Origin: an uncultured Bacilli bacterium
Lineage (GTDB): Bacteria > Bacillota_I > Bacilli_A > RF39 > UBA660
Length of the DNA stretch: 64,000 nucleotides
Reading direction: 5' to 3'
Assembly (NCBI GenBank): GCA_934086145.1
Contig: CAKOHV010000004.1
Coordinates: forward strand, 2,354-66,353
Within the stretch, counting starts at the first letter, position 1. The number at the start of each line of letters is the position of its first letter. This document shows, piece by piece, positions 1 through 64,000 of this stretch. The position numbers and the translations under genes are program-made. Below the pieces are notes generated by a model. The model was not told the origin of the DNA, did no database searches, and was given only the letters and a program-made list of their open reading frames with translations.

Positions 1-993
1 TCCTAATTCTTTAGCAATTTCATCATAATGAGGCTCATGCGGATATATACCATCACTAGGGTCAATATTTAACCCAATTTTAACACCTCTATCATGTAAA
101 TATTTGACAAATTCATTAGGTTTAGGAAATAATTCTCTATTGAATGTAAAGCCCGAACTAAATCTTCGTAAATTATTTTTATCTTTTAAATGCCAGTTAT
201 CTCCTAATAGCAAGATACTAAGTGGAATCTTATGCTTATTAAAATTAATTAACAGCTTCTTAACATCATCGAAATTATAATAATCTGTTTTATTCCACCA
301 TATTCCAAGAGCATAACGTGGAATAAGTGGTGGCATCCCTGTTAAAGTAAAATAACTTTGTAAACAATTTCCAAAATCCTTATTATATAAAAAAACGTAC
401 GTATCAATTCTTTTTTTATCATTAAAGATAATAGATCCATCTTCCCCAATAAAATTAGACTTCGAATCATCAATAGATACAAAACCTTCTGAAGAATAAA
501 GTCCTTTTTGTTTGTAAAAGATATCCTCTATTTTTTTCTTCATATATTTAAAATCTTTAGCCTTATCATCTTGAACCGGCGCCTTCTGACTCTTATCAAA
601 ATCACCAATTATTCCATAATAATTACGCGCTTCTGGATGGTTAAAATACCATTGCTTGTTATCTGAATCCAAAAGTTTTATCCGAAAATTTACATCAGGG
701 GCATAAGCTGTTCCAACAAAAGGCTTTTCTTTGATATATTGTAAATTAAAATATTTCGTTGTTATATCCAAAAATCCTTCATTCTGGTCAACTTTCATTT
801 GTGGAACACTAAAATTTCTGAAGCTTGCAAATTCTGTCGGACGATCTTCGAAATATCCTTCATCACTAAATTCAAGTCTAACAAGTAAATCGCTTAATAT
901 TGTTATACGATAAAATTGTCCTTGAAAAACCGCCTGCGGTTTGCTTATTGCATCTTCATAATTTACTGCAAAATGTTCTCCTAACTTAGCCAT
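1..993 (-). CDS. Glycoside hydrolase family 31-like protein (alpha-glucosidase/xylosidase type), C-terminal part cut by the window edge
   Basis: Own minus-strand translation from ATG at 993 (RBS GGGTGA upstream): MAKLGEHFAVNYEDAISKPQ...LTGMPPLIPRYALGIWWNKTDYYNFDDVKKLLINFNKHKIPLSILLLGDNWH.... The frame stays open to position 1. The P-x-YALG...IPL block resembles the GH31 catalytic-domain entry. It is absent from the ORF track because it has no stop in the window. Confidence 0.55.
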   Translation of the reverse strand, partial: MAKLGEHFAVNYEDAISKPQAVFQGQFYRITILSDLLVRLEFSDEGYFEDRPTEFASFRNFSVPQMKVDQNEGFLDITTKYFNLQYIKEKPFVGTAYAPDVNFRIKLLDSDNKQWYFNHPEARNYYGIIGDFDKSQKAPVQDDKAKDFKYMKKKIEDIFYKQKGLYSSEGFVSIDDSKSNFIGEDGSIIFNDKKRIDTYVFLYNKDFGNCLQSYFTLTGMPPLIPRYALGIWWNKTDYYNFDDVKKLLINFNKHKIPLSILLLGDNWHLKDKNNLRRFSSGFTFNRELFPKPNEFVKYLHDRGVKIGLNIDPSDGIYPHEPHYDEIAKELG

Positions 994-1112
994 TTTTATC
1001 ACCCTTTTATATTATATAATCATCAAAAGTATATCATAATTTATTATTAACGACAATTAATATAATATCTAAAAAATAAGCATCATGTTATAATATCAGT
1101 GGTGATTTTCTT

Positions 1113-2039
1113 ATGTTTGAATATACAAGTGATAATAAACGATATCATACTCTTAACTATTATTATAAAAATAAATATGGTCATAAAACATGTAAAATTT
1201 CTTTAAACGCCAATTTTTCTTGTCCTAACAAAGAAAAGACTGGCCATGGTTGTATTTTCTGCTCGCGCCTTGGATCCGGTGATTTTGCAGGCAACAAAAC
1301 TCAAAGTTTAACCAAACAATTTTATGAAATTAAAGATATAATGGACAAAAAATGGCCTAATTGCTCTTACATCGGCTATTTTCAAGCTAACACCAATACT
1401 TACGCTGATGTTAACACTTTAAAAGAAAAATACGAAGAAGTTCTTAAACTTCCTAACGTAGTTGGCTTAAACATTGCCACTCGCAGTGATGCCATATCTC
1501 AAGAATGCTATGATTACTTAGAAGAACTATCTCATCGAACTAATTTGTGCATTGAATTAGGTTTACAATCTATGCATGAAAAGACTTTACAGTTTATTAA
1601 TCGCGGTCACGACTTACAAAATTTTGAAAAAGCAGTCAAAGAACTGCAAAGGCGCCACATCGAAGTCGTTGTTCATATTATTAATGGCTTACCAGGTGAA
1701 ACCAAACAAGACATGGTCGACACCGTAAAATACCTTAATAATTTAGGAATTAATGGTTTAAAAATCCATATGCTCCATATTATCAAAGATACTGACCTAG
1801 CCGACTATTATGAAAAGCATCCTTTTCATGTTCTTACAAAAGAAGAATACATCGATATTGTCATCACTCAACTAGAATATCTTTCTCCTAATATCGTTAT
1901 TCATCGTATTACCGGTGATCCTAAAAAAGAAGATTTAATTGAACCAACATGGCTTTTAAAAAAGTTCTGTGTCTTAAATGATATCGATAAAGAGATGAAA
2001 AAACGTCATACCTATCAAGGAAAAAAATTAACATCATAA
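1113..2039 (+). CDS. TIGR01212-family radical SAM protein (YhcC-like)
   Basis: 308-aa ORF with RBS GGTGA 7 nt upstream. The N-terminus, YHTLNYYYKNKYGHKTCKISLNANFSCPNKEKTGHGCIFCS, shows the characteristic CPN..GC.FC cluster of this family. Confidence 0.85.
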   Translation: MFEYTSDNKRYHTLNYYYKNKYGHKTCKISLNANFSCPNKEKTGHGCIFCSRLGSGDFAGNKTQSLTKQFYEIKDIMDKKWPNCSYIGYFQANTNTYADVNTLKEKYEEVLKLPNVVGLNIATRSDAISQECYDYLEELSHRTNLCIELGLQSMHEKTLQFINRGHDLQNFEKAVKELQRRHIEVVVHIINGLPGETKQDMVDTVKYLNNLGINGLKIHMLHIIKDTDLADYYEKHPFHVLTKEEYIDIVITQLEYLSPNIVIHRITGDPKKEDLIEPTWLLKKFCVLNDIDKEMKKRHTYQGKKLTS

Positions 2040-2055
2040 TTCTTTTTTAATTCTC

Positions 2056-3072
2056 TTACTTAACCAAAACTAAAGCATTTTTTGCAACTTTATCATCATT
2101 AGTTTTCTTAACATCTCGTTTACGGAAACGACATGTATATGTACAATCCGTTTGATTAGTTATTTCAAAATCAAGCGCTGCCAATTCAGATAACATCACT
2201 TGATTATCTTTTCTTACAATAACAAATAATTCATTAAAAGAAGAAACCTCAATAAATTTTGCTAAAGCTTCAATGGCATAATCATGTCCCACATAACTTT
2301 CATAGATTTTATATTCAATATGGGCATTAAATTTTAATGAAATATACCCTACAGGAATATTTTCCTCTCGTAAATATATTGTATAATCAACTGATGCAAA
2401 ATCAGCAATATCTTTCTTTTCCATATATAAATGTTCTGTTTTAATGCAATCAACATAACAAGTTTCATCAAAATTCTCTAATTTTTTCAAAGTCGAATCT
2501 ATTATATTAAAAGATATATCTGTTGGAATAACCATTTTTTCAACAATTGAATAATCATCTTTCTTAGTTAATTCCACCAAAATAACCGAATAATTTCTTA
2601 ACTTTTCAAAATGTTCACGATCAAAATGAAATCTTATTTCTTGCTGAGCATCTATATATTCAAGTAAATTAGTTTTATATTGCTTACTACGGGCATGACA
2701 ATCACATGCCATTTCTAATAAATCGAGGTCACTCATGTCATTAGGGCTATCATAGTGTTCTGGATGATGTGAATTACACTTCCAATGTAATTTTATTGCT
2801 TCCTGTTGCTTACTACTCAAAACATGTTCGACATCATGCATTGAATCGATTTCATCAACTATACTCGCCAAGCACATAAATTCTTCTGTATTCCTTAATT
2901 TAGATGCATCATGATCATGACAACGTTTCATCAATCTAATAGCATCAACACTTCGGTTGTTTTTAGTCAAATAAGCCGCTAAATAGTTGCCACTTCGTAC
3001 AACAAAGGCTTTATGTATTAAAGTATCATTAATTTCTCTAGTTAACTTTTCTGTACTAATTTCTTTTTTCAT
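2056..3072 (-). CDS. Hypothetical protein; His-rich N-terminal half (HD-like/DUF5662-like) and GNAT-like C-terminal half
   Basis: 338-aa ORF with RBS GGAGGA. The N-terminal half has CHDHDASK and HHPEHY His clusters. The C-terminal half (GYISLKFNAHIEYKIYESYVGHDYAIEALAKFIE) looks acetyltransferase-like. Domain calls are by eye only. Confidence 0.4.
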   Translation of the reverse strand: MKKEISTEKLTREINDTLIHKAFVVRSGNYLAAYLTKNNRSVDAIRLMKRCHDHDASKLRNTEEFMCLASIVDEIDSMHDVEHVLSSKQQEAIKLHWKCNSHHPEHYDSPNDMSDLDLLEMACDCHARSKQYKTNLLEYIDAQQEIRFHFDREHFEKLRNYSVILVELTKKDDYSIVEKMVIPTDISFNIIDSTLKKLENFDETCYVDCIKTEHLYMEKKDIADFASVDYTIYLREENIPVGYISLKFNAHIEYKIYESYVGHDYAIEALAKFIEVSSFNELFVIVRKDNQVMLSELAALDFEITNQTDCTYTCRFRKRDVKKTNDDKVAKNALVLVK

Positions 3073-3371
3073 TTCTGCAAGTCCTCCATGCTATAACAAA
3101 GTATTCTATCACAAAATTATAAAACGTCAATTTCCTATTATAAAAATATACTGAAATAAAAAAAAATATTCTTAAATAAAGAACGTCAATAATTAGTAAA
3201 TATTTTTTGTAAATAAATTTTTCTTACTTTTTCCATTATTTTATTTTTTTCTTATTTAAAGTCTCCTTCTTTCCGTGCTTTTTCTTAATTTTTAAAATTA
3301 ATCATGCCTATTTTTTTGACATTTTTCTTTTCTTAACTTTTATTTTTTATTTTAAAATTTGAATTACTTCA

Positions 3372-3400
3372 TTGACAAAAAAAATAAAATAATATATCAT
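3372..3400 (+). promoter_or_regulatory. Sigma-A-type promoter of candidate sRNA E1
   Basis: TTGACA (3372-3377), 17-18 nt spacer, then TATCAT (3395-3400). It sits in a 544-bp gap between two minus-strand genes. Confidence 0.45.
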
Positions 3401-3406
3401 TTAATT

Positions 3407-3507
3407 AGCATGATAAACGTCATGCTGGATCACTTTCATGATTATGTATGAAAGTGGATCAACCAAAACCCCCTGAAGGAGCCGAAAGGCTCCATTTTTG
3501 TTTGTTT
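3407..3507 (+). ncRNA. Candidate ~100-nt structured small RNA (E1) with an unpaired C-rich motif
   Basis: Downstream of the promoter there are two hairpins: AGCATGA-taaacg-TCATGCT and GGATCACTTTCAT-gattatgt-ATGAAAGTGGATC. A single-stranded AACCAAAACCCCCU follows, then the terminator GGAGCC-gaaa-GGCTCC plus a T-run. No plus-strand ORF follows; both neighbouring genes are on the other strand. Confidence 0.35.
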
Positions 3508-3563
3508 AAATTTAAAAGAAAATGATAAATATAAATTTTACTATTCACTTTATTGTTATCATC

Positions 3564-3599
3564 AAAAAAAGGAAAGCATAAGAAAATTCAATACTTTCC
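3564..3599 (-). terminator. Putative intrinsic terminator of the ASCH gene
   Basis: On the minus strand: GGGAAAG-17 nt loop-CTTTCC followed by T7. The stem is weak (6 bp). Confidence 0.4.
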
Positions 3600-3616
3600 C
3601 ATCTTTTCTCAGATAG

Positions 3617-4015
3617 TTACTTCTTAGTTTCATCATCATAATTCCAAAGACCTAACTTCCCGTTACATAAAATTGGTTCTTCTAATACTTCTAGTAATTT
3701 TAATTGCCAAGCATACCTGCCCTCGGCATATATCCCACATTTATAATTATTAGACTCCTTATCAAGATGTTGCAAATATTCATCAGTCATTTCAATACAA
3801 TCAACAAGTTCACATTTACATAATATAAATCCGGGCTTTTCCTCTGACTTTAATAATTTCTCAGCTATATCAACCCCAGGCAACTTACTTTTACTAAGAC
3901 TCGCATGGATATAAATTGGTCCACGATAATTCGTTTTCCACCTACGAGTTTCGACCGTTTTAACGCCATCTTTTATTAACGTTGCGTACGGTTCATTTAA
4001 AGACAATACTTTCAT
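3617..4015 (-). CDS. ASCH (PUA-like) domain protein
   Basis: 132 aa with RBS GAGGTGGA. MKVLSLNEPYATLIKDGVKTVETRRWKTNYRGPIYIHAS is typical of stand-alone ASCH domain proteins. Confidence 0.7.
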   Translation of the reverse strand: MKVLSLNEPYATLIKDGVKTVETRRWKTNYRGPIYIHASLSKSKLPGVDIAEKLLKSEEKPGFILCKCELVDCIEMTDEYLQHLDKESNNYKCGIYAEGRYAWQLKLLEVLEEPILCNGKLGLWNYDDETKK

Positions 4016-4123
4016 AAATCCACCTCGTTGCCATTATATCAGAAAAATGAATGTCAATATTACTAATAATCTACTCTTTTTATAATTATTTACCATACAA
4101 TGTAGTATAATCAAGCTGAGGAT

Positions 4124-5173
4124 GTGATTTTTATCAAAACTGAAAAGAAAATAAAACACCATAAATTAAATACTCTCATTATATTTTTATTAACGATCTT
4201 AGTTCTTTGGCTATTATTAAGACATGACTACCAAAACATTATCAATTCTATTTTAAAAGCAAATATTATCTGGCTTTTTATAACTCTTATTATTTATCTT
4301 TTGTACTTTATCTTTGATCAACTATGTTTCTATAATATCTTAAAAACATATAAAAAAGACATTAGTTTTAAATATGTCTTATATCTAGGAATAATTACGA
4401 AGTTTTTTAATGGAATAACCCCGCTTTCAACTGGTGGTCAACCTCTCCAAGTGTATGAAATGCATAAAAAAGGTATTAGTGTTTCTAATGGAACTAACAT
4501 AGTTATTCAAAATTATATTGTTTTTCAAATTGTCTTTATGCTTTATAGTTGTATAGCCGTTATTTTAAACAATACCTTACATTTATTTGCTAAATCACCT
4601 ATTCTAGCTAATTTAACAATAATTGGCTTTGTAGCTAATTCCATTATTTTAATATTACTATTATTAATAAGCTTCTCTAAAAAATTTAATAAAACAATTG
4701 TAGTTAATATTATAAACCTTCTTGCTAAATTAAAAATAGTAAAAAATAAGGAAAAACAAATAAAAAAATGGACCAAAACTTGTGATGAATATTACCAAAA
4801 TGGTCAAGAACTAAGCAAACATAAAGCAACCTTTCTAAAATGTTGTCTTTACCAAATTATCAGTTTATTTCTTTACTATCTATTACCATTATTTATTGCT
4901 ATTGCTATCGGCTGTGCTAATAACTTAACTATCATTTCAACCATTGCTGCTGGCGCCTATATCTACATCATGAGTTGTTTCATTCCTATTCCTGGGGCCA
5001 CTGGTGGTACAGAGTATGGTTTCCATGGTTTCTTTGCTAATTTCATTAAAGAGCCAAAACTATCTGCTTTACTTATACTATGGCGCTTTATAACTTACTA
5101 CGCTCCTACGATCATCGGCGCTATCATCTTCAATATCGGTAGTAATACAAAAAAAGAATCAGATTCAGTCTAA
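4124..5173 (+). CDS. Flippase-like / lysylphosphatidylglycerol-synthase TM-region family membrane protein (UPF0104)
   Basis: 349 aa and polytopic. The motif ITPLSTGGQPLQVYEMHKKG is typical of this family. The GTG start is uncertain because the RBS GAGGA abuts it and there is no in-frame ATG nearby. Confidence 0.7.
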   Translation: MIFIKTEKKIKHHKLNTLIIFLLTILVLWLLLRHDYQNIINSILKANIIWLFITLIIYLLYFIFDQLCFYNILKTYKKDISFKYVLYLGIITKFFNGITPLSTGGQPLQVYEMHKKGISVSNGTNIVIQNYIVFQIVFMLYSCIAVILNNTLHLFAKSPILANLTIIGFVANSIILILLLLISFSKKFNKTIVVNIINLLAKLKIVKNKEKQIKKWTKTCDEYYQNGQELSKHKATFLKCCLYQIISLFLYYLLPLFIAIAIGCANNLTIISTIAAGAYIYIMSCFIPIPGATGGTEYGFHGFFANFIKEPKLSALLILWRFITYYAPTIIGAIIFNIGSNTKKESDSV

Positions 5174-7165
5174 GAACTCTAATTCTTTTAAAATCTTCAA
5201 ATACTGTGGATAATCCCTAAAATTATTCACAGTATTTTTTTCTACAAAAAAGCTAGCATCTTTTTTACATTGAACTAAAATCTTAAAGTCTCTTTTTATA
5301 TCTCCTATTTTAAAGACCATATCGCCACTTTGTCTGGTTCCAAACAAATCACCTTCACCACGTAATTCAAAATCTTTCTGACTAATATAAAAACCATCAT
5401 TACTTTCTTCCATAACTTTTAACCGAGGTGCCAAAGTATCACTTACTAAATAACAATAAGACTGTAAATCATTACGGCCAACCCGGCCTCGCAATTGATG
5501 AAGTGTAGCTAACCCAAACCTTTCAGCATTAAAAATAACCATCATCGTTGAATTTTTTACATCAACACCAACTTCGATTACCGTCGTACTGATTAAGATT
5601 TTTACCTCACCATTCTTAAACTCCGCCATTACTTCATCTTTTTCAGCATTTTTCATTTTTCCATGTAAAATAGCTGTTTTAATTTTATTATTAAAAGCTA
5701 TATCAAACTTATCTTTTAACTTCAAGACATCATTCAAATCCGAGTTACCATCTTCATCTTCTATTAAAGGCGCGACAACATAGATTTGATGACCTGCTTT
5801 AACTTCTTCTAACATATGAAACAATACCTGTTTTAAATTTTTTTGTGAAACAACCTTTGTAATTATATCTTTTCGCCCACTTGGTTTTTGTTTAATTACT
5901 GATGTATCCATATCGCCATACAAAGTCAAGGCATAAGTACGAGGAATCGGTGTTGCAGATAAATATAAAACATCAGATAAAACTCCTTTATTCTGTAAGA
6001 TTCCTCTTTGATTAACCCCAAAACGATGTTGTTCATCAGTTATGACTAGTCCAAGATTTTTAAAATGAACATCTTCGGAAATTAAAGCATGTGTCCCAAC
6101 TAAAATATCAACCTCCCCCTTTTGAATAGCAGAATAAACTTTATTCTTTTCACTTTTTTTCATACTTCCAACCAATAAAGAAACTCTAATTCCCGTTTGC
6201 GCAAATATATTTTTTATTCCCTCGTAATGTTGCCTTGCTAAAATCTCGGTTGGGGCCATCATTGAACTTTGATAACCAGCTAAATAATTAATATACATTC
6301 CAATTTCTGCCACGCAAGTTTTTCCACTACCAACGTCACCTAAAACCAAACGATTCATTCGTTTAGGGCTTACTAAGTCATCATAAATGTCTCTAATAGC
6401 GGTCAATTGATCTTGCGTAAGCTTAAAAGGCAAAGTAGCAATAAATTTTTCAACTTCAGCATACTCAACTTTTCTACTAATTCCCACATTGCTTAAATCA
6501 TACTGATATTTTAAGTAATTCATTTTGAACATAAAAATAAAAAATTCTTCATAAATACATCTTAGTCGGGCTTTTTTTAAAGCTTCTGTACTAGTCGGAA
6601 AATGAATATTATAAAGGGCTTCCTTTTTTACCATAAAATGATACTTTTCTTGCAAATAACTTGGTATATCATCTTCTAAATCAACTCTTAAAGTAAAGCA
6701 ATCACTTATTATCTTCGTCAATACTTTATTATTCAAACCATTTACTAAATGATAAACTGGTAAAACTTTAACTCCCGTAATCAATTCAAACTTAATATCA
6801 TTAGCCGCAAAGTTGTTTCTAACATTATCATACTTTCCAATTACATTTATTATCCGTCCAACTTTTAAGTTATTTTTATAAAAACCTCGATTAAATATTG
6901 TCACATTGATTAAATAACCATCGGCATTTAATCTAAAAGTCATTTTATTAAAATTTTTATTTATATAAGTAACATGTGGTTCACTTTCAACAATCCCTTT
7001 TATTGTACAAAGCGTTAAAGGTTTAACCTCATTCATTTTGATAACTTTTATAACTTCATATCGATAAGGATAATATTCTAATAGGTCTTCAACTGTATAT
7101 AGTTTAAGTTTATTTAAATAATCAAGCAACTTATCCCCAACGCCACCTACCAAACTAATATCCAT
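5165..7165 (-). CDS. recG: ATP-dependent DNA helicase RecG
   Basis: Walker A GDVGSGKT, DEQHRFG (DEAH-type box II), QLRGRVGR motif VI and an N-terminal wedge/OB region. Start moved to ATG 7165 (MDISLVGGVG, RBS GGTGAT) from the ORF-track start at 7213. TGA stop at 5165-5167. Confidence 0.95.
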   Translation of the reverse strand: MDISLVGGVGDKLLDYLNKLKLYTVEDLLEYYPYRYEVIKVIKMNEVKPLTLCTIKGIVESEPHVTYINKNFNKMTFRLNADGYLINVTIFNRGFYKNNLKVGRIINVIGKYDNVRNNFAANDIKFELITGVKVLPVYHLVNGLNNKVLTKIISDCFTLRVDLEDDIPSYLQEKYHFMVKKEALYNIHFPTSTEALKKARLRCIYEEFFIFMFKMNYLKYQYDLSNVGISRKVEYAEVEKFIATLPFKLTQDQLTAIRDIYDDLVSPKRMNRLVLGDVGSGKTCVAEIGMYINYLAGYQSSMMAPTEILARQHYEGIKNIFAQTGIRVSLLVGSMKKSEKNKVYSAIQKGEVDILVGTHALISEDVHFKNLGLVITDEQHRFGVNQRGILQNKGVLSDVLYLSATPIPRTYALTLYGDMDTSVIKQKPSGRKDIITKVVSQKNLKQVLFHMLEEVKAGHQIYVVAPLIEDEDGNSDLNDVLKLKDKFDIAFNNKIKTAILHGKMKNAEKDEVMAEFKNGEVKILISTTVIEVGVDVKNSTMMVIFNAERFGLATLHQLRGRVGRNDLQSYCYLVSDTLAPRLKVMEESNDGFYISQKDFELRGEGDLFGTRQSGDMVFKIGDIKRDFKILVQCKKDASFFVEKNTVNNFRDYPQYLKILKELEFLD

Positions 7166-7333
7166 TTTTATCACCAATAAAATTATAGCATACATTTGTT
7201 TCCAAAAAAACATTTTATCTCATTAAAAATAACAAAAAATTATACCAAAAAAGAGCATTTTTACTCAAAGTTATAGCCAAGTTTAATGACGGAAAATTTC
7301 TGCTTTTTTTTAACTTTTTTTACCGAAAAAACG

Positions 7334-7362
7334 TTGACAAAAAAGGCTTATAAAGTTAGTAT
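7334..7362 (+). promoter_or_regulatory. Sigma-A-type promoter of element E2
   Basis: TTGACA (7334-7339), 17 nt spacer, then TAGTAT (7357-7362). Confidence 0.45.
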
Positions 7363-7367
7363 ATTAA

Positions 7368-7471
7368 GTACCAATTCACTTTGAGGCGAATTGGTGCTAG
7401 TATCACACTAGCCAACCCCTTTTTATTCTTTTTTGGAGTTGTTCTCAGGGGGACAACTCCTATTTTTTTTT
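7368..7471 (+). ncRNA. Candidate structured RNA E2 (stand-alone sRNA or terminator-containing 5' leader of the 7512 gene)
   Basis: Two hairpins: GTACCAATTC-actttgaggc-GAATTGGTGC and GCTAGT-atcac-ACTAGC. An unpaired CCAACCCCUUUUUAUUC follows, then the terminator GGAGTTGT-tctcaggggg-ACAACTCC plus T9. It ends 40 nt upstream of the ATG at 7512. Confidence 0.35.
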
Positions 7472-7511
7472 GCTTTAAATTATGTTAAAATAAACAAACA
7501 AGGTGATCTTT

Positions 7512-9650
7512 ATGTTAGAATTTATTAAAAAAATAATTTTATATCTTATCCATATCATAAAATGTCTTTTAAGAAAACTAAAAGGCTTTTTTAAAGCTTC
7601 TTCTATAAACTCCGCTCCTAAAGAAAAAAATCCACAAATTACCGCAAAAAAAGAAACAATGTTATACAATAGTAGTTCTACCAACATCGATACCGATCAC
7701 AATAAAAAGAATTCTCATAACCAAACATTAGAAATATCTGAATCTACACCGCTTCAAGAAATTGACCCTACCATCAAAGTTATTACTATTTCCGACAAAT
7801 TAATTGATTACTATATCAAAAAAGCAATTAATGAAGAAATCATCGAACAGAAAAAAGAAATTCCTCTATCAATCAACAAATTAAAAGAAGAAATAAAGCC
7901 TATAATAAAAGAAAAAATTAACCAAGAAAATATTAAAAATACGCAAAGTTTAAAAAAGGAAATCAAAAAAGTAGTTAAAGAAAAAATTCAAAGTCTTTCC
8001 ATTAAAACCAAAGAAACTTCTCAAACTAAGTCACAAGCAAAGCCCCAAATTTCACCAACTCCACCCAAAAAAGAAACTCCTATCCCCTATGTCATCGCTA
8101 CTTCCATGCCACCCAAATTAACCATAAATCCGCAGCAAAAACCAACTATTACTAGTAAGAAAAAAACTATTACAACTACTAAACCTAAAAAAGAAATCAG
8201 AAAAAAAGCTGAAGCTCAAACCATTACGATGATTCCTTTAGTGAAGAAAGATGATTTAAAAATAAAACCTAAAGACACACTAACTAATGCTTTAAATGTT
8301 TCAATCGCTCTAGGCACCAATGTCGCTGATAAACTAATAAAAGGTAACAGCAAACCCCAAAATCCACCTTCTATTACGCCATCTCCCAAACAAAAAAGCT
8401 CTCAAGAGCCCAAACATAATCCATCAACTACTTCTCCATCTCAAGCTAAGGATATAAAACACCATCCACTCCCTTCCAAAAAAGAAGTTACTCAAAAATC
8501 TGAACCACAAATAGTACATAAACCTGACCAACAAACACCCAAAAAAGAACTTGAATCAGCTAAAATAGACGAAGAAATCCTTGCACAAAAATTCCAAGAA
8601 GAATTAAAAAAAGAACTCGCTAAACCTAGTCCTAATCCTCCTGATACTAAAAATGATAGTAAAAAACCCCCAGAAAATAAGCCAATCACAAACGAAAACG
8701 AGCCAACACCAGAACAAACCAAAAATCTCAAAATAGCCAAAGAACTTATAATACCTAGTACTATTATCCTTGAAAAAGCAACCTTAACAACCATTAACGA
8801 AACAAGCAATGAAATGAAATCATCTAAGGAAGTAGAAGAAAAAGCCTATGATAAGTACGAAGCTAAAATAGATAAACTACTAAACGACATTGAAAATTAT
8901 GAAATAAAATATACTAAATCTTTAACTGAAGAACAAAAAAAAGTATTAAATCAACAAAAAGACAAGTTAAGAAAAGCTAAAGATAACATCCAAATCCAAT
9001 ATCAAAATGATCTTGATGACGAAAAGAAAGAATACAACAAGAAAATCAGTGATGATGAATTAAATGGTTTACAAAATTATTTAAAATCCCTTCATTTAGA
9101 ACAAGAATTAGAATTTAATAATAATCTTTTAAATCAAATGAATAATCTTCAACAAATAACTCAAGAACAAATAGCCAACATTGATAAAAAAATATTAATG
9201 AAAAATCTAAAGAAAGCTTCTCTCTTAGCTGAAATGACTTCAATAATAGCTTTTCCTTTTATTAGAAGTAAATATTTCTTTTATTTCACCGCAGGTTTAA
9301 TCATTGACAATCATTTTAATTTTATAAACGCCTTTTTTAAAAGAAAGATGAACAAATTTCAACTACCTAATTTAAGCGCTTTAAGGCAAGGTAAAGACGC
9401 TTTAGATAAAGCAATCGACCAAACATACGATAACATCGAAAAATTGCAATACATCACCTATGATGCCTTAAATAGATACCCTGAATTAAGCTATGATAAG
9501 AAATTCAATAAATATGTTAATAAACTAAATAACAATTTACAAAAAAACTATGAAAAACTAGTTAAGAAAAGAGAAATTATTGATAAATACTACAATAAAA
9601 CTAATAAACAAGTAAAAAAACTTCAAAAGAAAAAAACAAGCTTCTTTTAA
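7512..9650 (+). CDS. Hypothetical Lys/Pro/Gln-rich low-complexity protein with coiled-coil region and C-proximal hydrophobic segment
   Basis: Long ORF with RBS AAGGTGAT immediately upstream of ATG 7512; the ORF-track GTG at 7503 lies inside the RBS. It has a K/P/T/S-rich central region, heptad-like K/E/N/Q-rich region, and a hydrophobic stretch (IIAFPFIRSKYFFYFTAGLII). No recognisable catalytic motif. Confidence 0.55.
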   Translation: MLEFIKKIILYLIHIIKCLLRKLKGFFKASSINSAPKEKNPQITAKKETMLYNSSSTNIDTDHNKKNSHNQTLEISESTPLQEIDPTIKVITISDKLIDYYIKKAINEEIIEQKKEIPLSINKLKEEIKPIIKEKINQENIKNTQSLKKEIKKVVKEKIQSLSIKTKETSQTKSQAKPQISPTPPKKETPIPYVIATSMPPKLTINPQQKPTITSKKKTITTTKPKKEIRKKAEAQTITMIPLVKKDDLKIKPKDTLTNALNVSIALGTNVADKLIKGNSKPQNPPSITPSPKQKSSQEPKHNPSTTSPSQAKDIKHHPLPSKKEVTQKSEPQIVHKPDQQTPKKELESAKIDEEILAQKFQEELKKELAKPSPNPPDTKNDSKKPPENKPITNENEPTPEQTKNLKIAKELIIPSTIILEKATLTTINETSNEMKSSKEVEEKAYDKYEAKIDKLLNDIENYEIKYTKSLTEEQKKVLNQQKDKLRKAKDNIQIQYQNDLDDEKKEYNKKISDDELNGLQNYLKSLHLEQELEFNNNLLNQMNNLQQITQEQIANIDKKILMKNLKKASLLAEMTSIIAFPFIRSKYFFYFTAGLIIDNHFNFINAFFKRKMNKFQLPNLSALRQGKDALDKAIDQTYDNIEKLQYITYDALNRYPELSYDKKFNKYVNKLNNNLQKNYEKLVKKREIIDKYYNKTNKQVKKLQKKKTSFF

Positions 9651-9667
9651 AAAAATTACCTACTAAA

Positions 9668-9706
9668 AATGAGAAAAGCATTCATTCTACTTTTCTCATT
9701 TTTTTA
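9668..9706. terminator. Bidirectional intrinsic terminator between convergent genes
   Basis: AATGAGAAAAG-11 nt loop-CTTTTCTCATT, flanked by an A-run on the left and a T-run on the right. Confidence 0.6.
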
Positions 9707-12700
9707 TTTTTGACTTAATTCTTTATAAAATTGATATCTCTTCATTGCTTCTTGTTTATTAAGTTCTAATATTTCCTTCGCTTGTTCTGGATTTTTAACT
9801 AATAAACTATTATATCTAACTTCATTATTTAATAATTTTTCATATTTATCAAAATCAGGTTCACGACTATCTAAATATAATTTATCTTCTTCAGGTTTAT
9901 ATCTCATTAAAGAAGTATAACCACATTCAACAACTAAACGTTGTTCACTAGAAGAGTTACTCATTCCTCCTTTAATACCTTGTTCTATACATGGTGAATA
10001 AGCAATTATTATAGAAGGTCCATTATGTGCTTCAGCTTCTTGGAAAGCTTTAATCGTTTGAATAAAGTTACTTCCTAAAGATACATTAGCCACATAACAA
10101 TTAGGATAACTCATCGCTATTTTAAATAGATCTTTTTTAGCAGTCTTCTTACCACTATCAGCAAATTGAGCAACTTGACCAACACGTGATGATTTACTTG
10201 CTTGGCCACCTGTATTTGAGTAAACTTCCGTATCTAAAACCAAGATGTTTACATTTTCACCACTTGATAAGACATGATCAATTCCACCAAAGCCAATGTC
10301 ATAAGCCCAACCATCTCCACCAATAGTCCATACACTACGAGCAGGCACATAATCTAACATTTTTTCTAAATCTTTTGGAATTTGTTTATCTTTCAAGTCT
10401 TCTTTAACTTTTTCAGTAATAGCAAAATCATTTGGATTATCTAGCCATTCTTGGTATAAAGCTTTAACTTCTTCATCAACACTCTCAATTGATTGTTCAA
10501 TGATATTTTTAACACGTGAACGACTCTTATTGTAACTTAGTAACATTCCATAACCAAATTCAGCATTATCTTCGAATAATGAATTAGCCCAAGGAATCGA
10601 ATATGGAGTACTTGGTACACTACCACCATAAATTGAAGAACAACCAGTTGCATTAGCAATTATTAATTTATCTTTAAATAATTGCGTTAATAATTTTATA
10701 TAAGGAGTTTCTCCGCAACCAGCACAAGCACCACTAAATTCAAATCTTGGTTTTTCAAATTGCGAACCTTTAACAGTTGAAATTGGGAACAATCCTTCGG
10801 GATTATGATACTCTTCAAACATATAATTAGCATGTTCTTGTTTTTCTTCATCATACTTACCAAAAGCTAAAGCTTTTTCGCCCCCTTTACCAGGACAGGC
10901 ATTAATACATAAACCACAACTAGTACAATCAGCTTCTGAAACAACTATTTCAAAGTTATAATCTGGTTTGCCAAGAAGGGGAATACCTTGTGTTTTATCA
11001 GTTAAAGCAAATGGTCTTATAACAGCATGTGGACACACAATAGCACATTGACCACATTCTAAACATTTACTACTATCCCATTTAGGTACATATGTACTAA
11101 CATTACGTTTTTCACGTTTTGATAAAGCACATGGGAATGTTCCATCACGATAAGGTACTAAGTCACTAACCTTTAAATCATCGCCTTGACGGGCATTTAT
11201 AATATCAAAAATGTTACCATCTTCCTCTGCTTCTTCTAAAGCATAAGTTAATTCATCTGTATAACATTTTAAATTATCTAAAGACATCGTAATCGCTTTC
11301 TTATTAGCATCAACAATATCTTGTCCTTTAGTTGCAAATTGTTTTACTATTGAACGACTTACAGCTCCTAAAGCATCCGGATAATCAATTAAATGTAAGA
11401 TAATCATTTCCATTATTTTACTTATTTTACCTTTTATTCCAACATCAAGAGCAATCTTTTCAGCATCAATGGTATATAACTTAATATTTTTTTCTATAAT
11501 ATCTTTCTTAACATTATTAGGTAAGAAGGCATTCATATCTTCTTCATGCGTATTAATAACTAAAGCCCCATTTTCTGGTAATTGACTAGTCATATCAAAT
11601 TTATATAAATATTCTTGTTTAGTTATAACAACAATATCTGGTCTTGTTACATAGTAAGGCGCATTAATCTCTTTATCAGAGATACGTAAGTTACAAATTG
11701 TAACTCCACCACTTTTCTTTGAATCATATTGGTTATAACTTTGAACAAACTTATCTGTTCCTGTTCCAACAATCTTCATTATATCTTTACTAGTACTAAC
11801 CATTCCATCACTACCAAAGCCAAATATTTTTATTTCTTTAGCATCTAATGAAATATGATAATCTTTTTTCTCTAAGCTCAAGTTAGTAACATCGTCTTCT
11901 ATTCCAATCGTAAAATTATTTTTTAATTCACTATTTAACATACAATATACAGCATATATTTGATCAGGTGTTGTATTTTTACTTGCTAAGCCATATCTTC
12001 CCCCAACAATTTTAACACCTTCACCCATTAAGGCACTACAAACATCTAAATATAGTGGTTCACCAACTCCACCAGCTTCTTTAGTACGATCTAAAACAGC
12101 AATTTTACAAACGGTTTCTGGTAAAACTTCTTTTAAATACTTAGTACTAAATGGACGATATAAATGAACTTCTATTAAGCCAACTTTCCATCCCTTCTTG
12201 TTTAAATCATCAACAACTAATTTTATCGTGTCACAAACACTACCCATAGCTACAATAACATTTGTTGCGGCCTCATCACCATAATAGTTAAATGGTTTAT
12301 AGTTTTTACCAGTAATAGCATTAATTTTTTGCATATAATCATTTACTATATCTGGCATTTTATCATAAAGTTCATTACGTGCTTCTAATGATTGGAAATA
12401 AATATCTTCATTTTCTGCCATTCCTTTTTGAATATGTGAACCAACATTTAAAGCTTTATTCTTAAATTCATAAACTTTATCAAAATTCACCAAGTTTAAT
12501 AAATCAACTTCTGATAATTTTTTTATTTTATTTACTTCATGACTAGTTCTAAAGCCATCAAAGAAATGGATAAAAGGTAAACTTCCTTCAATTGCACTAA
12601 GGTGAGCAACCGCTGCTAAGTAATTAGCATCTGCTACATTAGTTGAAGCTAGCATACAAAAACCAGTTTGACGTGTTGCATAAACATCTGAGTGATCTCC

Positions 12701-13063
12701 AAAAATGGATAAAGCATGAGTTGCTATAGTACGGGCTGCTACATGGATAACAGCTGGTAAGCATTCCCCTGCTATTTTATACATATTAGGAATCATTAAA
12801 AGTAATCCTTGACTTGCTGTAAAAGTGGTCGCTAGACTACCAGATAATAATGCTCCATGAAGCGTTCCGGCAGCCCCAGCCTCACTTTGCATTTCTACGA
12901 CTTTAACTGAATCGTTAAATAAATTTTTTTTATCGGTCTTGCTTATTACATCAACTTCTGAAGCCATTGGACTAGAAGGCGTAATTGGATAAATACTAGC
13001 TATTTCACTAAAGAAATAAGCTGTACTTGCACAAGCCTTATTACCATCTACAATATCATACAT
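9704..13063 (-). CDS. nifJ: Pyruvate:ferredoxin (flavodoxin) oxidoreductase
   Basis: 1119-aa single-chain PFOR. Two 4Fe-4S ferredoxin motifs (CLECGQCAIVCP, CTSCGLCINACP) and a TPP-binding region (GGDGWAYDIGFGG). RBS GGGAGA. Confidence 0.95.
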   Translation of the reverse strand: MYDIVDGNKACASTAYFFSEIASIYPITPSSPMASEVDVISKTDKKNLFNDSVKVVEMQSEAGAAGTLHGALLSGSLATTFTASQGLLLMIPNMYKIAGECLPAVIHVAARTIATHALSIFGDHSDVYATRQTGFCMLASTNVADANYLAAVAHLSAIEGSLPFIHFFDGFRTSHEVNKIKKLSEVDLLNLVNFDKVYEFKNKALNVGSHIQKGMAENEDIYFQSLEARNELYDKMPDIVNDYMQKINAITGKNYKPFNYYGDEAATNVIVAMGSVCDTIKLVVDDLNKKGWKVGLIEVHLYRPFSTKYLKEVLPETVCKIAVLDRTKEAGGVGEPLYLDVCSALMGEGVKIVGGRYGLASKNTTPDQIYAVYCMLNSELKNNFTIGIEDDVTNLSLEKKDYHISLDAKEIKIFGFGSDGMVSTSKDIMKIVGTGTDKFVQSYNQYDSKKSGGVTICNLRISDKEINAPYYVTRPDIVVITKQEYLYKFDMTSQLPENGALVINTHEEDMNAFLPNNVKKDIIEKNIKLYTIDAEKIALDVGIKGKISKIMEMIILHLIDYPDALGAVSRSIVKQFATKGQDIVDANKKAITMSLDNLKCYTDELTYALEEAEEDGNIFDIINARQGDDLKVSDLVPYRDGTFPCALSKREKRNVSTYVPKWDSSKCLECGQCAIVCPHAVIRPFALTDKTQGIPLLGKPDYNFEIVVSEADCTSCGLCINACPGKGGEKALAFGKYDEEKQEHANYMFEEYHNPEGLFPISTVKGSQFEKPRFEFSGACAGCGETPYIKLLTQLFKDKLIIANATGCSSIYGGSVPSTPYSIPWANSLFEDNAEFGYGMLLSYNKSRSRVKNIIEQSIESVDEEVKALYQEWLDNPNDFAITEKVKEDLKDKQIPKDLEKMLDYVPARSVWTIGGDGWAYDIGFGGIDHVLSSGENVNILVLDTEVYSNTGGQASKSSRVGQVAQFADSGKKTAKKDLFKIAMSYPNCYVANVSLGSNFIQTIKAFQEAEAHNGPSIIIAYSPCIEQGIKGGMSNSSSEQRLVVECGYTSLMRYKPEEDKLYLDSREPDFDKYEKLLNNEVRYNSLLVKNPEQAKEILELNKQEAMKRYQFYKELSQK

Positions 13064-13076
13064 ATTAATCTCTCCC

Positions 13077-14294
13077 TTACTTACTTAATCCGTTTGAAAC
13101 ATTAATTCCAAATAATTCTTCTTCATGTTCTTTTGCTTGTTCATAAATTTGAGTTACATTGCTAACCCAGTTACTATTGCCATCCTCTACTGGAGCATGA
13201 ATGGCGCCAATTTCTTCAATGGTTACCGCTCCCATTAGTTCGTATTTTTTTAGTTCCAAGCATAATTCGATAAATCCTTCATCTTTGGTACTAAATTCCC
13301 ACCAATCGCCATTTAAACGAAGTCCCGCTGGATTATTGCTATTTCTAAATAAATTACTATTAAAACCAGTTTCAGTTCTAACAATAGCATAAGCTAAACA
13401 TCTGTCAACACCTAATAAATCAGCATAATACGCAATTCTTTTTTCATAATTACCTTCATAATCAGCATCACTATAAACATTTAAACTTTCACTACTTAAG
13501 CCAAATTCATTTGGGGCTTGTTTAATGTTTCTAACAACGTATAAAACTAATTCTTCTAGTGAAGATGCTCTTACCTCACGTCTTTTACAATGAATTCCTG
13601 GAATATATAATTCATTAACAAAATCCGCGGAAGTAAAATTATCAGTTAGTTTTTCAAAAACATTACAAACTTGACGATAATCTACCGAATATATATCACA
13701 ATACTTCCTGATTAATTCACAAGTTTCTTGTTTTAATTCATCTAATGGACTTTGAGTTTCTGGTACATAAGCTGCTGCTAAAGGTTTATTTATCTCAATA
13801 TTTATTTCTTGAGCAATAGGAAGTTCTGGTTTCGCAGCCACTTTATTCCTTTGGAAAGTTACAAAAGCTTCTATTGATAGGAAGATAGTTAAACCACAAA
13901 CGACAACTTTAACCATTCCTTTATGCCCTTTATTTACTTCCCCTTTAGTTTTAACATTTTTCTTACTATAACCATTTTTAGTTAATTTATAATTTTTAGT
14001 TTTAACAATCTTTCCTTGCGTTTTTCTTCCTTGACTTGGTTGAGGACGATTAACCTGACTTGGACTTGGTTTAGCATGATTAACTAATCCTTGATTATTT
14101 TTCACTTGCTTAACTTGCTCCGAACTAGTTTTTCCCGGTAATTTACGTTCACAAGCAATTGTATTATCATGAAAATACTCCCGAGCCATCTTTACTTCTT
14201 CATCACTTAATTTAGTAATTATTGGAATACTCATATCACAATATTTACCATCTTTAGTTATCTTATTTGGATCTAATAATTCAAAATTTATCAT
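13077..14294 (-). CDS. Membrane-anchored protein with C-terminal glucosaminidase-like (peptidoglycan hydrolase) domain
   Basis: 405 aa with a single TM (VVVCGLTIFLSIEAFVTF). The C-terminal AYAIVRTETGFNSNLFRNSNNPAGL resembles the E-containing core of mannosyl-glycoprotein endo-beta-N-acetylglucosaminidase domains. Confidence 0.5.
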   Translation of the reverse strand: MINFELLDPNKITKDGKYCDMSIPIITKLSDEEVKMAREYFHDNTIACERKLPGKTSSEQVKQVKNNQGLVNHAKPSPSQVNRPQPSQGRKTQGKIVKTKNYKLTKNGYSKKNVKTKGEVNKGHKGMVKVVVCGLTIFLSIEAFVTFQRNKVAAKPELPIAQEINIEINKPLAAAYVPETQSPLDELKQETCELIRKYCDIYSVDYRQVCNVFEKLTDNFTSADFVNELYIPGIHCKRREVRASSLEELVLYVVRNIKQAPNEFGLSSESLNVYSDADYEGNYEKRIAYYADLLGVDRCLAYAIVRTETGFNSNLFRNSNNPAGLRLNGDWWEFSTKDEGFIELCLELKKYELMGAVTIEEIGAIHAPVEDGNSNWVSNVTQIYEQAKEHEEELFGINVSNGLSK

Positions 14295-14357
14295 TAAAAT
14301 TCACCACACTACTAATATTATTAAACATTTACAAAGCTTTAATAATATCAATTCCTT

Positions 14358-15377
14358 CTATTTATTCTTTTTTTTAAACACAATTAATTTACTAAGAACG
14401 TAATTAACAATTGTCACAATTACTTGCGAAATTATTTTACCAATCTTATCATTCCAAGTAAATACTGAAACAATTAAAAACATTGTTAGCATATCTAAAA
14501 GTAGGCTAAAGACACGTGCTCCAACAAACGAAGACACTTCTTTTAAGTAATTTTTTTCCTTACTTTTAAAAACATAAATTCGATTAGTTACATAAGCAAA
14601 GCCTACCGCAATTACCCATGATATAATATTAGCCATTTGTAATTCCAAACTATTACTTGGATCTAAGAATGTTGTTGTACAGATAAAGTATGTTCCTAAG
14701 CTAACTATTGTCGTTAAGCCCCCCACAACTAGGTAGTTCCATAGTTCTTCATTCTTATGATATATTCCTAACCCCCAACGCCACAATCTAACAATTATAT
14801 TTGGTTTATATTCATAGTAATTAAACAATTTATCTTTCTTTACTAAAATACCTTCTTTAGCTTCTTCAATCAAAGGCAAATCATTGATAGAATCCGTATA
14901 CATCTTATTAACTATTGCTTTAGGATACTTTTGATAAAGATTTATTACCTTTTGCTTTCCATGACAATTCTTGCCCTTGACTTCTCCTGTTATTTTATCA
15001 ATATCCGTAGCCATTAAATCATAAACTTTATATTTTTTAGCAATCGGTTCTAACCAAAAGATCCCCGATGCCGATATTATTATATCTTTTTTATGATTTT
15101 TTTTCTCGACCCAAAAGGATTTTAATTTATGTTCATGTTTTTCCCAAAATTTCAAGACCATACTATCAACATCCGGTATATCTTGTAGAAATGAAAAAAA
15201 GGTACTTTTTAATTGTTCTTTTGAACATAATTTTAATAAATAACAGATGACCATGCCCAACATCTTTGGCAATCTTCTAATTATTTTAGGATATTTTTTT
15301 AAACAGAAGAGAAATAAATCAACTCCCGAATCCCCATCATATATGGTTCCATCAAAATCATATATATCATATTTCAC
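14358..15377 (-). CDS. HAD-IB phosphatase fused to a GtrA-family membrane domain
   Basis: GTG start. N-terminal DFDGTIYDGDS (HAD motif I). The C-terminal ~130 aa has four TM segments (NYLVVGGLTTIVSLGTYFI...VFKSK...IVFKKK), typical of GtrA. Confidence 0.7.
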   Translation of the reverse strand: MKYDIYDFDGTIYDGDSGVDLFLFCLKKYPKIIRRLPKMLGMVICYLLKLCSKEQLKSTFFSFLQDIPDVDSMVLKFWEKHEHKLKSFWVEKKNHKKDIIISASGIFWLEPIAKKYKVYDLMATDIDKITGEVKGKNCHGKQKVINLYQKYPKAIVNKMYTDSINDLPLIEEAKEGILVKKDKLFNYYEYKPNIIVRLWRWGLGIYHKNEELWNYLVVGGLTTIVSLGTYFICTTTFLDPSNSLELQMANIISWVIAVGFAYVTNRIYVFKSKEKNYLKEVSSFVGARVFSLLLDMLTMFLIVSVFTWNDKIGKIISQVIVTIVNYVLSKLIVFKKKNK

Positions 15378-15466
15378 TATATCACTTCCAAACTTCCTTT
15401 ATTATACCATGATAACGCCTTTTTAAAAAGCAACAAAAGTACCACGTCTTGTGATACTTTTATCTT

Positions 15467-15946
15467 TTAATTTTCATCGATTAATTTTTCAACTAAAGAA
15501 ATCATATTACTTGTATTACTTTTATATTTTTTTGGTTTAAATTTTTTTACTTTCTTTAAAGCTTCACCTAGATTATCTAAATCTTCTACGCCAATAATAT
15601 TACCATTTGCCGAAAATTTTTCAATTATTTGTTTTTGATGATCATTAACGTGTTCTCCATATTTAGCTAATCTTGGAACAGCAATAACTTTTTTATTACA
15701 TTTTAAACCAGTAATAATACTCCCAACTCCCCCATGGGTAATTAATAAATCACATTGTTTCATTAACTTATCAAATTCTTCCATAGGAATTAAATCAAAT
15801 ATTTGCATTTTATCTGTTTCATACTTCGTACATCCAGCCTGAACGACAACTTCATCTTGAATATTACCATTTTCTATTTCTCGTAATACTGCGTCAAGAA
15901 GTCTTGTAAATGGTTTATCTTGAGTTCCTAAAGTTACTAAAATCAT
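15467..15946 (-). CDS. Alg13-like glycosyltransferase subunit (PssE/Cps14G family, Glyco_tran_28_C)
   Basis: 159 aa. MILVTLGTQDKPFTRLLDAV...ITHGGVGSI matches the catalytic half of split Alg13/Alg14-type GTs. Confidence 0.8.
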   Translation of the reverse strand: MILVTLGTQDKPFTRLLDAVLREIENGNIQDEVVVQAGCTKYETDKMQIFDLIPMEEFDKLMKQCDLLITHGGVGSIITGLKCNKKVIAVPRLAKYGEHVNDHQKQIIEKFSANGNIIGVEDLDNLGEALKKVKKFKPKKYKSNTSNMISLVEKLIDEN

Positions 15947-15948
15947 TT

Positions 15949-17403
15949 TTATTCACCTTTCATTGTTTGATTTATTTTATCTTTAGCATCATCAATTGTT
16001 TTTTGAATCGGATTCATAACATAAGTTAATTGTTTAGGAAAACTAGCTGTATAATTTTGACCATCACTACCATTGACACTAATATTAGTTACCGTCCATG
16101 AGCTCATTGTTTCTAATTGGTTTCTAGCAATTCCTTGAATATCATCCATCTTTATATTAGTAGCAACATATGGCTTAATTGATTTTAAAATATCATCATA
16201 TTTTAATAAGTACTTCTTATCACTTGATATTTTTTGAATAATTGCTGCCATTACATCAGCTTGATTTTGTCCACGATGACGATCTCCCGTACTGTATGCA
16301 TATCTTTCACGTGAATAAGCTAGAGCTTTTTCCCCATCCATATGATTTACTCCTTGTTTAACCGTCCAACCTCTTTTATGGAATGATTTAAAAGTTTTAT
16401 CACTGTAAACATCAATTCCATCAATGGCATCGACAACACTTGTTAAAGCCTTAAAATTAACCTTTACATAAGCATTAATATTAATATCAAAAATATCTTC
16501 AACAGTTTTCATAGAAACATCAATACCATATAATCCAGCATGAGTAAGTTTATCTTTCATTCCTGTTGTTCCATGAACTAAAACATAATAATCACGTGGA
16601 ATACTAACTAATAAAATATTATGATTCATGGGATTAATAACAGCTAAAATATTAACATCACTTAACCCAATTGGTGAAATATATCTCGTATCACGGGTAT
16701 CTAGGCCACTTATATAAACAATAAAAGACTTCCCAACATCTATCGTTGATTCCGTCCTATCGACCTTTCCCGTTACAACAACTTCCCCAACTTTTTTTAC
16801 CAATTCCATAAAACTACTATTTTCTTCTAATAACAAATCATAAATAGTCGAACTAACAACCATACCATCTATTTCATTTAATTCTAGATCATACATCATA
16901 TTTCCAACAGAATCATAATCTTCATATTCTAAACTAACTTGCTTCCCTATTTCTTTTTTTAAATCATCACTATTTTGCTTTATTATTCCAGTTTTATGTC
17001 CCTTTAAATCACTCAAAGTATTATACTCATCACTTTTGATAGTTAAAACATAATATGTCGTCTTTTCTTCAACAACACTAACCATATCTTCCAAAATATT
17101 TATGGTCTTATTTACATAACTAGTCCCCATACCAAAAGCAATCCCTAGTAACATAACTAAAATAAAACCAATAACATTTAAAATCTTATTTTTAAATAAA
17201 ATAAAGAAATCACATATTATATTAAGAACTACTACTAACCCTATAATTCCTAATAAATACTTATTTGGTAACATCTTTGTCTTAACTAAAGATAATACTA
17301 AAATACATGAAACTACCAAAAAAAGAAAAGAAATAAATATCTTTACATAGCTATATATGGTCATTTTCTTTTGCTCTGCTTTATTATCACTCTTTTTCAT
17401 CAT
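15949..17403 (-). CDS. LCP (LytR-CpsA-Psr) family glycopolymer-peptidoglycan ligase
   Basis: N-terminal TM segments plus an LCP core (ILLVSIPRDYYV...GEKALAYSRERY...GDRHRGQNQ). Start moved to ATG 17403 (RBS GGGGGA), 8 nt after the stop of the upstream gene. Confidence 0.85.
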   Translation of the reverse strand: MMKKSDNKAEQKKMTIYSYVKIFISFLFLVVSCILVLSLVKTKMLPNKYLLGIIGLVVVLNIICDFFILFKNKILNVIGFILVMLLGIAFGMGTSYVNKTINILEDMVSVVEEKTTYYVLTIKSDEYNTLSDLKGHKTGIIKQNSDDLKKEIGKQVSLEYEDYDSVGNMMYDLELNEIDGMVVSSTIYDLLLEENSSFMELVKKVGEVVVTGKVDRTESTIDVGKSFIVYISGLDTRDTRYISPIGLSDVNILAVINPMNHNILLVSIPRDYYVLVHGTTGMKDKLTHAGLYGIDVSMKTVEDIFDININAYVKVNFKALTSVVDAIDGIDVYSDKTFKSFHKRGWTVKQGVNHMDGEKALAYSRERYAYSTGDRHRGQNQADVMAAIIQKISSDKKYLLKYDDILKSIKPYVATNIKMDDIQGIARNQLETMSSWTVTNISVNGSDGQNYTASFPKQLTYVMNPIQKTIDDAKDKINQTMKGE

Positions 17404-17410
17404 TTTCCCC

Positions 17411-17905
17411 CTAATAAATCCATCCACCATAAATGGCATTAGGATAATATTGTAACATACTTTCCCATTGTACAATAAAATAATCAGCAAATTTATAAAT
17501 TATTTTTCCCGCTTTAGTTGGACTTGAGTTATTAGCGAATGTTTCAATAAATATTACTTTTTTACCAAATAATTTAGCTAAGCAACACATCGGTCCAACG
17601 TTATGAGAACCTGTTGTTACTACAAAATCTGGACGAATTTTAATCATTAAGTATAATGATATCCAACAATTAGCAAATAACTTAAATAAATAAGTTAATT
17701 TAGCACGAAATGTTGTATAAGTTCCCGATATTATATAATGTACTCGCCCCGGATATTTTACCTTAAGTCCCATATTACTTTTGGTCTTTTCCGTTACAAT
17801 TGTATAATCATACTTCGTAAAACAAGGGGCTAGTTGTAATAACTCACTTAGATGTCCCCCTGTACTAGCAATAAACATAACTTTTTTTTGCTTTTTCTTT
17901 GCCAT
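17411..17905 (-). CDS. Alg14-like glycosyltransferase membrane-anchor subunit (PssD/Cps14F family)
   Basis: 164 aa. MFIASTGGHLSELLQL is the typical Alg14-like signature. Confidence 0.8.
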   Translation of the reverse strand: MAKKKQKKVMFIASTGGHLSELLQLAPCFTKYDYTIVTEKTKSNMGLKVKYPGRVHYIISGTYTTFRAKLTYLFKLFANCWISLYLMIKIRPDFVVTTGSHNVGPMCCLAKLFGKKVIFIETFANNSSPTKAGKIIYKFADYFIVQWESMLQYYPNAIYGGWIY

Positions 17906-17920
17906 AAAACCATCCCTCTT

Positions 17921-18889
17921 CTAATTTTGGCGATTTTTTTCAACCTGAAAGATCAATGAAGCTATCATCTTATTAAAATACTTTAAATAAAGTCCTTTCT
18001 TGCTCTTTTTTAAATACTTATTCTTCTTATACTCAGGAAAATTTTCTTTTACTTTAGTTAAAGCATAATCAACAGCTTCTAAATACTTTTTCTTATCTTT
18101 ACATTTAGCCATTCTCTTAATAAATGTTGCTAAAGAATACCTTACATAAACATATTCTAACTCTTCATAGTATTCATCAAATAAATTATGCTCTTTATAA
18201 TACTTAAAAATAGAATCAAAATTATTTACCATATCATATAATTTTTCATTAAAAGTATAGGTAATCGAACCTTCCCTTTGCATATATTCATAATAAAAGC
18301 CATCAACAACGCCTATTCTGTTTACATTAGGCAACAAACGATACATAAATTCAACATCTTCATAGGCAACGCCCTTTTTAAAGCTCAAATCTTTAAATAA
18401 CTTTCTTTTATATATCTTGTTACATGCGGCCGGATAAAAATCATACATTTGTGCTTTAATAGCTTCTTTACCAATTAAATCATCTAAATAGCCAGGTGTA
18501 ACATCAACTTCATGGTCTTTATAAATCATCTTAACTCCACAAGTCACCAGTTCAAAGTCACCTGCATAAGCCTTCTCAACCATGTCCTTAATAAAATTTT
18601 TATTTATCGTATCATCACTATCAATAAAAGCTAAATAATCTCCTTTGGCCTTACTTATTCCTGCATTTCGGGCATCAGATAAGCCACCATTTTCCTTATC
18701 AATAACCTTAATTAAATCAGGATATTTTTTTTCATAATCTAAACAGATTGCCAAAGTATTATCTTTCGATCCATCATTTACCAAAATAATTTCCATATCG
18801 TCTATTTTAGCTTTTAAAATACTCTCAATACAAGCCTTCAAATATTTTTCGACATTATAACACGGAACTATTACACTCAATTTAATCAT
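17921..18889 (-). CDS. Family 2 glycosyltransferase
   Basis: LSVIVPCYNVEKYL...VNDGSKDNT...IDSDD are the GT2 (GT-A) motifs. Confidence 0.85.
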   Translation of the reverse strand: MIKLSVIVPCYNVEKYLKACIESILKAKIDDMEIILVNDGSKDNTLAICLDYEKKYPDLIKVIDKENGGLSDARNAGISKAKGDYLAFIDSDDTINKNFIKDMVEKAYAGDFELVTCGVKMIYKDHEVDVTPGYLDDLIGKEAIKAQMYDFYPAACNKIYKRKLFKDLSFKKGVAYEDVEFMYRLLPNVNRIGVVDGFYYEYMQREGSITYTFNEKLYDMVNNFDSIFKYYKEHNLFDEYYEELEYVYVRYSLATFIKRMAKCKDKKKYLEAVDYALTKVKENFPEYKKNKYLKKSKKGLYLKYFNKMIASLIFQVEKNRQN

Positions 18890-19044
18890 AAAATCATCCT
18901 AACTATAAATTCATTATAACACAAAAAAAATAAACATTTTTTTAATTAAAATGATTTTCTGTTGTTGATCTTATTTTTTATTTTATTTATAAAATTTTTT
19001 TTATACAATTTTTACCATCTTTTACTCTATAAAAATTATAACAT

Positions 19045-19076
19045 CAAAAAAGAATAGATTTTTATTTTCTATTCTC
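19045..19076 (-). terminator. Intrinsic terminator after the UbiA-family gene
   Basis: On the minus strand: AGAATAGA-aaataaaa-TCTATTCT followed by TTTTTT. Confidence 0.55.
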
Positions 19077-19106
19077 TCAAGTTAATAACAATGGTCTATC
19101 AACTTT

Positions 19107-19979
19107 TTAAATTATATATAAAATTATAAATAAAGTGAACATGTATATTACAATAACAGTAATCATTATTTTATTTGATAAAATCACTTCAATGGGATCA
19201 CCATGAGAGTCACCTTCAATATCAAGACTATATAATTGAAATACTACCATTATAATAGGAATAGTCCAAAACAAATAGTCATTACCTATTCTATTAATTG
19301 TTGAAGCATCAACACACCATAATGAATAGAAAGCAACAGATAAAACTAAAGAAACATACATATTTTTATCTAAAAATTCTTTATTATATAAAGCTAATAC
19401 ACTTCTACTTTTCTTACCATTTTTTATAATTTCATTTCTTCTTTTTCCAAAGCCCAAGAAAAAAGCGCCAAATATAACCATTAAATATAAGAATTTAGAC
19501 ACAGCAACATCTATAACTACACCACCATACATGACTCTCATTACAAAACCTGATACTAATATTACTACATCAATAATAGGAACATTTTTTAATCCAAAGC
19601 TATACAAAATATTAACAAAAATATATATTAATGGAATTCCAAAAACCAACCAATTATGATTTAGATAAAACAAATATGATGAAGTAATAGCTATTAAACT
19701 AACTAATACAACAATTGTTACATAAGCCATCTTAATTGATATAGCACCACTTGCTAAAGGTCTATTCTTTTTTACTGGATGTTTTCTATCTTTATCAACA
19801 TCATTTATATCATTTATGACATAAACAATAGATGCAGATAAAGAAAAACAAATAAAAGCAATTACACAAGTTAATACCATATTCAAAGTAAATAAATTTA
19901 AACTAAAAAATAATGGTAAAAATACTAATCCATTTTTCAACCAATGTTTTACTCTTATTAATTTAATATAATCTTTCAT
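19107..19979 (-). CDS. UbiA-family polyprenyl-phosphate phosphoribosyltransferase (decaprenyl-phosphate phosphoribosyltransferase-like)
   Basis: 290 aa and polytopic. The N-terminal IRVKHWLKNGLVFLPLFFS and the NDINDVDKDRKHPVKKNRPLASG Asp-rich motif match the DPPR-synthase (Rv3806c-type) branch of UbiA prenyltransferases. Confidence 0.7.
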   Translation of the reverse strand: MKDYIKLIRVKHWLKNGLVFLPLFFSLNLFTLNMVLTCVIAFICFSLSASIVYVINDINDVDKDRKHPVKKNRPLASGAISIKMAYVTIVVLVSLIAITSSYLFYLNHNWLVFGIPLIYIFVNILYSFGLKNVPIIDVVILVSGFVMRVMYGGVVIDVAVSKFLYLMVIFGAFFLGFGKRRNEIIKNGKKSRSVLALYNKEFLDKNMYVSLVLSVAFYSLWCVDASTINRIGNDYLFWTIPIIMVVFQLYSLDIEGDSHGDPIEVILSNKIMITVIVIYMFTLFIILYII

Positions 19980-20029
19980 TACAAGAACCTCCTACTTTCA
20001 AAATAATTATATAACAAATAAATAAATTT

Positions 20030-20053
20030 AAAAAGTCGAACATTCGACTTTTT
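20030..20053. terminator. Short bidirectional hairpin terminator
   Basis: AAAAAGTCGA-acat-TCGACTTTTT, overlapping the stop of the 842-aa gene. Confidence 0.5.
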
Positions 20054-22580
20054 AATAATCTTTTAACATTAAATACATTTCAGATGCGGTCCAAGCGTGT
20101 GATAAATATAAATCTTTTTCACAATAATATTCAGAAACAAAACATTCATTTTCTTGTTTATGATCTAGATAATCATTTCCACCTTCATAAGTTAAAGGAT
20201 AAATTTCATCTAAGATAAATAATTTACCATAACCACTATAATGATAGAATCCCCAGTTAATGTAAGGATAAAAAGATGACGTTTGTACTAAGGAAGACTC
20301 CACTTTATGCTCCATATACCAAGTTAATTTACCATAAGCATCATCAACTAAAGGATAATCTAAATCAATATCAATACCTAATTTTTCGGCACCATATATA
20401 GCTAAACTTGTAGGATAATAAGTTTGAATAACACCATCTACCATACCACTGATATGATTTTGATCATCTTTTAAAACAGAAATTTCTTTAACAATTTTTT
20501 TAACTAAATCTTTATTATTAGCCTTAGTAGCTCCAATAATATACAATAATTCACCAAGATTATCCGGTTCATTAATATCTGATGCCCTTGAATTATCATA
20601 AACTTTAATTAAATTATCAACCCAATCAAGAATCAAATTTGTATTATCAGAATATTCTAATACCTTAACAACCATCATAGCATCTCTATAATAAGCTTGA
20701 GTATACCCCCAAATATTTGGCTTAGGCTCCGAGCCATCTATATTAAATAGTACTTCTTGATGCAAAACTTTTAAAACTTCAGAATATTTTTTATCTTCAT
20801 ATTCAGGTAAATTTATTTTAGAACCTAAAGTTAATTCTTCTTCTTGATTATTAGTATATAAATAAACTCCATTTTCGTTTTCTGTTATTCTATAAACATT
20901 ATCTCCATCTTTCAATATAACAGTATACATATTAGGAATTATTTTTTCGTAATCAAAGTTAAATTCTTTAATAACTTCACCAGTGTAAGCATCTAATAAT
21001 TTTCCATTTTTATATACCATTTTATTTCTATCTGCCATACCAAAGAAATAAACTCCTATAGGATTTTCAGTATCTTCGTATGACTCAATCATAAAGGCAT
21101 TTTTCAATTCTTTTAATTGCTTTTCGTAAATATTAAATTCGTTTTCATATTCACAAATAATATCACAATTATCTTCTTTTTTATCGTAATTAATGATACT
21201 ATAAAAGCCAAACATTAATAACAAAATAGCCAAAGAAGAAATTAACTTATAAATTTTTTTATCAAAAATAAACATAACAGCAACAATTAATAATATTAAA
21301 ATAATTAGAAATGGTAAAATTCTTAAATGCTCAACAGGATTAAATCTAGGTAGTAATGTTAAATACATCATAACAATACCTCTTAAACTCATTACAATAA
21401 CTATACCTATGGAAAATATATTAATAATTTTATTATTAAACAACTTTATTTCTAACTTATCAACTAAATATCCTAGTAATAAAATTAATAAGAAATTAAA
21501 ATGACAAACATATAAGAAAGCAATTGAATTACCATAAAACAAATGAAGACATATATTAAATAATAATGCAACCAATAACGCATAATATAATTTATCTTTC
21601 ATTATATTTAATCTAGTTTTAAAAATATACCAAACATTCATTACAATAAACGTAATAGTACAAATAATTGAAAAAACATTAGTTATAACTGAATATTTAA
21701 AAGTTAAATAAACTCCGGTTTTAGGTAAATATAAATTAGTTACATAAAAGGAATATCCAAATAAAACATTAACAATATTTAAAACTTTTTTTTCAGAAAA
21801 ACCTTTTTCAATATATAAATTTTCTTCACTTGTACCAGTAATAAGATCAGTAACATTTTTTGTAAAAAAGTTAGGGGCTGATTGCCATATTAAATTTTGA
21901 ATACAAGCTAAGAATACACTTAATGTTAAAGCAGACATACCAACTATTATTGTTAAAACAATTCTATTTTTATTTTTTTTATTTAATGTAACAACAAAAA
22001 ATAAAACTATAATAAATTGAACAACATTAGTTAACGTAACTGCTAAACTTCCAACACCTAATAAGGTTAAAATAATATAATCTAAAAGTTTTAATTCTTT
22101 ATCCATTTTAACAGCCGCAAACACCCACATTAATGCTAATAATCCCTGAGCGAAAATATACGTTTCAATATTAGAACTAAATACAATTTGGCCAAAACTA
22201 GTTCCAAATAAAACTGTTAATAACATAATAGTATTATTCTTTAAATTAAACTTTTTCAAAACAGAATATACCGACACTAAACTAATAGATGCAAAAACAC
22301 TTTGAATAAATAAACAAGATAAAGCATTATCCCTAAAGAAATATCCTAATATTTTACAAACAGGTTGAAATAAAATAACAAATAATGGATGAACTGTGGC
22401 TCTATAATGATTTGCTGTAAAAACAGTTAAATCTTCAAGAACTCTTGGAGTATCTACATCGAATAATACATTCCAAAAATTATATAATCCTAAACAATAA
22501 GAATATAATATTCCCAAAGAAAAATAAAATGCAGTTGCCAACAGGAATATTGATATTTCTTTTTTATATTTTTTTAACAT
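20052..22580 (-). CDS. Large polytopic membrane protein (GT-C-like candidate) with ~380-aa extracytoplasmic C-terminal domain
   Basis: 842 aa with RBS GGGTGG. About 12 predicted TM segments in the first ~460 aa, with an early loop FDVDTPRVLEDL. The soluble C-terminal domain ends ...LSHAWTASEMYLMLKDY, which looks alpha/alpha-barrel-like by eye. Confidence 0.5.
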   Translation of the reverse strand: MLKKYKKEISIFLLATAFYFSLGILYSYCLGLYNFWNVLFDVDTPRVLEDLTVFTANHYRATVHPLFVILFQPVCKILGYFFRDNALSCLFIQSVFASISLVSVYSVLKKFNLKNNTIMLLTVLFGTSFGQIVFSSNIETYIFAQGLLALMWVFAAVKMDKELKLLDYIILTLLGVGSLAVTLTNVVQFIIVLFFVVTLNKKNKNRIVLTIIVGMSALTLSVFLACIQNLIWQSAPNFFTKNVTDLITGTSEENLYIEKGFSEKKVLNIVNVLFGYSFYVTNLYLPKTGVYLTFKYSVITNVFSIICTITFIVMNVWYIFKTRLNIMKDKLYYALLVALLFNICLHLFYGNSIAFLYVCHFNFLLILLLGYLVDKLEIKLFNNKIINIFSIGIVIVMSLRGIVMMYLTLLPRFNPVEHLRILPFLIILILLIVAVMFIFDKKIYKLISSLAILLLMFGFYSIINYDKKEDNCDIICEYENEFNIYEKQLKELKNAFMIESYEDTENPIGVYFFGMADRNKMVYKNGKLLDAYTGEVIKEFNFDYEKIIPNMYTVILKDGDNVYRITENENGVYLYTNNQEEELTLGSKINLPEYEDKKYSEVLKVLHQEVLFNIDGSEPKPNIWGYTQAYYRDAMMVVKVLEYSDNTNLILDWVDNLIKVYDNSRASDINEPDNLGELLYIIGATKANNKDLVKKIVKEISVLKDDQNHISGMVDGVIQTYYPTSLAIYGAEKLGIDIDLDYPLVDDAYGKLTWYMEHKVESSLVQTSSFYPYINWGFYHYSGYGKLFILDEIYPLTYEGGNDYLDHKQENECFVSEYYCEKDLYLSHAWTASEMYLMLKDY

Positions 22581-22589
22581 ATTACCACC

Positions 22590-24806
22590 CTATTTCTTAA
22601 ATATTTTTTTACCAATTTTCCAAATAGGAGATTTAACGAAAGCCCTCCAAGCGGGATATTTCCATAATTTATCTTTGTCAATATTGAAGAACTTATCATT
22701 AAAGCCAGGATAATGTTCAACACAATAGTTATATACAAGCCATTGATATTCATCAAATAAATATTCCATATATAATTTATACACACTAAGTGCAAGTGAT
22801 TCAGGAATAATACAATTAGAAGCCTCCAAAGTATCAAATATATTATCAAATTTTTCAACCATGTTATCCACTGTAAAACCATTTAATATTTTCTTTCTTG
22901 AATTTTTCTTTAACTTATCAAGATTATCCAATACACAAATTACAGCGCTTTTATAATCAATAAGTTCTTGTTTTTCTTCTTCATTAGTTAAATTTTCTTT
23001 ATAATTAACAATTTTACCTACTGTATCATCAATAAGTTCTTTTTGACCACCAACATCCGAAGAAACAACAGGCACCGCCATAGACAATGATTCATAAGAA
23101 GTTAACGCCAAACCTTCTAACCTCGAACAATTAAATGTTAAATCGCTAATTGAGTATACCTCAGCCGAATTTTTAACCATACCAAGCATTATGAACTTGT
23201 CGCTTATTCCTTTAGACTCAATCAATTTTTTAACATCATTAAATAATGGTCCATCTCCTGCTATAATAAAAGCCAAATCACTACGTTCTTTCAATAACAA
23301 ATCAGCAACATTTACAAATAACTCAGGTCTTTTTTCTTCGCTTAATCTAGCAATAAAAGTAATAACTTTTTCATCAGCTGAAATACCATATTTTTTTTTC
23401 AATTCATCCCTATCAAATTTAGAAGGATCATATTTATCAGAATCAGTTCCAATATAAATTGTATCAACATGTTTAATACCAAACATATCTTTTAATTGGC
23501 TAGCAGTAAATTTGTTACAAGCATAAGTATGATCAATACATTCCTCAAAATCTTTTGAATATCTTCCAAAAGATCCTCTAGGATCTTTTAAATCTACCGA
23601 ATGAATATAATCTACTATCTTGATATTAGGATAAACTGCTTTAATATGCGGCAACATTGCATAACCATATGTACTATTAGAGTTAAATACAATATCAACA
23701 TTTCTAGATTTAATTAAATATTCAACAAATTGAAGATAATCTTTTCTCTCTAAGAAGGTAGACATGTCATAACACTCATTAGAGCTCTCTACAAATTGTT
23801 GTCTCAATGGATTATCACTAGGGAAAGTAGTTAAAACAATCGCATTATATTTATCTTTATCTAATCTCTTTATTAATTCTAAATTAAATAAATCAGCTCC
23901 ACCGACTACCATCCACGGAAAAATGTACAAAATAGTTTTCTTATCTGTTTTCTTATACATTGGTAAAACAAAATCTTTCCAATTATCAACATTGAAATTA
24001 TCAGGAGTTATATTTTTTTCACCACGACTTGGAAATTGATAAACTTCTGCATTATTAGATACTTTTTTAGCAGTCTCATTAACATATTTCATAGCATTAT
24101 TATGATTTTTTTTAGCCCTCGATAACTCTCCAGAATTACTTATTCTATACCAAAACAAAGGCGCATTAATTCTTACCGGTTTCTTTCCAGCTTCGAATAG
24201 TTTCAACCATAAATTCCAATCTTCATACATTGATTTTTCTTTAATTCCAAAGCAACCTACTTGTATAAGATCATCTTTTCTTACAAGCGAAGCAATACCT
24301 ATAACATTTTCCTTTTTTTCTCCTCTTGCTGATAAATATCTATCCCAAATAAATTCATTACCACCAAAATTAGTCATGGCAGTATATGACCAAGAAGCAT
24401 CAGGATGAGTTTCCAAAGCCCAAAATAAACATTCGATCATATTATTTTCCATTAAATCATCACAATCAATAAAGAAAATATATTTACTTTCTTTAGAAGC
24501 TTTACTGATACCAAAATCACGAGCAACTGATGGTCCACCATTTTCTTTATGAAAAACTTTAATTCTTTTATCAAGCTTAGCCACACGCTCTAACTCTTTT
24601 AGTGAATCTTTATCCTTTGAGCCATCATCAACAATTATCCACTCAAAATATGGATATGTTTGATTAAAAATACAATTAGCAGTTTCTTGTAAAGTAACCC
24701 CACCATTATAAAATGGAGTTACTATAGAAATAACCACTTTTTTTTCATCGATTAATTTTCCATACTCCCTTTTTTCTCTTCCAGGTAACAACTTATAATC
24801 TATCAT
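22590..24806 (-). CDS. Bifunctional glycosyltransferase (N-terminal GT2 + C-terminal GT4/GT-B domain)
   Basis: ISIVTPFYNG...VDDGSKD...IDCDD (GT2), then ...LSEEKRPELF...GDGP...SRLEGLALTSYESLSMAVPVV (GT4 E-x7-E region). Start moved to ATG 24806 (RBS GGGAGGAAG). Confidence 0.8.
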   Translation of the reverse strand: MIDYKLLPGREKREYGKLIDEKKVVISIVTPFYNGGVTLQETANCIFNQTYPYFEWIIVDDGSKDKDSLKELERVAKLDKRIKVFHKENGGPSVARDFGISKASKESKYIFFIDCDDLMENNMIECLFWALETHPDASWSYTAMTNFGGNEFIWDRYLSARGEKKENVIGIASLVRKDDLIQVGCFGIKEKSMYEDWNLWLKLFEAGKKPVRINAPLFWYRISNSGELSRAKKNHNNAMKYVNETAKKVSNNAEVYQFPSRGEKNITPDNFNVDNWKDFVLPMYKKTDKKTILYIFPWMVVGGADLFNLELIKRLDKDKYNAIVLTTFPSDNPLRQQFVESSNECYDMSTFLERKDYLQFVEYLIKSRNVDIVFNSNSTYGYAMLPHIKAVYPNIKIVDYIHSVDLKDPRGSFGRYSKDFEECIDHTYACNKFTASQLKDMFGIKHVDTIYIGTDSDKYDPSKFDRDELKKKYGISADEKVITFIARLSEEKRPELFVNVADLLLKERSDLAFIIAGDGPLFNDVKKLIESKGISDKFIMLGMVKNSAEVYSISDLTFNCSRLEGLALTSYESLSMAVPVVSSDVGGQKELIDDTVGKIVNYKENLTNEEEKQELIDYKSAVICVLDNLDKLKKNSRKKILNGFTVDNMVEKFDNIFDTLEASNCIIPESLALSVYKLYMEYLFDEYQWLVYNYCVEHYPGFNDKFFNIDKDKLWKYPAWRAFVKSPIWKIGKKIFKK

Positions 24807-24837
24807 TTTAACTTCCTCCCTTAACCCACTTTTTTCT

Positions 24838-25608
24838 TTATAATTGCTCAGCAAAACCTTTTTGCAACTTATTAAATATCATATAACCAATAACACATAA
24901 GATTATACCTATTATAAACAATACTCCTAAGCCACTTAAATCCGGAACAGTTTTATCATAAAATATTGCTCTATATCCATTTATAACATAAGCCATTGGA
25001 TTAAATCTCATTATCCATTGATAATCAGCAGGAATTCTCCCAGATGCATAACATATTGGAGTTGCATAAAATAATAATTGCAAAGCTACACCTACGAAAT
25101 GTGCTAAATCTCTAACATATACAGTTATAGCAGATAATAAAAATGCAAAGCCTAAAGTCACAACAAATTGTACTATTAAAATTAATGGATAAAATAATAT
25201 ATGCCATGAAAATCCATAACCAGTTAATAAAATAAAAGCTAAAATAATCACAGTTGAAATAATGAAATTAACACATTCACTTGTTACAACAGATATTGGC
25301 AAAATTTCTCTTGGAAAGAAAACTTTTTTTATAATTCCACCATTTTCAATAATGGTAAAAGCAGCTTTATTAATTGCAGTCGAAAAAAACAACCAAGGAA
25401 TCAAACCACAAACTAAGAAAATCACATAATTATCATCTGTTTGCATTATTAATGGAAAAACCAATGCATAAACAGCAATTTGTAATAGAGGATTTAAAAA
25501 TGACCATATTACACCTAAAAATGAATTTTTATATTTACCTCTTATTTCTTTACTTACGCTAGTTTTTAGCAATTCTCTATAATCATATAATCTTTTAAAT
25601 ATATTCAT
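24838..25608 (-). CDS. ABC-2 type polysaccharide/teichoic acid export permease (TagG/Wzm-like)
   Basis: 256 aa, six TM segments. The N-terminal ELLKTSVSKEIRGKYKNSFLGVIWSFLNPLL is typical of this family. Confidence 0.85.
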   Translation of the reverse strand: MNIFKRLYDYRELLKTSVSKEIRGKYKNSFLGVIWSFLNPLLQIAVYALVFPLIMQTDDNYVIFLVCGLIPWLFFSTAINKAAFTIIENGGIIKKVFFPREILPISVVTSECVNFIISTVIILAFILLTGYGFSWHILFYPLILIVQFVVTLGFAFLLSAITVYVRDLAHFVGVALQLLFYATPICYASGRIPADYQWIMRFNPMAYVINGYRAIFYDKTVPDLSGLGVLFIIGIILCVIGYMIFNKLQKGFAEQL

Positions 25609-25616
25609 TTTATCAC

Positions 25617-26357
25617 CTACCTAGTAGCCTTTAGATATGCATCAACAACTTCATCTGGTTTAGCATCCATTTTTATTTTACCATCACATAACCAAACAGC
25701 TCGATCACATAATTCTTTTACTTGCCCCATACTATGTGTAACAAAAACCATTGTTTTTCCTTCATCACGTAATTCTTTCATTTTAGCTAGACACTTTTCT
25801 TGAAAATGTTGATCTCCTACGGATAGAATTTCATCAACTAAAAGTATTTCGGCATCAACATTAATAGCTACTGAAAATGCAAGTCGCATGTACATTCCAG
25901 AAGAATATGTTCTAACAGGATTGTCAATGTAAGAACCAAGTTCGCTAAATTCAATAATTTTATCTAATCTTTTATCAATTTCTTTTTTTGATAAACCAAA
26001 AATTGAAGCATTAAAATAAATATTTTCGCGTCCACTAAAATCAGGATGAAATCCTGCTCCTAGTTCTAGTAATGAAGTAAGCTTTCCTCTCGTAACAATT
26101 TTTCCTTTATTAGGGAAAATTATTTGCGTCATCAACTTAAGTAAAGTTGATTTACCACTTCCATTTGTTCCTATTAATGCCACACATTCTCCTTTTTTGA
26201 CCCTTAAATCAATGCCATCAAGAACAACTCTTTTTTCTTTTTTATTTCTTGAAAACATGGAAAGAATACTTTCTTTTAAAGTATTTGATTTATCTAAATA
26301 AACATCAAAAGTTTTATAAACATTTTCACAAACAATGCTATACTCACTCTTACCCAT
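25617..26357 (-). CDS. ABC polysaccharide/teichoic acid export ATP-binding protein (TagH/Wzt-like)
   Basis: Walker A GTNGSGKST, signature YSSGMYMRL and Walker B LLVDE. Confidence 0.9.
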   Translation of the reverse strand: MGKSEYSIVCENVYKTFDVYLDKSNTLKESILSMFSRNKKEKRVVLDGIDLRVKKGECVALIGTNGSGKSTLLKLMTQIIFPNKGKIVTRGKLTSLLELGAGFHPDFSGRENIYFNASIFGLSKKEIDKRLDKIIEFSELGSYIDNPVRTYSSGMYMRLAFSVAINVDAEILLVDEILSVGDQHFQEKCLAKMKELRDEGKTMVFVTHSMGQVKELCDRAVWLCDGKIKMDAKPDEVVDAYLKATR

Positions 26358-26424
26358 AAATTCTACCTTCCTTTCATTATATATTATATCATTATATTAA
26401 TAATAAAACGAGCAAAATAAAATC

Positions 26425-27435
26425 TCAACCAGCAAACTTCTTTATTTTTATTTTATCAATCAATTTATATACACTATATAACATCAATGAAATTAAAACT
26501 GTATAAGTTAAGTTTAAAATAAATAATAAAGCCAATTTTATAGCCCAAACCATTTCAATTCTATAACAAAAAGGTAATAATAAAGAAGAGCCTACACCTT
26601 GTGCAAAATAAAATAAAATAGCATTTTTACCTATAGTACAGATAATATTATTTTTTACTTTATAAGTAGAATTAAAATACCACATAGTAACAATAGATAA
26701 CAGAGAATACGTAAAATAAACAAAATTAAAAGCTAATTTATAATTTTGCATTAAACTAAAAGAATAGTCCGTTTTTAATAACAACATAACACAAAATAAA
26801 GATAAAGAACAAAATATAATAATAAACTTTTTGAAACTCAAATTATTATTATAAGCATAATAGCCTAATAAATATATAATTATAAAGAATGTCATTTTTT
26901 TAAAAAATAACACGCAAGGAATTGAAATAAAATTTAAAATCAAATAAAACACTAATATCATTATAATAAACCAAATTAAATTTTTCTTGGTATTAACAAT
27001 TTTATTAACACAAAAAATAAAAATAGAACTTAAAAATGAAACAAAAAAATACATAGGCATAAACCACATAGATCCACCTACAACCTGAAGTGGCATTGTA
27101 TCTGAATACTTAAATAGTAAACCATTTTTAAAATTTTCAAAATTAAAACTATTATAATCAAAATATAAAACAAATAACATGTAGATAGCAAAGAAAACAA
27201 TATATTTAAAATATAATTTTGCTAAAACCTTAATTGTTTTTTTTACACTATTTGAATAATTATACGTCATACCAGATATAAATATAAATAAAGGCACATC
27301 AATAAATAAAGATAAACTTTTTACATTTTGCGGAACATACCCTTCTCCACTCCAAAAGCAACAATGTATAAATACAATCCATATTGCCGCAAATCCCCTA
27401 TAAAAATCCAAATTATAGTTTCTACTTTTTACCAT
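26425..27435 (-). CDS. Acyltransferase family 3 membrane protein (O-acetyltransferase-like)
   Basis: Polytopic. LDFYRGFAAIWIVFIHC is the N-terminal motif of acyltransferase_3. Start moved to ATG 27435 (RBS GGTGG). TGA stop. Confidence 0.75.
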   Translation of the reverse strand: MVKSRNYNLDFYRGFAAIWIVFIHCCFWSGEGYVPQNVKSLSLFIDVPLFIFISGMTYNYSNSVKKTIKVLAKLYFKYIVFFAIYMLFVLYFDYNSFNFENFKNGLLFKYSDTMPLQVVGGSMWFMPMYFFVSFLSSIFIFCVNKIVNTKKNLIWFIIMILVFYLILNFISIPCVLFFKKMTFFIIIYLLGYYAYNNNLSFKKFIIIFCSLSLFCVMLLLKTDYSFSLMQNYKLAFNFVYFTYSLLSIVTMWYFNSTYKVKNNIICTIGKNAILFYFAQGVGSSLLLPFCYRIEMVWAIKLALLFILNLTYTVLISLMLYSVYKLIDKIKIKKFAG

Positions 27436-27491
27436 GCTTACCACCTTAAATACTATTAAATAATATAATACCATAAAAAGAATTTATTTTT

Positions 27492-27523
27492 AAAAAAATT
27501 ACAGTTCAGTCAAAGAATTGTAA
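27492..27523 (-). terminator. Intrinsic terminator downstream of the DUF285 pseudogene
   Basis: On the minus strand: TTACAATTC-tttgact-GAACTGTAA followed by T7. Confidence 0.5.
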
Positions 27524-27567
27524 CTTTTAAAAGGTGCCTTGAATGACACTTATCCCTAGATAGTAAC

Positions 27568-29074
27568 TTAATTTGTACTTACATTAACTGTTAATTTAGA
27601 TAAATTTAACTTCGTAAACAATGCTTTATCTTGATTAGTTCTTACTGTTAAATTCATTACTTGACCATTATTATTAACAAAATATTTTAAATTAGCTTTA
27701 TTATTAAAACTGGACTTACTCATTTTAACAGTATTTATTTTTACTACCAGCAAACATCGCTTCAGCAGTTGTAACACTTTTAACATCAAAATTTGGAAGT
27801 TAATAATTAGTTAAATTGCTAGTTCCAAAGAACATTCCCTCCATATACTGAACTGCTTGAGTATTAAAATTAGAAATATCGAGAGATACTAAGCTAGTAC
27901 AATTTGCAAACATTCCTTTCATATTAGTAACTCGTGCTGTATTAAAATTTCTTAAATCTAAGGACTTAAGGCTAGTAGATGGTGAATATCCGCTACTTCC
28001 AAACATATAACTCATATTAGTCACATAAATTGTATCCAAAAATGTTAAGTTATTAATTTCTTCAACTTCCGATAAACCATCTAAAAAGTAAGAACTATCT
28101 GGATTAGCATATAAATGTCCATTACCTTCAATGTATAAATCATAATAACCATTATAAGTTGAACTATTTTTTATATATGCTTGTACCGCTCCTTCATTTA
28201 TTCCATAATCCCATTTAGCAACAGCTCCTTCGGCATCAGTTAAATGATCTACCAATGTTATTGTTTTGATTTTTTCTGCATAGTTTGCATTTTTATAAGC
28301 ATAGTTATCATTAGCAAAAGTTCTTCTAATAACTGGTGCATCTAAACCATCTATTATATCGTTACGAATGTCATAGCCATACGGAACACGTAACGTCGTA
28401 TAGTAATAATTATTCGTTGTTTCTTGCATTGTCTCTTTATTAGACGTCGACTTATTATAATCAAAATACTGATACGTCTTTGTTTTAGCTTTTTTTAATT
28501 CCATAACTATGCGATACCCTGATGCTTTAACGGCTTCAGATGTTGAAACTCCCGTATAACCATCTAAGGTATATAAATAATTAACGGCACTAATTGATAA
28601 ATTTTGTAAGGCTTTATTTCTTTGACAATACAATGTCTTATCAGCTAAAGAACCACTTTGTTCATCGCAAGCTATTACTTCATTAACATCATAATGCATG
28701 AAAAAGACATGATTAATATCCATACTACCTTTTAAACTTTCACAAAATCCAGTCGAACTTGCTCAACCTGACGCTTCTGTGACACTTAAAGCATTACATC
28801 CAAATTCCACAATTGACAAAAATCGGTTGTCAGTACCAGATGTATTAGCAAATTTTGTATCAATAAACTCAGTTAAATTATTCCTTTCTAGGAAAGATAA
28901 ATAATAATATGTTCAATATAAATAAATAGGGTCATCATAAAATATTCTCGTCTTGGCATTATCCAAAACCGTTGTAAAAGCTGAATATACCATTAAAAGA
29001 GTCGTTGCTAAAAACGCTATAACAACCATTGTCTAAACCAAGATAAACCCCTTTGCCTTACTACACTTCATCAT
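27568..29074 (-). pseudogene. Decayed gene: prepilin-type N-terminal signal + BspA/DUF285-type leucine-rich repeat surface protein
   Basis: Own translation from ATG 29074 (RBS AGGAG): MMKCSKAKGFILV*TMVVIAFLATTLLMVYS.... There is an in-frame TAG at 29033-29035, TGA at 28913-28915, TGA at 28763-28765, and TAA at 27800-27802 inside a repeat. A frameshift in an A-run near 27735-27745 joins it to the 73-aa ORF. The repeats (VTNMSYMF, VTNMKGMFANCTSL, VQYMEGMF, AEAMFAGS) are DUF285-like. Confidence 0.65.
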
Positions 29075-29155
29075 ACATAACTCCTACACTACTTTAAGAA
29101 AAGTTTATCATAAAGAAAGCAATTGAAAGCCAACAATTGCTATTTATCTTTACTA

Positions 29156-29363
29156 CATGAATTTTAACTTGAATTTCCGCTTTTGGGTTAAAAACAAAAA
29201 TAAGTCTTAAAAACAAAAATCCCCTATAATTTTAAAGAGATATATTTTATCCTTTTTATCCCAAAATATAGACTTATTTCCGTTTCATATTTTCTTTTTC
29301 GAAAATAAGTCTTGTAATTTTAAATATTTTAATAAAAAGTGAAATTTACGCTAAAAATTCACC
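29156..29363 (-). mobile_element. MITE-like TIR-bounded repeat, long copy (A, 208 nt, with 105-nt internal insertion)
   Basis: The reverse complement aligns by eye to 48836-48937, at about 87% over the left 62 nt and about 90% over the right 39 nt. The ends GGTGAATTTT...AAAATTCATG are degenerate versions of the TIR of copy B. Confidence 0.6.
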
Positions 29364-29372
29364 CTGTATTTC

Positions 29373-30980
29373 TTATCGTGGATAATATGTAATAGCAAAT
29401 TCAATAATATTAATAAATTCTCTAATAGAAAAAAATCCAATACAAATAATAGCCATAATTGAAACACATGCAAACACATATTTATTCTTAAAAATTTTTT
29501 TCAAAAGCAAATAAAATAATACATAAAAAGCCCAACCAAAATATAGACTATACAATATTAATCCATTTTCAGAAGTACCCCATCCTATTATCATCAATAT
29601 AATAATAGAAAATAATATCCATAATATAGAAACTTTAGAAATAAATTCTTTTCTATTAATTATAAAACTAAATAATAATACAACCAAAATAATAATACCA
29701 ACATAATTAATAGAATTGAAATTAATTAATTGATAAGTTGGATACCAACCATTATCCAACCACACAATATGCCCTGTATTTGGAATAAATAACCCCTTAA
29801 TAAAAGAAGTATATTGACAAACCTTATTAAAAAAAGAAATTTTTTGACCACCAAATTCAGATAATAAAGAAAGAAAATCAGTAATCGATAATAATTGCTG
29901 TAATTGACCACTTAATATAACTACAATCATAAAAGCAATAAAACATCTAAATACATTTCTTAAATACATTTTTAGATTATCATATTTACAAATAAATGGT
30001 AATAAAACACCAGAAGTTAATAAAGAACCTGTCGCTCCAATATATGTATAATTAATCTTAAAATAATTATTGTTAAATAAATATATACATAGCAATAAAT
30101 AAAATACAGCAATAACATATTGCTCAAGCATAAATCCAAAAATAATAAAAGGATATGAAACAAATAGCATCAAATAAAAGATAATTTTTTCTTTACCATC
30201 AATTTTCATCAATTTAGAAAGCATTATAGCAACCAAAGATAAAATAAAAAATTGCATAATGATCATAAATAATTCATATACCACATTATCCGGTATAAAA
30301 AAGAACAAATCATTCATAATATGAGGAATAATCGAAAATGGTAAAGCAAAAACACCGAATAACGGTTGTCTTATGTCATTTTCAAGACAAGCAACATTAA
30401 ACCAAGTATCGTAAAAAGACAAATAACTACTATCAGAAGTATATATAATATCGTAATTCATATGAGAACCACCATAATAAGAAACTCCAAACGCTGTTGT
30501 TTTATAATTGATAAAAAAAGATAGATAGAAAGAAATAACTAAAACTATAAGCATAAAATATTTATCGATCTTATCAATTTTATTATATTCTTTTAATAAT
30601 ATTGGTTTAATCTTATTAACAATATAATTAATAATAAAAAAGATAGAAGGTAAACATAATATAAAAAATAAAACTATTATTAAATTATAATATTTGTCTA
30701 AAAAACTAATACTACTGAATCTATCGCAAAATAAATCAAAAGATATTTTAAAATATTTTAAATATAATTTATCAATATATAAAGTTAAAATACTTGTATA
30801 TATTATTTTTTTTCTAGAAAGTTTATCAAACTTATATTTAAACAATAATATAGATAAAACAATAAAAATTGAAATCATAGTAAAAATAATATTTTTTAAC
30901 GAATAAGGAACTAAAACAATACTAAAAATCATCCAAGAAATAATAATCATTATTTTTAAAAAAATTTCTTTTATTTTCAT
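29373..30980 (-). CDS. Large polytopic membrane protein (possible GT-C-type glycosyltransferase or polymerase)
   Basis: About 535 aa and almost entirely hydrophobic helices. RBS GGAGG before ATG 30980. No soluble domain and no recognisable motif. Confidence 0.5.
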   Translation of the reverse strand: MKIKEIFLKIMIIISWMIFSIVLVPYSLKNIIFTMISIFIVLSILLFKYKFDKLSRKKIIYTSILTLYIDKLYLKYFKISFDLFCDRFSSISFLDKYYNLIIVLFFILCLPSIFFIINYIVNKIKPILLKEYNKIDKIDKYFMLIVLVISFYLSFFINYKTTAFGVSYYGGSHMNYDIIYTSDSSYLSFYDTWFNVACLENDIRQPLFGVFALPFSIIPHIMNDLFFFIPDNVVYELFMIIMQFFILSLVAIMLSKLMKIDGKEKIIFYLMLFVSYPFIIFGFMLEQYVIAVFYLLLCIYLFNNNYFKINYTYIGATGSLLTSGVLLPFICKYDNLKMYLRNVFRCFIAFMIVVILSGQLQQLLSITDFLSLLSEFGGQKISFFNKVCQYTSFIKGLFIPNTGHIVWLDNGWYPTYQLINFNSINYVGIIILVVLLFSFIINRKEFISKVSILWILFSIIILMIIGWGTSENGLILYSLYFGWAFYVLFYLLLKKIFKNKYVFACVSIMAIICIGFFSIREFINIIEFAITYYPR

Positions 30981-31021
30981 AACAAACCTCCGTAAAAAAA
31001 TCATACAATAATAAAAAGTTC

Positions 31022-32101
31022 TTAGCTTTTTATTATATCTAAAATTTTCTTTTTAATATTTTCATTATATAAAATATAATCAAATTTTTTTTTCAATTTA
31101 AAGCCATTATCTAAATAATTTTTCATCATTTCATAAACAGCCTCTGTCGAAAAATCACAGAACAAACCATTTTGGCCATCCAAATCTTCCCAATCGCTAA
31201 CTTTCGTAGATAAAATTACTTTATTCATAATCATCGCTTCCAAGAACACAACAGGAAATCCTTCGTAATCACTTGCTAGTAACACCGCATCACTTATCTT
31301 ATAGTAAGGATAAGGATTACTTTTACGACCTAAAAATAAAATATCATCACTTAAATTAGCATCTTTTACTTGTTCTTTATACATTTCTGTATCCGGTCCA
31401 TCGCCAATAAACAATATTTTAAACTTATATTTTTCTTTTTTTAATCTAGCACTAGCTTCTATAATTCGTGATAATTTCTTCTGGTGTTCATCATGTCTTC
31501 CAACATTAACAAATAAAGGTACACCATCTTGTTTAACATAATCAACTTTTTCCTGGGCTTTTGTTAAAATGTTTTCACCATCTATATAGTTATTGCATAC
31601 CATGGCTTTATCTTCTATTCCTTCATAATGGGCACAAACATCTCTTTTATTTTCCTGAGATACAAAAACAATATTTTTAAACTTTTTAGCCATAACACCA
31701 TCTAAGAAGTTAACCATTTTTTCTTTATACAAAATATAGTAATTGCCATGCATCCACAATGCATTATTACTAGAAGCTGCTAAAGCAAGATGAGCTCCTG
31801 GTATCGAATAAGTGCAAAAAGAGCAACTAAAATCATACTTATTTTTTAATTGTGACTGCCATTTTAATAACTTCAATCTATTATATATTTTTCTTAAAAT
31901 AACTATTTTATTATCACTAATCTTATATTCTAATACTTTTACTTCCTTAGGTATTTGTTCTAAAAATATTCCTTCTTTTTTTTCTAAAATTAACGTTACA
32001 TCATACTTTTTATAATCTAATCTATTTAATAAATTCACTAAAGCCTTTTCAATTCCTCCCAGCCCTAAACTATATGCTGTAAATAATAATTTTTTAGCCA
32101 T
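31022..32101 (-). CDS. Family 4 (GT-B) glycosyltransferase
   Basis: GLGGIEKALVNL N-terminus, then GDGPD...SDYEGFPVVFLEAMIMNKVILS (E-x7-E). Confidence 0.85.
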   Translation of the reverse strand: MAKKLLFTAYSLGLGGIEKALVNLLNRLDYKKYDVTLILEKKEGIFLEQIPKEVKVLEYKISDNKIVILRKIYNRLKLLKWQSQLKNKYDFSCSFCTYSIPGAHLALAASSNNALWMHGNYYILYKEKMVNFLDGVMAKKFKNIVFVSQENKRDVCAHYEGIEDKAMVCNNYIDGENILTKAQEKVDYVKQDGVPLFVNVGRHDEHQKKLSRIIEASARLKKEKYKFKILFIGDGPDTEMYKEQVKDANLSDDILFLGRKSNPYPYYKISDAVLLASDYEGFPVVFLEAMIMNKVILSTKVSDWEDLDGQNGLFCDFSTEAVYEMMKNYLDNGFKLKKKFDYILYNENIKKKILDIIKS

Positions 32102-32108
32102 AAAACAC

Positions 32109-33185
32109 CTATTTATTTATAATTTCTTTCATCAATTCTTGTTCATCTTTAACATCAGTTTCTAATACTTTTCCGTATTCACTATGTTCTAAGATTGTTT
32201 TAGCTAATAACTTAGAACAATCAACATCATGATACCATTCTAATTTTTTTATTTCATCCGGAACATAAGTTAAGTTAGTTGAATACATTCGATCAAATAA
32301 TCCTTCATCATATGCTTTTTGTAATTTATCAATTCCTGCTGAGAATAAAGCAAATGTTGCTATTAAAAATATTTTTTTAGCTCCTCTACTTTTTAATTCT
32401 TTAGCAACATCTAACATCGAGCCACCAGAAGCAACCATATCATCTATTACTAAAACTGTATAATCTTTAGGGTCTTTCCCTAAATAAACATGTTCTACTA
32501 CCGGATTCTTGCCATTAACTAATTTCGTTAAATCCCTTCTTTTATAGAAAAGTCCTACATCACAACGTAAAATTTCCGCATAATAACGAGCTCTTTCCAT
32601 AGCTCCCATATCAGGACTGATAGTTAACATTTTTTCTTTGTCTATCTCTTCATTTTTAAATATTTCTTTAATTATAGTTTCTGTAGCAAAAACATTTTCA
32701 AAGGGTAAATTAGGAATAGCATTCGAAACATTAGGATCATGACAATCAAAAGTTATAATATTATTAACTCCTAATTTTTCTAGTTCTTGCAAAGCTAAAG
32801 CACAATCCAATGATTCTCTTTCTTTTCTCCTATGTTGCCTTGATTCATAAAGTAACGGCATAATAACATTAACCTTTTGAAATTTTCCATTGGCAGCGCA
32901 AATAACCCGCTTAATATCTTGATAATGCTCATCAGGAGCCATATGGTGGATTGTTCCATGAAAATCATAAGTTATACTATAATTTCCAACATCAGACAAA
33001 ATATATAAATCTTTATCTCTAATTGATTCTTCTATATATAACTTACCTTCTCCATTATTAAAACGACTTGCTTTAACATTAACTAAAGAACTACCTTTTT
33101 TCTTAGTCATCTCATTTATATAAGTATCTACTTTTTCTCCTAAATCTTTACAATTTTCAAATGCAATTATTTTTAAATCACTCAT
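32109..33185 (-). CDS. prs: Ribose-phosphate diphosphokinase (PRPP synthetase), long paralog embedded in the glycan locus
   Basis: 358 aa with RBS GGGAGGAA. PRPP-binding loop VLVIDDMVASGGSM, PLLYESRQHRR flexible-loop region and ISPDMGAMERA. Confidence 0.8.
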   Translation of the reverse strand: MSDLKIIAFENCKDLGEKVDTYINEMTKKKGSSLVNVKASRFNNGEGKLYIEESIRDKDLYILSDVGNYSITYDFHGTIHHMAPDEHYQDIKRVICAANGKFQKVNVIMPLLYESRQHRRKERESLDCALALQELEKLGVNNIITFDCHDPNVSNAIPNLPFENVFATETIIKEIFKNEEIDKEKMLTISPDMGAMERARYYAEILRCDVGLFYKRRDLTKLVNGKNPVVEHVYLGKDPKDYTVLVIDDMVASGGSMLDVAKELKSRGAKKIFLIATFALFSAGIDKLQKAYDEGLFDRMYSTNLTYVPDEIKKLEWYHDVDCSKLLAKTILEHSEYGKVLETDVKDEQELMKEIINK

Positions 33186-33197
33186 AACAATTCCTCC

Positions 33198-34079
33198 CTA
33201 AAACCTGCTTGCTTTTATATACCCTGGTATAACCAATAAAGCAATTATAAAATTATATCTCTTAGCCCTTTTAATACATTCCCTCTTACTTAAACCACAT
33301 AAGTAACTAAACAATATATAATGTTTAATAAAATATAACTTTCTCTTAAACAAAGTATCTTTCTTTATATAAGTTAAACATTCATTAAAATATTCATAAT
33401 ATCCGTAAGGATATTTTTTAAATATTTTATTAATATTCTTTGAATATCCTTCTTCAACATATTCTCCATAAACTAAGTATTTATCTTTAAAAACCATTCC
33501 TTTATAAAATTGATCTAATTTATAATATAATCTAGCTTCCGTAACAAATTTTTCATTTTTACATACTTCGTAATAATATTTTTTTCTGACTTCGGTTTTA
33601 AAGACTATTGCCATATCAAAGTCATAACCATATTTATTATGTATATCAAATAAAGTAACAACTTTATTATTTAGTTCTTTTTTGGTATCTGTATTTTTTT
33701 TACCTAATTTTCTTTTATAAATTATTCCATAAATTTCATCATTATCTAAAGCTATAAAGTCTTCAGCAATTGTTTTTAAGGCATTATCAAGTAGATAATC
33801 ATCTGAATCAACTTCGATAATAGCATCTCCTGTTACGTATTGCATAGCATCATTTATTTCTTTTTGTTTGCCTTCATTTTCTTGGTAATGATAATCTATT
33901 TTAAAATTAACTTCTTTAATCCATTTTTTTACTTCTTTTTTAGTATTATCACTTGAGCCATCATCCATTATTATCCATTCAAAATCTTGAAATGTTTCGT
34001 AGTTTTTCTTTAAACTTTCAAACAACTTGGGTAATAATTTTTCTCTATTATATGTAGCCGTCAAAACTGATATTTTCAT
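33198..34079 (-). CDS. Family 2 glycosyltransferase
   Basis: ISVLTATYNREKLL...MDDGSSDNT...VDSDD. Confidence 0.8.
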   Translation of the reverse strand: MKISVLTATYNREKLLPKLFESLKKNYETFQDFEWIIMDDGSSDNTKKEVKKWIKEVNFKIDYHYQENEGKQKEINDAMQYVTGDAIIEVDSDDYLLDNALKTIAEDFIALDNDEIYGIIYKRKLGKKNTDTKKELNNKVVTLFDIHNKYGYDFDMAIVFKTEVRKKYYYEVCKNEKFVTEARLYYKLDQFYKGMVFKDKYLVYGEYVEEGYSKNINKIFKKYPYGYYEYFNECLTYIKKDTLFKRKLYFIKHYILFSYLCGLSKRECIKRAKRYNFIIALLVIPGYIKASRF

Positions 34080-34080
34080 C

Positions 34081-35184
34081 TTAGTCCCCCTCTATTACAT
34101 GTCCTATTTCTTCTAAGATTTTTTTATTAGTATCTTTGCTACTTTTTTTAGTCTTAGGTTGTTTTTCGATAATTGATTTTATTCCTTTATAGATGCCATT
34201 TTCATCATTTTTTAAGATTAATTTACTATCATAATCCATTAAAGTTTCACGAGCCGCACTATCTGTAATAATAATATATTTATTTAAAGCTCGTCCTTCA
34301 AGTAAAACCATCGGATATCCTTCATAATATGAAGCAAGTAAAAAATAATCAGCGGCTTTAATATAAGGGTATGGATTTTCTCTAGATCCTAATAAGATAA
34401 AGGTTTCCGTAATTCCTAATTCATCAATTTTATTTTGTAATTCTTCCTTTAATGGTCCATCTCCAACAATATAAATTCGATGTTTAAAGCCATCATCAAT
34501 TAACTTTTTATGAACATCAATCAATCGTCCTACTGCTTTTTGTTCTACTAAACGCGAAACTTGTACAAACGAAATCATATCATTCTTTATCTCTGAAGCG
34601 TCACCATCTAAAGCTTTTTGCAAAACCAATTCACAATCCAAATAATTATAAACAACTCTTTTCATAACTTTATTTCCTTTAAAATATCTTTGAAATTTAT
34701 TTAAATTATCTTGGGAAACAAAAATAAGTTCATCATATTTTAAGTAAGTTTCTTTATTAAGTTCTTGTTTTGCTTTAGCTCTCTTTCCGCTACCAAAGAC
34801 ATCCTCAATATCATTATGAACCCACGCCACTTTACGTGCATCTCCTGGGCAACTAAAAATCCATGTTATTGGTCCTTCTAAGAAAGCTATTTCAACATCA
34901 TATTTCCCCCTAATATATTTTTTATAAAGCATATTTCGTAAATTTGAATTAAAAAGTTGAAGAGATATTTTTAATCTAGTAACTTTATTTATTTCTTCAT
35001 ATTTTTGTTCATAAACTGAAACTAGTTTTACTCTTTTATCTAATTGTTTTTCAAATTCTCCATTACCATACAAAGTAAAAATAGTTATATCATATTTTTC
35101 TACTAATTTATTAGATAAATCTACTAATACTCGCTCTGCTCCTCCTAAATTTAAACCTGTAATACCAAAGACTATTTTTTTCAT
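34081..35184 (-). CDS. Family 4 (GT-B) glycosyltransferase
   Basis: GLNLGGAERVLVDL, then GDGP...SYYEGYPMVLLEGRALNKYII. The start overlaps the upstream stop (ATGA). Confidence 0.85.
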   Translation of the reverse strand: MKKIVFGITGLNLGGAERVLVDLSNKLVEKYDITIFTLYGNGEFEKQLDKRVKLVSVYEQKYEEINKVTRLKISLQLFNSNLRNMLYKKYIRGKYDVEIAFLEGPITWIFSCPGDARKVAWVHNDIEDVFGSGKRAKAKQELNKETYLKYDELIFVSQDNLNKFQRYFKGNKVMKRVVYNYLDCELVLQKALDGDASEIKNDMISFVQVSRLVEQKAVGRLIDVHKKLIDDGFKHRIYIVGDGPLKEELQNKIDELGITETFILLGSRENPYPYIKAADYFLLASYYEGYPMVLLEGRALNKYIIITDSAARETLMDYDSKLILKNDENGIYKGIKSIIEKQPKTKKSSKDTNKKILEEIGHVIEGD

Positions 35185-36575
35185 AAGTTTTCACCTCTTC
35201 CATCTTTACTTAAACTACTTATTATAATAGCTAATACCAACATACATGTACTTGAAAAGAAAACATAACCCGCAACCAGTGACAAACCAAAAGCTAAGAT
35301 AATCCCTGCTAAGTTCATTGCTAAGCATATATTAAATTCTTTAAAATGCCATGTTCGCAAATTCTTGATTATTAAATATATAAAAGGTCCAATATACAAA
35401 ATAAAACCAATTAAACCAAAGTTAAATAAGATTGACAGTAATTCCATTTCCATTATCATTTCTCCATAATGAACACTTCGTCCATTACCAAACAAGATAT
35501 AAAGGAAATTTTTTTGTTGTTTAATCAATGAAACATGATATATAAGTTGTTGATAACGATTATCATTTGCTTTTATTTTTTTTCGATTTGCATAATTATA
35601 TAAATCAAGATAAGCTTTTTTCATTTCTTCACTCATATAATCTTTTTTTAGTTCTAAATTTTTTATTTGCCAAACAATAACTGCTGTATCACCGGTTGTA
35701 AACCCCGGCTTATTCGTATTAACATCTATAATAGAAGCTTCTTCAGCAATATGTTTTCTTCTTTTTAAGGTTTCAGACCCCCCAACGCTTACCAATAGCA
35801 AAACTAATAAAACAAGACTAATTCCTAAAATAATTTTCTTAGGATTAACTTTTTTATCTTTAATAATCTTCAATATGAAAGAAAAACTACCATATAATAG
35901 TATTAACAATATAAAACCTAACATGCCAGTTCTTGTTCCTACTAAATAGACTAAATAAATTCCTAAAACAAGCCAACTTAAATACATTGCTCTTTTATCT
36001 TTCCTACTTATCTCATCAATACTTCCCATTAAATTACATAATAATAATAACAAAATCGTACTAATCGAATTACCCGAAAGAAAATAACTACGATACCCCA
36101 TCCCCTCGATATAAGTTGTAAAAGAAGTCTTTGTCAATATTGAAAAATATATTACTATTAAGTATTCAATTAACATTAAGAACATATACTTATTTATTTT
36201 AGTTAAATATCCTTTCTTTCTAAAATAATAAATAATAAATAATAAATAAATATTATAACTATAGTTAATTACGTATGATAATTCTTCTCCCAATGTTCCA
36301 TAACTTATTCCATAAAACAAAGATTTACTAATTATCAAGTGAACAATCCCATAACCAAGTAAAACTAATGATCCTAAAACCAGACCTTTTCGGTACTTTT
36401 TTTCTTTAATAAAAATATATAACAATAAAATAACCGGAATAATAGGTCGTAATATCATTGTTAAAGAAATATTTAGTTGAGGAACACATGTTTTAAGTAA
36501 ATAACTTCCAGCATCTAAAAGCGGACTCAGTAAGATAAATATATATATTAAATACTCTATCTTAAACTTTTTCAT
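35181..36575 (-). CDS. O-antigen ligase/polymerase-like (Wzy_C family) membrane protein
   Basis: 464 aa, at least 10 TM segments, with a large loop containing ...GNGRSVHYGEMIMEMELLSILFNFGLIGF..., resembling the Wzy_C motif. Confidence 0.6.
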   Translation of the reverse strand: MKKFKIEYLIYIFILLSPLLDAGSYLLKTCVPQLNISLTMILRPIIPVILLLYIFIKEKKYRKGLVLGSLVLLGYGIVHLIISKSLFYGISYGTLGEELSYVINYSYNIYLLFIIYYFRKKGYLTKINKYMFLMLIEYLIVIYFSILTKTSFTTYIEGMGYRSYFLSGNSISTILLLLLCNLMGSIDEISRKDKRAMYLSWLVLGIYLVYLVGTRTGMLGFILLILLYGSFSFILKIIKDKKVNPKKIILGISLVLLVLLLVSVGGSETLKRRKHIAEEASIIDVNTNKPGFTTGDTAVIVWQIKNLELKKDYMSEEMKKAYLDLYNYANRKKIKANDNRYQQLIYHVSLIKQQKNFLYILFGNGRSVHYGEMIMEMELLSILFNFGLIGFILYIGPFIYLIIKNLRTWHFKEFNICLAMNLAGIILAFGLSLVAGYVFFSSTCMLVLAIIISSLSKDGRGENL

Positions 36576-36580
36576 TTACA

Positions 36581-37522
36581 TTACCCCCTCGAATAAAATA
36601 TTTTAATATATAGTTTAGGAGATAATTTAAATAAAATTTTTTTAATTTTTCTAACAAAAGTATCTGTTAACATATACTTAGTTATATCTCTATTTCGTAA
36701 TTTTTCTAAATAATCATCTAGTATTTTGCCTTGCATTATCCGACATCTATTTATCATTCCATTAGAAACATAACTTTTAAATAACTTTCTAGTTTCAGCC
36801 CTTACCTTAATTTCATCAATCATTTTTAATAAATTATCATATTGGACAAGTGAATCATTATTCTTAGCAATAATTCTTTCTTCACTATTATTAGTCATAA
36901 TACTATTTTCTCTAACATAATAATTATATCCATTATATTCAATTGAAGTCACACTATCAGCATTTACGACTACAATTGGTGTTAAACCAAAATCTTCATG
37001 AACTCTTCCTGGTATATAGGTATATTGACACTTACGCCAATAAGCCAAACTATAGGCATACGTAACCGGGCTAACAAATAAATCATTTTTTAATAAAATT
37101 TTAAAAGCTTCTTCCCCATCTAAATTCTCAAAAACATCAGGTTCATTATAAGTAATTTCGGTTCCATCAATCATTTGAATCTGATACTTTACTAAATCAA
37201 CTTTCCCTTTATCTAAAACTTTTTTTACTTTTTCTAATAACTGTTCATTTATCGTATCATCGCTATCAACAAAGATAAAATAGTCACCTGTACACTTACT
37301 AATTCCAAAATTTCTTGCTACCGCAACACCTTTATTCGGACAATCAAAAAGTCTTATTCTTTTATCATCAAAGCTTTTAATAACCCCTAATGAACCATCT
37401 GTACTTCCATCATTAACAATAATTAATTCAAAATTATCATAGGTTTGCTTTAAGATACTTTCTATACATTTTTTCAAATATTTTTCAACATTATAAACAG
37501 GAACAATTACACTGAATTTCAT
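36581..37522 (-). CDS. Family 2 glycosyltransferase
   Basis: FSVIVPVYNVEKYL...VNDGSTDGS...VDSDD. Confidence 0.85.
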   Translation of the reverse strand: MKFSVIVPVYNVEKYLKKCIESILKQTYDNFELIIVNDGSTDGSLGVIKSFDDKRIRLFDCPNKGVAVARNFGISKCTGDYFIFVDSDDTINEQLLEKVKKVLDKGKVDLVKYQIQMIDGTEITYNEPDVFENLDGEEAFKILLKNDLFVSPVTYAYSLAYWRKCQYTYIPGRVHEDFGLTPIVVVNADSVTSIEYNGYNYYVRENSIMTNNSEERIIAKNNDSLVQYDNLLKMIDEIKVRAETRKLFKSYVSNGMINRCRIMQGKILDDYLEKLRNRDITKYMLTDTFVRKIKKILFKLSPKLYIKIFYSRG

Positions 37523-37579
37523 AAAGTATCACCCTACCATCATTTTATCATAATATTTTTTAAAGCAAAAGAAAAAAGC

Positions 37580-38650
37580 CTATTTAAGACTTTTCTTTAC
37601 TTCCTTTTTATCTTTATTATGCATAAATAAAATATCTGTTTTTAAAACTAAGAATAATAATAAAATCATTAAAGCAACATAAATTGCCATTGCAACCTTT
37701 TGATCACCTAGAACAAAAAAGATTGAAACACTAGCAAATAAGATATTAATACCATAAATAATAAGGACAGTTGCTTTAACGCTAAATTTCATTTTTAATA
37801 GTTGATGATGAAAATGGTCTTTATCTGGTGTTCCAATACTTTCACCTTTTAATAATCGGCGAAAGATAGCTAAAGTTGTATCAAATAATGGAATTGCTAA
37901 TATTAATAATGGAACAATCAAAGAAGTTAACGTCGTTGCTTTAAATCCCAATAATGCAATAATACTTATTATAAAACCTAAAAATAAACTTCCCGTATCC
38001 CCCATAAAAATCTTCGCTGGATTAAAGTTATGTACCAAAAAACCTAACGTTGCTCCTAACATTATTAAAGATAATGTTGTATCTAGACCAGCCATGCGAT
38101 CTAACATGAATGCAATAATCGAAATTGTCGCAAAGTATATTGAAGATACCCCAGCTGCTAAACCATCTAATCCATCAATTAAATTTATTGCATTAGTTAT
38201 TGCTAATATTAAAAATATTGTTATCAAGTAATTAAAAGGAGCAGGAAAGTCCATATTAAATCCTAAAACATCAATATGGTTTAAAACTATATTGCCATAG
38301 AAGACTACAACACAAGCTGCTACGGTCTGCACCATAAATTTAATTTTAGCCGATACTGGTTTAATATCATCAAAAATGCCTACCAAAATTATTATAAAGC
38401 CACCAATTAAGATTGATAACATTTGTAACGACATTTTACCAAAAAACATATACCCTACCAAGAAGGAACCAAAGATTGCTAATCCCCCTAATCTTGGCAT
38501 CGGCTTAGTATGAACCTTACGAGCATTAGGAATATCCATCGCCCCAACATGCAAGGCCATTTTCTTAACCAACGGAACTAATATTGCACTAACTAAGAAA
38601 GTTACAAAGATTATTAAAAATATATTATGATTATTTACAGTAAAATTCAT
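37580..38650 (-). CDS. tagO: Polyprenyl-phosphate N-acetylhexosamine-1-phosphate transferase (MraY/WecA family; TagO-like initiator)
   Basis: Polytopic. Motifs HTKPMPRLGGLAIF, FDDIKPVSAK, NAINLIDGLDGLA and MGDTGSLFLGF. The start is set at ATG 38650 on RBS spacing (GGTGA); the ORF-track start is 38659 (GTG). Confidence 0.85.
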   Translation of the reverse strand: MNFTVNNHNIFLIIFVTFLVSAILVPLVKKMALHVGAMDIPNARKVHTKPMPRLGGLAIFGSFLVGYMFFGKMSLQMLSILIGGFIIILVGIFDDIKPVSAKIKFMVQTVAACVVVFYGNIVLNHIDVLGFNMDFPAPFNYLITIFLILAITNAINLIDGLDGLAAGVSSIYFATISIIAFMLDRMAGLDTTLSLIMLGATLGFLVHNFNPAKIFMGDTGSLFLGFIISIIALLGFKATTLTSLIVPLLILAIPLFDTTLAIFRRLLKGESIGTPDKDHFHHQLLKMKFSVKATVLIIYGINILFASVSIFFVLGDQKVAMAIYVALMILLLFLVLKTDILFMHNKDKKEVKKSLK

Positions 38651-38717
38651 AAACATCACCTACTTACATTATACCCCATCTTATAGGCATATGACTATTT
38701 TTTAAAAAAAAGAAAAA

Positions 38718-40616
38718 TTATTTTTCCTTTTTCTTACTTTTCTTATTTATTTTTTTATCATCTTGTTCATCATCAATAACAGGTAAAACCTCTGTTTCTT
38801 CACGAACATATTTGTCAAAAGCACTAGTTACAAACGTTTTATCATCTAAAAATTCTTTTTGGGCTTGTTCACGTAATTTCTTTTGTTCTTTAGCTAATCT
38901 TTTTATGTCTTTTTTAGATAAAACGTTAGATTCGGTTCTAATAATACTTGATTCTAAAGTAACATCATCAATAATATCATTAGTCATTGTTTCATCATTA
39001 TTAAAGTCTAACTCAGTTGTTGTTTCTTCAAAATTTTTATCATTTGCCGTAGCTATATTATTTATAATTTCTTTTTCTATAGCTGAAACACTATCTACCT
39101 CAGTTACATCCTTTTCATCTTGTTTTTTTGCTTCCTTAGGTATTTCTATTTCTTCAACTTTATCTTCTTTTTCTAAAACGTCATTTTCTATTTTCTCTTC
39201 TTGCGTTGCTTGTTCTTCTGTGTTGACATCATTTTTAGCTGATTCTTTTAGCTCCTCTTTTTTCTCATTTTTTTCTTCTAAAATATTATTATTTTCCTTT
39301 TTTACATTTTTACTTTCAATCAAACTAATTAATTTCTTATTTTTATCTTTTATCTTTTTGTTAACTAGTAACAAAATAATTACAAGTAAAAAGGATACAG
39401 CTAAACCACAACCAAAGACAATAGCTAAAATAAAATAAGTATCTTTACCTAAAGTACTATTACTTAAAGTACTATTTTCATAATATTTTTGTAAAGTTCC
39501 ATCTTTTACATCATAAGTATACCAAGCTTTTTCACCATTTTTTAAATTCATTCCATATACTAAGACTAAATTATCATTATCTTTTTGATAATAAGCTTTT
39601 ACTTTTATACTTCCAATCTCAATTTCTTTATCAAGATCAAAACCTTTAACTTTATTATCTGGTTCATATGGAATCAAAGTAACTGCTTCCGTAGCATATT
39701 CTTTAAATGGTACATAATTATTACCATCATAAATATATAAACCAATATTGCCTTCTTCATCTTTTAAGCCAACTAGAACTAAATCAGTTGTTTCATTTCT
39801 AAAGCAAATCACTTCTTCATCGTTAATCATCGTTGTACTATCAACAAACAAGTTTGGAGCTATTAATAATTCTTTTTTTCTGACAACTGAATAATTTTTG
39901 CCATCAACGCTAACATTTATTGGATTCAATTCTTTTCTTGTAATATCAATATTATATTTTTTTACATTACCCTTTTGAGCTGTTACCGTAATTACCACTT
40001 TATTAAGTCCTTCGGCAAGTTCAATTGTTCCACCACCACTAACTTGAGCGTGACTTTCATCTTTAACAGCACTAATTACAACACTTTCAACATCATTTGG
40101 TACTTCTAAAGTATAATTAGTCTCATTTTTGTTAAATTCTGGACTTAATGTATATCCTTCAATACTTAATGATTTCAAGTCTGCATTACTACTATATGTT
40201 GCTTGAATTTCTGATTGTGTACGAGCTGTAATCGTCGTACTTCCTACTGAAGAAGTCAAAGAATTTCCATCGTCATCATAAGCGGCTGCTCCTGATAAAG
40301 AGAATGTTCCTGAACCACTTTTATTAGCTTTAAATTTAAATTTTACACTACTATATCCTATCAATGTACTACCAGTTCTAACACATTTTCCACCAGTATC
40401 AGTTGGCGCATCAGTCAAAGTAAAGACATCCGCATTATAATTTATACAATATTCCCATCCGGAAGCTCCCGTAACTGCTACAGTTACTGTTACTGTATTT
40501 CCAACAGTCACTGATGTTGAACTAGCTCGCACACTAAAACTAGCTGCCTCAACATTCAATATAAATAACACATTTATAATCAAAAAGACACTCAAATAAC
40601 TAAGATATTTCTTCAT
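38718..40616 (-). CDS. Type I membrane protein: signal peptide, cohesin-like domain, cadherin-like beta-sandwich, TM, charged cytoplasmic tail
   Basis: ATG 40616 with RBS AGGAG; the ORF-track start at 40622 is TTG. Signal peptide ...NVEA/AS. SFSVRASSTSVTVGNTVTVTVAVTGASGWEYCINYNADVFTL...FKFKANKSGSGTF is cohesin-like by eye. ADLKSLSIEGYTLSPEFNKNETNYTLEVP... is the Cadherin-like (PF12733-type) domain. TM FILAIVFGCGLAVSFLLVIILLLV, followed by a K/E/D-rich tail. Confidence 0.6.
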   Translation of the reverse strand: MKKYLSYLSVFLIINVLFILNVEAASFSVRASSTSVTVGNTVTVTVAVTGASGWEYCINYNADVFTLTDAPTDTGGKCVRTGSTLIGYSSVKFKFKANKSGSGTFSLSGAAAYDDDGNSLTSSVGSTTITARTQSEIQATYSSNADLKSLSIEGYTLSPEFNKNETNYTLEVPNDVESVVISAVKDESHAQVSGGGTIELAEGLNKVVITVTAQKGNVKKYNIDITRKELNPINVSVDGKNYSVVRKKELLIAPNLFVDSTTMINDEEVICFRNETTDLVLVGLKDEEGNIGLYIYDGNNYVPFKEYATEAVTLIPYEPDNKVKGFDLDKEIEIGSIKVKAYYQKDNDNLVLVYGMNLKNGEKAWYTYDVKDGTLQKYYENSTLSNSTLGKDTYFILAIVFGCGLAVSFLLVIILLLVNKKIKDKNKKLISLIESKNVKKENNNILEEKNEKKEELKESAKNDVNTEEQATQEEKIENDVLEKEDKVEEIEIPKEAKKQDEKDVTEVDSVSAIEKEIINNIATANDKNFEETTTELDFNNDETMTNDIIDDVTLESSIIRTESNVLSKKDIKRLAKEQKKLREQAQKEFLDDKTFVTSAFDKYVREETEVLPVIDDEQDDKKINKKSKKKEK

Positions 40617-40625
40617 AAACAACTC

Positions 40626-42629
40626 CTATAAATTTCCTTTTCCTAATATATGTTTTTGAATCTGTAATAAATCAACAATTGATATTTTACCATCATAATT
40701 TGTATCTCCGGCATACATTCTATAACCATCTAAATTTCCACGACCTAATATATGTTTCTGAATTTGTAATAAATCAACAATTGAAACATTTCCATCACCA
40801 TTCGTATCACCACGAACAGCAATAGTATAAACTAAAGAGTCTTGTGTTCCATTAACCGTAATTTTATCTCCTGTTACTAAATTTCCGGCATTTTTAGCAT
40901 TGCCATTAATATCAACAATTGTAGCACTTCCACCACTAGCTGTAACAGTATTTACAACTGTTCCAACTTGCATACCAGGTGAAATTCCATACATTACATC
41001 CTCATTAACACGTACTCCCATTTTATTTACTACATCAATTGCTTTAATTACTGGAACATCAGGAATAATACGTTTAACATAAACTATATATGTCTTCGTA
41101 TTACCATTTTCGGCGGTTACGCCAACTTGAACAACAGCATTATTATCTGCATCAAATGAAACTGTCCCAACGCCACTTACAACCGCCTTGCTATCTTCCG
41201 CTGTCGCGGATACGACAACTTCTGTTTTGTCAGTTGTTATATTGTAATTATACTCAACACGATCCCTATCAAATCCGGTAACAGTAACACCATCGATAAG
41301 TAAACTACTTAAATTATCATTACTACTTTTATCAACTGGCTGAACTATTTCATCACTAATCCCCATAAAGACTGGGATAACAAAGTTAAAATTAGAATTT
41401 AATAAATTACCTGCTTTATAAGCTTTATACATTGTGTTAGCTTCACTTGCTGGAGCATAAATATTAGTCATATATTGGTGAGAATAAAGTGGATAAGATG
41501 TTGTTGGCGAAATATTAAACTTTTGATAGTACCCCGTATTTTGTCCCTTCTTTATATAACCTTCACTTATAAATTCGGCACCACCAGAAATAGCTTTAGC
41601 TACCGTATTCCAAGGCCTTTGATAACTTAGATTTTCACATTTCGTAATATCATAATAAGGTAGACCATCTTCAGCAAAAGAAACACATGAAGCCCCCGCA
41701 ATAAACCCTGAAGCATAAGCCAAACCACGTTGAACTGTGTAAGGATAAATTGCATCAGCATAAGCCCCAATATTAAAGAAATTATAATACCCATCTAACG
41801 AATATCCATCAGCTGAATATCTATTATAAGTAGTAGTATAGGTTCCTGATACCGAAGCATAGGTCTGATTATTAGCTCCTTCTTGAATACTTCTTGATAA
41901 TATATGCAATGGATTTACCCCATTATTAGCCCCGGCTTCTTTAAATTCACCAAGATACTTCAACAAATTACCATTACCAACAACTTTTTTCATTGCTTCA
42001 TCATTAGATATATCTTTTGAACTTTGCAAATCCAAAAATTGAAAAATATGTTCTTCAAATAAACTATTTCGTGGATCCATAAATGACATAATAGTAGCAG
42101 CATTTACATAATAATAACTACCTTCTATAAAATTACCATTTAACCAATAATTGGAATTACTAGTTTGTAAAACTGTTTTACCTTCTTCCTCTAAGGATAC
42201 TTCATTTAAAGACTTACCAATTTGTTGAGCTTCAAAATTCCAATTAGGATACTTAGTATGTAAATAATAAAGATAAGGACAATAAGATTGATGAAACCCC
42301 TTCGTTACTAATTCATTACAATAGCTTTCATAATTATCGCCACTCGTCAACATTGCTTGATCAACATTTAAAATATAGGAAGAGGAAACAAAACCGATTT
42401 TACCATTATCAAAAGAAATTCTTGTTCCATAGGTTCCTCCTGCTTTATCATCTAAGACAACAACTCTTGTTCCATAAGCTAATTCTGTCATTGTAGCAGA
42501 ACCACGAAGAGAACTTTCATGAACAACTAAAGCATCAGCACTAATTATACCATTATAATTTTCAAGAGCATCAACAGTTAAAAACATCGTAAAAAACAGA
42601 ATAAGAATATAAGTAATTTTTTTAACCAT
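40626..42629 (-). CDS. Secreted peptidoglycan hydrolase: SH3b-like + glucosaminidase + cadherin-like beta-sandwich + C-terminal type I dockerin
   Basis: ATG 42629 with RBS AAGGAG, plus a signal peptide. The glucosaminidase core is NPLHILSRSIQEGANN...YNFFNIGAYAD. The cadherin-like domain is LSSLLIDGVTVTGFDRDRVEYNYNI.... Two dockerin repeats are present: GDTNGDGNVSIVDLLQIQKHILG and GDTNYDGKISIVDLLQIQKHILG (about 40629-40811). Confidence 0.75.
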   Translation of the reverse strand: MVKKITYILILFFTMFLTVDALENYNGIISADALVVHESSLRGSATMTELAYGTRVVVLDDKAGGTYGTRISFDNGKIGFVSSSYILNVDQAMLTSGDNYESYCNELVTKGFHQSYCPYLYYLHTKYPNWNFEAQQIGKSLNEVSLEEEGKTVLQTSNSNYWLNGNFIEGSYYYVNAATIMSFMDPRNSLFEEHIFQFLDLQSSKDISNDEAMKKVVGNGNLLKYLGEFKEAGANNGVNPLHILSRSIQEGANNQTYASVSGTYTTTYNRYSADGYSLDGYYNFFNIGAYADAIYPYTVQRGLAYASGFIAGASCVSFAEDGLPYYDITKCENLSYQRPWNTVAKAISGGAEFISEGYIKKGQNTGYYQKFNISPTTSYPLYSHQYMTNIYAPASEANTMYKAYKAGNLLNSNFNFVIPVFMGISDEIVQPVDKSSNDNLSSLLIDGVTVTGFDRDRVEYNYNITTDKTEVVVSATAEDSKAVVSGVGTVSFDADNNAVVQVGVTAENGNTKTYIVYVKRIIPDVPVIKAIDVVNKMGVRVNEDVMYGISPGMQVGTVVNTVTASGGSATIVDINGNAKNAGNLVTGDKITVNGTQDSLVYTIAVRGDTNGDGNVSIVDLLQIQKHILGRGNLDGYRMYAGDTNYDGKISIVDLLQIQKHILGKGNL

Positions 42630-42819
42630 CTTATCACTCCTTACTACCATCCATAACCATTATAGCATAACCTATATCAGATAACAACGTACCAAAATGT
42701 CTATAACTGTAAAGCAGCAACATCTTTTAAGTAACAATTGTTATAGAAAATAAATTATGATATGATATATACAATAATGTTAATGAGGAGTGGTTACTAC
42801 GAAAATTCTAACAAAAAAG

Positions 42820-44931
42820 ATGAAAAAAATAAGTAAAATACAAAAATTCTTTTATTTTGTAACAATCATTGCTTACCTAGCAACCTTTATCTACTTTATT
42901 TATGGTATTCTCCATTTAAAAGGTATTGAAACAGCTATTAGAATTATTGCAGTTATTATATTTGCAATTTGGTTTGCCGTTTATTCTCTAGCCGGATTAA
43001 TATGTATGCTTTCCAAAAAGCAAAAAACCTTTATTTTTTTAACCATCATAACTATTATTTTCTGTCCTATCTTTAGTGTTTCATCATACTACATTAACAA
43101 AGTATATGGGGCTTTAGAAAATATTAATCGGGAAAAAATAACTTATGCATCTAATATGATTGCTTTAAAAGAAACAAAGTTTAATAGCAGTTCAGTCATA
43201 GGAATGATCGAATCAGAAGACGATATTGAAGGAAATAACTTAGCTAAAAAAATAATTAAAAACAATAGTTTATCTAACAAAATTGAAACTTATGAAGATT
43301 ATCAATCAATGCTAAAAGATTTATACAACAAAAAAATTGATGCTTGCTTTGTATCTAGTAACTACGCCATCTTATTTAGTCAAGAAGATGCCTTTCCTAC
43401 TATCGCTGATGATGTCAAAGTTCTTTATGAATATAGTGAAGAACAAGTAAATAAAGATGCTGAAGTATTAAAAACTAATACTAAAAAAGACTTAACAGAA
43501 CCATTTACAATGTTAATAATGGGTGTTGATTCTGAAAAAAATGGTTTAACAGCTAATCAAGCTTTCAATGGTGACACCTTAATCATGGTTACCTTTAATC
43601 CTAATACCTTAACGGCTACCATGTTTAGTATCCCAAGAGATATGTACGTTCCAATTGCTTGTAACAATAATCGTTATGCTAAAATAAACTCATCAGCTGC
43701 TTATGGTTCATCTTGCGTTATAAATACAATTAAACAATTAACTAAAATAGATATTGACTACTATGTTAAGATGAATTTCCAAGGAGTTGTCGATTTAGTA
43801 GAAGCCTTAGGAGGCATAACCGTCGACGTTGAAAAACCAGACTTTGCTTACGATAACAAGCACATTGGTCAAGTATGTGAGCAAAACTCAAAAAGACAAT
43901 TTGGTTCTAACCTAGTATGTATGAAAACTGGTGTTCAACAATTAAATGGTGAACAAGCCCTTGCCTATGCAAGATGCCGTCACCTATATGCTGTTTCCGA
44001 TATTGCCAGAAATAAGCATCAACAAGATATTATTGAAGCTATGGCACAAAAAGTTAAAACTTTAAGAAGTGTTAAAGATTTCGAAAATATCTTAACCGCT
44101 GTTTCTAACAACTTAGAAACTAATATGACAACTGAACAAATCCTTTCGATATATAACGTTGCAAAAGATATGCTTCAAAATACCGATTCATCTTCATCAT
44201 TGTCAATCAAAAAAACATATCTTGCCTACTATAATTTACCAATTTACTTACCTTCATCAGGTTCTTATACTAGTGCACTAGGTTACTATCCTCAATCATT
44301 AGAAGCAATTGTCAAAGCAATGAAGGTTAATTTAGGTTTAGAAACTGAAAAACCAGTAAAGACATTTAAAATTAGTTACAATGAAGATTATACAACCCCT
44401 TTAATCGGTCAAGGATTAACAGGTGGAACCAAATTGGAACGTATGCCAAACTTCATTGGTTACGATCGCTATTATGTAAGTGATTGGTGCTCTAAGAATG
44501 GCCTTTCATGTACATTCAAAGACCAAGATAGTTCTAAAGAAGTCGGCGAAGTCGTTGACCAAGCTGTTCATGAAGGGGTCTTACTAAAATCAATATCATC
44601 AGCTACTTTCTACGTTAGTAATGGTCGTTACCAGTCATTGATTGAGGACGATGATAATGACGATGACGATGAAGACAATAACTCGAATAAAAATAATAAT
44701 TCCAATAGTTCAAACAATAATTCTAGCAATAATTCTAACAGCAACAAAAACAATGATAAAAATAACGACAAAGATAACAGCAAAGATAATGACAAAAATG
44801 ATGATAAAAATAACGAAAAGAATAATGACAAAAACAATGATTCTTCAAGTGATTCCAACAAAAATGATAACAAAACAGAAGATAAAAAAGATGATAAAAA
44901 AGATGACACATCATCCGAAACTAACGAATAA
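42820..44931 (+). CDS. LCP (LytR-CpsA-Psr) family ligase with PASTA-like domain and Asn/Asp/Lys-rich low-complexity tail
   Basis: LCP core TMLIMGVDS...GDTLIMVTFNP...FSIPRDMYV...GEQALAYARCRH...DIARNKHQQ. The start is uncertain: the ORF-track GTG at 42790 overlaps the GAGGAG box, and ATG 42820 gives a typical MKK...TM N-terminus. Confidence 0.8.
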   Translation: MKKISKIQKFFYFVTIIAYLATFIYFIYGILHLKGIETAIRIIAVIIFAIWFAVYSLAGLICMLSKKQKTFIFLTIITIIFCPIFSVSSYYINKVYGALENINREKITYASNMIALKETKFNSSSVIGMIESEDDIEGNNLAKKIIKNNSLSNKIETYEDYQSMLKDLYNKKIDACFVSSNYAILFSQEDAFPTIADDVKVLYEYSEEQVNKDAEVLKTNTKKDLTEPFTMLIMGVDSEKNGLTANQAFNGDTLIMVTFNPNTLTATMFSIPRDMYVPIACNNNRYAKINSSAAYGSSCVINTIKQLTKIDIDYYVKMNFQGVVDLVEALGGITVDVEKPDFAYDNKHIGQVCEQNSKRQFGSNLVCMKTGVQQLNGEQALAYARCRHLYAVSDIARNKHQQDIIEAMAQKVKTLRSVKDFENILTAVSNNLETNMTTEQILSIYNVAKDMLQNTDSSSSLSIKKTYLAYYNLPIYLPSSGSYTSALGYYPQSLEAIVKAMKVNLGLETEKPVKTFKISYNEDYTTPLIGQGLTGGTKLERMPNFIGYDRYYVSDWCSKNGLSCTFKDQDSSKEVGEVVDQAVHEGVLLKSISSATFYVSNGRYQSLIEDDDNDDDDEDNNSNKNNNSNSSNNNSSNNSNSNKNNDKNNDKDNSKDNDKNDDKNNEKNNDKNNDSSSDSNKNDNKTEDKKDDKKDDTSSETNE

Positions 44932-45009
44932 ATTATTAAAAGTACCACCAAGGTACTTTTATTATGAATAAAATATAAATATAATAATATAAGAAATGAG
45001 GTTCAAAAA

Positions 45010-45864
45010 GTGCATAACGAAGTATTTTATACAAAAAAAATAAACAAAGATATAACACTAGCTGTTATTAGTGATATTCATTACTATCCTAAATTCAATA
45101 CAAACATATTTAGAAGATTAGAAAAACAAGTTCAAAAAAGACAACCAAATTATATTTGTGTAGTTGGTGATATCTTAGATGAATCAAAATTTACAGAAAT
45201 AGATAACTTAATTACTTTCTTTACCAATTTAGCCAAAATTTCCCCAGTCATAGTCGTTCTTGGTAATCATGATGAAAAAACTGGAGCAATGTTTAAATGG
45301 CAATCCAAAAACAATTCTGTTTTAACTAAAGCTTTAAATAAAATAGATAACCTTCATCTTCTTGAAGATGAAATATGGCAAGATAATAATATAACTTTTT
45401 ATGGTTTTAACTTATCATTTAATTACTATGAGAAAAGCGATGAAGCATATGAAGTTTTTGTTGAAGAAACCAAGCAATTAAAATGTCCTCTTCAAAAAGA
45501 AACGTATAATATCACCCTATTTCATAGTCCAGCTAATATCTACCAATTTATTGCTAAAAACCCTAATCATCCCCTTAATCAAACTGATTTAATATTGTCA
45601 GGTCACATGCATAATGGTTGTTTACCATTTATAATAGCTCATCCTCTTAACAAACTTTTCAAAACAAACGTCGGTTTAATTTCCCCCCAAAAAACATTAT
45701 TTCCAAAATTAGCTCAAGGAAAAGTAACTTCTGAAGTAAAAGATGGTTACATTTATGAAGGTGTAACTAAATTAAGTCATTCCACTAAGATGTTCCATGC
45801 TTTTGATTTTATCTTTCAAAAGAAAGTCGAATTTTTAACTATTAAACCTAACAATAAAGAATAA
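45010..45864 (+). CDS. Calcineurin-like metallophosphoesterase
   Basis: GTG start with RBS GAGG. Motifs LAVISDIHY, VVGDILD, LGNHDE and SGHMHNG. Confidence 0.8.
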   Translation: MHNEVFYTKKINKDITLAVISDIHYYPKFNTNIFRRLEKQVQKRQPNYICVVGDILDESKFTEIDNLITFFTNLAKISPVIVVLGNHDEKTGAMFKWQSKNNSVLTKALNKIDNLHLLEDEIWQDNNITFYGFNLSFNYYEKSDEAYEVFVEETKQLKCPLQKETYNITLFHSPANIYQFIAKNPNHPLNQTDLILSGHMHNGCLPFIIAHPLNKLFKTNVGLISPQKTLFPKLAQGKVTSEVKDGYIYEGVTKLSHSTKMFHAFDFIFQKKVEFLTIKPNNKE

Positions 45865-45895
45865 AAATTCTTATAAAATATCACTAAAAAAGCAA

Positions 45896-45934
45896 AAAAG
45901 AGAAAAGTAAATGTAAAATACTTTTCTCTTTTTG
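45896..45934. terminator. Bidirectional intrinsic terminator between convergent genes
   Basis: AAAAGAGAAAAGTA-aatgtaaaa-TACTTTTCTCTTTT. Confidence 0.6.
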
Positions 45935-45959
45935 TTCACCTTACTATCTCTTATCTAAA

Positions 45960-46670
45960 TTAATCTTCATCATAAGTTGGTTTCAAAGTAGGTTGATAAT
46001 CTACAACACTCCATCTTGCCCCATCTTCTTTTACGACAACAACAGAAGCTTCATCATCATATCCCATATCAGAAACATAACTTATTTTTAACTTAACTAA
46101 ATAACCATCTTTTTTTTCTTCGTCAACTAAATAAGTTGTTTTTTCTGTTGAAACAACCTCAACACTACTGACTTCTGGTAAAGTTTGTTTTCTATCTCCA
46201 TAAGTATCATCTATTAAAGTTGAATACAAAGTATCCATTACCTTTTTGCTATACATTTCTACTTTATCTTTATAAAAATACTCTGTTCCTCCAACATCAT
46301 ATTTATTAAGTTTAGTACTCATCGTATACAAATCGATTACAAATAACTTAGCTACTTGGGTACTATATGCTTCTTCATCAACCTTAGACTCTTTCAATAT
46401 TTTTTTCAATTTTTCAAATTCACTTTTATAATATTTACTATCTTTATCGCTTATAGAATAACCATAATCATCTAGGCTATCGACAACCTTTACCGTTACG
46501 ACATTCTTAGGTGTATTATTATTCTTTTTTAATTTAAAATTATAAAATAACAAGCCACCAACAATTAATATTACTAATAGCAATAATATCCATAATTTAT
46601 TTTTCTTCTTTTTCTTTTTTAACTTCGTTTCGTCTTTAATATCTCTTTTTATTTCTTTTTCTTTAGCCAT
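45960..46670 (-). CDS. Membrane-anchored hypothetical protein translationally coupled to the LtaS-family gene
   Basis: K-rich N-terminus, one TM (LWILLLLVILIVGGLLF) and an extracytoplasmic domain of unknown fold. ATG 46670 lies 3 nt upstream of the LtaS stop (ATGGCTAA). Confidence 0.55.
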   Translation of the reverse strand: MAKEKEIKRDIKDETKLKKKKKKNKLWILLLLVILIVGGLLFYNFKLKKNNNTPKNVVTVKVVDSLDDYGYSISDKDSKYYKSEFEKLKKILKESKVDEEAYSTQVAKLFVIDLYTMSTKLNKYDVGGTEYFYKDKVEMYSKKVMDTLYSTLIDDTYGDRKQTLPEVSSVEVVSTEKTTYLVDEEKKDGYLVKLKISYVSDMGYDDEASVVVVKEDGARWSVVDYQPTLKPTYDED

Positions 46671-48759
46671 TACCATCACCATTTCCTATGTTTGAATTAC
46701 CACTTCTTATATTAGCCCCCTCTTTTTTTATTAAATCATGAACAATAATATTATTTGAAACTGTTAGTATTTTATCAGCATATTCTTTTAATGAACTAAC
46801 ATAGTTTTCATCTATTATTGCATTTTCTTTTAAAATTAAATAATTATTAGATGTATTACTATAATAAATTGTATTTGTAACAAAATTACCACTAGGGAAA
46901 ACTACAACATTATCTTCTTTTATATCATAGATATCATGTCCAAGTGCATAAGGGTTACTAAATCCTAACATATTACCTAGTGTTGGCATAACATCATACA
47001 TTCCCATAACATTGTTATTTACTAATTTGATTTTTTTAGCCACATTTTTATTTTTAGTCCAAATAATCAAAGGAGTTCGACGATTGATTTCATGAGCATA
47101 ATAGTCATAATTTACATAGTTAGGATTTCCTTCTTCGTAAACTTCTCCCGTTTCTGTATTATAATTATAATAATATTGATACTCACTTTTATCTAATCTG
47201 GCATCATGATCCCCATAGAAAACAAAGACTGTATTATTGTAATATTCACTATTTTTTACATATTCTACAAATTGTCCTAATGACATGTCAGCATAATGAG
47301 CACTAATAAAATAGTTACCTAATTTAGTTCCCTTTAAGTAATTATCTGTTTTTACTTCCTCTTCTTGAGTCTGTTCATTTTTTACCTTGTATGTATTAGT
47401 TAATTCTAGTTTACCAAAATTATCATAAATTTCCGGATTCCAATCTGTAGCTGCAAATGGTGAATGGTTGGATAATTGAATTAAAGTTCCCATATAATTC
47501 GTATGTTCTTGCTCTACTTTTTCAAGTTTTTCTTGCATTTGTTCAAAGAACATTGAATCATTTAAGCCAAGCCCAACACGATCTGTTTTTTCATCATACT
47601 TAAATGTTTCTTTAAAAAACATATCCTGATATCCTAATCTTGGATGCATATTATTTCTATTCCACATTGAAGAACTATTAGCATGAGCACTAAAGGTATA
47701 ATAGCCTTTTTGTGATAATAGTTTTGGAATTGTAACATAATCTCTCTTATAGTATCCAACGAAAACTGTTCCACTACTTGAAGGCATTAATGAGGTATTT
47801 AAAGTAAACTCTGTATCACTACTTGTTCCAACACTAATTTGTGGATAGAAGTTACTAAAATACATTCCTTCTTTTGATAATTTATTTATTGTTGGTGTTA
47901 TTTCAACACCATTTACTTTAGTATCAATCAAAAAATTTTGAATACTTTCCATATGAACAAAAATAACATTCATACCTTCTAAGACATTAGTATACTTATT
48001 ATCATGCTTAGATTCATTTTCTTTAAACTTATTAGCATAAAATTCTCTGAAGTTCTTAGCAGCTTCATCATATCCAAATAAAGAATTTATTTTAGGAGAT
48101 AAACTTTGAACCAAATCATTTCCTTGATATAAAATTATACCAAAACGTTGGACAATGTACTCCCTATTCCATTGTTTTACTAGTCTACTAGCATCAGTTC
48201 CCGTAATATTTACTAAAGTAAATGATAAAATTATGAAACCTCCTAATAAGGTTCCCACAAACATTTTCTTCCCCTTTTCAATACGACCTACAAAATTATA
48301 ATAATTACTAATTTTAAGTAGACGATGAATATAGTAGTAAAAAAAGGGAAAAAAGACATAAATAAAGTCAATAAATCTAAATTTTTCAATTAATGAATCC
48401 CCAACTTCTCCTACTAAGCCAAGTTCTGCTAGTAAGCTGAAAGAAGCAAACGAGGTGTAAAAAACATAATAAATAGAATTTACAACACACATTAAAGTTA
48501 CTACTAAAAGCCAAAACATATAATATTTAAATTGTTTATCAGCTTTAAATAAGTATCCAAAAGCTCCTATGATTACTAATAAAGCTAAATCACAAATAAA
48601 AGGTTCATAAGCAAATGTATTACGTAACGTAAATTTTCTTAATAAGACAGTCTCTATCATTGCAAATAGTACAAATGTTAAAAATAACTTATTTGTAGAA
48701 AAATACTGTATAATAAATTTACGTATTTTTTTTAAAATATTTGATATTTTATTTTTCAT
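46663..48759 (-). CDS. ltaS: LTA synthase (LtaS) family sulfatase-fold polyglycerolphosphate transferase
   Basis: Five N-terminal TM helices plus an extracellular sulfatase-like domain (NVIFVHMESIQNF...GTSSDTEF...SAHANSS...FYGDHD). Start moved to ATG 48759. Confidence 0.85.
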   Translation of the reverse strand: MKNKISNILKKIRKFIIQYFSTNKLFLTFVLFAMIETVLLRKFTLRNTFAYEPFICDLALLVIIGAFGYLFKADKQFKYYMFWLLVVTLMCVVNSIYYVFYTSFASFSLLAELGLVGEVGDSLIEKFRFIDFIYVFFPFFYYYIHRLLKISNYYNFVGRIEKGKKMFVGTLLGGFIILSFTLVNITGTDASRLVKQWNREYIVQRFGIILYQGNDLVQSLSPKINSLFGYDEAAKNFREFYANKFKENESKHDNKYTNVLEGMNVIFVHMESIQNFLIDTKVNGVEITPTINKLSKEGMYFSNFYPQISVGTSSDTEFTLNTSLMPSSSGTVFVGYYKRDYVTIPKLLSQKGYYTFSAHANSSSMWNRNNMHPRLGYQDMFFKETFKYDEKTDRVGLGLNDSMFFEQMQEKLEKVEQEHTNYMGTLIQLSNHSPFAATDWNPEIYDNFGKLELTNTYKVKNEQTQEEEVKTDNYLKGTKLGNYFISAHYADMSLGQFVEYVKNSEYYNNTVFVFYGDHDARLDKSEYQYYYNYNTETGEVYEEGNPNYVNYDYYAHEINRRTPLIIWTKNKNVAKKIKLVNNNVMGMYDVMPTLGNMLGFSNPYALGHDIYDIKEDNVVVFPSGNFVTNTIYYSNTSNNYLILKENAIIDENYVSSLKEYADKILTVSNNIIVHDLIKKEGANIRSGNSNIGNGDGNG

Positions 48760-48835
48760 TTCATCCCTTCTTACAGAACATATTATAACATATATCAACA
48801 TTTTGTTACAACATTGTAATTTTAGATGATTTTTT

Positions 48836-48937
48836 CGTGAATTTTTAGACTAAATTCCATTTTTTATGAAAATATTTAAAATACAAGACTTATTTCCGTT
48901 TTTAACCTAAAAGCGGAAATCCAAATTAAAATTCACG
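48836..48937 (+). mobile_element. MITE-like TIR-bounded repeat, short copy (B, 102 nt)
   Basis: Begins CGTGAATTTT and ends AAAATTCACG, a perfect 10-bp terminal inverted repeat. It is flanked on both sides by TTTTTT. An internal 12-bp hairpin lies at 48892-48920. It is homologous to 29156-29363 on the opposite strand. Confidence 0.6.
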
Positions 48938-48953
48938 TTTTTTAAATTTATAC

Positions 48954-48982
48954 TTGAATTTTTTTTAATTTAATGGTATCAT
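48954..48982 (+). promoter_or_regulatory. Sigma-A promoter of tRNA-Gly
   Basis: TTGAAT (48954-48959), 17 nt spacer, then extended -10 TGgTATCAT (48974-48982). The tRNA starts 19 nt downstream. Confidence 0.55.
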
Positions 48983-49000
48983 CTAATTACGTGTACAAAC

Positions 49001-49075
49001 GCAGGTGTAGTACAATGGTTAGTATGCAACCTTGCCAAGGTTGAGATGGGAGTTCGATTCTCCTCACTTGCTCCA
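49001..49075 (+). tRNA. tRNA-Gly (anticodon GCC), CCA encoded
   Basis: Hand-folded cloverleaf. Acceptor GCAGGTG/CACTTGC, D-stem GTAC/GTAT, anticodon stem CAACC/GGTTG with loop TTGCCAA, and T-arm GGGAG-TTCGATT-CTCCT. Discriminator T plus CCA. Confidence 0.9.
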
Positions 49076-49084
49076 TTTGAAATC

Positions 49085-49117
49085 AACTTACGAGCTTAAT
49101 TGTTCGTAAGTTTTTTT
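49085..49117 (+). terminator. Intrinsic terminator after tRNA-Gly
   Basis: AACTTACGA-gcttaattgt-TCGTAAGTT followed by T-run. Confidence 0.7.
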
Positions 49118-49243
49118 ATACAAAATTTTTGTTAAATGTAATAACCAATAAATGAAAACAATATTTTATATAAAAAGATACGGTTTCTAGTGATGATAAA
49201 AAGCAGAAAAGAAAAAAGACGATTACGAATTATAACCATCAAA

Positions 49244-50962
49244 TTACTTTAATCCAAATTCACTTTTCTCTTGCAAAGATTTTTTTCGTATCATACTAAT
49301 AATGTTAATAAGTTTAGACATTTGACCAGTTCCACTATTTCTTATATAACCATTAGAATATTCACATTCTATAAAAGAATTAAAATTATCTACAATTGTC
49401 TTATTTTCCCAAGGAAAGTATCCTTCATCACTAATCCAATCTTTAGAAATAGTTAAAATATCATTTTTATCTTCTTCTTGTTTCATTAATAGATAATAAT
49501 TTATGCATTGTAAAAAATAATTCGTATCGCTTGTTGAACAATATTTTTTTGAATCCAATGATGACATATGTTGTAGATAATTTTGAGATGTTACGTTTAT
49601 CCCTTGAATCCAAACAGAATTTGGATCAGCAATTACATTGGCTCTTTTGCCTTCCAATTTAGATAGTATTTTGTTGCATAATTTTATATATTCATCGTAA
49701 TTATTTGAGTCTTTTTTATATTGCTTAAACAATTCATTTACCACATAGTAATCGACAACTCCATACTTTTCAAATGTTCTATCAACTATTTCCTCTAATT
49801 CTATTTTAACATTAGGATGTTTTCTTTCAATCAAAGATTCTGCTAACAATTCATTTTTTAGAAGAACTCCTAAAATTAATGATATTCCATCACTATCTAA
49901 ATGAATATTTTTTGTTGGGAAATTTATAGAATCTTTAAAAAAATCAACCATACTTGAATCGATTATTCCTAATAATCCTACCAATTGTTCTTCAATATCA
50001 ATTTTCTGATTTTTAAATATAATTGATAATGCAATACTTAAAAATTGATTATTAATATTTTGATTAAACAACTTAAATGTATCACTATCATCTATTTTAT
50101 CCGTCGTATCAAACAAATAATCCCACTCATTAATATCAGTTGAATATTCTTGTATATTTTCAAAATCATATGAAATTTTATATAAGCCTTCAAATCCATT
50201 TTTAAAAAAAAACTCATAGATTTTTTCCTTTTCTTTTTCTCTTCTTCTATATTCTTGAGCCTCACTTTGAATAATTAACGGCATATTAGCCATTAAATCA
50301 TCGGGTATTGGCATTTTTTTAATCATATCTATTAAAACAACATTACAATATAAATCAGAATAATCATAATTACATTCAATCAAAATCTTTGATAATTCTT
50401 CCATTTCGGAAGAGGATAAACTACTACGTTTTTCTGACTTTGTAAGCATAGCAGATGCCAAAAGTGGAAAGTTACTAAAAGTTAATAATAATTGATTATA
50501 TCCATCTTTATTTACAATATATTGAAAAATAGAATTCTTATTTATTAAATATACAGTATCCATTATACTAACCGGCACTCTGTATCCATCCTGTTTATAT
50601 GCTTTAATTAATGTACTAGGAGATATTTTTTTGTATAATATTTTATATGTTAATAGTTGGACAATCCCTTCTTCAACAAACTTTTTTGATAAATCATCTT
50701 TAGATGATAATACATGTAATAATTCATGTACAAAATTAAACAACTCAAATTCAGAATCGTTACTATAATATTTATTAATAGTTATTCTTTTTTCTTTTCT
50801 ATTTACAGCTGCTCCTCTATAATCATACTTATCATTTTTTATTATCAATTCATATTCTTCAATTTTCTTTTGTAATCCTTTTTTACATTCATAACCAAAT
50901 TCACTTTCAAAAAAATCACTTATATCACTAATTGCATTGTCTATTATAGATTTATAGTCCAT
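49244..50962 (-). CDS. Hypothetical protein with N-terminal HExxH zinc-metallopeptidase-like motif and long helical C-terminal region
   Basis: Start moved to ATG 50962 (RBS AAGGGGTGA). FNFVHELLHVLSS...FVEEGIVQ is HExxH plus a downstream Glu. The rest has no recognisable motif. Confidence 0.5.
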   Translation of the reverse strand: MDYKSIIDNAISDISDFFESEFGYECKKGLQKKIEEYELIIKNDKYDYRGAAVNRKEKRITINKYYSNDSEFELFNFVHELLHVLSSKDDLSKKFVEEGIVQLLTYKILYKKISPSTLIKAYKQDGYRVPVSIMDTVYLINKNSIFQYIVNKDGYNQLLLTFSNFPLLASAMLTKSEKRSSLSSSEMEELSKILIECNYDYSDLYCNVVLIDMIKKMPIPDDLMANMPLIIQSEAQEYRRREKEKEKIYEFFFKNGFEGLYKISYDFENIQEYSTDINEWDYLFDTTDKIDDSDTFKLFNQNINNQFLSIALSIIFKNQKIDIEEQLVGLLGIIDSSMVDFFKDSINFPTKNIHLDSDGISLILGVLLKNELLAESLIERKHPNVKIELEEIVDRTFEKYGVVDYYVVNELFKQYKKDSNNYDEYIKLCNKILSKLEGKRANVIADPNSVWIQGINVTSQNYLQHMSSLDSKKYCSTSDTNYFLQCINYYLLMKQEEDKNDILTISKDWISDEGYFPWENKTIVDNFNSFIECEYSNGYIRNSGTGQMSKLINIISMIRKKSLQEKSEFGLK

Positions 50963-51149
50963 CTCTTCACCCCTTAAAAGATATAGCAAAATTGTATCAT
51001 AAAAAGTATTAGAAGAAAAATTTAAGTGCTTAGTAAAAGTTTTCACCATCTTGGTTACTTTGAAGATGAACAAGCAATTAAAACTAAAATTGAATATTTA
51101 AACTACCCCAAAAACGAATCACCGCTAAAAATAATAAAGACAATGCCAA

Positions 51150-52253
51150 CTAAGCATTGTCTTTATTAATAAATTTCCTAGCAACTACTCTATTATAAGG
51201 TACAAATTGGAAATCAAAATATGTATAATATCCACCTTTTGGACACCTTAAATATTCTGTAATTTGCTTGGATACAGAATCAGAAATTTGATTTATTCTA
51301 ATAACACTATCATCAGTTTGAACTAATGGTACAACATATCTTTTTTTAGCTTTTACATTAACACAATATTTTTCATCAATAGGCATAGTACTGCTATAAA
51401 CTGTATCAACATCTTTAAATAATTTAAAACTATCTGATAAATATTTATCTTCACAGGTTAAAATTTTATTAATTACTTCTTGCTCTGAAAGTGTATACAA
51501 ATCTTCTATTGTTAAATAGCCGGCATTGTTCATTGACTTACACATATCTGCTAAAAATTGCATTACTGTTCTATCCTTATCACTTCCCCATTCAGTCCAT
51601 AATTTTAAAATTATACCTATATATTCTTCACAAACTTCTTTATCTTTGAAAGCAAGTTCTGGTGTACCATCTTCATTCGTAGTTACAACAATATTGTTAT
51701 ACATTTTTCGAATTTCGTCTAATTCCCAAACTCTTAAAAAAGTTAATCCGCTTGAAAAGGTATATTCAAATCTATCAGCAGACAGTTTTGGTGTATCATT
51801 GTCAGCAATAGGATAAATCTTATAGTCATCTACTTCTTCTAATTTTATTCCATCTCTTTTTAACAAGCTCATTATTTTTGAAGAACTTTTAATAATGTCA
51901 GAGGTTTTTGCTTCAGTAGACTCTTGAGTTTCTGAATCACCATTCATAAAATCTATGCAATGCTTAAATACAGGTGTAGCAATATCGTGAAATAGACCTG
52001 CTAGTGTTTGTTTCTTATCGTGTGTAAAATGCCAAATAATTAAAGCAACTCCAACACTATGATCCAAATTTGAATACCAATATCTAAGATTAAAACATTT
52101 AGAATAATCTGTACCACAACTCATACTTATTTTACTAATTCTTTCCATTTCAGGAGTATCAATATACTCTAATAACCATGTTGGAAATTCAGGTGATAGA
52201 ATACTAAAATATTCCTTTACCTCATCATTTAAACTATCATAATATTTATTCAT
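51150..52253 (-). CDS. HD-domain phosphohydrolase (COG1078/SAMHD1-like signature, divergent)
   Basis: NLDHSVGVALII...LAGLFHDIATPVFKHCIDF resembles the R-x-x-HS-x-GV ... LLHDIGH-x-PFSH pattern. ATG 52253 is preferred over the ORF-track GTG at 52262. Confidence 0.65.
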   Translation of the reverse strand: MNKYYDSLNDEVKEYFSILSPEFPTWLLEYIDTPEMERISKISMSCGTDYSKCFNLRYWYSNLDHSVGVALIIWHFTHDKKQTLAGLFHDIATPVFKHCIDFMNGDSETQESTEAKTSDIIKSSSKIMSLLKRDGIKLEEVDDYKIYPIADNDTPKLSADRFEYTFSSGLTFLRVWELDEIRKMYNNIVVTTNEDGTPELAFKDKEVCEEYIGIILKLWTEWGSDKDRTVMQFLADMCKSMNNAGYLTIEDLYTLSEQEVINKILTCEDKYLSDSFKLFKDVDTVYSSTMPIDEKYCVNVKAKKRYVVPLVQTDDSVIRINQISDSVSKQITEYLRCPKGGYYTYFDFQFVPYNRVVARKFINKDNA

Positions 52254-52820
52254 TAAAATCACTATCTTTCTTACTTACAACATACATCAAAAAAATCTTT
52301 TCCGAACTTTGTTTTCTTTATCATTCCTTCTGTTATGTCTAATTTATCTAAAAACTAGGATGAACATTTTCTTTTTAGTATCCTCAAGCATCATATTCAC
52401 AATTACTTTTAATTCATTCATAGAATATTACTCCATTCCGCACCTTAAAAGAGTATCCTAATTAATAAAACAAAACTATTATAATAATAACATATTTTGA
52501 CATTTTTTAAATAAATATGGATTTTTTTTATTAAGAGTATTGTAATAATTTTATTATTTGTTATAACTGATTTATTAGAGAATTTATATCATATTTTTAT
52601 AATCTTAATTTCACATACATTTATAATATATTTGTAGTTAAGACGCCATTTTAAATCACCTCATAAAATAATAGCTTCACAATTTTGTATTTTATATAAA
52701 ATTTTTAAATTTCTTTCTTTTATATTATCATGGAATTTTTATTTACTTAGATTTATTCACGAACTCACCAAAAAGATGCTTTTAAGTCCTATAATTATCC
52801 CCAAAATTTTCCAGACTATC

Positions 52821-53969
52821 TTACGTTGAAATAATTTCTTTGAATTCCTTATCAAACATTTTTAAATATTCATTAATAATTTGTTCCATTTCATAAGGGC
52901 ATTCTAGATAACAACTAATAGAATCACTTTTTCTAACATATGAGACTATATAACTATAACTACTTCCTTCAATAAAATTATAAGTCTGATAAAAAGGATC
53001 AAATTGTATCATATAAACATCATCTTTATACGTAATCGGATGCGAAATATAAGAATCAATAGTTATAGAATATATGCCCTTGCTAGTTTTCTTAATATAA
53101 TTATCGTCAGCATCTAAAATATAATTATTTTTTTCTACGTATTTTGTAATTTTTCTAAAGAATTTTTCCTTTCAGCGATAATAGAACTAGTAACAGTATC
53201 ACTCTTAAAATTCCTACCAATCGCCTTAACCTTCTTTGAAAAGAAATTATTACTTTTTAACTTCACTTCATTTTTTAATTTTATCTTTTCTTTTTTCTCT
53301 ATATTACTATCCTTATCTAAATAAGTTATTTCTAATGTCCAATTATCTATTTTTTTACTTTATCCTCCGTAAAAATCTCATTGTATCCCTTTAATTCACT
53401 CAGATAACCACCTAAACGATATTGATCTTCAAATATTAACTCTTCACCATTTTTTAAACTTATTTTAAGTATATTTAAATCTAAACTACTTTTATTATGA
53501 CTTAATTGACCAAATGTATAAAATATTCTTGATTGGTATCAATAAATAAACCTTCATTATAAACAAAGTTTTCACTTTCACCACTTAAACTATACACCTT
53601 AAATTTATTATAATTGTTAATAAAATATATAAATAACGCTGAAACAAATAAAATGAATATTATAGTAATAATACTTATCAAAAGTAATATCTTATTTTTT
53701 TCCTTAAAGCATCTTAAAAAATATATGGTTGCTTCATCTTTTTGGGCTTTTTTATTATCTTTTTCACCACTTAAAAGTTCATTCAATGAAATATTTAACT
53801 CCATACATAAATTTTCAAATAATCCAACGTCTGGCAAAGATCGCCCATTCTCCCATTTACTAACTGCTTTATTCGTTACATTTAACCTCCTGGCCAATTC
53901 CTTTTGCGTTAATTTTTTATTGTTCTTTGTTCTGCAATAAAATTCCCAATTTTTTCTAAATCCATGCAC
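52821..53969 (-). pseudogene. XRE-family HTH / single-TM regulator gene broken by two frameshifts
   Basis: The 155-aa ORF (53502-53969) encodes an HTH (LTQKELARRLNVTNKAVSKWENGRSLP) plus one TM. Own translation shows the reading frame continuing in another frame from about 53520 to 53140 (YTFGQLSHNKSSLDLNILK...ERKNSLEKLQNT*). It then continues in the frame of the 63-aa ORF (KEKFFRKITKYVEKNNYILDADDNYIKK...MIQFDPF... to 52821). The second shift lies in A-runs near 53130-53165. Confidence 0.55.
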
Positions 53970-54196
53970 TAATCTACTCCTTTAACTTTTACAATTACAT
54001 TATATAGTATAAAGCTAAAAAAAAGAGTCTACACTTGGTAGACCATTAAGCATACAGCTTATAAAGACAGGTTATTCTTATGATTTAATAACATTGTAAA
54101 CAAATTATTTACTACGTCATAAATAATTTCAATAATTAAAAATTGATTAACTTTTATATTTTAAATAAAAATCAATAAAATAGATTTATTCAATGC

Positions 54197-54991
54197 CTAA
54201 ACATTCCTTATCTTATAATCCAATACTTTGCAATTGTCATCTAACATAAATTTGCCTTCAAACACGTAATCTTTAAATAAATATGGCGTAAATTTTTGAT
54301 TTTGATCAAATTGCTTAATATTTGGCAAATCATCTAAGTTAATCCATTCCAAAGTTCCTTCAGGAGAAAAAGAAGTCAATTTCCCTTCAAACTCATTAGC
54401 TACATAAACAAATATTATTCCTTCATTAGAATCTTTCCAATAAGATATCCCTTGAAGTTTAGGATTAACTAGAGTAAGTCCCGTTTCTTCATAATATTCT
54501 CTAATTATACAATCTAGTGGACTTTCCCCTGTTTCAAACTTTCCTCCTGGTGGAGCGTACACTTTCCCCCATTTTTTAGTGAACTTAATCATTAAAACTT
54601 TATTATCTTTTTTCAAATAACAAGCAGTCGCATTATAATGGGCAATTCTATGTTTCTTTATTGCAAAAGCAACCCAATTTTCGTTACTTTCCTCATCTCC
54701 ATGATTTTCAGTATGCCCAAAATCGTGTATAACATCATCAACACTACTATATTTATTCTGAAAATCATCCTCATAGTATTTCACATAACAATCATGCAAG
54801 TTATTAAAAATTTCAATATTTTTAACATCAACAACAAATTCATCATCTAAATTAGGCAATTTTAGAAATCTAATAATATCTCCAATTCTAACTTGCTTTC
54901 TTTTTTCATCATTAAAAAAATATACTCTTTTTCTTCGACCAGACTTTAAATCATTAAAATCTTCTTCTGTCAAATTCATTACGTGCTCCAT
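54197..54991 (-). CDS. ASCH-like domain fused to NUDIX hydrolase
   Basis: RBS GGGGGA. Exact Nudix box GKFETGESPLDCIIREYYEETGL (G-x5-E-x7-REUxEExGU). The N-terminal ~90 aa (DLKSGRRKRVYFFNDEKRKQVRIGDIIRF) is ASCH/PUA-like by eye. Confidence 0.75.
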   Translation of the reverse strand: MEHVMNLTEEDFNDLKSGRRKRVYFFNDEKRKQVRIGDIIRFLKLPNLDDEFVVDVKNIEIFNNLHDCYVKYYEDDFQNKYSSVDDVIHDFGHTENHGDEESNENWVAFAIKKHRIAHYNATACYLKKDNKVLMIKFTKKWGKVYAPPGGKFETGESPLDCIIREYYEETGLTLVNPKLQGISYWKDSNEGIIFVYVANEFEGKLTSFSPEGTLEWINLDDLPNIKQFDQNQKFTPYLFKDYVFEGKFMLDDNCKVLDYKIRNV

Positions 54992-55137
54992 CCATTTTCC
55001 CCCATCTAAAAACCTATTATTTTTATTCTCTTATTATAATAAACTATTTTAATTGTTTGCTAAGAAAAAACTCAACTCATCAAATTAAAAGGAATGTTTT
55101 AAATATTATAGTCGAACGTCGTTCCTTTCTCAACTAC

Positions 55138-57096
55138 TTATTTTAAATCGTATCGTTGTTTAAAAACTTCAATATATTTTCTTCTCATCACTGACAATAA
55201 TTGTGAAGCAACCTCGCAAGAAGATTCATTTAAAGTTAACAAAGTAGTATCTAATAAGATCATATCTCCCACACTTATATTAAATAATTCTTTTAATGCT
55301 TCAAGACATCTATTATATTCCTCTAAATTTTCAATATTTAAAAATTTTCTCTTTTCTAAAGCTAAACTTGAAAGGTAATCTCTTTTTAATGAAGTCAAAG
55401 GATCGGCATATGTTATAACTAAAAAATCGATTAAATCTTTAGACAACAAACGATATTCTTCTTTCAAATCTTGATATTGCTCATCATCCATATCTCCTCG
55501 AGCATACAAACGATAATTCCATATCTGTCTGTCATTTATGGAACGGTCAATCAATATAATTTCTTTATCAGAGCTAATAGCATTTTTTAACTGTTTCGTA
55601 ATTTCTTCGATAATAGCAACATTAAGGTCAACAGAATTTGCACCTTTATATTGTTCCTTAAATTCTTCTTTATAATATTTAGATGTAGTAAATTCATCAA
55701 CTATCGTTGTTTTAAAGCCACCTTTTTTTAAGAAATCATTTAAATTATTTATTATAGTAGTTTTCCCTGTTCTAGGTGTTCCACTAAACTCAATAACAAA
55801 AGGTTTTGATAATTTAACTAAGTTTTTCAATTTTTGTAATTCACTTTTTTGCGCATGAAGCCTTTTTAACGTTTCATAATATTTCTCATTATCCACAAAA
55901 ATAGTATTTTTCAAATACAAATCTTCTTTAGCATTAAAAACTACATCTAAAACATTTCTTAGTCTTTTAAAAATAGGAAGTTCTTCATCTTCATAAGCAA
56001 CTAAACTTTCATAGACACTTGTATAATACCACTTTTGTTGTTCTTCACCTCTTTTAAATGGTGAAAAATCTCTTTGACCACTTTTTTGAAATTTAATCAT
56101 TAAATCTTCAAGGTTATCTATTTTATCTGCACAAATAATCACCTTATTTCTTAATGATAATTTTTTTGTTTCACTAATAGTATGTTGCTTTCTCTCTTCC
56201 CAAGACAATGACTTATCAGGTTCAGAAGCTCCCTTAACTAAGTGCGCAACATCTTCTCCAAATTCTTCTTTTATATCATCAAAAGTATATTTGGTGTCTT
56301 CGATAACATCATGTAAATAACCAGCTACCACTACATTATCATCATAACCATACTCTTCTAATACCTTGCCCACACTAAATGGATGCATAATCATTGGTTT
56401 ATCTGGCTCCCCTTTTCTAATTTGTCCCCAATGAGCATTTATTACAAACAGTTTGGCTTTTTCTTTTAAATTCACAATGTGATTTACCTCCATGTATTTC
56501 TTAACAAAAGCCCACTTATCTTTTAAAATAGTATCAATATCTTTCTTAAACTGTTGATATTCTTCATCATAACAATAATGCTTAGCGTATCCACCTTTTC
56601 CATACTTTTCAAGTAAATGATTATAACAGCGTTTAATCATTTGAATCAAATCAAAATCTGGATAATGTTTTAAACTATAAGCATGAGTTCTTTTCAAGAC
56701 CATTTCAATACTAGTGGTTCTATCTGCTGAAGAAATAATTTTACCATAAGTACTTCTTGGTTCATATTCTAATGATGCACGATGATCCTCTATTGCTTCT
56801 TTGATAATTTTTCTTTGTTCATCATCAAAGAAATCTTTCATTTTGTTATTTTCATAAAACATCTTTGCTGACAACACTTCATGATTATCTTTATCTATAT
56901 AATGGGCAATATCATGAAATGATGCAATAGCATATACCATGTCAAGATTTATATCAGGAAACTGTTCAGCAAACTTCAAACTTCTTGTAACAACATACTG
57001 AATATGTTCTATTCCATGACCCGCATCATTCTTTTCATACACCGGTAATATTTCTTGTTCAATGTACTCTTTTAATTTTTTATTAATCCTTTTCAT
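55138..57096 (-). CDS. Triple-domain protein: HD phosphohydrolase + RelA/SpoT-type (p)ppGpp-hydrolase HD domain + P-loop kinase/NTPase-like domain
   Basis: RBS GGTGGTG. Domain 1: GHGIEHIQ...ASFHDIAHY. Domain 2: AHWGQIRKGEPDKPMIMHPFSVGKVLEE...AGYLHDVIEDT...ADKIDNL. Domain 3: Walker A FSGTPRTGKTT and Walker B-like EIILIDRS. No alarmone synthetase domain is present. Confidence 0.7.
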   Translation of the reverse strand: MKRINKKLKEYIEQEILPVYEKNDAGHGIEHIQYVVTRSLKFAEQFPDINLDMVYAIASFHDIAHYIDKDNHEVLSAKMFYENNKMKDFFDDEQRKIIKEAIEDHRASLEYEPRSTYGKIISSADRTTSIEMVLKRTHAYSLKHYPDFDLIQMIKRCYNHLLEKYGKGGYAKHYCYDEEYQQFKKDIDTILKDKWAFVKKYMEVNHIVNLKEKAKLFVINAHWGQIRKGEPDKPMIMHPFSVGKVLEEYGYDDNVVVAGYLHDVIEDTKYTFDDIKEEFGEDVAHLVKGASEPDKSLSWEERKQHTISETKKLSLRNKVIICADKIDNLEDLMIKFQKSGQRDFSPFKRGEEQQKWYYTSVYESLVAYEDEELPIFKRLRNVLDVVFNAKEDLYLKNTIFVDNEKYYETLKRLHAQKSELQKLKNLVKLSKPFVIEFSGTPRTGKTTIINNLNDFLKKGGFKTTIVDEFTTSKYYKEEFKEQYKGANSVDLNVAIIEEITKQLKNAISSDKEIILIDRSINDRQIWNYRLYARGDMDDEQYQDLKEEYRLLSKDLIDFLVITYADPLTSLKRDYLSSLALEKRKFLNIENLEEYNRCLEALKELFNISVGDMILLDTTLLTLNESSCEVASQLLSVMRRKYIEVFKQRYDLK

Positions 57097-57315
57097 ACAA
57101 CACCACCATTCTATTTAAAATATATCATATAATACTACATTCGCCTAGATTACGTTTTAAAAACTTTAAAAATTACCTTCAAACTAAATTCAATATACCT
57201 TTTATTTTGAATAATTTAAGTTAATAAGTTTTTACTCATTAAACAAAATCAATTATATTTTGCTTGGCTTAACAACTTAGTAACTTTATTTGCTTACTAT
57301 ATTAATTTTCGCCAT

Positions 57316-57352
57316 ATAAAAAGACAATTCCTTTAATTAAAATTGTCTTTTT
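57316..57352 (-). terminator. Intrinsic terminator after the DUF2207 gene
   Basis: On the minus strand: AAAGACAATT-ttaattaaagg-AATTGTCTTT followed by TTAT. Confidence 0.45.
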
Positions 57353-57362
57353 ATAAATTATC

Positions 57363-59747
57363 TTACCAAGAGCTACCTCCGCCGCCACCAGAGCCACCGC
57401 CAGAGAATCCTCCTCCTGAAGAACCTCCACCACTAGAACTACTAGACGGACTAGAAGACATTGCACTTTGTGCTGATGACATTGTCGAATCCATAAAATT
57501 ACCAAATGAAACAACATCAAAAGCATTATTACTATCATACCAGCTTGGTGCTTGTAAAGCTATTGACTCAAATTTTTTAATCCATTTATCAGATACTCCT
57601 AAAACATAGGTAAAGGGAAGAATATCATAAAAATATGTTGGATTTTCCATTACCATTGCTTCTAGTTTTTCTTTTTCAGCTGTTTCTAAGAAATTTTTAA
57701 ATCCTCTTAATTTACCTAACACTTCATTTCCATACTTTGTTCTTTTAGGCATCAACTTAAGGAAAACAATCATTCCTATTAAACATAATAGACCTACAAT
57801 AACTCCTATTAAATATATTCGTTCATTAAGTATTGCTTTAGTAATTGGTAACGTCCTAAAGAACATTGAAGAATGAAATGCCGTAAACCCTAACCAAACA
57901 ATTCTAAAAAGAATAGGCATTCCCGGGAAAAATATTCCAATCCCAAAGAATAATGCATAGAAAGCACATAGAAACAACGTACTTCCAACTTCTCCCATTC
58001 CTCCATAATCGATAGTCGGAATACTAACCACGATTATAAGTGAGATAACCATTAACAATCCTACTAAGACAGATGGCCAAAAAGTACTTCCTTCAAAAAT
58101 TTTCTTTTTGTTTAATTTGTCATTCATATTTTCTAATATTCTATTCATTGTAATGTAAAAGTTATCATACAAATCCATTGAAGTAACAGAAACAGTATTA
58201 AAATTATCTGACATCTCTGATCCTGATTCTGAATAATCAGTTTTTCCTTCACTATCTTTAGTTTGTGTTACTATTTTTTTAAACACATCAAGAGGCCTTA
58301 TATGTGCCCTTGAAAATAACCCATTTAGAAATAATTGTTCATTAACGTTATTTCCATCATATTCTTTTAGTTTTGTTATACAAAAATTCTTAAATTTAAA
58401 GGCTAAAACCTTTTCTTCCAGTTCAGAAATTTTTATATACCCTTTATTAGCTAAATATACCATAAGTGATGTAACATCTCGATTATCAGCTTTTCCTTTA
58501 TATAAAAAGCCTACTTCTAAACTATTAAAGCCTTCAGGTGGATAAAATTCAACTGTTTCAACTACTTGATCATCACGACCAAATATCCACCATAAAATAA
58601 AGGCAATTAATAAACCTAGGATTGGTACGATAAACATTACATAAACTGATGGTCCTATCTTAAATCCAGCCCCTACAAAGTATCCTTCTGGTAATTCACA
58701 TCTAATAGTTAAGGCTTCTTCTTCATCAAGAATTCCTTTATAACTACCAGTTATTGTCTTTTCACTAACTTGATAATCTATTTTACTATTATCCGTTGAA
58801 CCAGTCGTCCCTGATGAAAAACCTAACTTACTTGAATCAAATTCTTTCGGCATAGTAATCGTAAAAGTTACATTACCTATTGCTGTATCCCATTTATCCC
58901 CAATTATATTGTAATATAATTCATCATAATCTTTTACGGGATCTTTTCCAATATTATAAGTATACTTTATTATATATTTTTGTTCACCAGTCAAGGTTTT
59001 ATCAGCTGATCCAATTTTTAAATTATAGTTACCATCTTCTTTAGTTGTTGTATAATCTGTATTAACATTAACATTAGTAATTTGTACACGATTAGATGAT
59101 TTTGACCCATCTAATCTAGTAATATCATTTTTTAATGGAATACTTCTAATTATTCCATGTTTTGCTTTATTAAAATAAGCCGTAATTGTTTCCGTTACAT
59201 CAAAAGTATTATTTTCATTAACTATTATCTTTATATCATAACTATCAATAACATAATCATAAGAACTATATTCACTATTTTTACTAGGAGTTAAACTTGC
59301 TACATCTTCTTTAACTATCATATTATCATTAATATTAATAACTAAATTATAGTAAGCAATCTCACTAACATTATGTTCTCCTAAAATACTTAGATTAGAC
59401 ATTTGACTAAATTCATTAATTCCTGCTAGAGCTTTCCCTGGCTTAACACTTTGAGCTACTAAGTTATAGTTATAATCATAATAATATATTGTTGCATCAT
59501 AATATATCGGTGTCCCAAAATCATTTTTTATCATTCCACTTAGACCGAAAGACTGTGTTGAAGTAGTTGAATAATCTCTGAAAGTAAGTTCAAAGAAATT
59601 TATTTTTTCTATTTCTAAGTTTTTAGTGTTACTGATATTTACATAAGAAGTTTCACCATTTAAAGCACAAGCATTTAATGGAAATATAAAAACTAAAGAT
59701 AGAACAATTGCCATAAATAAGGATAGTTCCTTAATAATTTTTTTCAT
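57363..59747 (-). CDS. DUF2207-family membrane protein with Gly/Ser-rich C-terminal tail
   Basis: Signal peptide, large extracytoplasmic N-terminal region, several TM segments and the C-terminal tail SSSSSGGGSSGGGFSGGGSGGGGGSSW, typical of DUF2207. ATG 59747 with RBS GGAGGA. Confidence 0.8.
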   Translation of the reverse strand: MKKIIKELSLFMAIVLSLVFIFPLNACALNGETSYVNISNTKNLEIEKINFFELTFRDYSTTSTQSFGLSGMIKNDFGTPIYYDATIYYYDYNYNLVAQSVKPGKALAGINEFSQMSNLSILGEHNVSEIAYYNLVININDNMIVKEDVASLTPSKNSEYSSYDYVIDSYDIKIIVNENNTFDVTETITAYFNKAKHGIIRSIPLKNDITRLDGSKSSNRVQITNVNVNTDYTTTKEDGNYNLKIGSADKTLTGEQKYIIKYTYNIGKDPVKDYDELYYNIIGDKWDTAIGNVTFTITMPKEFDSSKLGFSSGTTGSTDNSKIDYQVSEKTITGSYKGILDEEEALTIRCELPEGYFVGAGFKIGPSVYVMFIVPILGLLIAFILWWIFGRDDQVVETVEFYPPEGFNSLEVGFLYKGKADNRDVTSLMVYLANKGYIKISELEEKVLAFKFKNFCITKLKEYDGNNVNEQLFLNGLFSRAHIRPLDVFKKIVTQTKDSEGKTDYSESGSEMSDNFNTVSVTSMDLYDNFYITMNRILENMNDKLNKKKIFEGSTFWPSVLVGLLMVISLIIVVSIPTIDYGGMGEVGSTLFLCAFYALFFGIGIFFPGMPILFRIVWLGFTAFHSSMFFRTLPITKAILNERIYLIGVIVGLLCLIGMIVFLKLMPKRTKYGNEVLGKLRGFKNFLETAEKEKLEAMVMENPTYFYDILPFTYVLGVSDKWIKKFESIALQAPSWYDSNNAFDVVSFGNFMDSTMSSAQSAMSSSPSSSSSGGGSSGGGFSGGGSGGGGGSSW

Positions 59748-59761
59748 GTATCCTCCATAAA

Positions 59762-60310
59762 TCATAGTTCAATTTTGACATTTTCTTTTTCATTAGTACT
59801 TGCTTCAAACATTGCCTTGGCTTTATAGCCAAATAAGCCTGCAAAAATATTACTTGGAAACATTTCTATTTTGTTATTGTATTGTCTAACAACACCATTA
59901 TAATATTTTCTTGAATTAGCAATATCATCTTCAATTTTAGTTAATTTGTTACTTAAATCTTTAAAGTTTTCATTGGCTTTTAACTCCGGATAAGCCTCGG
60001 CTAAAGCCATAATTTTATTAACACTACGGAATACTTGTTCATTTGTTTTGATTTTTTCATCATCTGACATTTGATCATAAGTACTATTTCTTAAATTAAC
60101 CAGATCCTTTAAAGCATCTTTTTCATACTTTGAATATCCTTTTACCGTTTCGACAATGTTTGGAATTAAATCCCATCTTTTCTTTAAATAAACATCCATT
60201 GTTGAAAAGGCTTCTTTGACTTTATTATTTAATTTGACAAAACTATTGTATAAAACTAAAGCATAAATAACAATAAAAATAACTACTGCAATAATAATAT
60301 AAACCCACAT
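59762..60310 (-). CDS. lemA: LemA family protein
   Basis: 182 aa with an N-terminal TM. YNSFVKLNNKVKEAFSTMDVYLKKRWDLIPN...RKYYNGVVRQYNNKIEMFPSNIFAGLFG is the canonical LemA signature. Confidence 0.9.
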   Translation of the reverse strand: MWVYIIIAVVIFIVIYALVLYNSFVKLNNKVKEAFSTMDVYLKKRWDLIPNIVETVKGYSKYEKDALKDLVNLRNSTYDQMSDDEKIKTNEQVFRSVNKIMALAEAYPELKANENFKDLSNKLTKIEDDIANSRKYYNGVVRQYNNKIEMFPSNIFAGLFGYKAKAMFEASTNEKENVKIEL

Positions 60311-60546
60311 ATTCTCACCTCCTATTATAATTTCTATTTTATCATACTTTCATTACTTGATATATATTATCAATTTACTTTTTTACATATCTAATTTTTT
60401 TTCATACCTAAGTAATCTATTTTTTAACAAGCCTTTTTACTCTAAATAACTTAATAAAAAAAAAGTAACAATCAATCACCTTTCCGTAATTAATCATTAC
60501 ATGTTTTCTTTAATTTAAAGTGTATCCAATATTTTAGAATATTCCT

Positions 60547-60831
60547 TTATATAATCTCTTCAATTATTTTTATTTTTTTATTAATAATAGCCAGTTCTTC
60601 TTTTGTAGCAATATAATTTATGTAAATACTAAATAACATTTCTTTAGCTTCATCACTTATATCCTGTTTTAAAATACTTTTAGAATAATCATATTTAAAA
60701 AGATATTTATCTAACTTAGCATTTTTTATTTCATTCATGATATCAGAAGGAATATTTTTTTTCTTATCTTCTGGTAAGACACTAATTATGGCGTTTATTT
60801 GAATTAAGGCTTTTGTTCTTTCATCATTCAT
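60547..60831 (-). CDS. Small (94-aa) hypothetical helical protein coupled to the upstream transglutaminase-like gene
   Basis: The ATG lies 3 nt after the stop of the 60835-62445 gene. K/E/I-rich, with no TM and no recognisable motif. Confidence 0.5.
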   Translation of the reverse strand: MNDERTKALIQINAIISVLPEDKKKNIPSDIMNEIKNAKLDKYLFKYDYSKSILKQDISDEAKEMLFSIYINYIATKEELAIINKKIKIIEEII

Positions 60832-60834
60832 TTT

Positions 60835-62445
60835 TTATTTTCCTTTCTTACCTAATAATAAACTATTTATTTGGTCATTTTTTTCTTTATTTTTTAATAA
60901 AAAGGCTAATAACTGTCTATTATTTGAAGCAAAAGCAACTAAATCTTTAAATAATGATTCTGATATTTCTGAAGAATTTAAATCAACATTTGCCCAATCC
61001 GTAACTTTAGACCAATCGGTAGCTAATAAATTTAATTGTTGAACCAACGTTATACTATCGCCTAATTCAATATTTTCTTCTATTTTATGGTGCTTCAATT
61101 TATCGAATTTTCTTGTTCCATCAGGTTCCTTACCAGCCAAAAAGGTGTCTATTCCCATTATATCTGATACTGCCAATTCATCTCTATACCAAGTAAAATC
61201 ATCTTCATACCATGTATTATCTAAATTTAAATAATTCCAAGCATGTTCTTGATCGACTGCAATGATTGATTTAGATTGAATTCCAAAGTAAAGGGTTAAC
61301 GTATTTATAATAGTTGAAAAGCCTTTACATACTGTTGCCCCAACTAAAAGTCCTTTCATATTTTGCGATGCAGCTATCCTTTCATATGATTTAGTATCAT
61401 AAAAATCAATTTTATCTTTATTATTCATCAAGTTCAACGCATCATAATCATACTTTATATATTCAAACAGATTATTAACTATTTGTGCATAAATTATTTT
61501 TTCTCGATTTTTCAATTCTTTAGGAGGAATAACAACTTTATTTACTATTTCTAAAATGATTTCTTTAATAGCAATAATTTCTTCTTTATTATACATGTAA
61601 CCATTTTTTCTTCCAGCCTGATTAACATATTCATAACCTTCAAATTTTAAATAGTCAGTCCCTAAAAAAACTCTTTCACCATCTAACAAATATTCTGGAT
61701 TTACCTGAAAAATTGTATCATATAAATATACTCCATTCTCGTATATATACCCATCAGGATTATCGATATCTAAAAGTTCTCCAGTTTGTAATATTCTTAA
61801 ATCATTAGCATTTGCATCAATTATTTCAAAATACATTTTTTTATTACGACGCGAAATAATTTTCCAAGCATTACTACCATCACATCTTGCCACTAGAAAC
61901 ACCATGTTTGTCTTATCACTTTTTAAAATTATTCCACTTGGTAATACAATCTGTTCAATATTGTTACTAAAAGTCAATTTTTTTATCTTGCTATTCAAAG
62001 GAACAATTATTCTTTTTATCACATTATATTCATCTATTTTCAGTTCTTCAATTTTAGGCGGAATAACAAATTCTTCCGTAAATAACATACACCCTGTACA
62101 ATCCATCTCACTAACTTGAGTATTCTTTCCAAATCTTACTTCATATAACCGATCGCCAAAAGCATGACCATCAATTTTCTCTACTGAATCTGGTATTAAA
62201 ATCTCATTTGTTATTCTTATTCCCATAATTGAACCAAATTCTATTCTTTTTAATTTACTTCCCTCTTCAAATCTTAAAGTAAAAGTCGTTCGATCAAAAA
62301 ATCCTTCTTCAAAATCATTTTCTAAATAAAAGCTATTAAAAGCAAGGGTTTTAATTACTTCTGCTTCCTTAGGAATGACTATATCTGTTCCATAATTTTT
62401 TATATAATTAATTACCCAATCCTTCGTTATATTCAAAATAATCAC
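60835..62445 (-). CDS. BspA-type LRR-like N-terminal region + transglutaminase-like (Cys-His-Asp) domain protein
   Basis: Cys in GATVCKGFSTIINTL, His in QEHAWNYL and Asp in WYEDDFTW. The N-terminal ~180 aa has repeated IP..V..I....F units. No signal peptide was seen. The start codon is uncertain (GTG 62445 abuts GGAG; TTG 62436 is an alternative). Confidence 0.6.
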   Translation of the reverse strand: MIILNITKDWVINYIKNYGTDIVIPKEAEVIKTLAFNSFYLENDFEEGFFDRTTFTLRFEEGSKLKRIEFGSIMGIRITNEILIPDSVEKIDGHAFGDRLYEVRFGKNTQVSEMDCTGCMLFTEEFVIPPKIEELKIDEYNVIKRIIVPLNSKIKKLTFSNNIEQIVLPSGIILKSDKTNMVFLVARCDGSNAWKIISRRNKKMYFEIIDANANDLRILQTGELLDIDNPDGYIYENGVYLYDTIFQVNPEYLLDGERVFLGTDYLKFEGYEYVNQAGRKNGYMYNKEEIIAIKEIILEIVNKVVIPPKELKNREKIIYAQIVNNLFEYIKYDYDALNLMNNKDKIDFYDTKSYERIAASQNMKGLLVGATVCKGFSTIINTLTLYFGIQSKSIIAVDQEHAWNYLNLDNTWYEDDFTWYRDELAVSDIMGIDTFLAGKEPDGTRKFDKLKHHKIEENIELGDSITLVQQLNLLATDWSKVTDWANVDLNSSEISESLFKDLVAFASNNRQLLAFLLKNKEKNDQINSLLLGKKGK

Positions 62446-62666
62446 TCCGTTTTCCCTAAATATATTGGTATTCTAGCATAAATTCTAACAATGACCAAAT
62501 ATACCTTCCAAATTTTCTGCTTTGTATTTCATAAATGCAAAAAAGCCTACACCTTATGTAAGCCTACTAAATGTTTAACAAGGAAAATAACCCAAACAAT
62601 GATTTTATTCCTATTTTGTACCTTAAATTTTCCCCCAAAAAGTCTTATAGTGCTAATACTTTTTTA

Positions 62667-62891
62667 CTATTTCATTTTTTCTGAATCAATCAATTCTAAA
62701 TAAATACTTTTTAAATCATTTTCTGGAATCTCAAGTTCCCTTAAAAGAGCATACGCTGTTTCAATATTTATCTTAAAAAAGCATTGTTTATCATTTAACA
62801 TTTTTTTAATTAATAAATGTTTTGCTCTCTTTTCTTCATCTAAAGTTTGACTAATTATCTTATCATTAATAACGATTAATTTATCTATCAT
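62667..62891 (-). CDS. Small (74-aa) hypothetical helical protein coupled to the upstream transglutaminase-like gene
   Basis: The start overlaps the upstream stop (ATGA at 62888-62891). No recognisable motif. Confidence 0.5.
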   Translation of the reverse strand: MIDKLIVINDKIISQTLDEEKRAKHLLIKKMLNDKQCFFKINIETAYALLRELEIPENDLKSIYLELIDSEKMK

Positions 62892-64000
62892 TTTTTTCTC
62901 CTATCTTTTATTCCAGGAATTGTCGGATCTTCTACATCAATATACCCCATGGTATCATTATCAAATAAACGTTGTAACTCATCTCTGGCGACTAAAACCA
63001 AATTTAACCCTGGTTCATACCTATATCTATCAATAATCAACTTACCTTTTTCATTTGGATGCTTCAAAGATATAATAGCTAGAGCTTGGGCAGCATTTTC
63101 TAAAGTATTTCTAATAATCGATATTCTTATATTATCATTTTGTTCTCTTCTAGAAAACAAAATTTTTCTTAATTGTAATAAATATGAATATGCATCTATT
63201 CCCACTAATTTTGAAGAATTAACCTTGTCTATTAAAATATCAATTTTTTCTTGAAGACCAACCTTTTCTATCATATCTGTCTTTTGTAAGAACTGAGCTA
63301 CTATGTCATCAAAACTTTCTAAACCATTAATTACATTTTGACTAATTTTTGGTTCTCTTTCTGCAATATATTGATAAACTTTGGCAACTTCAGCATCAAA
63401 CTCTGATCTTGTCTTAGAATTCTTATTTTCACAAACCAAACCCGTCAATTGTTGATTTAACTTCGCTTGCACTATATCACCTTGTAAAATACTAGTTACC
63501 GAATCGGCTTTTACTAAGTATTTCCCACATCGACATTTTAAAAAAGTATGTCCTTCACTATATTGATAATAATCATCATCAAACTCCGCTTCACCATCTT
63601 CACCATTAAATTCCACAACTCCCACAAAGTTCTTATAATTTATTCCTATTTTATGTAAAAGATAAGAATATATGGCATTAAATTCATAACATACAACTTC
63701 ATTATTTTCCAAAGATATACTCGAAATATGATCAATCGTTTTATGTTTTTGAACCAATGGCCCGCTTTGATTAACCGCATAAAATTCTTCATCATAAGTT
63801 AATGTTTTACACATTTTTATATAAATATATATGGCTTTTTCCAAACTATTAAACTCCGGATCAATTCCACTTAATAAAAAATCTTCTAGCTCAACATCAA
63901 CTTGAATTTGTTCCAACATCGAATCACTCGTATCAAGATATTTATTAATCATCTGGACATCAACAATATCCGAAGAAGTTATACTTTTTAAACGGTCTTT
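62888..64000 (-). CDS. Transglutaminase-like (Cys-His-Asp) domain protein, possibly N-terminally truncated by the window edge
   Basis: Cys in EVVCYEFNAIYSYLLHKIGI, His in YSEGHTFLKC and Asp in LVKADSV. The first ATG is at 63952 and has no obvious RBS. The frame stays open to 64000 (KDRLKSITSSDIVDVQM...), so the true start may lie outside the window. Confidence 0.6.
   Translation of the reverse strand, partial: KDRLKSITSSDIVDVQMINKYLDTSDSMLEQIQVDVELEDFLLSGIDPEFNSLEKAIYIYIKMCKTLTYDEEFYAVNQSGPLVQKHKTIDHISSISLENNEVVCYEFNAIYSYLLHKIGINYKNFVGVVEFNGEDGEAEFDDDYYQYSEGHTFLKCRCGKYLVKADSVTSILQGDIVQAKLNQQLTGLVCENKNSKTRSEFDAEVAKVYQYIAEREPKISQNVINGLESFDDIVAQFLQKTDMIEKVGLQEKIDILIDKVNSSKLVGIDAYSYLLQLRKILFSRREQNDNIRISIIRNTLENAAQALAIISLKHPNEKGKLIIDRYRYEPGLNLVLVARDELQRLFDNDTMGYIDVEDPTIPGIKDRRKK

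Follow-up and report, generated by a model that had tools for sequence, protein, structure and literature searches.

The DNA analysed here, called the window throughout, is a 64-kb stretch from an uncultured gut Bacilli bacterium and contains a cell-wall polysaccharide gene cluster. All four features singled out in an earlier note (a UbiA-family enzyme, a PRPP synthetase, a HAD-GtrA fusion and a pair of large membrane proteins) were found on the minus strand of the window, at the coordinates given there. The features of the locus are as follows (window coordinates, strand, assignment and source of the assignment):

14358..15377, minus strand: HAD-IB phosphatase fused to GtrA (PF12710 + PF04138, TIGR01488)
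15467-15946, minus strand: Alg13-like protein (Pfam)
15949-17490, minus strand: LCP/CpsA-like ligase, predicted attachment of the polymer to peptidoglycan (Pfam; NF051849 CpsA, E 1e-81)
17411-17905, minus strand: Alg14-like protein (Pfam)
17921-18889, minus strand: GT2 (Pfam)
19107..19979, minus strand: predicted polyprenyl-phosphate 5-phosphoribosyltransferase (PPPRS; Rv3806c/DPPRS-like, UbiA family) (PF01040, NCBIfam, PDB match)
20052..22580, minus strand: GT-C-fold candidate (842 aa) whose C-terminal domain is soluble (AF2, Foldseek)
22590-24854, minus strand: bifunctional GT2+GT4, predicted polymer synthesis (Pfam)
24838-25608, minus strand: Wzm/TagG-like permease, predicted polymer export (Pfam; NCBIfam Wzm model)
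25617-26357, minus strand: TagH/Wzt-like ATPase, predicted polymer export (Pfam; NCBIfam TagH/Wzt model)
26425-27474, minus strand: acyltransferase-3, predicted O-acylation (Pfam)
27475..29372, minus strand: flank of a strain-specific insert, with a DUF285/PARCEL-repeat ORF fragment (27800-28723) and non-coding DNA (Pfam, NCBIfam)
29373..30980, minus strand: second GT-C-fold candidate, 535 aa (the ORF extends to 31004, 543 aa) (AF2, Foldseek, hhalign)
31022-32101, minus strand: cytoplasmic Leloir GT4 (Pfam, NCBIfam)
32109..33185, minus strand: PRPP synthetase, PRK06827 subfamily (NF005299)
33198-34079, minus strand: cytoplasmic Leloir GT2 (Pfam, NCBIfam)
34081-35184, minus strand: cytoplasmic Leloir GT4 (Pfam, NCBIfam)
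35181-36575, minus strand: O-antigen-ligase/Wzy-like membrane protein (Pfam, NCBIfam)
36581-37522, minus strand: cytoplasmic Leloir GT2 (Pfam, NCBIfam)
37580..38659, minus strand: WecA/TagO-like polyprenyl-phosphate GlcNAc-1-P transferase, predicted initiation of the backbone glycan (TIGR02380, E 2e-49)

Its gene content marks the region as a wall-polysaccharide locus that depends on an ABC transporter, with a WecA/TagO-like initiator, GT2 and GT4 glycosyltransferases, TagGH-like export and an LCP ligase. A pentofuranose-adding system of the three-component type, acting outside the membrane, is probably embedded within it.

The UbiA-family protein (290 aa; PF01040, E 6e-23) carries both motifs that had been quoted as a DPPR-synthase signature. 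Its top NCBIfam matches were three decaprenyl-phosphate phosphoribosyltransferase models (best E 5e-59, another 2.5e-57), although its score of 200 bits lies slightly short of the DPPRS thresholds (equivalog cut-off 207). The top PDB match was Rv3806c (8j8j, E 2e-36), compared with E 2e-4 for 4-hydroxybenzoate octaprenyltransferase. Nine of the 12 PRPP-contacting residues of Rv3806c, as defined previously (PMC10994848), are identical: R22, K28, Y70, N73, D77, K87, R90, Y138 and K143 correspond to R9, K15, Y53, N56, D60, K70, R73, Y126 and K131, while Q135 and Y157 are substituted (N123 and F145). The mapped PRPP, Mg and 5'-phosphate contacts were invariant among 17 homologues. The protein thus groups with Rv3806c when set against MenA, UbiA and CyoE and, by homology, is distant from the quinone and heme prenyltransferases. 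Membership of the UbiA superfamily would by itself also fit an aromatic prenyltransferase (of the quinone, heme or another type) unconnected with PRPP, but the prenyltransferase NCBIfam models scored 150 to 180 bits below the DPPRS models, the gene sits amid glycan synthesis genes, and the phosphoribose-contact sites, conserved here, are reported to differ between Rv3806c and UbiA-superfamily enzymes (PMC10994848). Profile scores, contact residues and genomic context effectively refute the aromatic identity, which we regard as extremely improbable.

The predicted phosphatase and GtrA occupy a single ORF of 339 aa, as had been proposed, with Pfam matches at residues 5-170 (HAD, PF12710) and 215-334 (GtrA, PF04138). 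The HAD-IB domain extends from residue 1 to about 195 and the GtrA domain from about 205 to 339; TIGR01488 (HAD-IB) exceeded its cut-off and a DFDGT motif lies at residues 7-11. Among the 150 best cluster representatives, 36 were end-to-end HAD-GtrA fusions. The HAD domain resembles that of HAD-UbiA fusions weakly (NF006088, E 0.005), and BLAST against the Rhizobium HAD-UbiA fusion gave no match. The protein is proposed to act as a polyprenyl-P-ribose-5-P 5'-phosphatase and candidate flippase; direct evidence of flippase activity is not known for GtrA proteins, a point made for such transporters in PMC11127046.

The two large membrane proteins (20052-22580 and 29373-30980) are polytopic, as described in the earlier note, with about 12 hydrophobic segments each; the 842-aa protein ends, in addition, in a soluble region of about 340 aa, modelled by AF2 as a beta-sandwich plus helices. 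Neither belongs to a Pfam, NCBIfam or CAZy family, DUF6080 matching below threshold. Confident AF2 models (mean pLDDT 89.6 for the 842-aa protein; pLDDT 91.9 for the 535-aa protein) were searched with Foldseek, and both resembled GT-C enzymes and not transporters or Wzy. For the 842-aa protein, GT-C enzymes accounted for 16 of the 17 top PDB matches (ALG12 at E 9e-4, AftB, ALG9, PglB, STT3, EmbA, Pmt4 and ArnT), the other being one GPI-transamidase chain; AftA was also among the structural matches. The top matches of the 535-aa protein were exclusively GT-C (ALG12, ALG9, PimE and Pmt4), with weak E-values (0.03 for ALG12; TM 0.43/0.47, i.e. about 0.45), and hhalign linked it to the N-domain of the 842-aa protein (probability 95.8%, E 8e-9). 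Invariant Asp residues lie in the acidic loop after core TM1 of both proteins; in the 842-aa protein, these are D43 and D50, in the first loop after TM1. On these models, both proteins are GT-C-fold membrane glycosyltransferase candidates, homologous to each other.

The comparison covered 80 related UbiA loci and 53 PRPP synthetase (PRS) loci. A HAD gene directly adjoins UbiA in 46 of the 80 loci, and a candidate GT-C gene lies no more than two genes from UbiA in 56/80. The association of UbiA, HAD and a large membrane protein was found in dozens of independent genomes, so the grouping exceeds chance. Fusions joined HAD to GtrA, to a cluster-2 membrane protein, to the 535-aa family, or to GtrA plus a large region, and GtrA to the 842-aa family; the Lactococcus cremoris EPS plasmid pF27D carries an equivalent, unfused module. 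The analysis shows to which families and folds the proteins belong, that active-site residues are conserved, and how the genes are linked and fused.

The 842-aa gene lies directly upstream of UbiA. About 9.4 kb separate UbiA from the 535-aa gene, which lies in the strain-specific insert; gene-order comparison shows both this gene and the insert flank 27475..29372 to be missing from the closest relative, L083. GT-C folds serve many donors, and in sequence neither protein matched GT136-type candidates or the GT-Cs of Rhizobium. It might be that only one GT-C protein, or none, uses the ribosyl donor, the other acting on another lipid-linked substrate or in a polymerase- or ligase-type role and standing in the locus for reasons unconnected with UbiA; the hydrophobic C-terminus of the GT2 at 33198-34079 makes a GtrB-like role conceivable. 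We consider this reading of the GT-C proteins unlikely: in other genomes the 842-aa family adjoins UbiA/HAD and is fused to GtrA, and the 535-aa family adjoins UbiA (in at least eight loci, and in pF27D) and carries an N-terminal HAD (homologues P0149 and P0150). Moreover, neither cytoplasmic GT2 (36581-37522 and 33198-34079) matched GtrB/ArnC-type polyprenyl-P-sugar synthases past the generic N-terminal GT2 region, and no GtrB-like synthase able to supply a competing lipid-linked donor was detected in the locus.

The PRPP synthetase (358 aa) belongs, at full length, to the PRK06827 subfamily (448 bits against NF005299, whose cut-off is 327). It had been called unusually long, which is true only against class-I Prs, because its length is ordinary within its own subfamily (profile of 383 positions). 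It had also been called dedicated, a view that the comparison bears out in part. Its gene lies amid the Leloir GT2/GT4 and Wzy-like genes of the block 31022..37522, and most homologues of at least 70% identity with usable flanks are likewise in glycan loci, i.e. surrounded by glycosyltransferases or ABC exporters, or adjoined by a 535-aa-family or GtrA gene (L082-L085, L087, L088, L090-L092; also L094, at 59%). It seldom neighbours UbiA: the two genes are within 10 kb of each other in 1/80 loci. Small-genome Bacilli may carry a single prs gene. Given also that homologues of 59% identity or less are mostly found elsewhere and that the subfamily is a general one, the gene could be the cell's ordinary or sole prs, placed in the locus by chance; the glycan settings of the closest homologues speak against this, and we hold it to be a real but minority possibility. 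Local PRPP supply by this enzyme is accordingly only possible. Some of the glycan-context PRS loci carry a different HAD-containing protein of 680 aa together with a GtrII-type GT-C.

The absence of visible DprE1/E2-like genes was upheld: the 64-kb window contains no DprE1-like oxidase, DprE2-like gene, SDR or epimerase. Probes were taken from a Rhizobium leguminosarum plasmid locus (L137), in which HAD-UbiA, GtrA, an FAD oxidoreductase, an SDR and two hypothetical membrane proteins (candidate GT-Cs) are encoded in a row. The DprE1 probe had no match in six frames of the window, in the 80 UbiA loci or in the 53 PRS loci; the SDR probe matched strongly only two generic SDRs at locus edges, and nothing in the window. 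Because no epimerase is encoded nearby, the delivered sugar is most likely D-ribofuranose. Enzymes encoded elsewhere in the genome, of which the analysis covers 64 kb, might epimerise the lipid-linked ribose to arabinofuranose or xylofuranose in an otherwise unchanged pathway, and the exported donor would then be other than ribofuranose. Known systems do extend the same core with DprE1/DprE2 or an SDR epimerase (PMC11127046), and L137 has its FAD oxidoreductase and SDR in the same row, but known systems keep the epimerase genes inside the cluster, and with the window and both sets of loci unmatched by the DprE1 probe we give this variant a low probability.

From these data we infer the following scheme, including every catalytic step, its lipid and acceptor, the anomeric linkage and a flippase role for GtrA. 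The UbiA enzyme would convert PRPP, its supply possibly boosted by the PRPP synthetase of the locus, to polyprenyl-P-ribose-5-P, and the HAD-IB domain of the fusion protein would then remove the 5'-phosphate on the cytoplasmic side. The fused GtrA domain would move polyprenyl-P-ribofuranose, or assist its movement, to the outer leaflet, where the 842-aa and 535-aa proteins would transfer ribofuranose to the glycan after its export, or to some other acceptor at the surface; the presumed acceptor is the ABC-exported, LCP-anchored wall glycan. The earlier proposal of prenyl-phosphoribosyl transfer, dephosphorylation/flipping and GT-C transfer is supported by homology, folds, the recurring UbiA-HAD adjacency and the HAD/GtrA/GT-C fusions. 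The mechanism is well supported computationally, because of the module linkage, the fusions and the unfused L. cremoris counterpart, and we judge the whole ribofuranose donor and transfer pathway to be likely.

Taken literally, the claim that Bacillota have no characterised route of this sort still holds, but this kind of pathway was established in 2024 by Kelly et al. (PNAS), who also noted Gram-positive candidate loci (PMC11127046), so the novelty is smaller than was implied. The locus is no new kind of system but a new arrangement of known parts. In the prototype, Citrobacter youngae O1/O2 (ORF15 PRP-PPPRS, ORF14 transporter, ORF12 GT-C/GT136), a lipid-linked ribose donor made from PRPP and sugar addition outside the membrane are experimentally proven (PMC11127046). 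The window is predicted to share with it an Rv3806c-like UbiA enzyme producing polyprenyl-P-ribose-5-P from PRPP, 5'-phosphate removal by a HAD-family enzyme, export, GT-C transfer to the finished glycan and an extra C-terminal soluble domain on a GT-C (a CBM in ORF12, the region of about 340 aa in the 842-aa protein). Ribofuranose is expected in the window because, like serotype O1, it lacks an epimerase. New are the joining of HAD to GtrA (to the UbiA enzyme in the prototype), GtrA as candidate flippase in place of the MATE-type ORF14, two strain-variable, DUF6080-like GT-Cs outside any CAZy or Pfam family, and a PRPP synthetase gene inside the locus with a putative dedicated role; the acceptor is presumably an LCP-anchored Gram-positive wall polymer and not an O antigen.

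The cytoplasmic gPRT-PRP enzymes (Kelly et al., 2022; summarised in PMC11127046), PRPP-dependent ribofuranosyltransferases, also install ribofuranose with PRPP and a HAD-family phosphoribose phosphatase, but they modify the glycan itself, inside the cytoplasm and without any lipid-linked ribose, and form beta linkages only. None was recognised in the window. In L088, L090 and L094 the 680-aa HAD-containing protein is encoded beside the PRS homologue, and it might be such an enzyme.

The mycobacterial decaprenyl-P-arabinose pathway (Rv3806c, Rv3807c, DprE1/DprE2, Rv3789 and Emb/Aft GT-Cs) shares the homologous first enzyme (E 2e-36), a donor-associated GtrA-family protein and GT-C transferases; the structural matches of the 842-aa protein include AftB, EmbA and AftA. 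It differs in its PAP2 phosphatase (HAD-IB in the window; compare L135 and L136), in having DprE1/DprE2, in GT-Cs of unrelated sequence, in a C50 lipid (probably C55 in the window) and in polymerising arabinan, whereas the window system probably decorates a glycan.

Rhizobium L137, like the window, combines a HAD phosphatase, GtrA, an Rv3806c-like UbiA enzyme (30% identity) and two paralogous large membrane proteins, but its HAD is joined to UbiA and its GtrA is separate; its DprE1/DprE2-like pair predicts arabinofuranose, and its membrane proteins have no detectable sequence relation to the window GT-Cs (hhalign probability below 1%).

The Gtr-type and Gram-positive multi-component transmembrane glycosylation systems (GtrA/GtrB/GtrC; CsbB-YfhO, GtcA) resemble the proposed system in their lipid-monophosphate sugar donor, their small membrane protein of the GtrA family and their GT-C, which acts outside the membrane to decorate a wall polymer. 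Their donor synthase is a GT2 (GtrB/CsbB) acting on a nucleotide sugar, whereas in the window this role would fall to the PRPP-dependent UbiA enzyme and a phosphatase.

Each of the four features listed in the earlier note was found in its place, and the mechanism proposed there, in which PRPP is converted to a lipid-linked ribose that a GT-C enzyme transfers onto a wall glycan, found support in all the computational tests that could be applied. From sequence we infer the catalytic steps, the lipid, the acceptor and which sugar is delivered. The window has ~27% G+C, and all genes from 9.7 to 38.7 kb lie on the minus strand. The features of the locus are as follows:

14358-15377, minus strand: HAD-IB phosphatase fused to a GtrA domain (Pfam, NCBIfam)
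19107-19979, minus strand: UbiA-family protein, 290 aa (PF01040 and NCBIfam DPPRS models)
20052-22580, minus strand: membrane protein, 842 aa, candidate GT-C
29373-30980 (open reading frame to 31004), minus strand: membrane protein, 535 aa, candidate GT-C
32109-33185, minus strand: PRPP synthetase (PRS), PRK06827 subfamily, full-length (NF005299)
Rest of the locus: WecA/TagO-like initiator, several GT2 and GT4 glycosyltransferases, bifunctional GT2-GT4, Alg13/Alg14-like pair, acyltransferase-3, Wzm/Wzt (TagGH)-like exporter, O-antigen-ligase-like membrane protein and CpsA-like LCP ligase

The genes on the last line are predicted to be the equipment for cytoplasmic synthesis of a polymer, its export and its attachment to peptidoglycan.

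The UbiA protein was compared with the quinone and heme prenyltransferases, as rivals to the proposed polyprenyl-phosphate phosphoribosyltransferase (DPPRS or PPPRS, Rv3806c type). Its top NCBIfam models were three decaprenyl-phosphate phosphoribosyltransferase models (E 5e-59), followed by a HAD-UbiA fusion model. Two DPPRS models gave 200 and 194 bits, against at most 50 bits for the UbiA, CyoE and MenA models (prenyltransferase models at least 150 bits behind). In a search of all PDB sequences the best match was Mycobacterium tuberculosis Rv3806c (8j8j, E 2e-36), and the second best was a 4-hydroxybenzoate prenyltransferase (4od4, E 2e-4). These results bear out the assignment to the DPPR synthases. 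The protein lies below the NCBIfam equivalog cut-offs (NF008978, 200.0 versus 207; NF008977, 194.5 versus 234; NF008976, 155 versus 474), and the narrow miss would fit a divergent, non-actinobacterial branch, which probably uses a lipid of different length. Database homologues are numerous (3,085 proteins with E of 1e-10 or below).

The cryo-EM structure of Rv3806c defines the residues that bind the Mg, ribose, 5'-phosphate and pyrophosphate of PRPP, and its phosphoribose-binding sites are not common to the enzymes of the UbiA superfamily (PMC10994848). Twelve of these contacts were mapped by alignment. Nine are identical in the UbiA protein (Rv3806c residue in brackets): R9 (R22), K15 (K28), Y53 (Y70), N56 (N73), D60 (D77), K70 (K87), R73 (R90), Y126 (Y138) and K131 (K143); the NDxxDxxxD motif reads N56-D57-x-x-D60-x-x-x-D64. 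The other three differ: Q135 is replaced by Asn, K208 by Ser, with R192 and K190 near, and Y157 by Phe, a variant that occurs in some mycobacteria (PMC10994848). The mapped positions were invariant across 17 homologues of 64-93% identity. [quoted passage not shown] One phage record alone carried a homologue: MT837543.1 ('Bacteriophage sp.', a 6.6-kb contig from human faeces) at 4874-5746 (35% identity, E 2e-44). This calls to mind a candidate system encoded by a phage, to which Kelly et al. refer (PMC11127046).

The fusion of a HAD phosphatase to GtrA was confirmed: one protein contains a HAD-IB domain, with its DxDGT motif intact, and a GtrA domain, the candidate flippase. Its gene is ~3.7 kb from the UbiA gene in one co-directional array, so that the predicted PPPRS and a candidate phosphoribose 5'-phosphatase are encoded together, as in the three-component extracytoplasmic pentofuranose systems of Kelly et al. 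(2024). When the HAD domain alone was searched against PDB sequences, the only match was an uncharacterised HAD protein (E 0.04). Pfam scans of the window recognised no gene like ORF14, the MATE-type protein of the Citrobacter youngae prototype system. The fused protein was then searched against 1.84 billion cluster representatives: among the best 150 matches, 36 were end-to-end fusions and four were HAD-GtrA proteins with an extra large region (640-900 aa), and the search also returned many large membrane proteins that begin with HAD or GtrA. In the triple-type fusions HAD and GtrA are followed by another 300-570 residues, and in others GtrA is N-terminal in proteins of 830-1025 aa (examples of the two kinds: P0291, P0307, P0333, P0364; P0335, P0336, P0367, P0381; P0147). 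This architecture suggests that the HAD, GtrA and large-region functions may act as one unit.

Neither the 842-aa nor the 535-aa protein belongs to a Pfam or NCBIfam family, and PDB sequence searches with profiles of the two families returned nothing meaningful. Structures were modelled with AlphaFold2 from family alignments (pLDDT 89.6 and 91.9, respectively) and searched against the PDB with Foldseek. The first 17 matches of the 842-aa model comprised 16 GT-C enzymes and one GPI-transamidase chain: ALG12 (E 9e-4, target TM 0.49), AftB, ALG9, PglB, STT3, EmbA, Pmt4, AglB and ArnT were represented, AftA stood further down the list, and transporters, the alternative identity, appeared only below the GT-Cs with probabilities <0.15. 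Scores for the 535-aa model were weaker (ALG12, E 0.03, TM 0.43/0.47), and its six best matches were all GT-C enzymes (ALG12, ALG9, PimE, Pmt4). The earlier proposal that both are GT-Cs thus agrees with top PDB matches that are almost all of this fold, and the modelled GT-C fold is encoded with genes for donor synthesis, as in a three-component system. Profile comparison showed homology between the two families (hhalign probability 95.8%, E 8e-9, 355 columns). Invariant aspartates (D43 and D50 in the 842-aa family, D183 and D202 in the 535-aa family) lie in a long acidic loop after the first core TM helix, that is, the first external loop, where GT-C enzymes have their catalytic Asp (PMC11127046). 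Sub-threshold matches to Pfam DUF6080 were obtained in 9 of 27 and 18 of 54 homologues, and to PMT_2 in some.

Residues ~500-842 of the 842-aa protein are soluble and form a beta-sandwich (510-585) followed by a helical region. No family was recognised for this C-terminal domain, the sole lead being DUF5648 (E 0.014); by analogy with the CBM of the C. youngae GT-C (ORF12), it could bind the acceptor glycan. Neither protein had a detectable sequence relation to the GT-C candidates of a Rhizobium locus (L137, described below). Judged by Pfam, NCBIfam and this Rhizobium comparison, both families appear to be unclassified. Between the 842-aa family and cluster 2, the ~583-aa membrane-protein family adjoining UbiA, hhalign gave a probability of 47% over 46 columns, too little to establish kinship.

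The PRPP synthetase matched NF005299 over residues 2-343 with 448 bits (cut-off 327). The earlier description of a dedicated, unusually long paralogue held in part: the enzyme is a PRPP synthetase, its length is normal for PRK06827, and its context fits a supply role while falling short of proof that it is dedicated. A homologue lay within 10 kb of UbiA in one of 80 loci, so the gene is not a conserved neighbour; since the two genes are 12 kb apart in the window itself, this 10-kb test is weak. In a metagenome scan, homologues of at least 70% identity with usable flanks were mostly found amid glycosyltransferases or ABC exporters, or beside a 535-aa-family or GtrA gene, and those of at most 59% identity were mostly in unrelated contexts. 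These surroundings fit a role of the window's enzyme in PRPP supply. In three loci with such glycan surroundings, L088 (5586-12611), L094 (at 59% identity) and L090 (judged from gene sizes alone), the synthetase neighbours a 680-aa protein (an N-terminal HAD domain of PF00702 type plus ~430 unassigned residues) and a GtrII-type GT-C (Pfam-confirmed in L088 only), with a pyruvyl transferase near and no UbiA gene labelled among the neighbours. Such loci may represent a different PRPP-dependent ribosylation route.

For comparative analysis, 80 loci with UbiA relatives (44-94% identity) were collected; their sources are Bacilli and Clostridia, with a small number of further phyla. A HAD-domain gene was immediately beside UbiA in 46 loci and at most three genes away in 51; in 24 loci it stood by itself, in 11 it was fused to GtrA (the window's arrangement), in 16 to a membrane domain (~500 aa) of cluster 2, and in one to a 535-aa-family protein. 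Cluster 2 was the commonest neighbour family of UbiA. A candidate GT-C was at most two genes from UbiA in 56 of the loci, and a GtrA-domain gene was present in just 22. Database homologues show the same tendency: among relatives of the 535-aa protein, the nearest that are not identical to it (P0149 and P0150, 728 aa) have HAD at their N-terminus, and P0147, a relative of the 842-aa protein, carries GtrA.

The module was found unfused in Lactococcus cremoris F.2.7, on plasmid pF27D (NZ_CP068515.2, 10596-13715), where it forms part of a Wzx/Wzy-type EPS cluster. A 462-aa hypothetical protein comes first, followed by DPPRS (44% identity), HAD-IB phosphatase and GtrA; the first of these is GT-C-like and a member of the 535-aa family (hhalign E 3e-53). 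This is a mobilizable dairy EPS plasmid, and its GtrA is annotated at just 83 aa, possibly truncated.

The nearest public sequences to the window were contigs of uncultured gut 'Bacilli' MAGs. The UbiA protein of L001 (Hadza gut metagenome) is 94% identical to the window's, and the proteins of L083 are 84-98% identical across the whole locus. Remoter relatives are labelled, for example, Mycoplasma sp. CAG:877, Candidatus Fimihabitans or Coprovivens, and are presumably small-genome Bacilli of the RF39/RFN20 type. L083, the closest relative, has the same gene order as the window and lacks the 535-aa gene together with an ORF fragment with DUF285/PARCEL repeats (window 27475-31004; L083 12183-12427). 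In the slot upstream of UbiA, the 842-aa gene is replaced by a 589-aa cluster-2-type protein in L083 and by a 591-aa protein in L001. These swaps indicate that the locus is conserved except for a variable cassette, the GT-C genes, which is what one would expect of enzymes that determine surface epitopes.

The choice of sugar was approached through the DprE1 (FAD oxidase) and DprE2 (SDR) pair of the mycobacterial arabinofuranose donor pathway, for which the earlier note saw no genes; domain scans and six-frame probe searches of the window were likewise empty. No FAD_binding_4, SDR or epimerase domain was present in window ORFs of at least 100 aa (at least 80 aa within the locus). Rhodococcus and Tsukamurella loci offered no annotated DprE1/E2 within reach as probes, and two Tsukamurella FAD oxidases used as DprE1-like probes had no match in the six-frame translation of the window. 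Further probes came from L137 (Rhizobium leguminosarum WSM1325 plasmid pR132503, 8323-15664), a compact seven-kb array of HAD-UbiA, GtrA, an FAD oxidoreductase, an SDR and two paralogous ~520-540-aa membrane proteins, which looks like a complete arabinofuranose-type three-component system with GtrA. Its DprE1-like protein had no match in the six frames of the window, the 80 UbiA loci or 53 PRS loci; its SDR had strong matches to just two generic SDRs at locus edges and none in the window. In the characterised systems, epimerase genes within the cluster choose between ribo-, xylo- and arabinofuranose (PMC11127046). Ribofuranose is therefore the most economical prediction for the window.

Two GT2 genes were considered as GtrB-like polyprenyl-phosphate-hexose synthases, which would be another donor source, and were rejected. 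The similarity of both (33198-34079 and 36581-37522) to ArnC/PgfS is confined to the generic N-terminal 100 residues, and the second has no C-terminal TM helices. As no GtrB/ArnC-like synthase was found in the locus, no enzyme there other than the UbiA protein can be recognised as supplying both GT-Cs with a lipid-monophosphate sugar donor.

Beside the glycan locus are a second LCP-family ligase (42790-44931, plus strand) and a Sulfatase-domain membrane protein with an architecture like lipoteichoic acid synthase (LtaS; 46663-48801, minus strand), which indicate more wall-polymer machinery. From the LCP ligases, the LtaS-like protein and the TagGH-like exporter it follows that the organism makes wall-anchored polymers. 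Directly upstream of the locus (38718-42650) are two large proteins, the first with a cadherin-like beta-sandwich domain and the second with a type I dockerin, unexpected for a small-genome Bacilli MAG of this kind, and a sub-threshold SH3_3 match. The LCP ORF at 15949-17490 has a mechanically assigned TTG start and overlaps the Alg14-like gene (17411-17905) by 80 bases; its true start is probably an internal Met (MMKKSDNK...), making the protein ~30 residues shorter than the listed ORF. When 13-33 kb was scanned for promoters and terminators, sites resembling promoters were no commoner than in shuffled controls, and a few hairpins of terminator type (15432-15464, 20028-20055, 29118-29141) did not settle the operon structure.

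If the proposed pathway is correct, the PRPP-derived lipid-linked pentofuranose route, so far one of mycobacteria and of O antigens in Gram-negatives, would also serve wall glycans and exopolysaccharides in Bacillota, among them dairy lactococci and abundant gut Bacilli that are uncultured. Two or more GT-C families without classification (the 842-aa and 535-aa types) would be defined, with ~583-aa cluster 2 as a probable third, and the strain-variable GT-C cassette would be relevant to phage receptors and host recognition. The natural fusions (HAD-GtrA, HAD-GT-C, GtrA-GT-C) would link the putative GtrA 'flippase' to a defined substrate. L. cremoris pF27D is a tractable cultured system for testing the pathway. 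A bolder reading, which we put forward tentatively and consider rather doubtful, is that HAD-GtrA would be a coupled 'dephosphorylate-and-flip' device passing polyprenyl-phosphate-ribofuranose straight to swappable DUF6080-like GT-C cassettes (new CAZy families); in uncultured gut Bacilli with small genomes, the swaps would furnish the wall polysaccharide with ribofuranosyl epitopes that are specific to the strain, and the HAD, GtrA and GT-C fusions would mirror a physical complex. Such a device would give the first genetic handle on the actual role of GtrA proteins.

The closest characterised system is that of C. youngae, in which the logic of the pathway has been proven: a HAD('PRP')-UbiA fusion makes farnesyl-phosphate-ribofuranose from PRPP, the MATE-type ORF14 is the predicted flippase, and transfer of the sugar to the O antigen is the task of a GT-C, the founder of GT136 (Kelly, Duong, Nothof, Lowary and Whitfield, PNAS 2024, PMC11127046). 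The system was proposed to be widespread; one Bacillus strain is among the candidates listed, and in some loci the transporter is of the SMR family (legend, SI Fig. S12; PMC11127046). Our literature search found no later work on Bacillota and no characterisation of ribofuranose or the pathway in Gram-positive wall polysaccharides or Lactococcus EPS. The earlier statement that the route is uncharacterised in Bacillota therefore stands as regards the literature, and is tempered by the C. youngae proof and the Bacillus candidate. In the window, the phosphatase is fused to GtrA, whereas in the prototype it is fused to the synthase; GtrA would take the place of the MATE-type protein, a likeness to the mycobacterial pathway; and the locus contains a gene for a PRPP synthetase. 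The window differs from the mycobacterial pathway in having no DprE1/DprE2 pair, and from the Rhizobium array in its GT-Cs, which are of unrelated sequence as far as can be detected. Because Kelly et al. proved the same logic, the window's system is a variation on an established pathway, and its novelty is moderate.

Follow-up and report, generated by a model that had tools for sequence, protein, structure and literature searches.

A pair of inverted repeats from the envelope-biogenesis locus of an uncultured gut Bacilli bacterium as relics of an IS30-family insertion sequence

Insertion sequences (IS) of the IS30 family transpose by a copy-out-paste-in route with a circular or dimer intermediate, typically duplicate 2 bp of target DNA and are frequently accompanied by IS-associated deletions (PMC5821093). 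IS1630 of Mycoplasma fermentans is flanked by duplications of 16, 23, 25 and 26 bp, and by none at some copies (PMC3317919). Set against the typical 2 bp, duplications of 16-26 bp indicate that duplication length varies within the IS30 family. According to the title of Calcutt et al. 1999, IS1630 targets and duplicates inverted repeats. A second group of relevant systems comprises the MITEs, such as RUP of Streptococcus pneumoniae, the Correia elements of Neisseria and the Tn3-derived TIMEs, which are short, non-coding, bounded by terminal inverted repeats (TIRs) and have the same ends as an autonomous element. A shallow full-text literature search returned no description of IS30-derived MITEs.

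Here we describe two related sequences, copy A and copy B, that stand in inverted orientation in a 64-kb stretch of genomic DNA from an uncultured Bacilli bacterium (the window). We propose, with a probability of about 0.9, that copies A and B are non-autonomous and arose independently, by internal deletion, from a 1528-bp IS30-family IS of uncultured low-GC gut Bacilli. Both copies resemble MITEs in the features listed above, and copy B, in addition, is flanked by a short repeat and is missing from its site in relatives. They differ from the described MITEs in that the parent is an IS30-family IS and in that no single short form has been amplified among the loci examined.

The parent IS and its two shortened copies

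In repeat detection, no inverted repeats of the window are longer than the two formed by this pair. A 22-nt and a 31-nt pattern, one per half, match at copies A and B only within the window when up to three mismatches are allowed, with no match expected by chance (100 shuffles), and no third related sequence is present in the window. The coordinates and sequences that an earlier note had given for both copies are confirmed, the homology falling into two blocks of 89% identity each. Strand + for copy B keeps that note's orientation; IS convention puts the lost transposase gene on the - strand.

29155-29208 and 48885-48938: inverted repeat I1, 54 nt, 89% identity
29317-29362 and 48837-48882: inverted repeat I2, 46 nt, 89% identity
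48836-48937, + strand: copy B, 102 nt, transposase-less IS30-family derivative (blastn against the full IS)
48836-48898, + strand: transposase-distal IS end in copy B, IS nt 1-63, with TIR core CGTGAATTTT (blastn)
48883-48937, + strand: transposase-proximal IS end in copy B, IS nt 1474-1528, with hairpin ATTTCCG...CGGAAAT and TIR core AAAATTCACG (blastn)
48885-48894, + strand: AAGACTTATT at the deletion junction of copy B, fusion of the motifs at IS nt 50 and nt 1476, 1426-bp deletion
29156-29363, - strand: copy A, 208 nt, transposase-less derivative of the same IS lineage (blastn against the IS)
29190-29362, - strand: transposase-distal IS end in copy A, IS nt 2-176 (79% identity, blastn)
29199-29208, - strand: AAGACTTATT at the deletion junction of copy A, fusion of the motifs at IS nt 158 and nt 1476, 1318-bp deletion

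A 20-nt pattern of the right half matched three contig ends of the MAG Bacilli bacterium SUG1421 as the terminus of a longer element. A complete 1528-bp IS with both ends is present on locus L003, and a second complete copy, 95.9% identical, occupies 661-2188 of L018. An IS with matching ends is found on L003, L018 and L108-L117, the hosts of which are related gut Bacilli MAGs and metagenomes; these full-length elements belong to related loci, none of them tied to the window's own species. A genome scan with the left-end pattern yielded 52 loci, mostly chance AT-rich matches, from which blastn against the IS retained seven new ones besides L003, while a metagenome scan yielded four loci, one by chance, and a viral-contig scan yielded none. 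Genome matches in Spartobacteria and Myroides were rejected as chance.

The single ORF of the IS is a 374-aa transposase gene. In L003, the ORF scores 90.7 bits against the NCBIfam model NF033563 for IS30 family transposases (E 1.2e-25, model positions 12-265 of 267), for which the cut-off is 80 bits, and it carries an N-terminal Pfam HTH_38 domain. Homologues of the transposase number 1168 proteins at E<=1e-10, and the identical protein occurs on about 20 contigs with differing flanks. The termini of the IS are imperfect inverted repeats of ~30 bp with the perfect 10-bp core CGTGAATTTT. By passing the IS30 equivalog model, and by its N-terminal HTH_38 domain, single ORF and imperfect TIRs, the parent resembles IS30 and ISApl1. 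However, its transposase, although alignable over the full length, shares only 25-33% identity with the annotated IS30 transposases of plasmids (tblastn), its 1528 bp exceed the sizes of IS30-type ISMhom-1 (1.26 kb) and IS1630 (1,178-1,384 bp), and the window holds transposase-less derivatives only.

The parent also departs from the 2 bp typical of the family in its target duplication. Exact 15-bp duplications flank three full-length copies and two further elements: L056, a related IS, and L061, a derivative of 397 bp in Clostridium sp. CAG:914 that has no transposase. Several of the IS target sites are partly palindromic by eye. By description, IS1630 and ISMhom-1 are similar in being IS30-type elements of low-GC, Mollicutes-like hosts with unusually long duplications. 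A further likeness to IS1630, with its reported targeting of inverted repeats, lies in the partly palindromic targets seen here by eye and in the position of copy A beside a terminator-like hairpin, but the IS1630 duplications are variable in length, whereas that of the parent IS is fixed at 15 bp at the five sites.

The full IS contains the motif AAGACTTATT at nt 50(+), 85(-), 158(+) and 1476(+). Copy B joins nt 50 to nt 1476 and copy A joins nt 158 to nt 1476, which indicates one direct-repeat deletion each, with the transposase gene gone and both ends kept; for copy B the arithmetic is exact (1528-1426 = 102). Copy B starts with CGTGAATTTT and ends with AAAATTCACG. The perfect 10-bp repeat reported earlier at these termini is real and forms the core of the imperfect ~30-bp TIR. 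The core is preserved at 10/10 positions in copy B and is degenerate in copy A, the termini of which are GGTGAATTTT and AAAATTCATG. In copy A, IS nt 1476-1528 of the transposase-proximal end correspond to 29208-29156 at 89-92% identity (blastn), and the distal end includes a hairpin with a 13-bp stem, AAGACTTATTTTCG...CGGAAATAAGTCT, that the full IS has as well. The 105-106 nt by which copy A exceeds copy B, described in the earlier note as a 105-nt insertion, map to the IS end and are therefore parental sequence that was retained in copy A and lost from copy B. Copy B is 95-98% identical to the IS ends of L003 and 98% identical to those of L018 (blastn). Since copy A is only 79-92% identical to the IS, it looks older than copy B (~98%), and this very unequal divergence argues for separate arrivals.

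Insertion sites of the two copies

Copy B lies ahead of tRNA-Gly, 63 nt upstream of it, and copy A ahead of pilin-like/DUF285 reading frames, a gene context already described for both. The features surrounding the two copies are as follows.

48830-48835, no strand: TTTTTT, left copy of a candidate 6-bp target-site duplication of copy B (sequence, L052 empty site)
48938-48943, no strand: TTTTTT, right copy of the candidate target-site duplication of copy B (sequence, L052 empty site)
49001-49075, + strand: tRNA-Gly(GCC), ancestral neighbour of the LtaS-type gene, outside the element (Rfam match)
48954-48982, + strand: promoter-like site of tRNA-Gly, TTGAAT-17-TATCAT, outside copy B (the stretch aligns with relatives without the element)
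48782-48811, - strand: promoter-like site of the LtaS-type gene, TTGTAA-18-TATAAT, outside copy B (the stretch aligns with relatives without the element)
29118-29141, - strand: terminator-like hairpin, 15 nt past copy A (sequence)

In the closest relative, UMGS1573, and in other relatives, tRNA-Gly adjoins LtaS minus exactly the 102 nt of copy B. Empty sites are thus found in relatives; specifically, the orthologous site in L052, L022 and L023 lacks exactly window positions 48835-48937. L052, whose LtaS-type protein is 92% identical to that of the window, has one A/T run at the empty site, and the spacer in the window exceeds that of L052 by 107 nt, the 102 nt of copy B and ~5-6 nt more. tRNA-Gly stands beside LtaS in about 18 relatives, none of which has IS-related sequence there. 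The TTTTTT on either side of copy B, noticed earlier as a possible target-site duplication, is present as described; this T6 in an AT-rich spacer is all that flanks copy B, as against the 15-bp duplication of the parent IS. Taken together, comparison with the relatives' sequences identifies copy B as a true insertion in the ancestral spacer of the divergent LtaS-type and tRNA-Gly genes, between their promoter-like sites. The earlier suggestion of a non-autonomous mobile element is accordingly supported by the IS30-family ends of both copies, by the full-length IS at many sites and by the empty site of copy B.

On the other side of the block, the hairpin 15 nt beyond copy A places this copy between the stop codon of a 535-aa membrane-protein gene (29373) and the hairpin. 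The flanks of copy A contain no target duplication. No empty site for copy A was found, the relatives of the adjacent 535-aa gene in a protein search being either of the same species (99%) or at most 48% identical; searches for related loci of this gene and of the 634-aa mid-block protein found none. Contigs with a 99% variant of the 535-aa protein still carry copy A, which is present in all same-species contigs, including those of a strain 98.6% identical across the region, and both copies are fixed within the species in the contigs examined.

The deletions may have preceded insertion, as in true MITE transposition, or may have taken place in situ, following the insertion of a full-length IS, and we give the two routes roughly equal weight. 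At 102 and 208 nt, with TIRs, no transposase gene and an autonomous partner with the same ends in related loci, the copies have the traits of MITEs. Each short form has been seen at one site, and the three known short forms (copy A, copy B and L061) have three different junctions; no second site of copy A or copy B occurs in ~850 kb of retrieved loci or in ~9 kb of further sequence from the same genome. These findings therefore do not demonstrate amplification into a MITE family, and decay in place would account equally well for a separate deletion junction in each short copy. Two Logan assemblies (L010 and L011) have contig breaks inside copy B; considered as a hint of multiple copies, these breaks have no interpretable branch point and were not relied on. 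[quoted passage not shown] The terminal bases of copy A are mutated, and this copy is probably inert.

Inversion, structured-RNA and promoter readings

The copies bracket, in inverted orientation, 19.5 kb of glycosyltransferase, LytR-family and LtaS-type genes, and the earlier note had raised the inversion of this segment. If the pair recombined, or formed the two ends of a composite transposon, the 29.4-48.8 kb envelope block could invert or move as a unit. IS copies are known rearrangement substrates, and such events, or assembly chimeras, could explain the mixed left and right flanks on contigs with the full-length IS. We nevertheless regard this reading as highly improbable. All same-species contigs that span a junction (L006 and L007 for copy B; L012-L015, L106 and L107 for copy A) have the arrangement of the window, and the inverted arrangement appears in none of them. 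The homologous blocks are only 46-54 nt long at 89% identity, which makes a poor substrate for homologous recombination. Additionally, the best tblastn match of the cognate transposase in the window has only E = 1.1, so no remnant of it is seen there, and no transposase, integrase or recombinase domain was detected by Pfam scans and precomputed annotations covering most ORFs, several ORFs being without a Pfam hit or unscanned; the absence of such genes from the window, as first reported, stands. A composite transposon is rejected on three grounds: the outer flanks have no common duplication; the copies differ in age, as seen in their unequal divergence from the IS (79-92% for copy A against 98% for copy B); and the LtaS-tRNA-Gly adjacency is ancestral, copy B having entered alone. 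A variant in which the relic pair acts as a switch, with rare recombination, or a cognate IS30-family transposase acting at intact outer or inner ends, flipping or mobilising the block and so varying the cell surface, would be just as improbable.

The second reading, in which the copies are a dispersed structured RNA, a small RNA or a cis-regulatory module that is transcribed either upstream of the next gene (tRNA-Gly, or the pilin-like/DUF285 frames) or together with it, likewise has very little probability in our view. The + strand of copy B does fold better than its shuffles (-19.3 kcal/mol, z = -4.2), one stem position changes from C to U between copies B and A, which would preserve G-U pairing on that strand, and each copy is co-oriented with the next gene. 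However, the same sequences terminate a transposase-bearing IS, and copy B is absent from relatives in which the promoter-like stretches of both neighbours nevertheless align. The fold of copy B is composed of the TIR stem and the IS-end hairpin and is therefore a consequence of IS anatomy. At gathering score, the only Rfam match in the window is tRNA-Gly, and permissive Rfam searches of the two copy regions gave best E values of 0.66 and 0.81, far under gathering scores; the dispersed structured-RNA module proposed earlier thus finds no Rfam match. Co-orientation with the downstream genes has no demonstrated meaning, and the promoter-like sites of the neighbours of copy B lie outside it.

An ordinary duplicated promoter or intergenic region of no mobile origin, compatible with the presence of just two copies in the window, both intergenic, can be dismissed as next to impossible, already contradicted by the blastn mapping, the empty site and the IS target duplications: both halves are termini of an IS30-family element that is found, with target duplications, at numerous unrelated loci, the orthologous spacer of relatives has no copy B, and the promoter-like sites are outside the element.

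Meaning for the organism and the IS30 family

Copies A and B are ordinary mobile-DNA relics, neither a new RNA nor a switch, because both repeats are remnants of an IS that is intact in related gut bacteria. Nothing points to a role in regulation or recombination, and we have no evidence of either repeat serving as a phase-variation switch. The practical value is for annotation, in that two unusual repeats among the envelope-biogenesis genes of an uncultured gut bacterium now have an explanation.

We consider it possible, at somewhat less than even odds, that the parent represents an IS30 subgroup not described before, in which the target duplication is always 15 bp long and miniature derivatives are moved in trans; this reading is more likely, if less striking, than a 19.5-kb switch. 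As a by-product, the analysis characterises an abundant IS30-family element of gut Bacilli, including its ends, its 15-bp duplication and an internal motif that predisposes it to loss of the transposase gene. In metagenomes, elements of this type break up the assemblies, and many contigs terminate within them. Relics of the elements can be used as markers of strain history, and copy B separates the window's species from its nearest sequenced relative.

Origin of the inverted repeat pair

Copy B (48836-48937) has the ends CGTGAATTTT...AAAATTCACG with TTTTTT on either side; its reverse complement, in diverged form, is copy A (29156-29363). The repeat search returns this pair as the longest inverted repeats in the window, with two homologous blocks.

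Homologous blocks of copies A and B
29155-29208 / 48885-48938, inverted: block 1, 54 nt, 89% identity
29317-29362 / 48837-48882, inverted: block 2, 46 nt, 89% identity

In a window scan allowing 3 mismatches, patterns from each half match only at A and B, and 100 shuffles give an expectation of no chance matches. Both the repeat search and these scans bear out the two diverged inverted copies described in the earlier note. Additionally, copy B contains one instance of a 14-nt motif, AAGACTTATTTYCG, and copy A contains three, one of these inverted.

A 20-nt right-half pattern, scanned across the genome set with one genome per species, matched one MAG, Bacilli bacterium SUG1421, on three of its contigs and always at a contig end. 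There the 53 nt common with copy B form the end of a longer sequence, identical in the three contigs, which leads into an ORF beginning MKEWKHLTFEQRKTISSG. One contig, L003, carries the complete element of 1528 bp, with an opposite end that corresponds to copy B's left half. Specifically, its 374-aa ORF reaches 90.7 bits with the NCBIfam model NF033563, 'IS30 family transposase', above the cut-off of 80, contains a Pfam HTH_38 domain and aligns end to end with annotated plasmid IS30 transposases at 25-33% identity; judged by this transposase, the parent element belongs to the IS30 family. A second complete copy, in the related locus L018, is 95.9% identical, and the same IS terminus closes further contigs. 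The parent IS is widespread. The identical transposase is found on ~20 contigs with many different flanks, and a protein search returned 1168 transposase relatives at E<=1e-10, most of them on 1.2-2.5 kb contigs, which is the usual picture of a collapsed repeat.

Both copies map to the ends of this element, termed distal and proximal relative to the transposase gene.

Ends of the parent IS kept in each copy (blastn)
Copy B: distal IS nt 1-63, proximal IS nt 1474-1528; 98% identity to the L018 copy
Copy A: distal IS nt 2-176, proximal IS nt 1476-1528; 79% identity distal, 89-92% proximal

Because both copies map to IS ends, the extra 105-106 nt of copy A are not the 105-nt insertion previously supposed; blastn places them in the IS end lost from copy B, as IS sequence that includes a 13-bp-stem hairpin also present in the full IS.

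Positions of the motif AAGACTTATT in the full IS
nt 50, + strand
nt 85, - strand
nt 158, + strand
nt 1476, + strand

Joining nt 50 to nt 1476 removes 1426 bp and leaves the 102 nt of copy B, and joining nt 158 to nt 1476 removes 1318 bp and leaves ~210 nt, as in copy A. The motif positions and the junction arithmetic show that each copy arose by one deletion between short direct repeats, and in each case this single deletion took out the transposase gene while sparing both ends. Clostridium sp. CAG:914 (L061) has a third short derivative, 397 bp long and independent of these two, which comes from a related IS and has a different junction. The earlier note had proposed, as one of its readings, a non-autonomous mobile element, and had described a 10-bp TIR. 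The former stands, both copies being IS30-family IS ends without the transposase gene; of the latter, a perfect 10-bp core stands, within an actual repeat that is imperfect and ~30 bp long.

Insertion sites and target duplications

The orthologous site of copy B was examined through a search with the LtaS-type protein, which returned 35 loci. Among them are about 18 in which tRNA-Gly is the immediate upstream neighbour of the LtaS-type gene, and none of these ~18 has IS-related sequence between the two genes. In the closest relative, UMGS1573 (L052; LtaS-type protein 92% identical), the alignment skips exactly window 48835-48937, and the spacer is 107 nt shorter than the window's, a difference equal to the 102-nt element together with roughly one A/T run. 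Such element-free orthologous spacers in relatives show that copy B is a true insertion. For copy A, comparison of the flanks revealed no target duplication, and a protein search with the adjacent 535-aa gene, made to find an empty site, yields only same-species copies or distant homologues. Both copies are fixed within the species, being unchanged in every contig with an identical LtaS-type or glycosyltransferase protein; a strain 98.6% identical in this region keeps copy A with a few substitutions.

The T6 repeat flanking copy B is far shorter than the usual 15 bp of the parent IS, the target duplication of which is exactly 15 bp at five sites.

Target duplications of 15 bp
L108: ACTTTCTTAAAAAGA
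L110: AAAAAAAGATAGATA
L002/L003: GATTTTGATTAAAAA
L056 (related IS): AAAGTTAATTAAATA
L061 (397-bp derivative): TTTCTTCAACAATTG

These targets are AT-rich, and some appear partly palindromic by eye. The IS30 family is usually described with a target duplication of 2-3 bp. The 15-bp duplication is unusual for the family, departing from the 2 bp called typical of it (PMC5821093), and by description the parent IS resembles in its long duplication the IS30-type element IS1630 of Mycoplasma fermentans, with duplications of 16-26 bp and some copies without any (PMC3317919). The L018 and L111/L116 copies have no duplication, perhaps because copies recombined or because the assembly is chimeric. One flank is common to L108, L109 and L110, and the other differs. 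Across L108, L109, L110, L113, L114 and L117, all with an identical transposase, the same left flank is seen with varied right flanks, and vice versa; these mixed flanks come either from chimeric assembly across a repeat or from genuine recombination among IS copies.

No second site of either short form was found in the fetched loci or in an extra ~9 kb of the same genome, so that in-place decay of two full-length insertions and MITE transposition are equally possible.

Arrangement and gene context

The data lend no support to an inversion of the 29.4-48.8 kb block, a possibility raised in the earlier note, or to a 19.5-kb composite unit: wherever a same-species contig crosses one of the junctions it has the window arrangement, and LtaS next to tRNA-Gly is the ancestral order. 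In addition, A and B diverge from the IS to very different extents and therefore arrived at separate times, and the homologous blocks are short (~50 nt at 89%). Since assemblies display the majority arrangement only, a rare inversion between A and B keeps a small probability.

Features beside the two copies
48811->48782, - strand: promoter-like site of the LtaS-type gene, outside copy B
48954-48982, + strand: promoter-like site of tRNA-Gly, outside copy B
29141->29118, - strand: terminator-like hairpin near copy A

Copy B is located between the two promoter-like sites, and both promoter-like stretches align with relatives that have no copy B. Copy A falls between the terminator-like hairpin and the 535-aa gene's stop codon (29373), and from this position is probably carried in the 3' untranslated region of that gene. 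A dispersed structured-RNA module, also suggested previously, finds no backing, as no Rfam family matches either copy and the favourable fold of copy B is the TIR stem plus the IS-end hairpin. The window contains no remnant of the cognate transposase, and in agreement with the earlier observation, no transposase, integrase or recombinase domain is found among the window ORFs screened or pre-annotated.

Strain variation and nature of the copies

Downstream of copy A, a short pilin-like reading frame (MMKCSKAKGFILV, then stop) is cut by TAG at window 29033-29035 (- strand). The 98.6%-identical strain (L106 5907-6068) has GAG (Glu) at this position, and its 53-aa ORF (MMKCSKAKGVILVETMVVIAFL...) is intact; the window's frame is interrupted by a nonsense mutation of this Glu codon, not by a frameshift.

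In two same-species assemblies (L008 1-309, L009 1-200), with LtaS-type protein and copy B identical to the window's, the sequence departs wholly from the window (49076-49310) right after the tRNA-Gly 3' end, at ~49077, and has no match elsewhere in the window. What follows the tRNA thus differs between strains, the pattern one expects of an integration hot spot. A DDE_Tnp_1 (IS4-like) transposase gene lies ~2.4 kb past the window's left end in one same-species strain (L119 369-1619), and two further same-species contigs stop near this position. Within the LytR_cpsA_psr-family gene (42790-44931), 12-nt tandem repeats rich in AAT/GAT/AAA at 44732-44900 would encode a low-complexity Asn/Asp/Lys tract, possibly variable in length. 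Upstream of the glycosyltransferase cluster, gene calls differ between the same-species contig L014 (1-2115; 235, 105 and 375 aa) and window ~35181-37522 (a 313-aa GT2 and a 464-aa O-antigen-ligase-like gene), which suggests strain variation or disruption inside the polysaccharide locus.

Like MITEs, A and B are small, TIR-bounded and non-coding, with ends in common with an autonomous element. Taken together, the two copies fit the structural definition of MITEs and are non-autonomous mobile-element derivatives.

Follow-up and report, generated by a model that had tools for sequence, protein, structure and literature searches.

Two neighbouring cassettes of a putative thiol enzyme and a small partner protein in an uncultured Bacilli bacterium

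What might a small protein do that is encoded directly behind a much larger, putative thiol enzyme, and what are two such pairs doing side by side? This question is raised by one end of a 64,000-nucleotide stretch of DNA (the window) from an uncultured Bacilli bacterium (assembly GCA_934086145.1, contig CAKOHV010000004.1). An initial annotation described two modules there, each with a large protein bearing Cys, His and Asp in transglutaminase-like order and a tightly coupled small protein, and likened them to protease/inhibitor or effector/immunity pairs. All four open reading frames were found where it had placed them, on the minus strand. Our analysis supports the view that both pairs are autonomous, conserved and translationally coupled cassettes of an enzyme and a small partner, called small1 and small2 here. 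The features are as follows.

62888..64000 within the window, minus strand: module 1 enzyme gene, C-terminal 370 codons; the remainder runs to the equivalent of 64639
63191..63949, minus strand: module 1 catalytic core, residues ~231-483, papain/transglutaminase/NAT fold
63689-63691 (C317), 63548-63550 (H364) and 63503-63505 (D379), minus strand: module 1 catalytic codons, checked in the window sequence
62667..62891, minus strand: small1 gene, 74 aa, ATGA start/stop overlap with the enzyme gene, own Shine-Dalgarno sequence
62543..62565, minus strand: terminator-like hairpin with T run after module 1 (pattern match only)
62470..62511, minus strand: two overlapping promoter-like sites with TG-extended -10, upstream of module 2 (consensus match only)
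60835..62445, minus strand: module 2 enzyme gene, 536 aa as listed; probable TTG start at 62436, giving 533 aa
61785..62445, minus strand: BspA-type LRR domain of module 2, N-terminal residues ~1-220
61060..61608, minus strand: TglA-like transglutaminase core of module 2, residues ~280-462
61327-61329 (C373), 61243-61245 (H401) and 61198-61203 (D415/D416), minus strand: module 2 catalytic codons, checked in the window
60547..60831, minus strand: small2 gene, 94 aa, starting 3 nt after the module 2 enzyme stop

The two enzymes

The module 1 enzyme extends beyond the window: its start lies 639 nt past the end (contig C4, L001:3242-4993), and the full protein has 583 aa. The earlier location of this gene stands, and its length of at least 354 aa is corrected to that value. 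It had also been thought that the operon might continue beyond position 64000. What follows upstream is a spacer of ~380 nt and then a divergent HTH-membrane gene, and because of this arrangement the operon is taken to end at the enzyme. The protein belongs to a family of at least 574 clusters (90% identity) without any Pfam domain. Its C317, H364 and D379 are invariant in an alignment of 33 homologues with 37-62% identity, and 75 metagenomic homologues retain Cys and His in all cases and Asp in 74, which bears out the proposed Cys-His-Asp order. In the AF2 model (pLDDT 90.1) an N-terminal helix bearing the Cys packs on a beta-sheet that carries the His and the Asp. These conserved residues, in this order, are those of the papain/transglutaminase/NAT superfamily, where NAT stands for arylamine N-acetyltransferase, and the best Foldseek matches of the model are NATs, in PDB as well as in BFVD. 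As modelled, the core most closely resembles arylamine N-acetyltransferases and transglutaminase-like proteins of the TglA type. Hence the term 'transglutaminase-like' holds for the superfamily and is too narrow for module 1. As NATs are no more distant from this core, acyl transfer rather than proteolysis is possible; judged by the fold, the enzyme could transfer acyl groups, deamidate or crosslink its substrate, or cleave peptides.

The frame of the module 2 enzyme was likewise found as described, with a different probable start: homologue N-termini and an upstream GGAG favour a TTG 9 nt downstream of the listed GTG, so that the protein probably has 533 rather than 536 aa. We found 33 homologues. 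The suspected BspA-type LRR region at the N-terminus is confirmed by a profile match (4gt6, E 6e-16) and by an agreeing fold, with repeated LRR_5 units (PF13306) forming a solenoid; this domain is likely a target-binding surface. The second transglutaminase-like core proved TglA-like by sequence profile, fold and Cys-His-Asp triad, with C373, H401 and D415/D416 invariant in 22 homologues (AF2 model, pLDDT 86.4). The high-confidence models of both large proteins thus have a papain/transglutaminase/NAT-type core.

The two enzymes are not close paralogues, nor are the two small proteins alike, as had been judged by eye. Between the enzymes BLASTP returned nothing and hhalign aligned the Cys region only, at 1% probability; small1 and small2 have no significant pairwise similarity. 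A 334-aa protein elsewhere in this genome weakly matches both enzyme profiles, which links the modules at superfamily level only. None of the four proteins contains a hydrophobic segment (maximum 19-residue Kyte-Doolittle mean below 1.6), in agreement with the earlier view that they are free of signal peptides and transmembrane segments.

Conserved partners in variable surroundings

The small1 gene overlaps the stop of its enzyme gene by ATGA, as noted before, and in addition has its own AGGAG 8 nt upstream of the start. A survey of homologues, which the initial annotation had proposed, shows that the arrangement is conserved: of 79 metagenome loci, 63 have small1 next to the enzyme gene, in most cases overlapping it by 4 nt or 2 nt away from it and in one case upstream of it, and small1 is present and adjacent in all eight genomes with a full-length module 1 enzyme among 61 related genomes searched. 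The small1 gene has a dN/dS of 0.20, and the partner co-varies with the enzyme (Mantel r 0.91 between the distance matrices). Among 1.84 billion representatives, 460 clusters (50% identity) matched the small1 family. Its invariant residues are all hydrophobic except Tyr64, as expected of a binding protein and not of an enzyme; a Cys is mostly conserved, and no Lys, Gln or Cys is invariant. Only small1 has an Atlas model, of modest confidence, in which it appears helical. Fused enzyme-partner forms were absent among longer proteins except for one 171-aa oddity.

The 94-aa frame 3 nt behind the module 2 enzyme is confirmed as well and is conserved beside homologues of this enzyme: small2 adjoins it in four of four informative relatives (~35% identity), once upstream, so that the order is swapped. 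Among the 61 related genomes both occur in this genome only, in strict co-occurrence. For module 2, it is this conserved adjacency alone that suggests an enzyme-partner relationship.

The modules had been considered separate transcripts. The hairpin and the promoter-like sites in the 220-bp gap are consistent with this as pattern matches, the terminator search having returned one hit where 0.6 were expected. The modules do not form a fixed unit: module 1 is present in six of 26 congeners and module 2 in none of them (and in 0/150 other genera of the family), and no other sampled locus holds both. A larger operon was rejected, since no third conserved gene was found across 84 loci, where the flanks are varied housekeeping genes. 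Insertion sites of the cassettes are variable.

Possible roles of the small partners

A hint at function comes from a congener (genome G023) that encodes an 880-aa protein with a type VII polymorphic-toxin scaffold and a C-terminal domain of the module 1 family. This domain matches a 521-aa enzyme of genome G024 across Cys, His and Asp (BLASTP 6e-12), and the 521-aa enzyme in turn matches the module 1 profile (1e-9). Residues 83-520 are 57-67% identical to five proteins of genomes G001 and G012, four of which carry C-terminal ADP-ribosyltransferase domains; paralogues that share a trafficking region thus differ in their C-terminal toxin domains. In G012 the scaffold proteins have WXG100 genes upstream of them, and in G001 ADP-ribosylglycohydrolase genes downstream. 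Behind the 880-aa gene, at a distance of 12 nt, a gene of the small1 family is found, which encodes 93 aa (hhalign 96.5%, E 7e-10). Toxin domains of transglutaminase fold that are paired with immunity genes form an established class (PMC3482391). Through this congener protein, the effector/immunity reading of module 1 receives real but indirect support. The earlier likeness to effector/immunity or protease/inhibitor pairs is upheld to that extent for module 1, where a cognate, co-varying gene lies directly downstream; for module 2 the evidence is the conserved adjacency, with its one swapped order.

We propose that the region would hold a pair of two-gene cassettes that are horizontally mobile and independent of one another, each composed of a cytoplasmic Cys-His-Asp thiol enzyme and a cognate small helical protein. 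The triad would imply an acyl-enzyme intermediate. Translational coupling would ensure that the small protein is made in step with the enzyme, and the small protein would bind the enzyme and keep the producing cell safe, most likely as an immunity protein, antitoxin or inhibitor. Physical binding, inhibition and toxicity are what we infer here, as are any substrates and a reason for the free-standing cytoplasmic form. For both cassettes, a thiol enzyme with a neutralising partner is our tentative preference, a little short of an even chance.

Several observations weigh against a neutralising partner. The enzymes of the window have no signal peptide, and in domain searches they were free of trafficking domains, LXG and WXG included; they share no trafficking region of the G023 kind, and the G023 scaffold is without a match in this genome. 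Neither module has a WXG100 or EssC gene nearby; two EssC-like genes and WXG100-like genes are located on another contig of the genome. The polymorphic-toxin fusion occurs in only one of 61 genomes. About ten module 1 homologues without a small partner gene keep Cys-His-Asp, and shorter relatives that have no partner are found among housekeeping genes, one of them behind nusB in this genome. Orphan or arrayed copies, which are common for immunity genes, were not found for the small genes in the loci and related genomes searched. PADLOC and PHROGs models also gave no significant match to the proteins.

A rival reading is an obligate two-subunit enzyme, in which the small protein would be a chaperone, activator or substrate adaptor required for folding or activity; the pairs would then modify proteins or metabolites in the cytoplasm as ordinary enzymes and would have no part in conflict. 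Translational coupling would supply both subunits together, the mean distances of the module 1 enzyme (0.58) and of small1 (0.53) show a similar pace of divergence, and the cytoplasmic setting, the housekeeping contexts, the missing trafficking domain and the missing orphan partners all agree with it. However, solo homologues with intact triads do not need a partner, and in the polymorphic-toxin-like protein the partner family occupies the immunity position, whereas a chaperone gene would normally precede the toxin gene. Vasohibin (VASH) is absent from the top structural matches, and a patchy, strain-variable distribution would be unusual for a housekeeping holoenzyme. We regard this explanation as rather unlikely, at about one chance in a few.

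It might also be that the cassettes are intracellular conflict modules, either toxin-antitoxin or anti-phage abortive infection systems, in which the enzyme would be a latent toxin, set free by loss of a labile partner or by recognition of a phage protein through the LRR or N-terminal domain. Their autonomous two-gene form, patchy occurrence and variable insertion sites point in this direction. So do the LRR domain of module 2 as a plausible sensor, the domain pair shared with a polymorphic toxin, as with many toxin-antitoxin toxin domains, and two loci (L029 and L082) in which the enzyme gene is frameshifted and the partner intact. Against it, a known defence system was rejected for lack of a PADLOC match of any of the four proteins, and in PHROGs only the module 1 enzyme had a match, a single sub-threshold one to a family of unknown function (E 0.009). 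A phage origin was rejected too, neither enzyme family having been found in IMG/VR viral contigs. The surroundings contain no recognisable defence island, the modules are adjacent in this genome only among those sampled, and solo enzymes persist. We consider this improbable. Least convincing, and indeed very doubtful, is that the small protein is a dedicated substrate or carrier that is cleaved, acylated, crosslinked or deamidated into an active product: dedicated enzymes and substrates are frequently encoded next to each other in coupled genes, and conserved residues are present in small2 (several invariant Lys, Gln, Asp and Tyr, in five sequences only) and in small1 (Tyr64, which is invariant, and the Cys that is mostly conserved), but small1 lacks invariant Lys, Gln or Cys, a leader/core organisation, a Gly-Gly-type site and any export gene nearby, and the polymorphic-toxin context better fits immunity.

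Returning to the neutralising partner, a bolder version seems unlikely to us but would have wide consequences: module 1 would be a new toxin/immunity family, in which an enzyme of NAT fold (Acetyltransf_2-like, not GNAT) acylates or deamidates an essential target and is neutralised by a 70-aa helical protein. Gut Bacilli would deploy it both as a type VII warhead and as free-standing intracellular toxin-antitoxin or abortive-infection cassettes, and module 2 would independently provide another example, a TglA-like enzyme controlled by an LRR sensor. The module 1 enzyme and partner families are widespread in uncultured gut Bacilli. The type VII toxin link would offer two large families of uncharacterised proteins a concrete function, thiol-enzyme toxin plus immunity protein, and, if true, a new type of warhead in gut interbacterial competition.

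Comparison with known systems

In line with the earlier remark that the pairing has no known name, neither pair is named in Pfam, NCBIfam, PHROGs or PADLOC. For small1 and small2, searches of Pfam, NCBIfam, PADLOC, PDB profiles and the ESM Atlas gave no match, and hence no known antitoxin family or DNA-binding domain of the kind typical of type II toxin-antitoxin systems, although a novel DNA-binding fold could escape such searches. Profile searches revealed no solved relative for the module 1 enzyme or the partner families (the module 1 family profile matched no PDB chain at E<=10).

With the NATs and NAT-family amide synthases (PF00797 Acetyltransf_2; 4nv7, 1e2t, GdmF 8btm) module 1 has in common the Cys-His-Asp order, a His-to-Asp spacing of 15 residues, a cytoplasmic location and, around the Cys, C-Y-E-F-N as compared with C-Y-E-L-N in a Bacilli NAT. 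The hhalign comparison with a Bacilli NAT is weak (probability 15.6%, E 1.7e-3, 29 columns only), only two NATs having been found in 600 genomes. By sequence, module 1 does not belong to PF00797: a Pfam scan of the protein gave no match to that family, and the whole genome gave none at E<=1. Unlike NATs, the module 1 enzyme has an extra 230-residue N-terminal domain and a dedicated small partner. If its core does work like an arylamine N-acetyltransferase, this would be unfamiliar chemistry for a bacterial toxin. Module 2 compares best with Streptococcus pyogenes TglA (PDB 9crn) and Transglut_core (PF01841), to which it adds the N-terminal LRR domain and the small partner; neither enzyme of the window reaches the PF01841 threshold. 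A literature search found no paper on the function of TglA, so that this match gives a fold and not a function.

In the pairs staphopain-staphostatin and SpeB-Spi, a papain-fold thiol protease has its small cytoplasmic inhibitor encoded by the next gene downstream. Staphopain and SpeB are secreted as zymogens, and the proteins that inhibit them have a beta-barrel or prodomain-like form. In contrast, the enzymes of the window lack signal peptides, and their partners appear helical and unrelated.

The layout of toxin tip and immunity gene in the G023 protein is that of the type VII (WXG100/LXG-type) polymorphic toxins with Tox-transglutaminase or papain-fold domains (Zhang et al. 2012, PMC3482391). 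The window's enzymes differ from these in having no trafficking region, and neither orphan cassettes nor immunity genes were observed in arrays. Another parallel is vasohibin-SVBP (6j4s, 6wsl), a transglutaminase-like protease (tubulin carboxypeptidase) with a Cys-His-Ser triad (PMC10318531) and a 66-aa helical partner. That system is eukaryotic and its SVBP activates rather than neutralises; small1 and small2 have no sequence similarity to any solved chain. If the bacterial partners were to activate their enzymes, they would be counterparts of vasohibin-SVBP in bacteria; either way, both pairs are compact and easily expressed for experiment.

Arrangement of the two modules

Both modules lie on contig C4 of the source genome (1.66 Mb, 29% G+C, 47 contigs), of which the window is a part. 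When we re-read the coordinates in the window, all four ORFs were present as described in the initial annotation:

60547-60831, minus strand: small2, 94-aa ORF
60835-62445, minus strand: module 2 enzyme, 536-aa ORF
62667-62891, minus strand: small1, 74-aa ORF
62888 onward, past the window end, minus strand: module 1 enzyme, 583 aa from the rest of the contig

The module 1 enzyme, previously given as at least 354 aa, is thus longer than the window shows. An operon continuing past 64000 had also been considered; upstream of the enzyme, however, about 380 nt are followed by a divergently transcribed HTH-membrane gene, and therefore the operon ends there. The start of small1 overlaps the enzyme stop codon (ATGA) and has AGGAG 8 nt upstream, and the small2 start codon lies 3 nt past the stop codon of its enzyme. 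A terminator-like hairpin and promoter-like sites in the 220-bp gap between the modules are pattern matches only. Hydrophobic segments are absent from all four proteins, in agreement with the earlier reading that none has a TM segment. We found no conserved third gene around the modules, which are flanked by varied housekeeping genes, and no phage or known-defence signal; among the sampled loci they adjoin each other only in the source genome. The MAGs that carry close homologues were sampled from animal and human guts and bear the labels Bacilli bacterium or uncultured Clostridia.

Several neighbouring genes were noted as well. Directly downstream of module 2 (57363-60310, minus strand), a LemA gene (182 aa) overlaps that of a DUF2207 membrane protein (800 aa, Gly/Ser-rich tail), which looks like an ordinary LemA-DUF2207 pair outside the modules. 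A 652-aa protein (55138-57096, minus strand) combines an HD domain, a RelA/SpoT-type HD_4 domain (ppGpp-hydrolase-like) and an AAA_28/deoxynucleoside-kinase-like domain; we place a NUDIX gene (54197-54991) just upstream of it. Two congeners, G024 and G002, have divergent enzymes of the module 1 family encoded directly after a short HD_4 protein, in G024 also after a 164-aa ORF, and this proximity may reflect conserved synteny or a nucleotide-signalling link. Past the window, locus L001 of the same contig encodes a 360-aa protein (L001:8878-9960, minus strand) with weak matches to ImmA/IrrE-type (Peptidase_M78) and DUF6782 metallopeptidases, several unannotated ORFs near it and, at the contig end, an IS3-type transposase pair (L001:13118-14439). 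Beyond module 1 the contig may form a variable island.

Conservation of the small partners

The small downstream ORF, first seen in the window, is conserved with homologues of both enzymes. In the set of 61 related genomes, eight encode the full-length module 1 enzyme (the source genome, 6 of 26 congeners and one from another genus), and in each of them small1 lies directly downstream. In metagenome loci a small1 homologue adjoins the enzyme in 63 of 79 cases (62 downstream, one upstream), and the commonest spacings of full-length pairs are a 4-nt overlap (19/48) and a 2-nt gap (10/48). Distance matrices of enzyme and small1 are correlated (Mantel r 0.91), and small1 is under purifying selection, with a median dN/dS of 0.20 across 104 pairs that are not independent. 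An exhaustive profile search gave 460 small1 clusters, nearly all of 67-90 aa. We found no recurrent enzyme-small1 fusion and no orphan partner copies in the source genome. About ten module 1 homologues without a partner keep the triad, and shorter partner-less relatives are located in housekeeping contexts. At one metagenome locus (L063:5631-6662) the first ~28 small1 codons run into a mannose-6-phosphate-isomerase-like ORF, which may reflect a deletion or chimeric assembly.

Small2 adjoins its enzyme in 4 of 4 informative relatives (~35% identity). One of these has the order swapped, with small2 upstream, hence the adjacency outlasts a change in gene order. Neither small protein matched anything known in our searches, and the two are unrelated to each other, as their failure to align by eye had suggested.

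Two families of Cys-His-Asp enzymes

No Pfam or NCBIfam model exceeded its threshold on either enzyme. The module 1 family comprises at least 574 relatives (90%-identity clusters), all unnamed or hypothetical and almost none with precomputed Pfam domains. Conservation of the catalytic residues, left as a check by the initial annotation, was found in both families: C317, H364 and D379 are invariant among 33 aligned module 1 sequences (37-62% identity), as are C373, H401 and D415/D416 among module 2 homologues. All 75 metagenomic module 1 homologues retain Cys and His, and 74 retain Asp.

The AlphaFold2 model of the module 1 enzyme is confident (pLDDT 90.1, pTM 0.84). Its top Foldseek ranks are arylamine N-acetyltransferases (NATs) and the NAT-family amide synthase GdmF, followed by vasohibin, the Streptococcus pyogenes transglutaminase-like protein TglA, putative cysteine proteases and Rad4, all with E above 1e-3. 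An unbiased scan of 48,161 chains gave only members of the papain/transglutaminase/NAT superfamily in its first 22 rows, and NATs were again the best matches in a viral structure library. NATs, transglutaminase-like proteins and vasohibins have been described as branches of one papain-like superfamily (PMC10318531). The cysteine motif C-Y-E-F-N is similar to C-Y-E-L-N of a Bacilli NAT, but sequence-level tests of NAT family membership were negative, and we therefore place the enzyme as a new family within the superfamily. This placement applies to the core that follows the N-terminal 230 residues. Cleavage, crosslinking, deamidation and acyl transfer are candidate chemistries. A partner-less 334-aa Cys-His-Asp protein directly after nusB in the source genome (contig C11:11020-11391; L003:1459-2463) weakly matches both enzyme profiles, with Transglut_core below threshold, and could represent a housekeeping branch of this superfamily.

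The module 2 enzyme has only 33 relatives. A profile of this family hits six solved BspA-type LRR proteins, the best at E 6.3e-16, as well as TglA at E 2.2e-6; a literature search found no paper on TglA function. Beyond the Cys region the two enzymes have no detectable similarity, which bears out the earlier view that they are not obvious close paralogs. Enzyme and small2 are confined to the source genome among the 61 relatives, and a search of 150 further genera of the family found no copy of the enzyme.

Toxin context in congeners and the proposed role of the pairs

Divergent small1-like genes also occur in two congeners, G023 and G024, that lack a strong enzyme match. The gene upstream of it encodes a divergent enzyme-family member of 521 aa in G024 (profile E 1e-9) and an 880-aa protein in G023; residues 83-520 of the latter share 57-67% identity with five proteins, 714 to 1359 aa long, of the congeners G001 and G012. 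Four of these five have C-terminal ADP-ribosyltransferase domains above the Pfam cut-off; WXG100 genes, one above cut-off, precede the toxin gene in G012, and ADP-ribosylglycohydrolase genes follow two of the genes in G001. This layout is that of type VII polymorphic toxins. In the G023 protein the ADP-ribosyltransferase is replaced by a C-terminal domain matching the G024 enzyme over a stretch that spans Cys, His and Asp (BLASTP 6e-12), and 12 nt downstream lies a 93-aa gene of the small1 family (hhalign 96.5%, E 7e-10). On this evidence the module 1 domain pair occupies, in one genome or more, the positions of toxin tip and immunity gene; the fusion occurs once among the 61 genomes covered.

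At the toxin loci with ADP-ribosyltransferase tips (L132, G001:C1:119000-130000; L135, G012:C1:24000-33000) we further noted that behind each of the tandem toxin genes of G001 come a 135-aa ORF of no named family and an ADP-ribosylglycohydrolase gene, and that small helical ORFs precede the toxin genes. The trafficking region is absent from the window's enzymes. Type VII secretion loci are probably present in the source genome, whose two EssC-like genes and WXG100-like genes lie on another contig than the modules. The EssC-like ORFs (1542 and 1563 aa, two FtsK_SpoIIIE matches each) are on contig C10 (3990-38735); three of four WXG100-like genes (107-112 aa, just under the Pfam cut-off) are near them and the fourth is on contig C7.

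The effector/immunity or protease/inhibitor pairing proposed at the outset, here taken as effector/immunity or enzyme/inhibitor, is the best-supported reading for module 1, given the toxin-tip layout in the congener, and on its conserved adjacency it is plausible for module 2, in both cases with moderate confidence. As the main rival, the small protein might instead be an activating small subunit, by analogy with vasohibin-SVBP. The first of these readings would make each pair a case of a known kind, in which a small neutralising protein accompanies its cognate papain-fold toxin or enzyme; polymorphic toxin systems include transglutaminase-fold toxin domains as an established class (PMC3482391). 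Within this kind, the enzyme and partner families of both modules are new variants, as are the NAT-like core and the free-standing cytoplasmic form.
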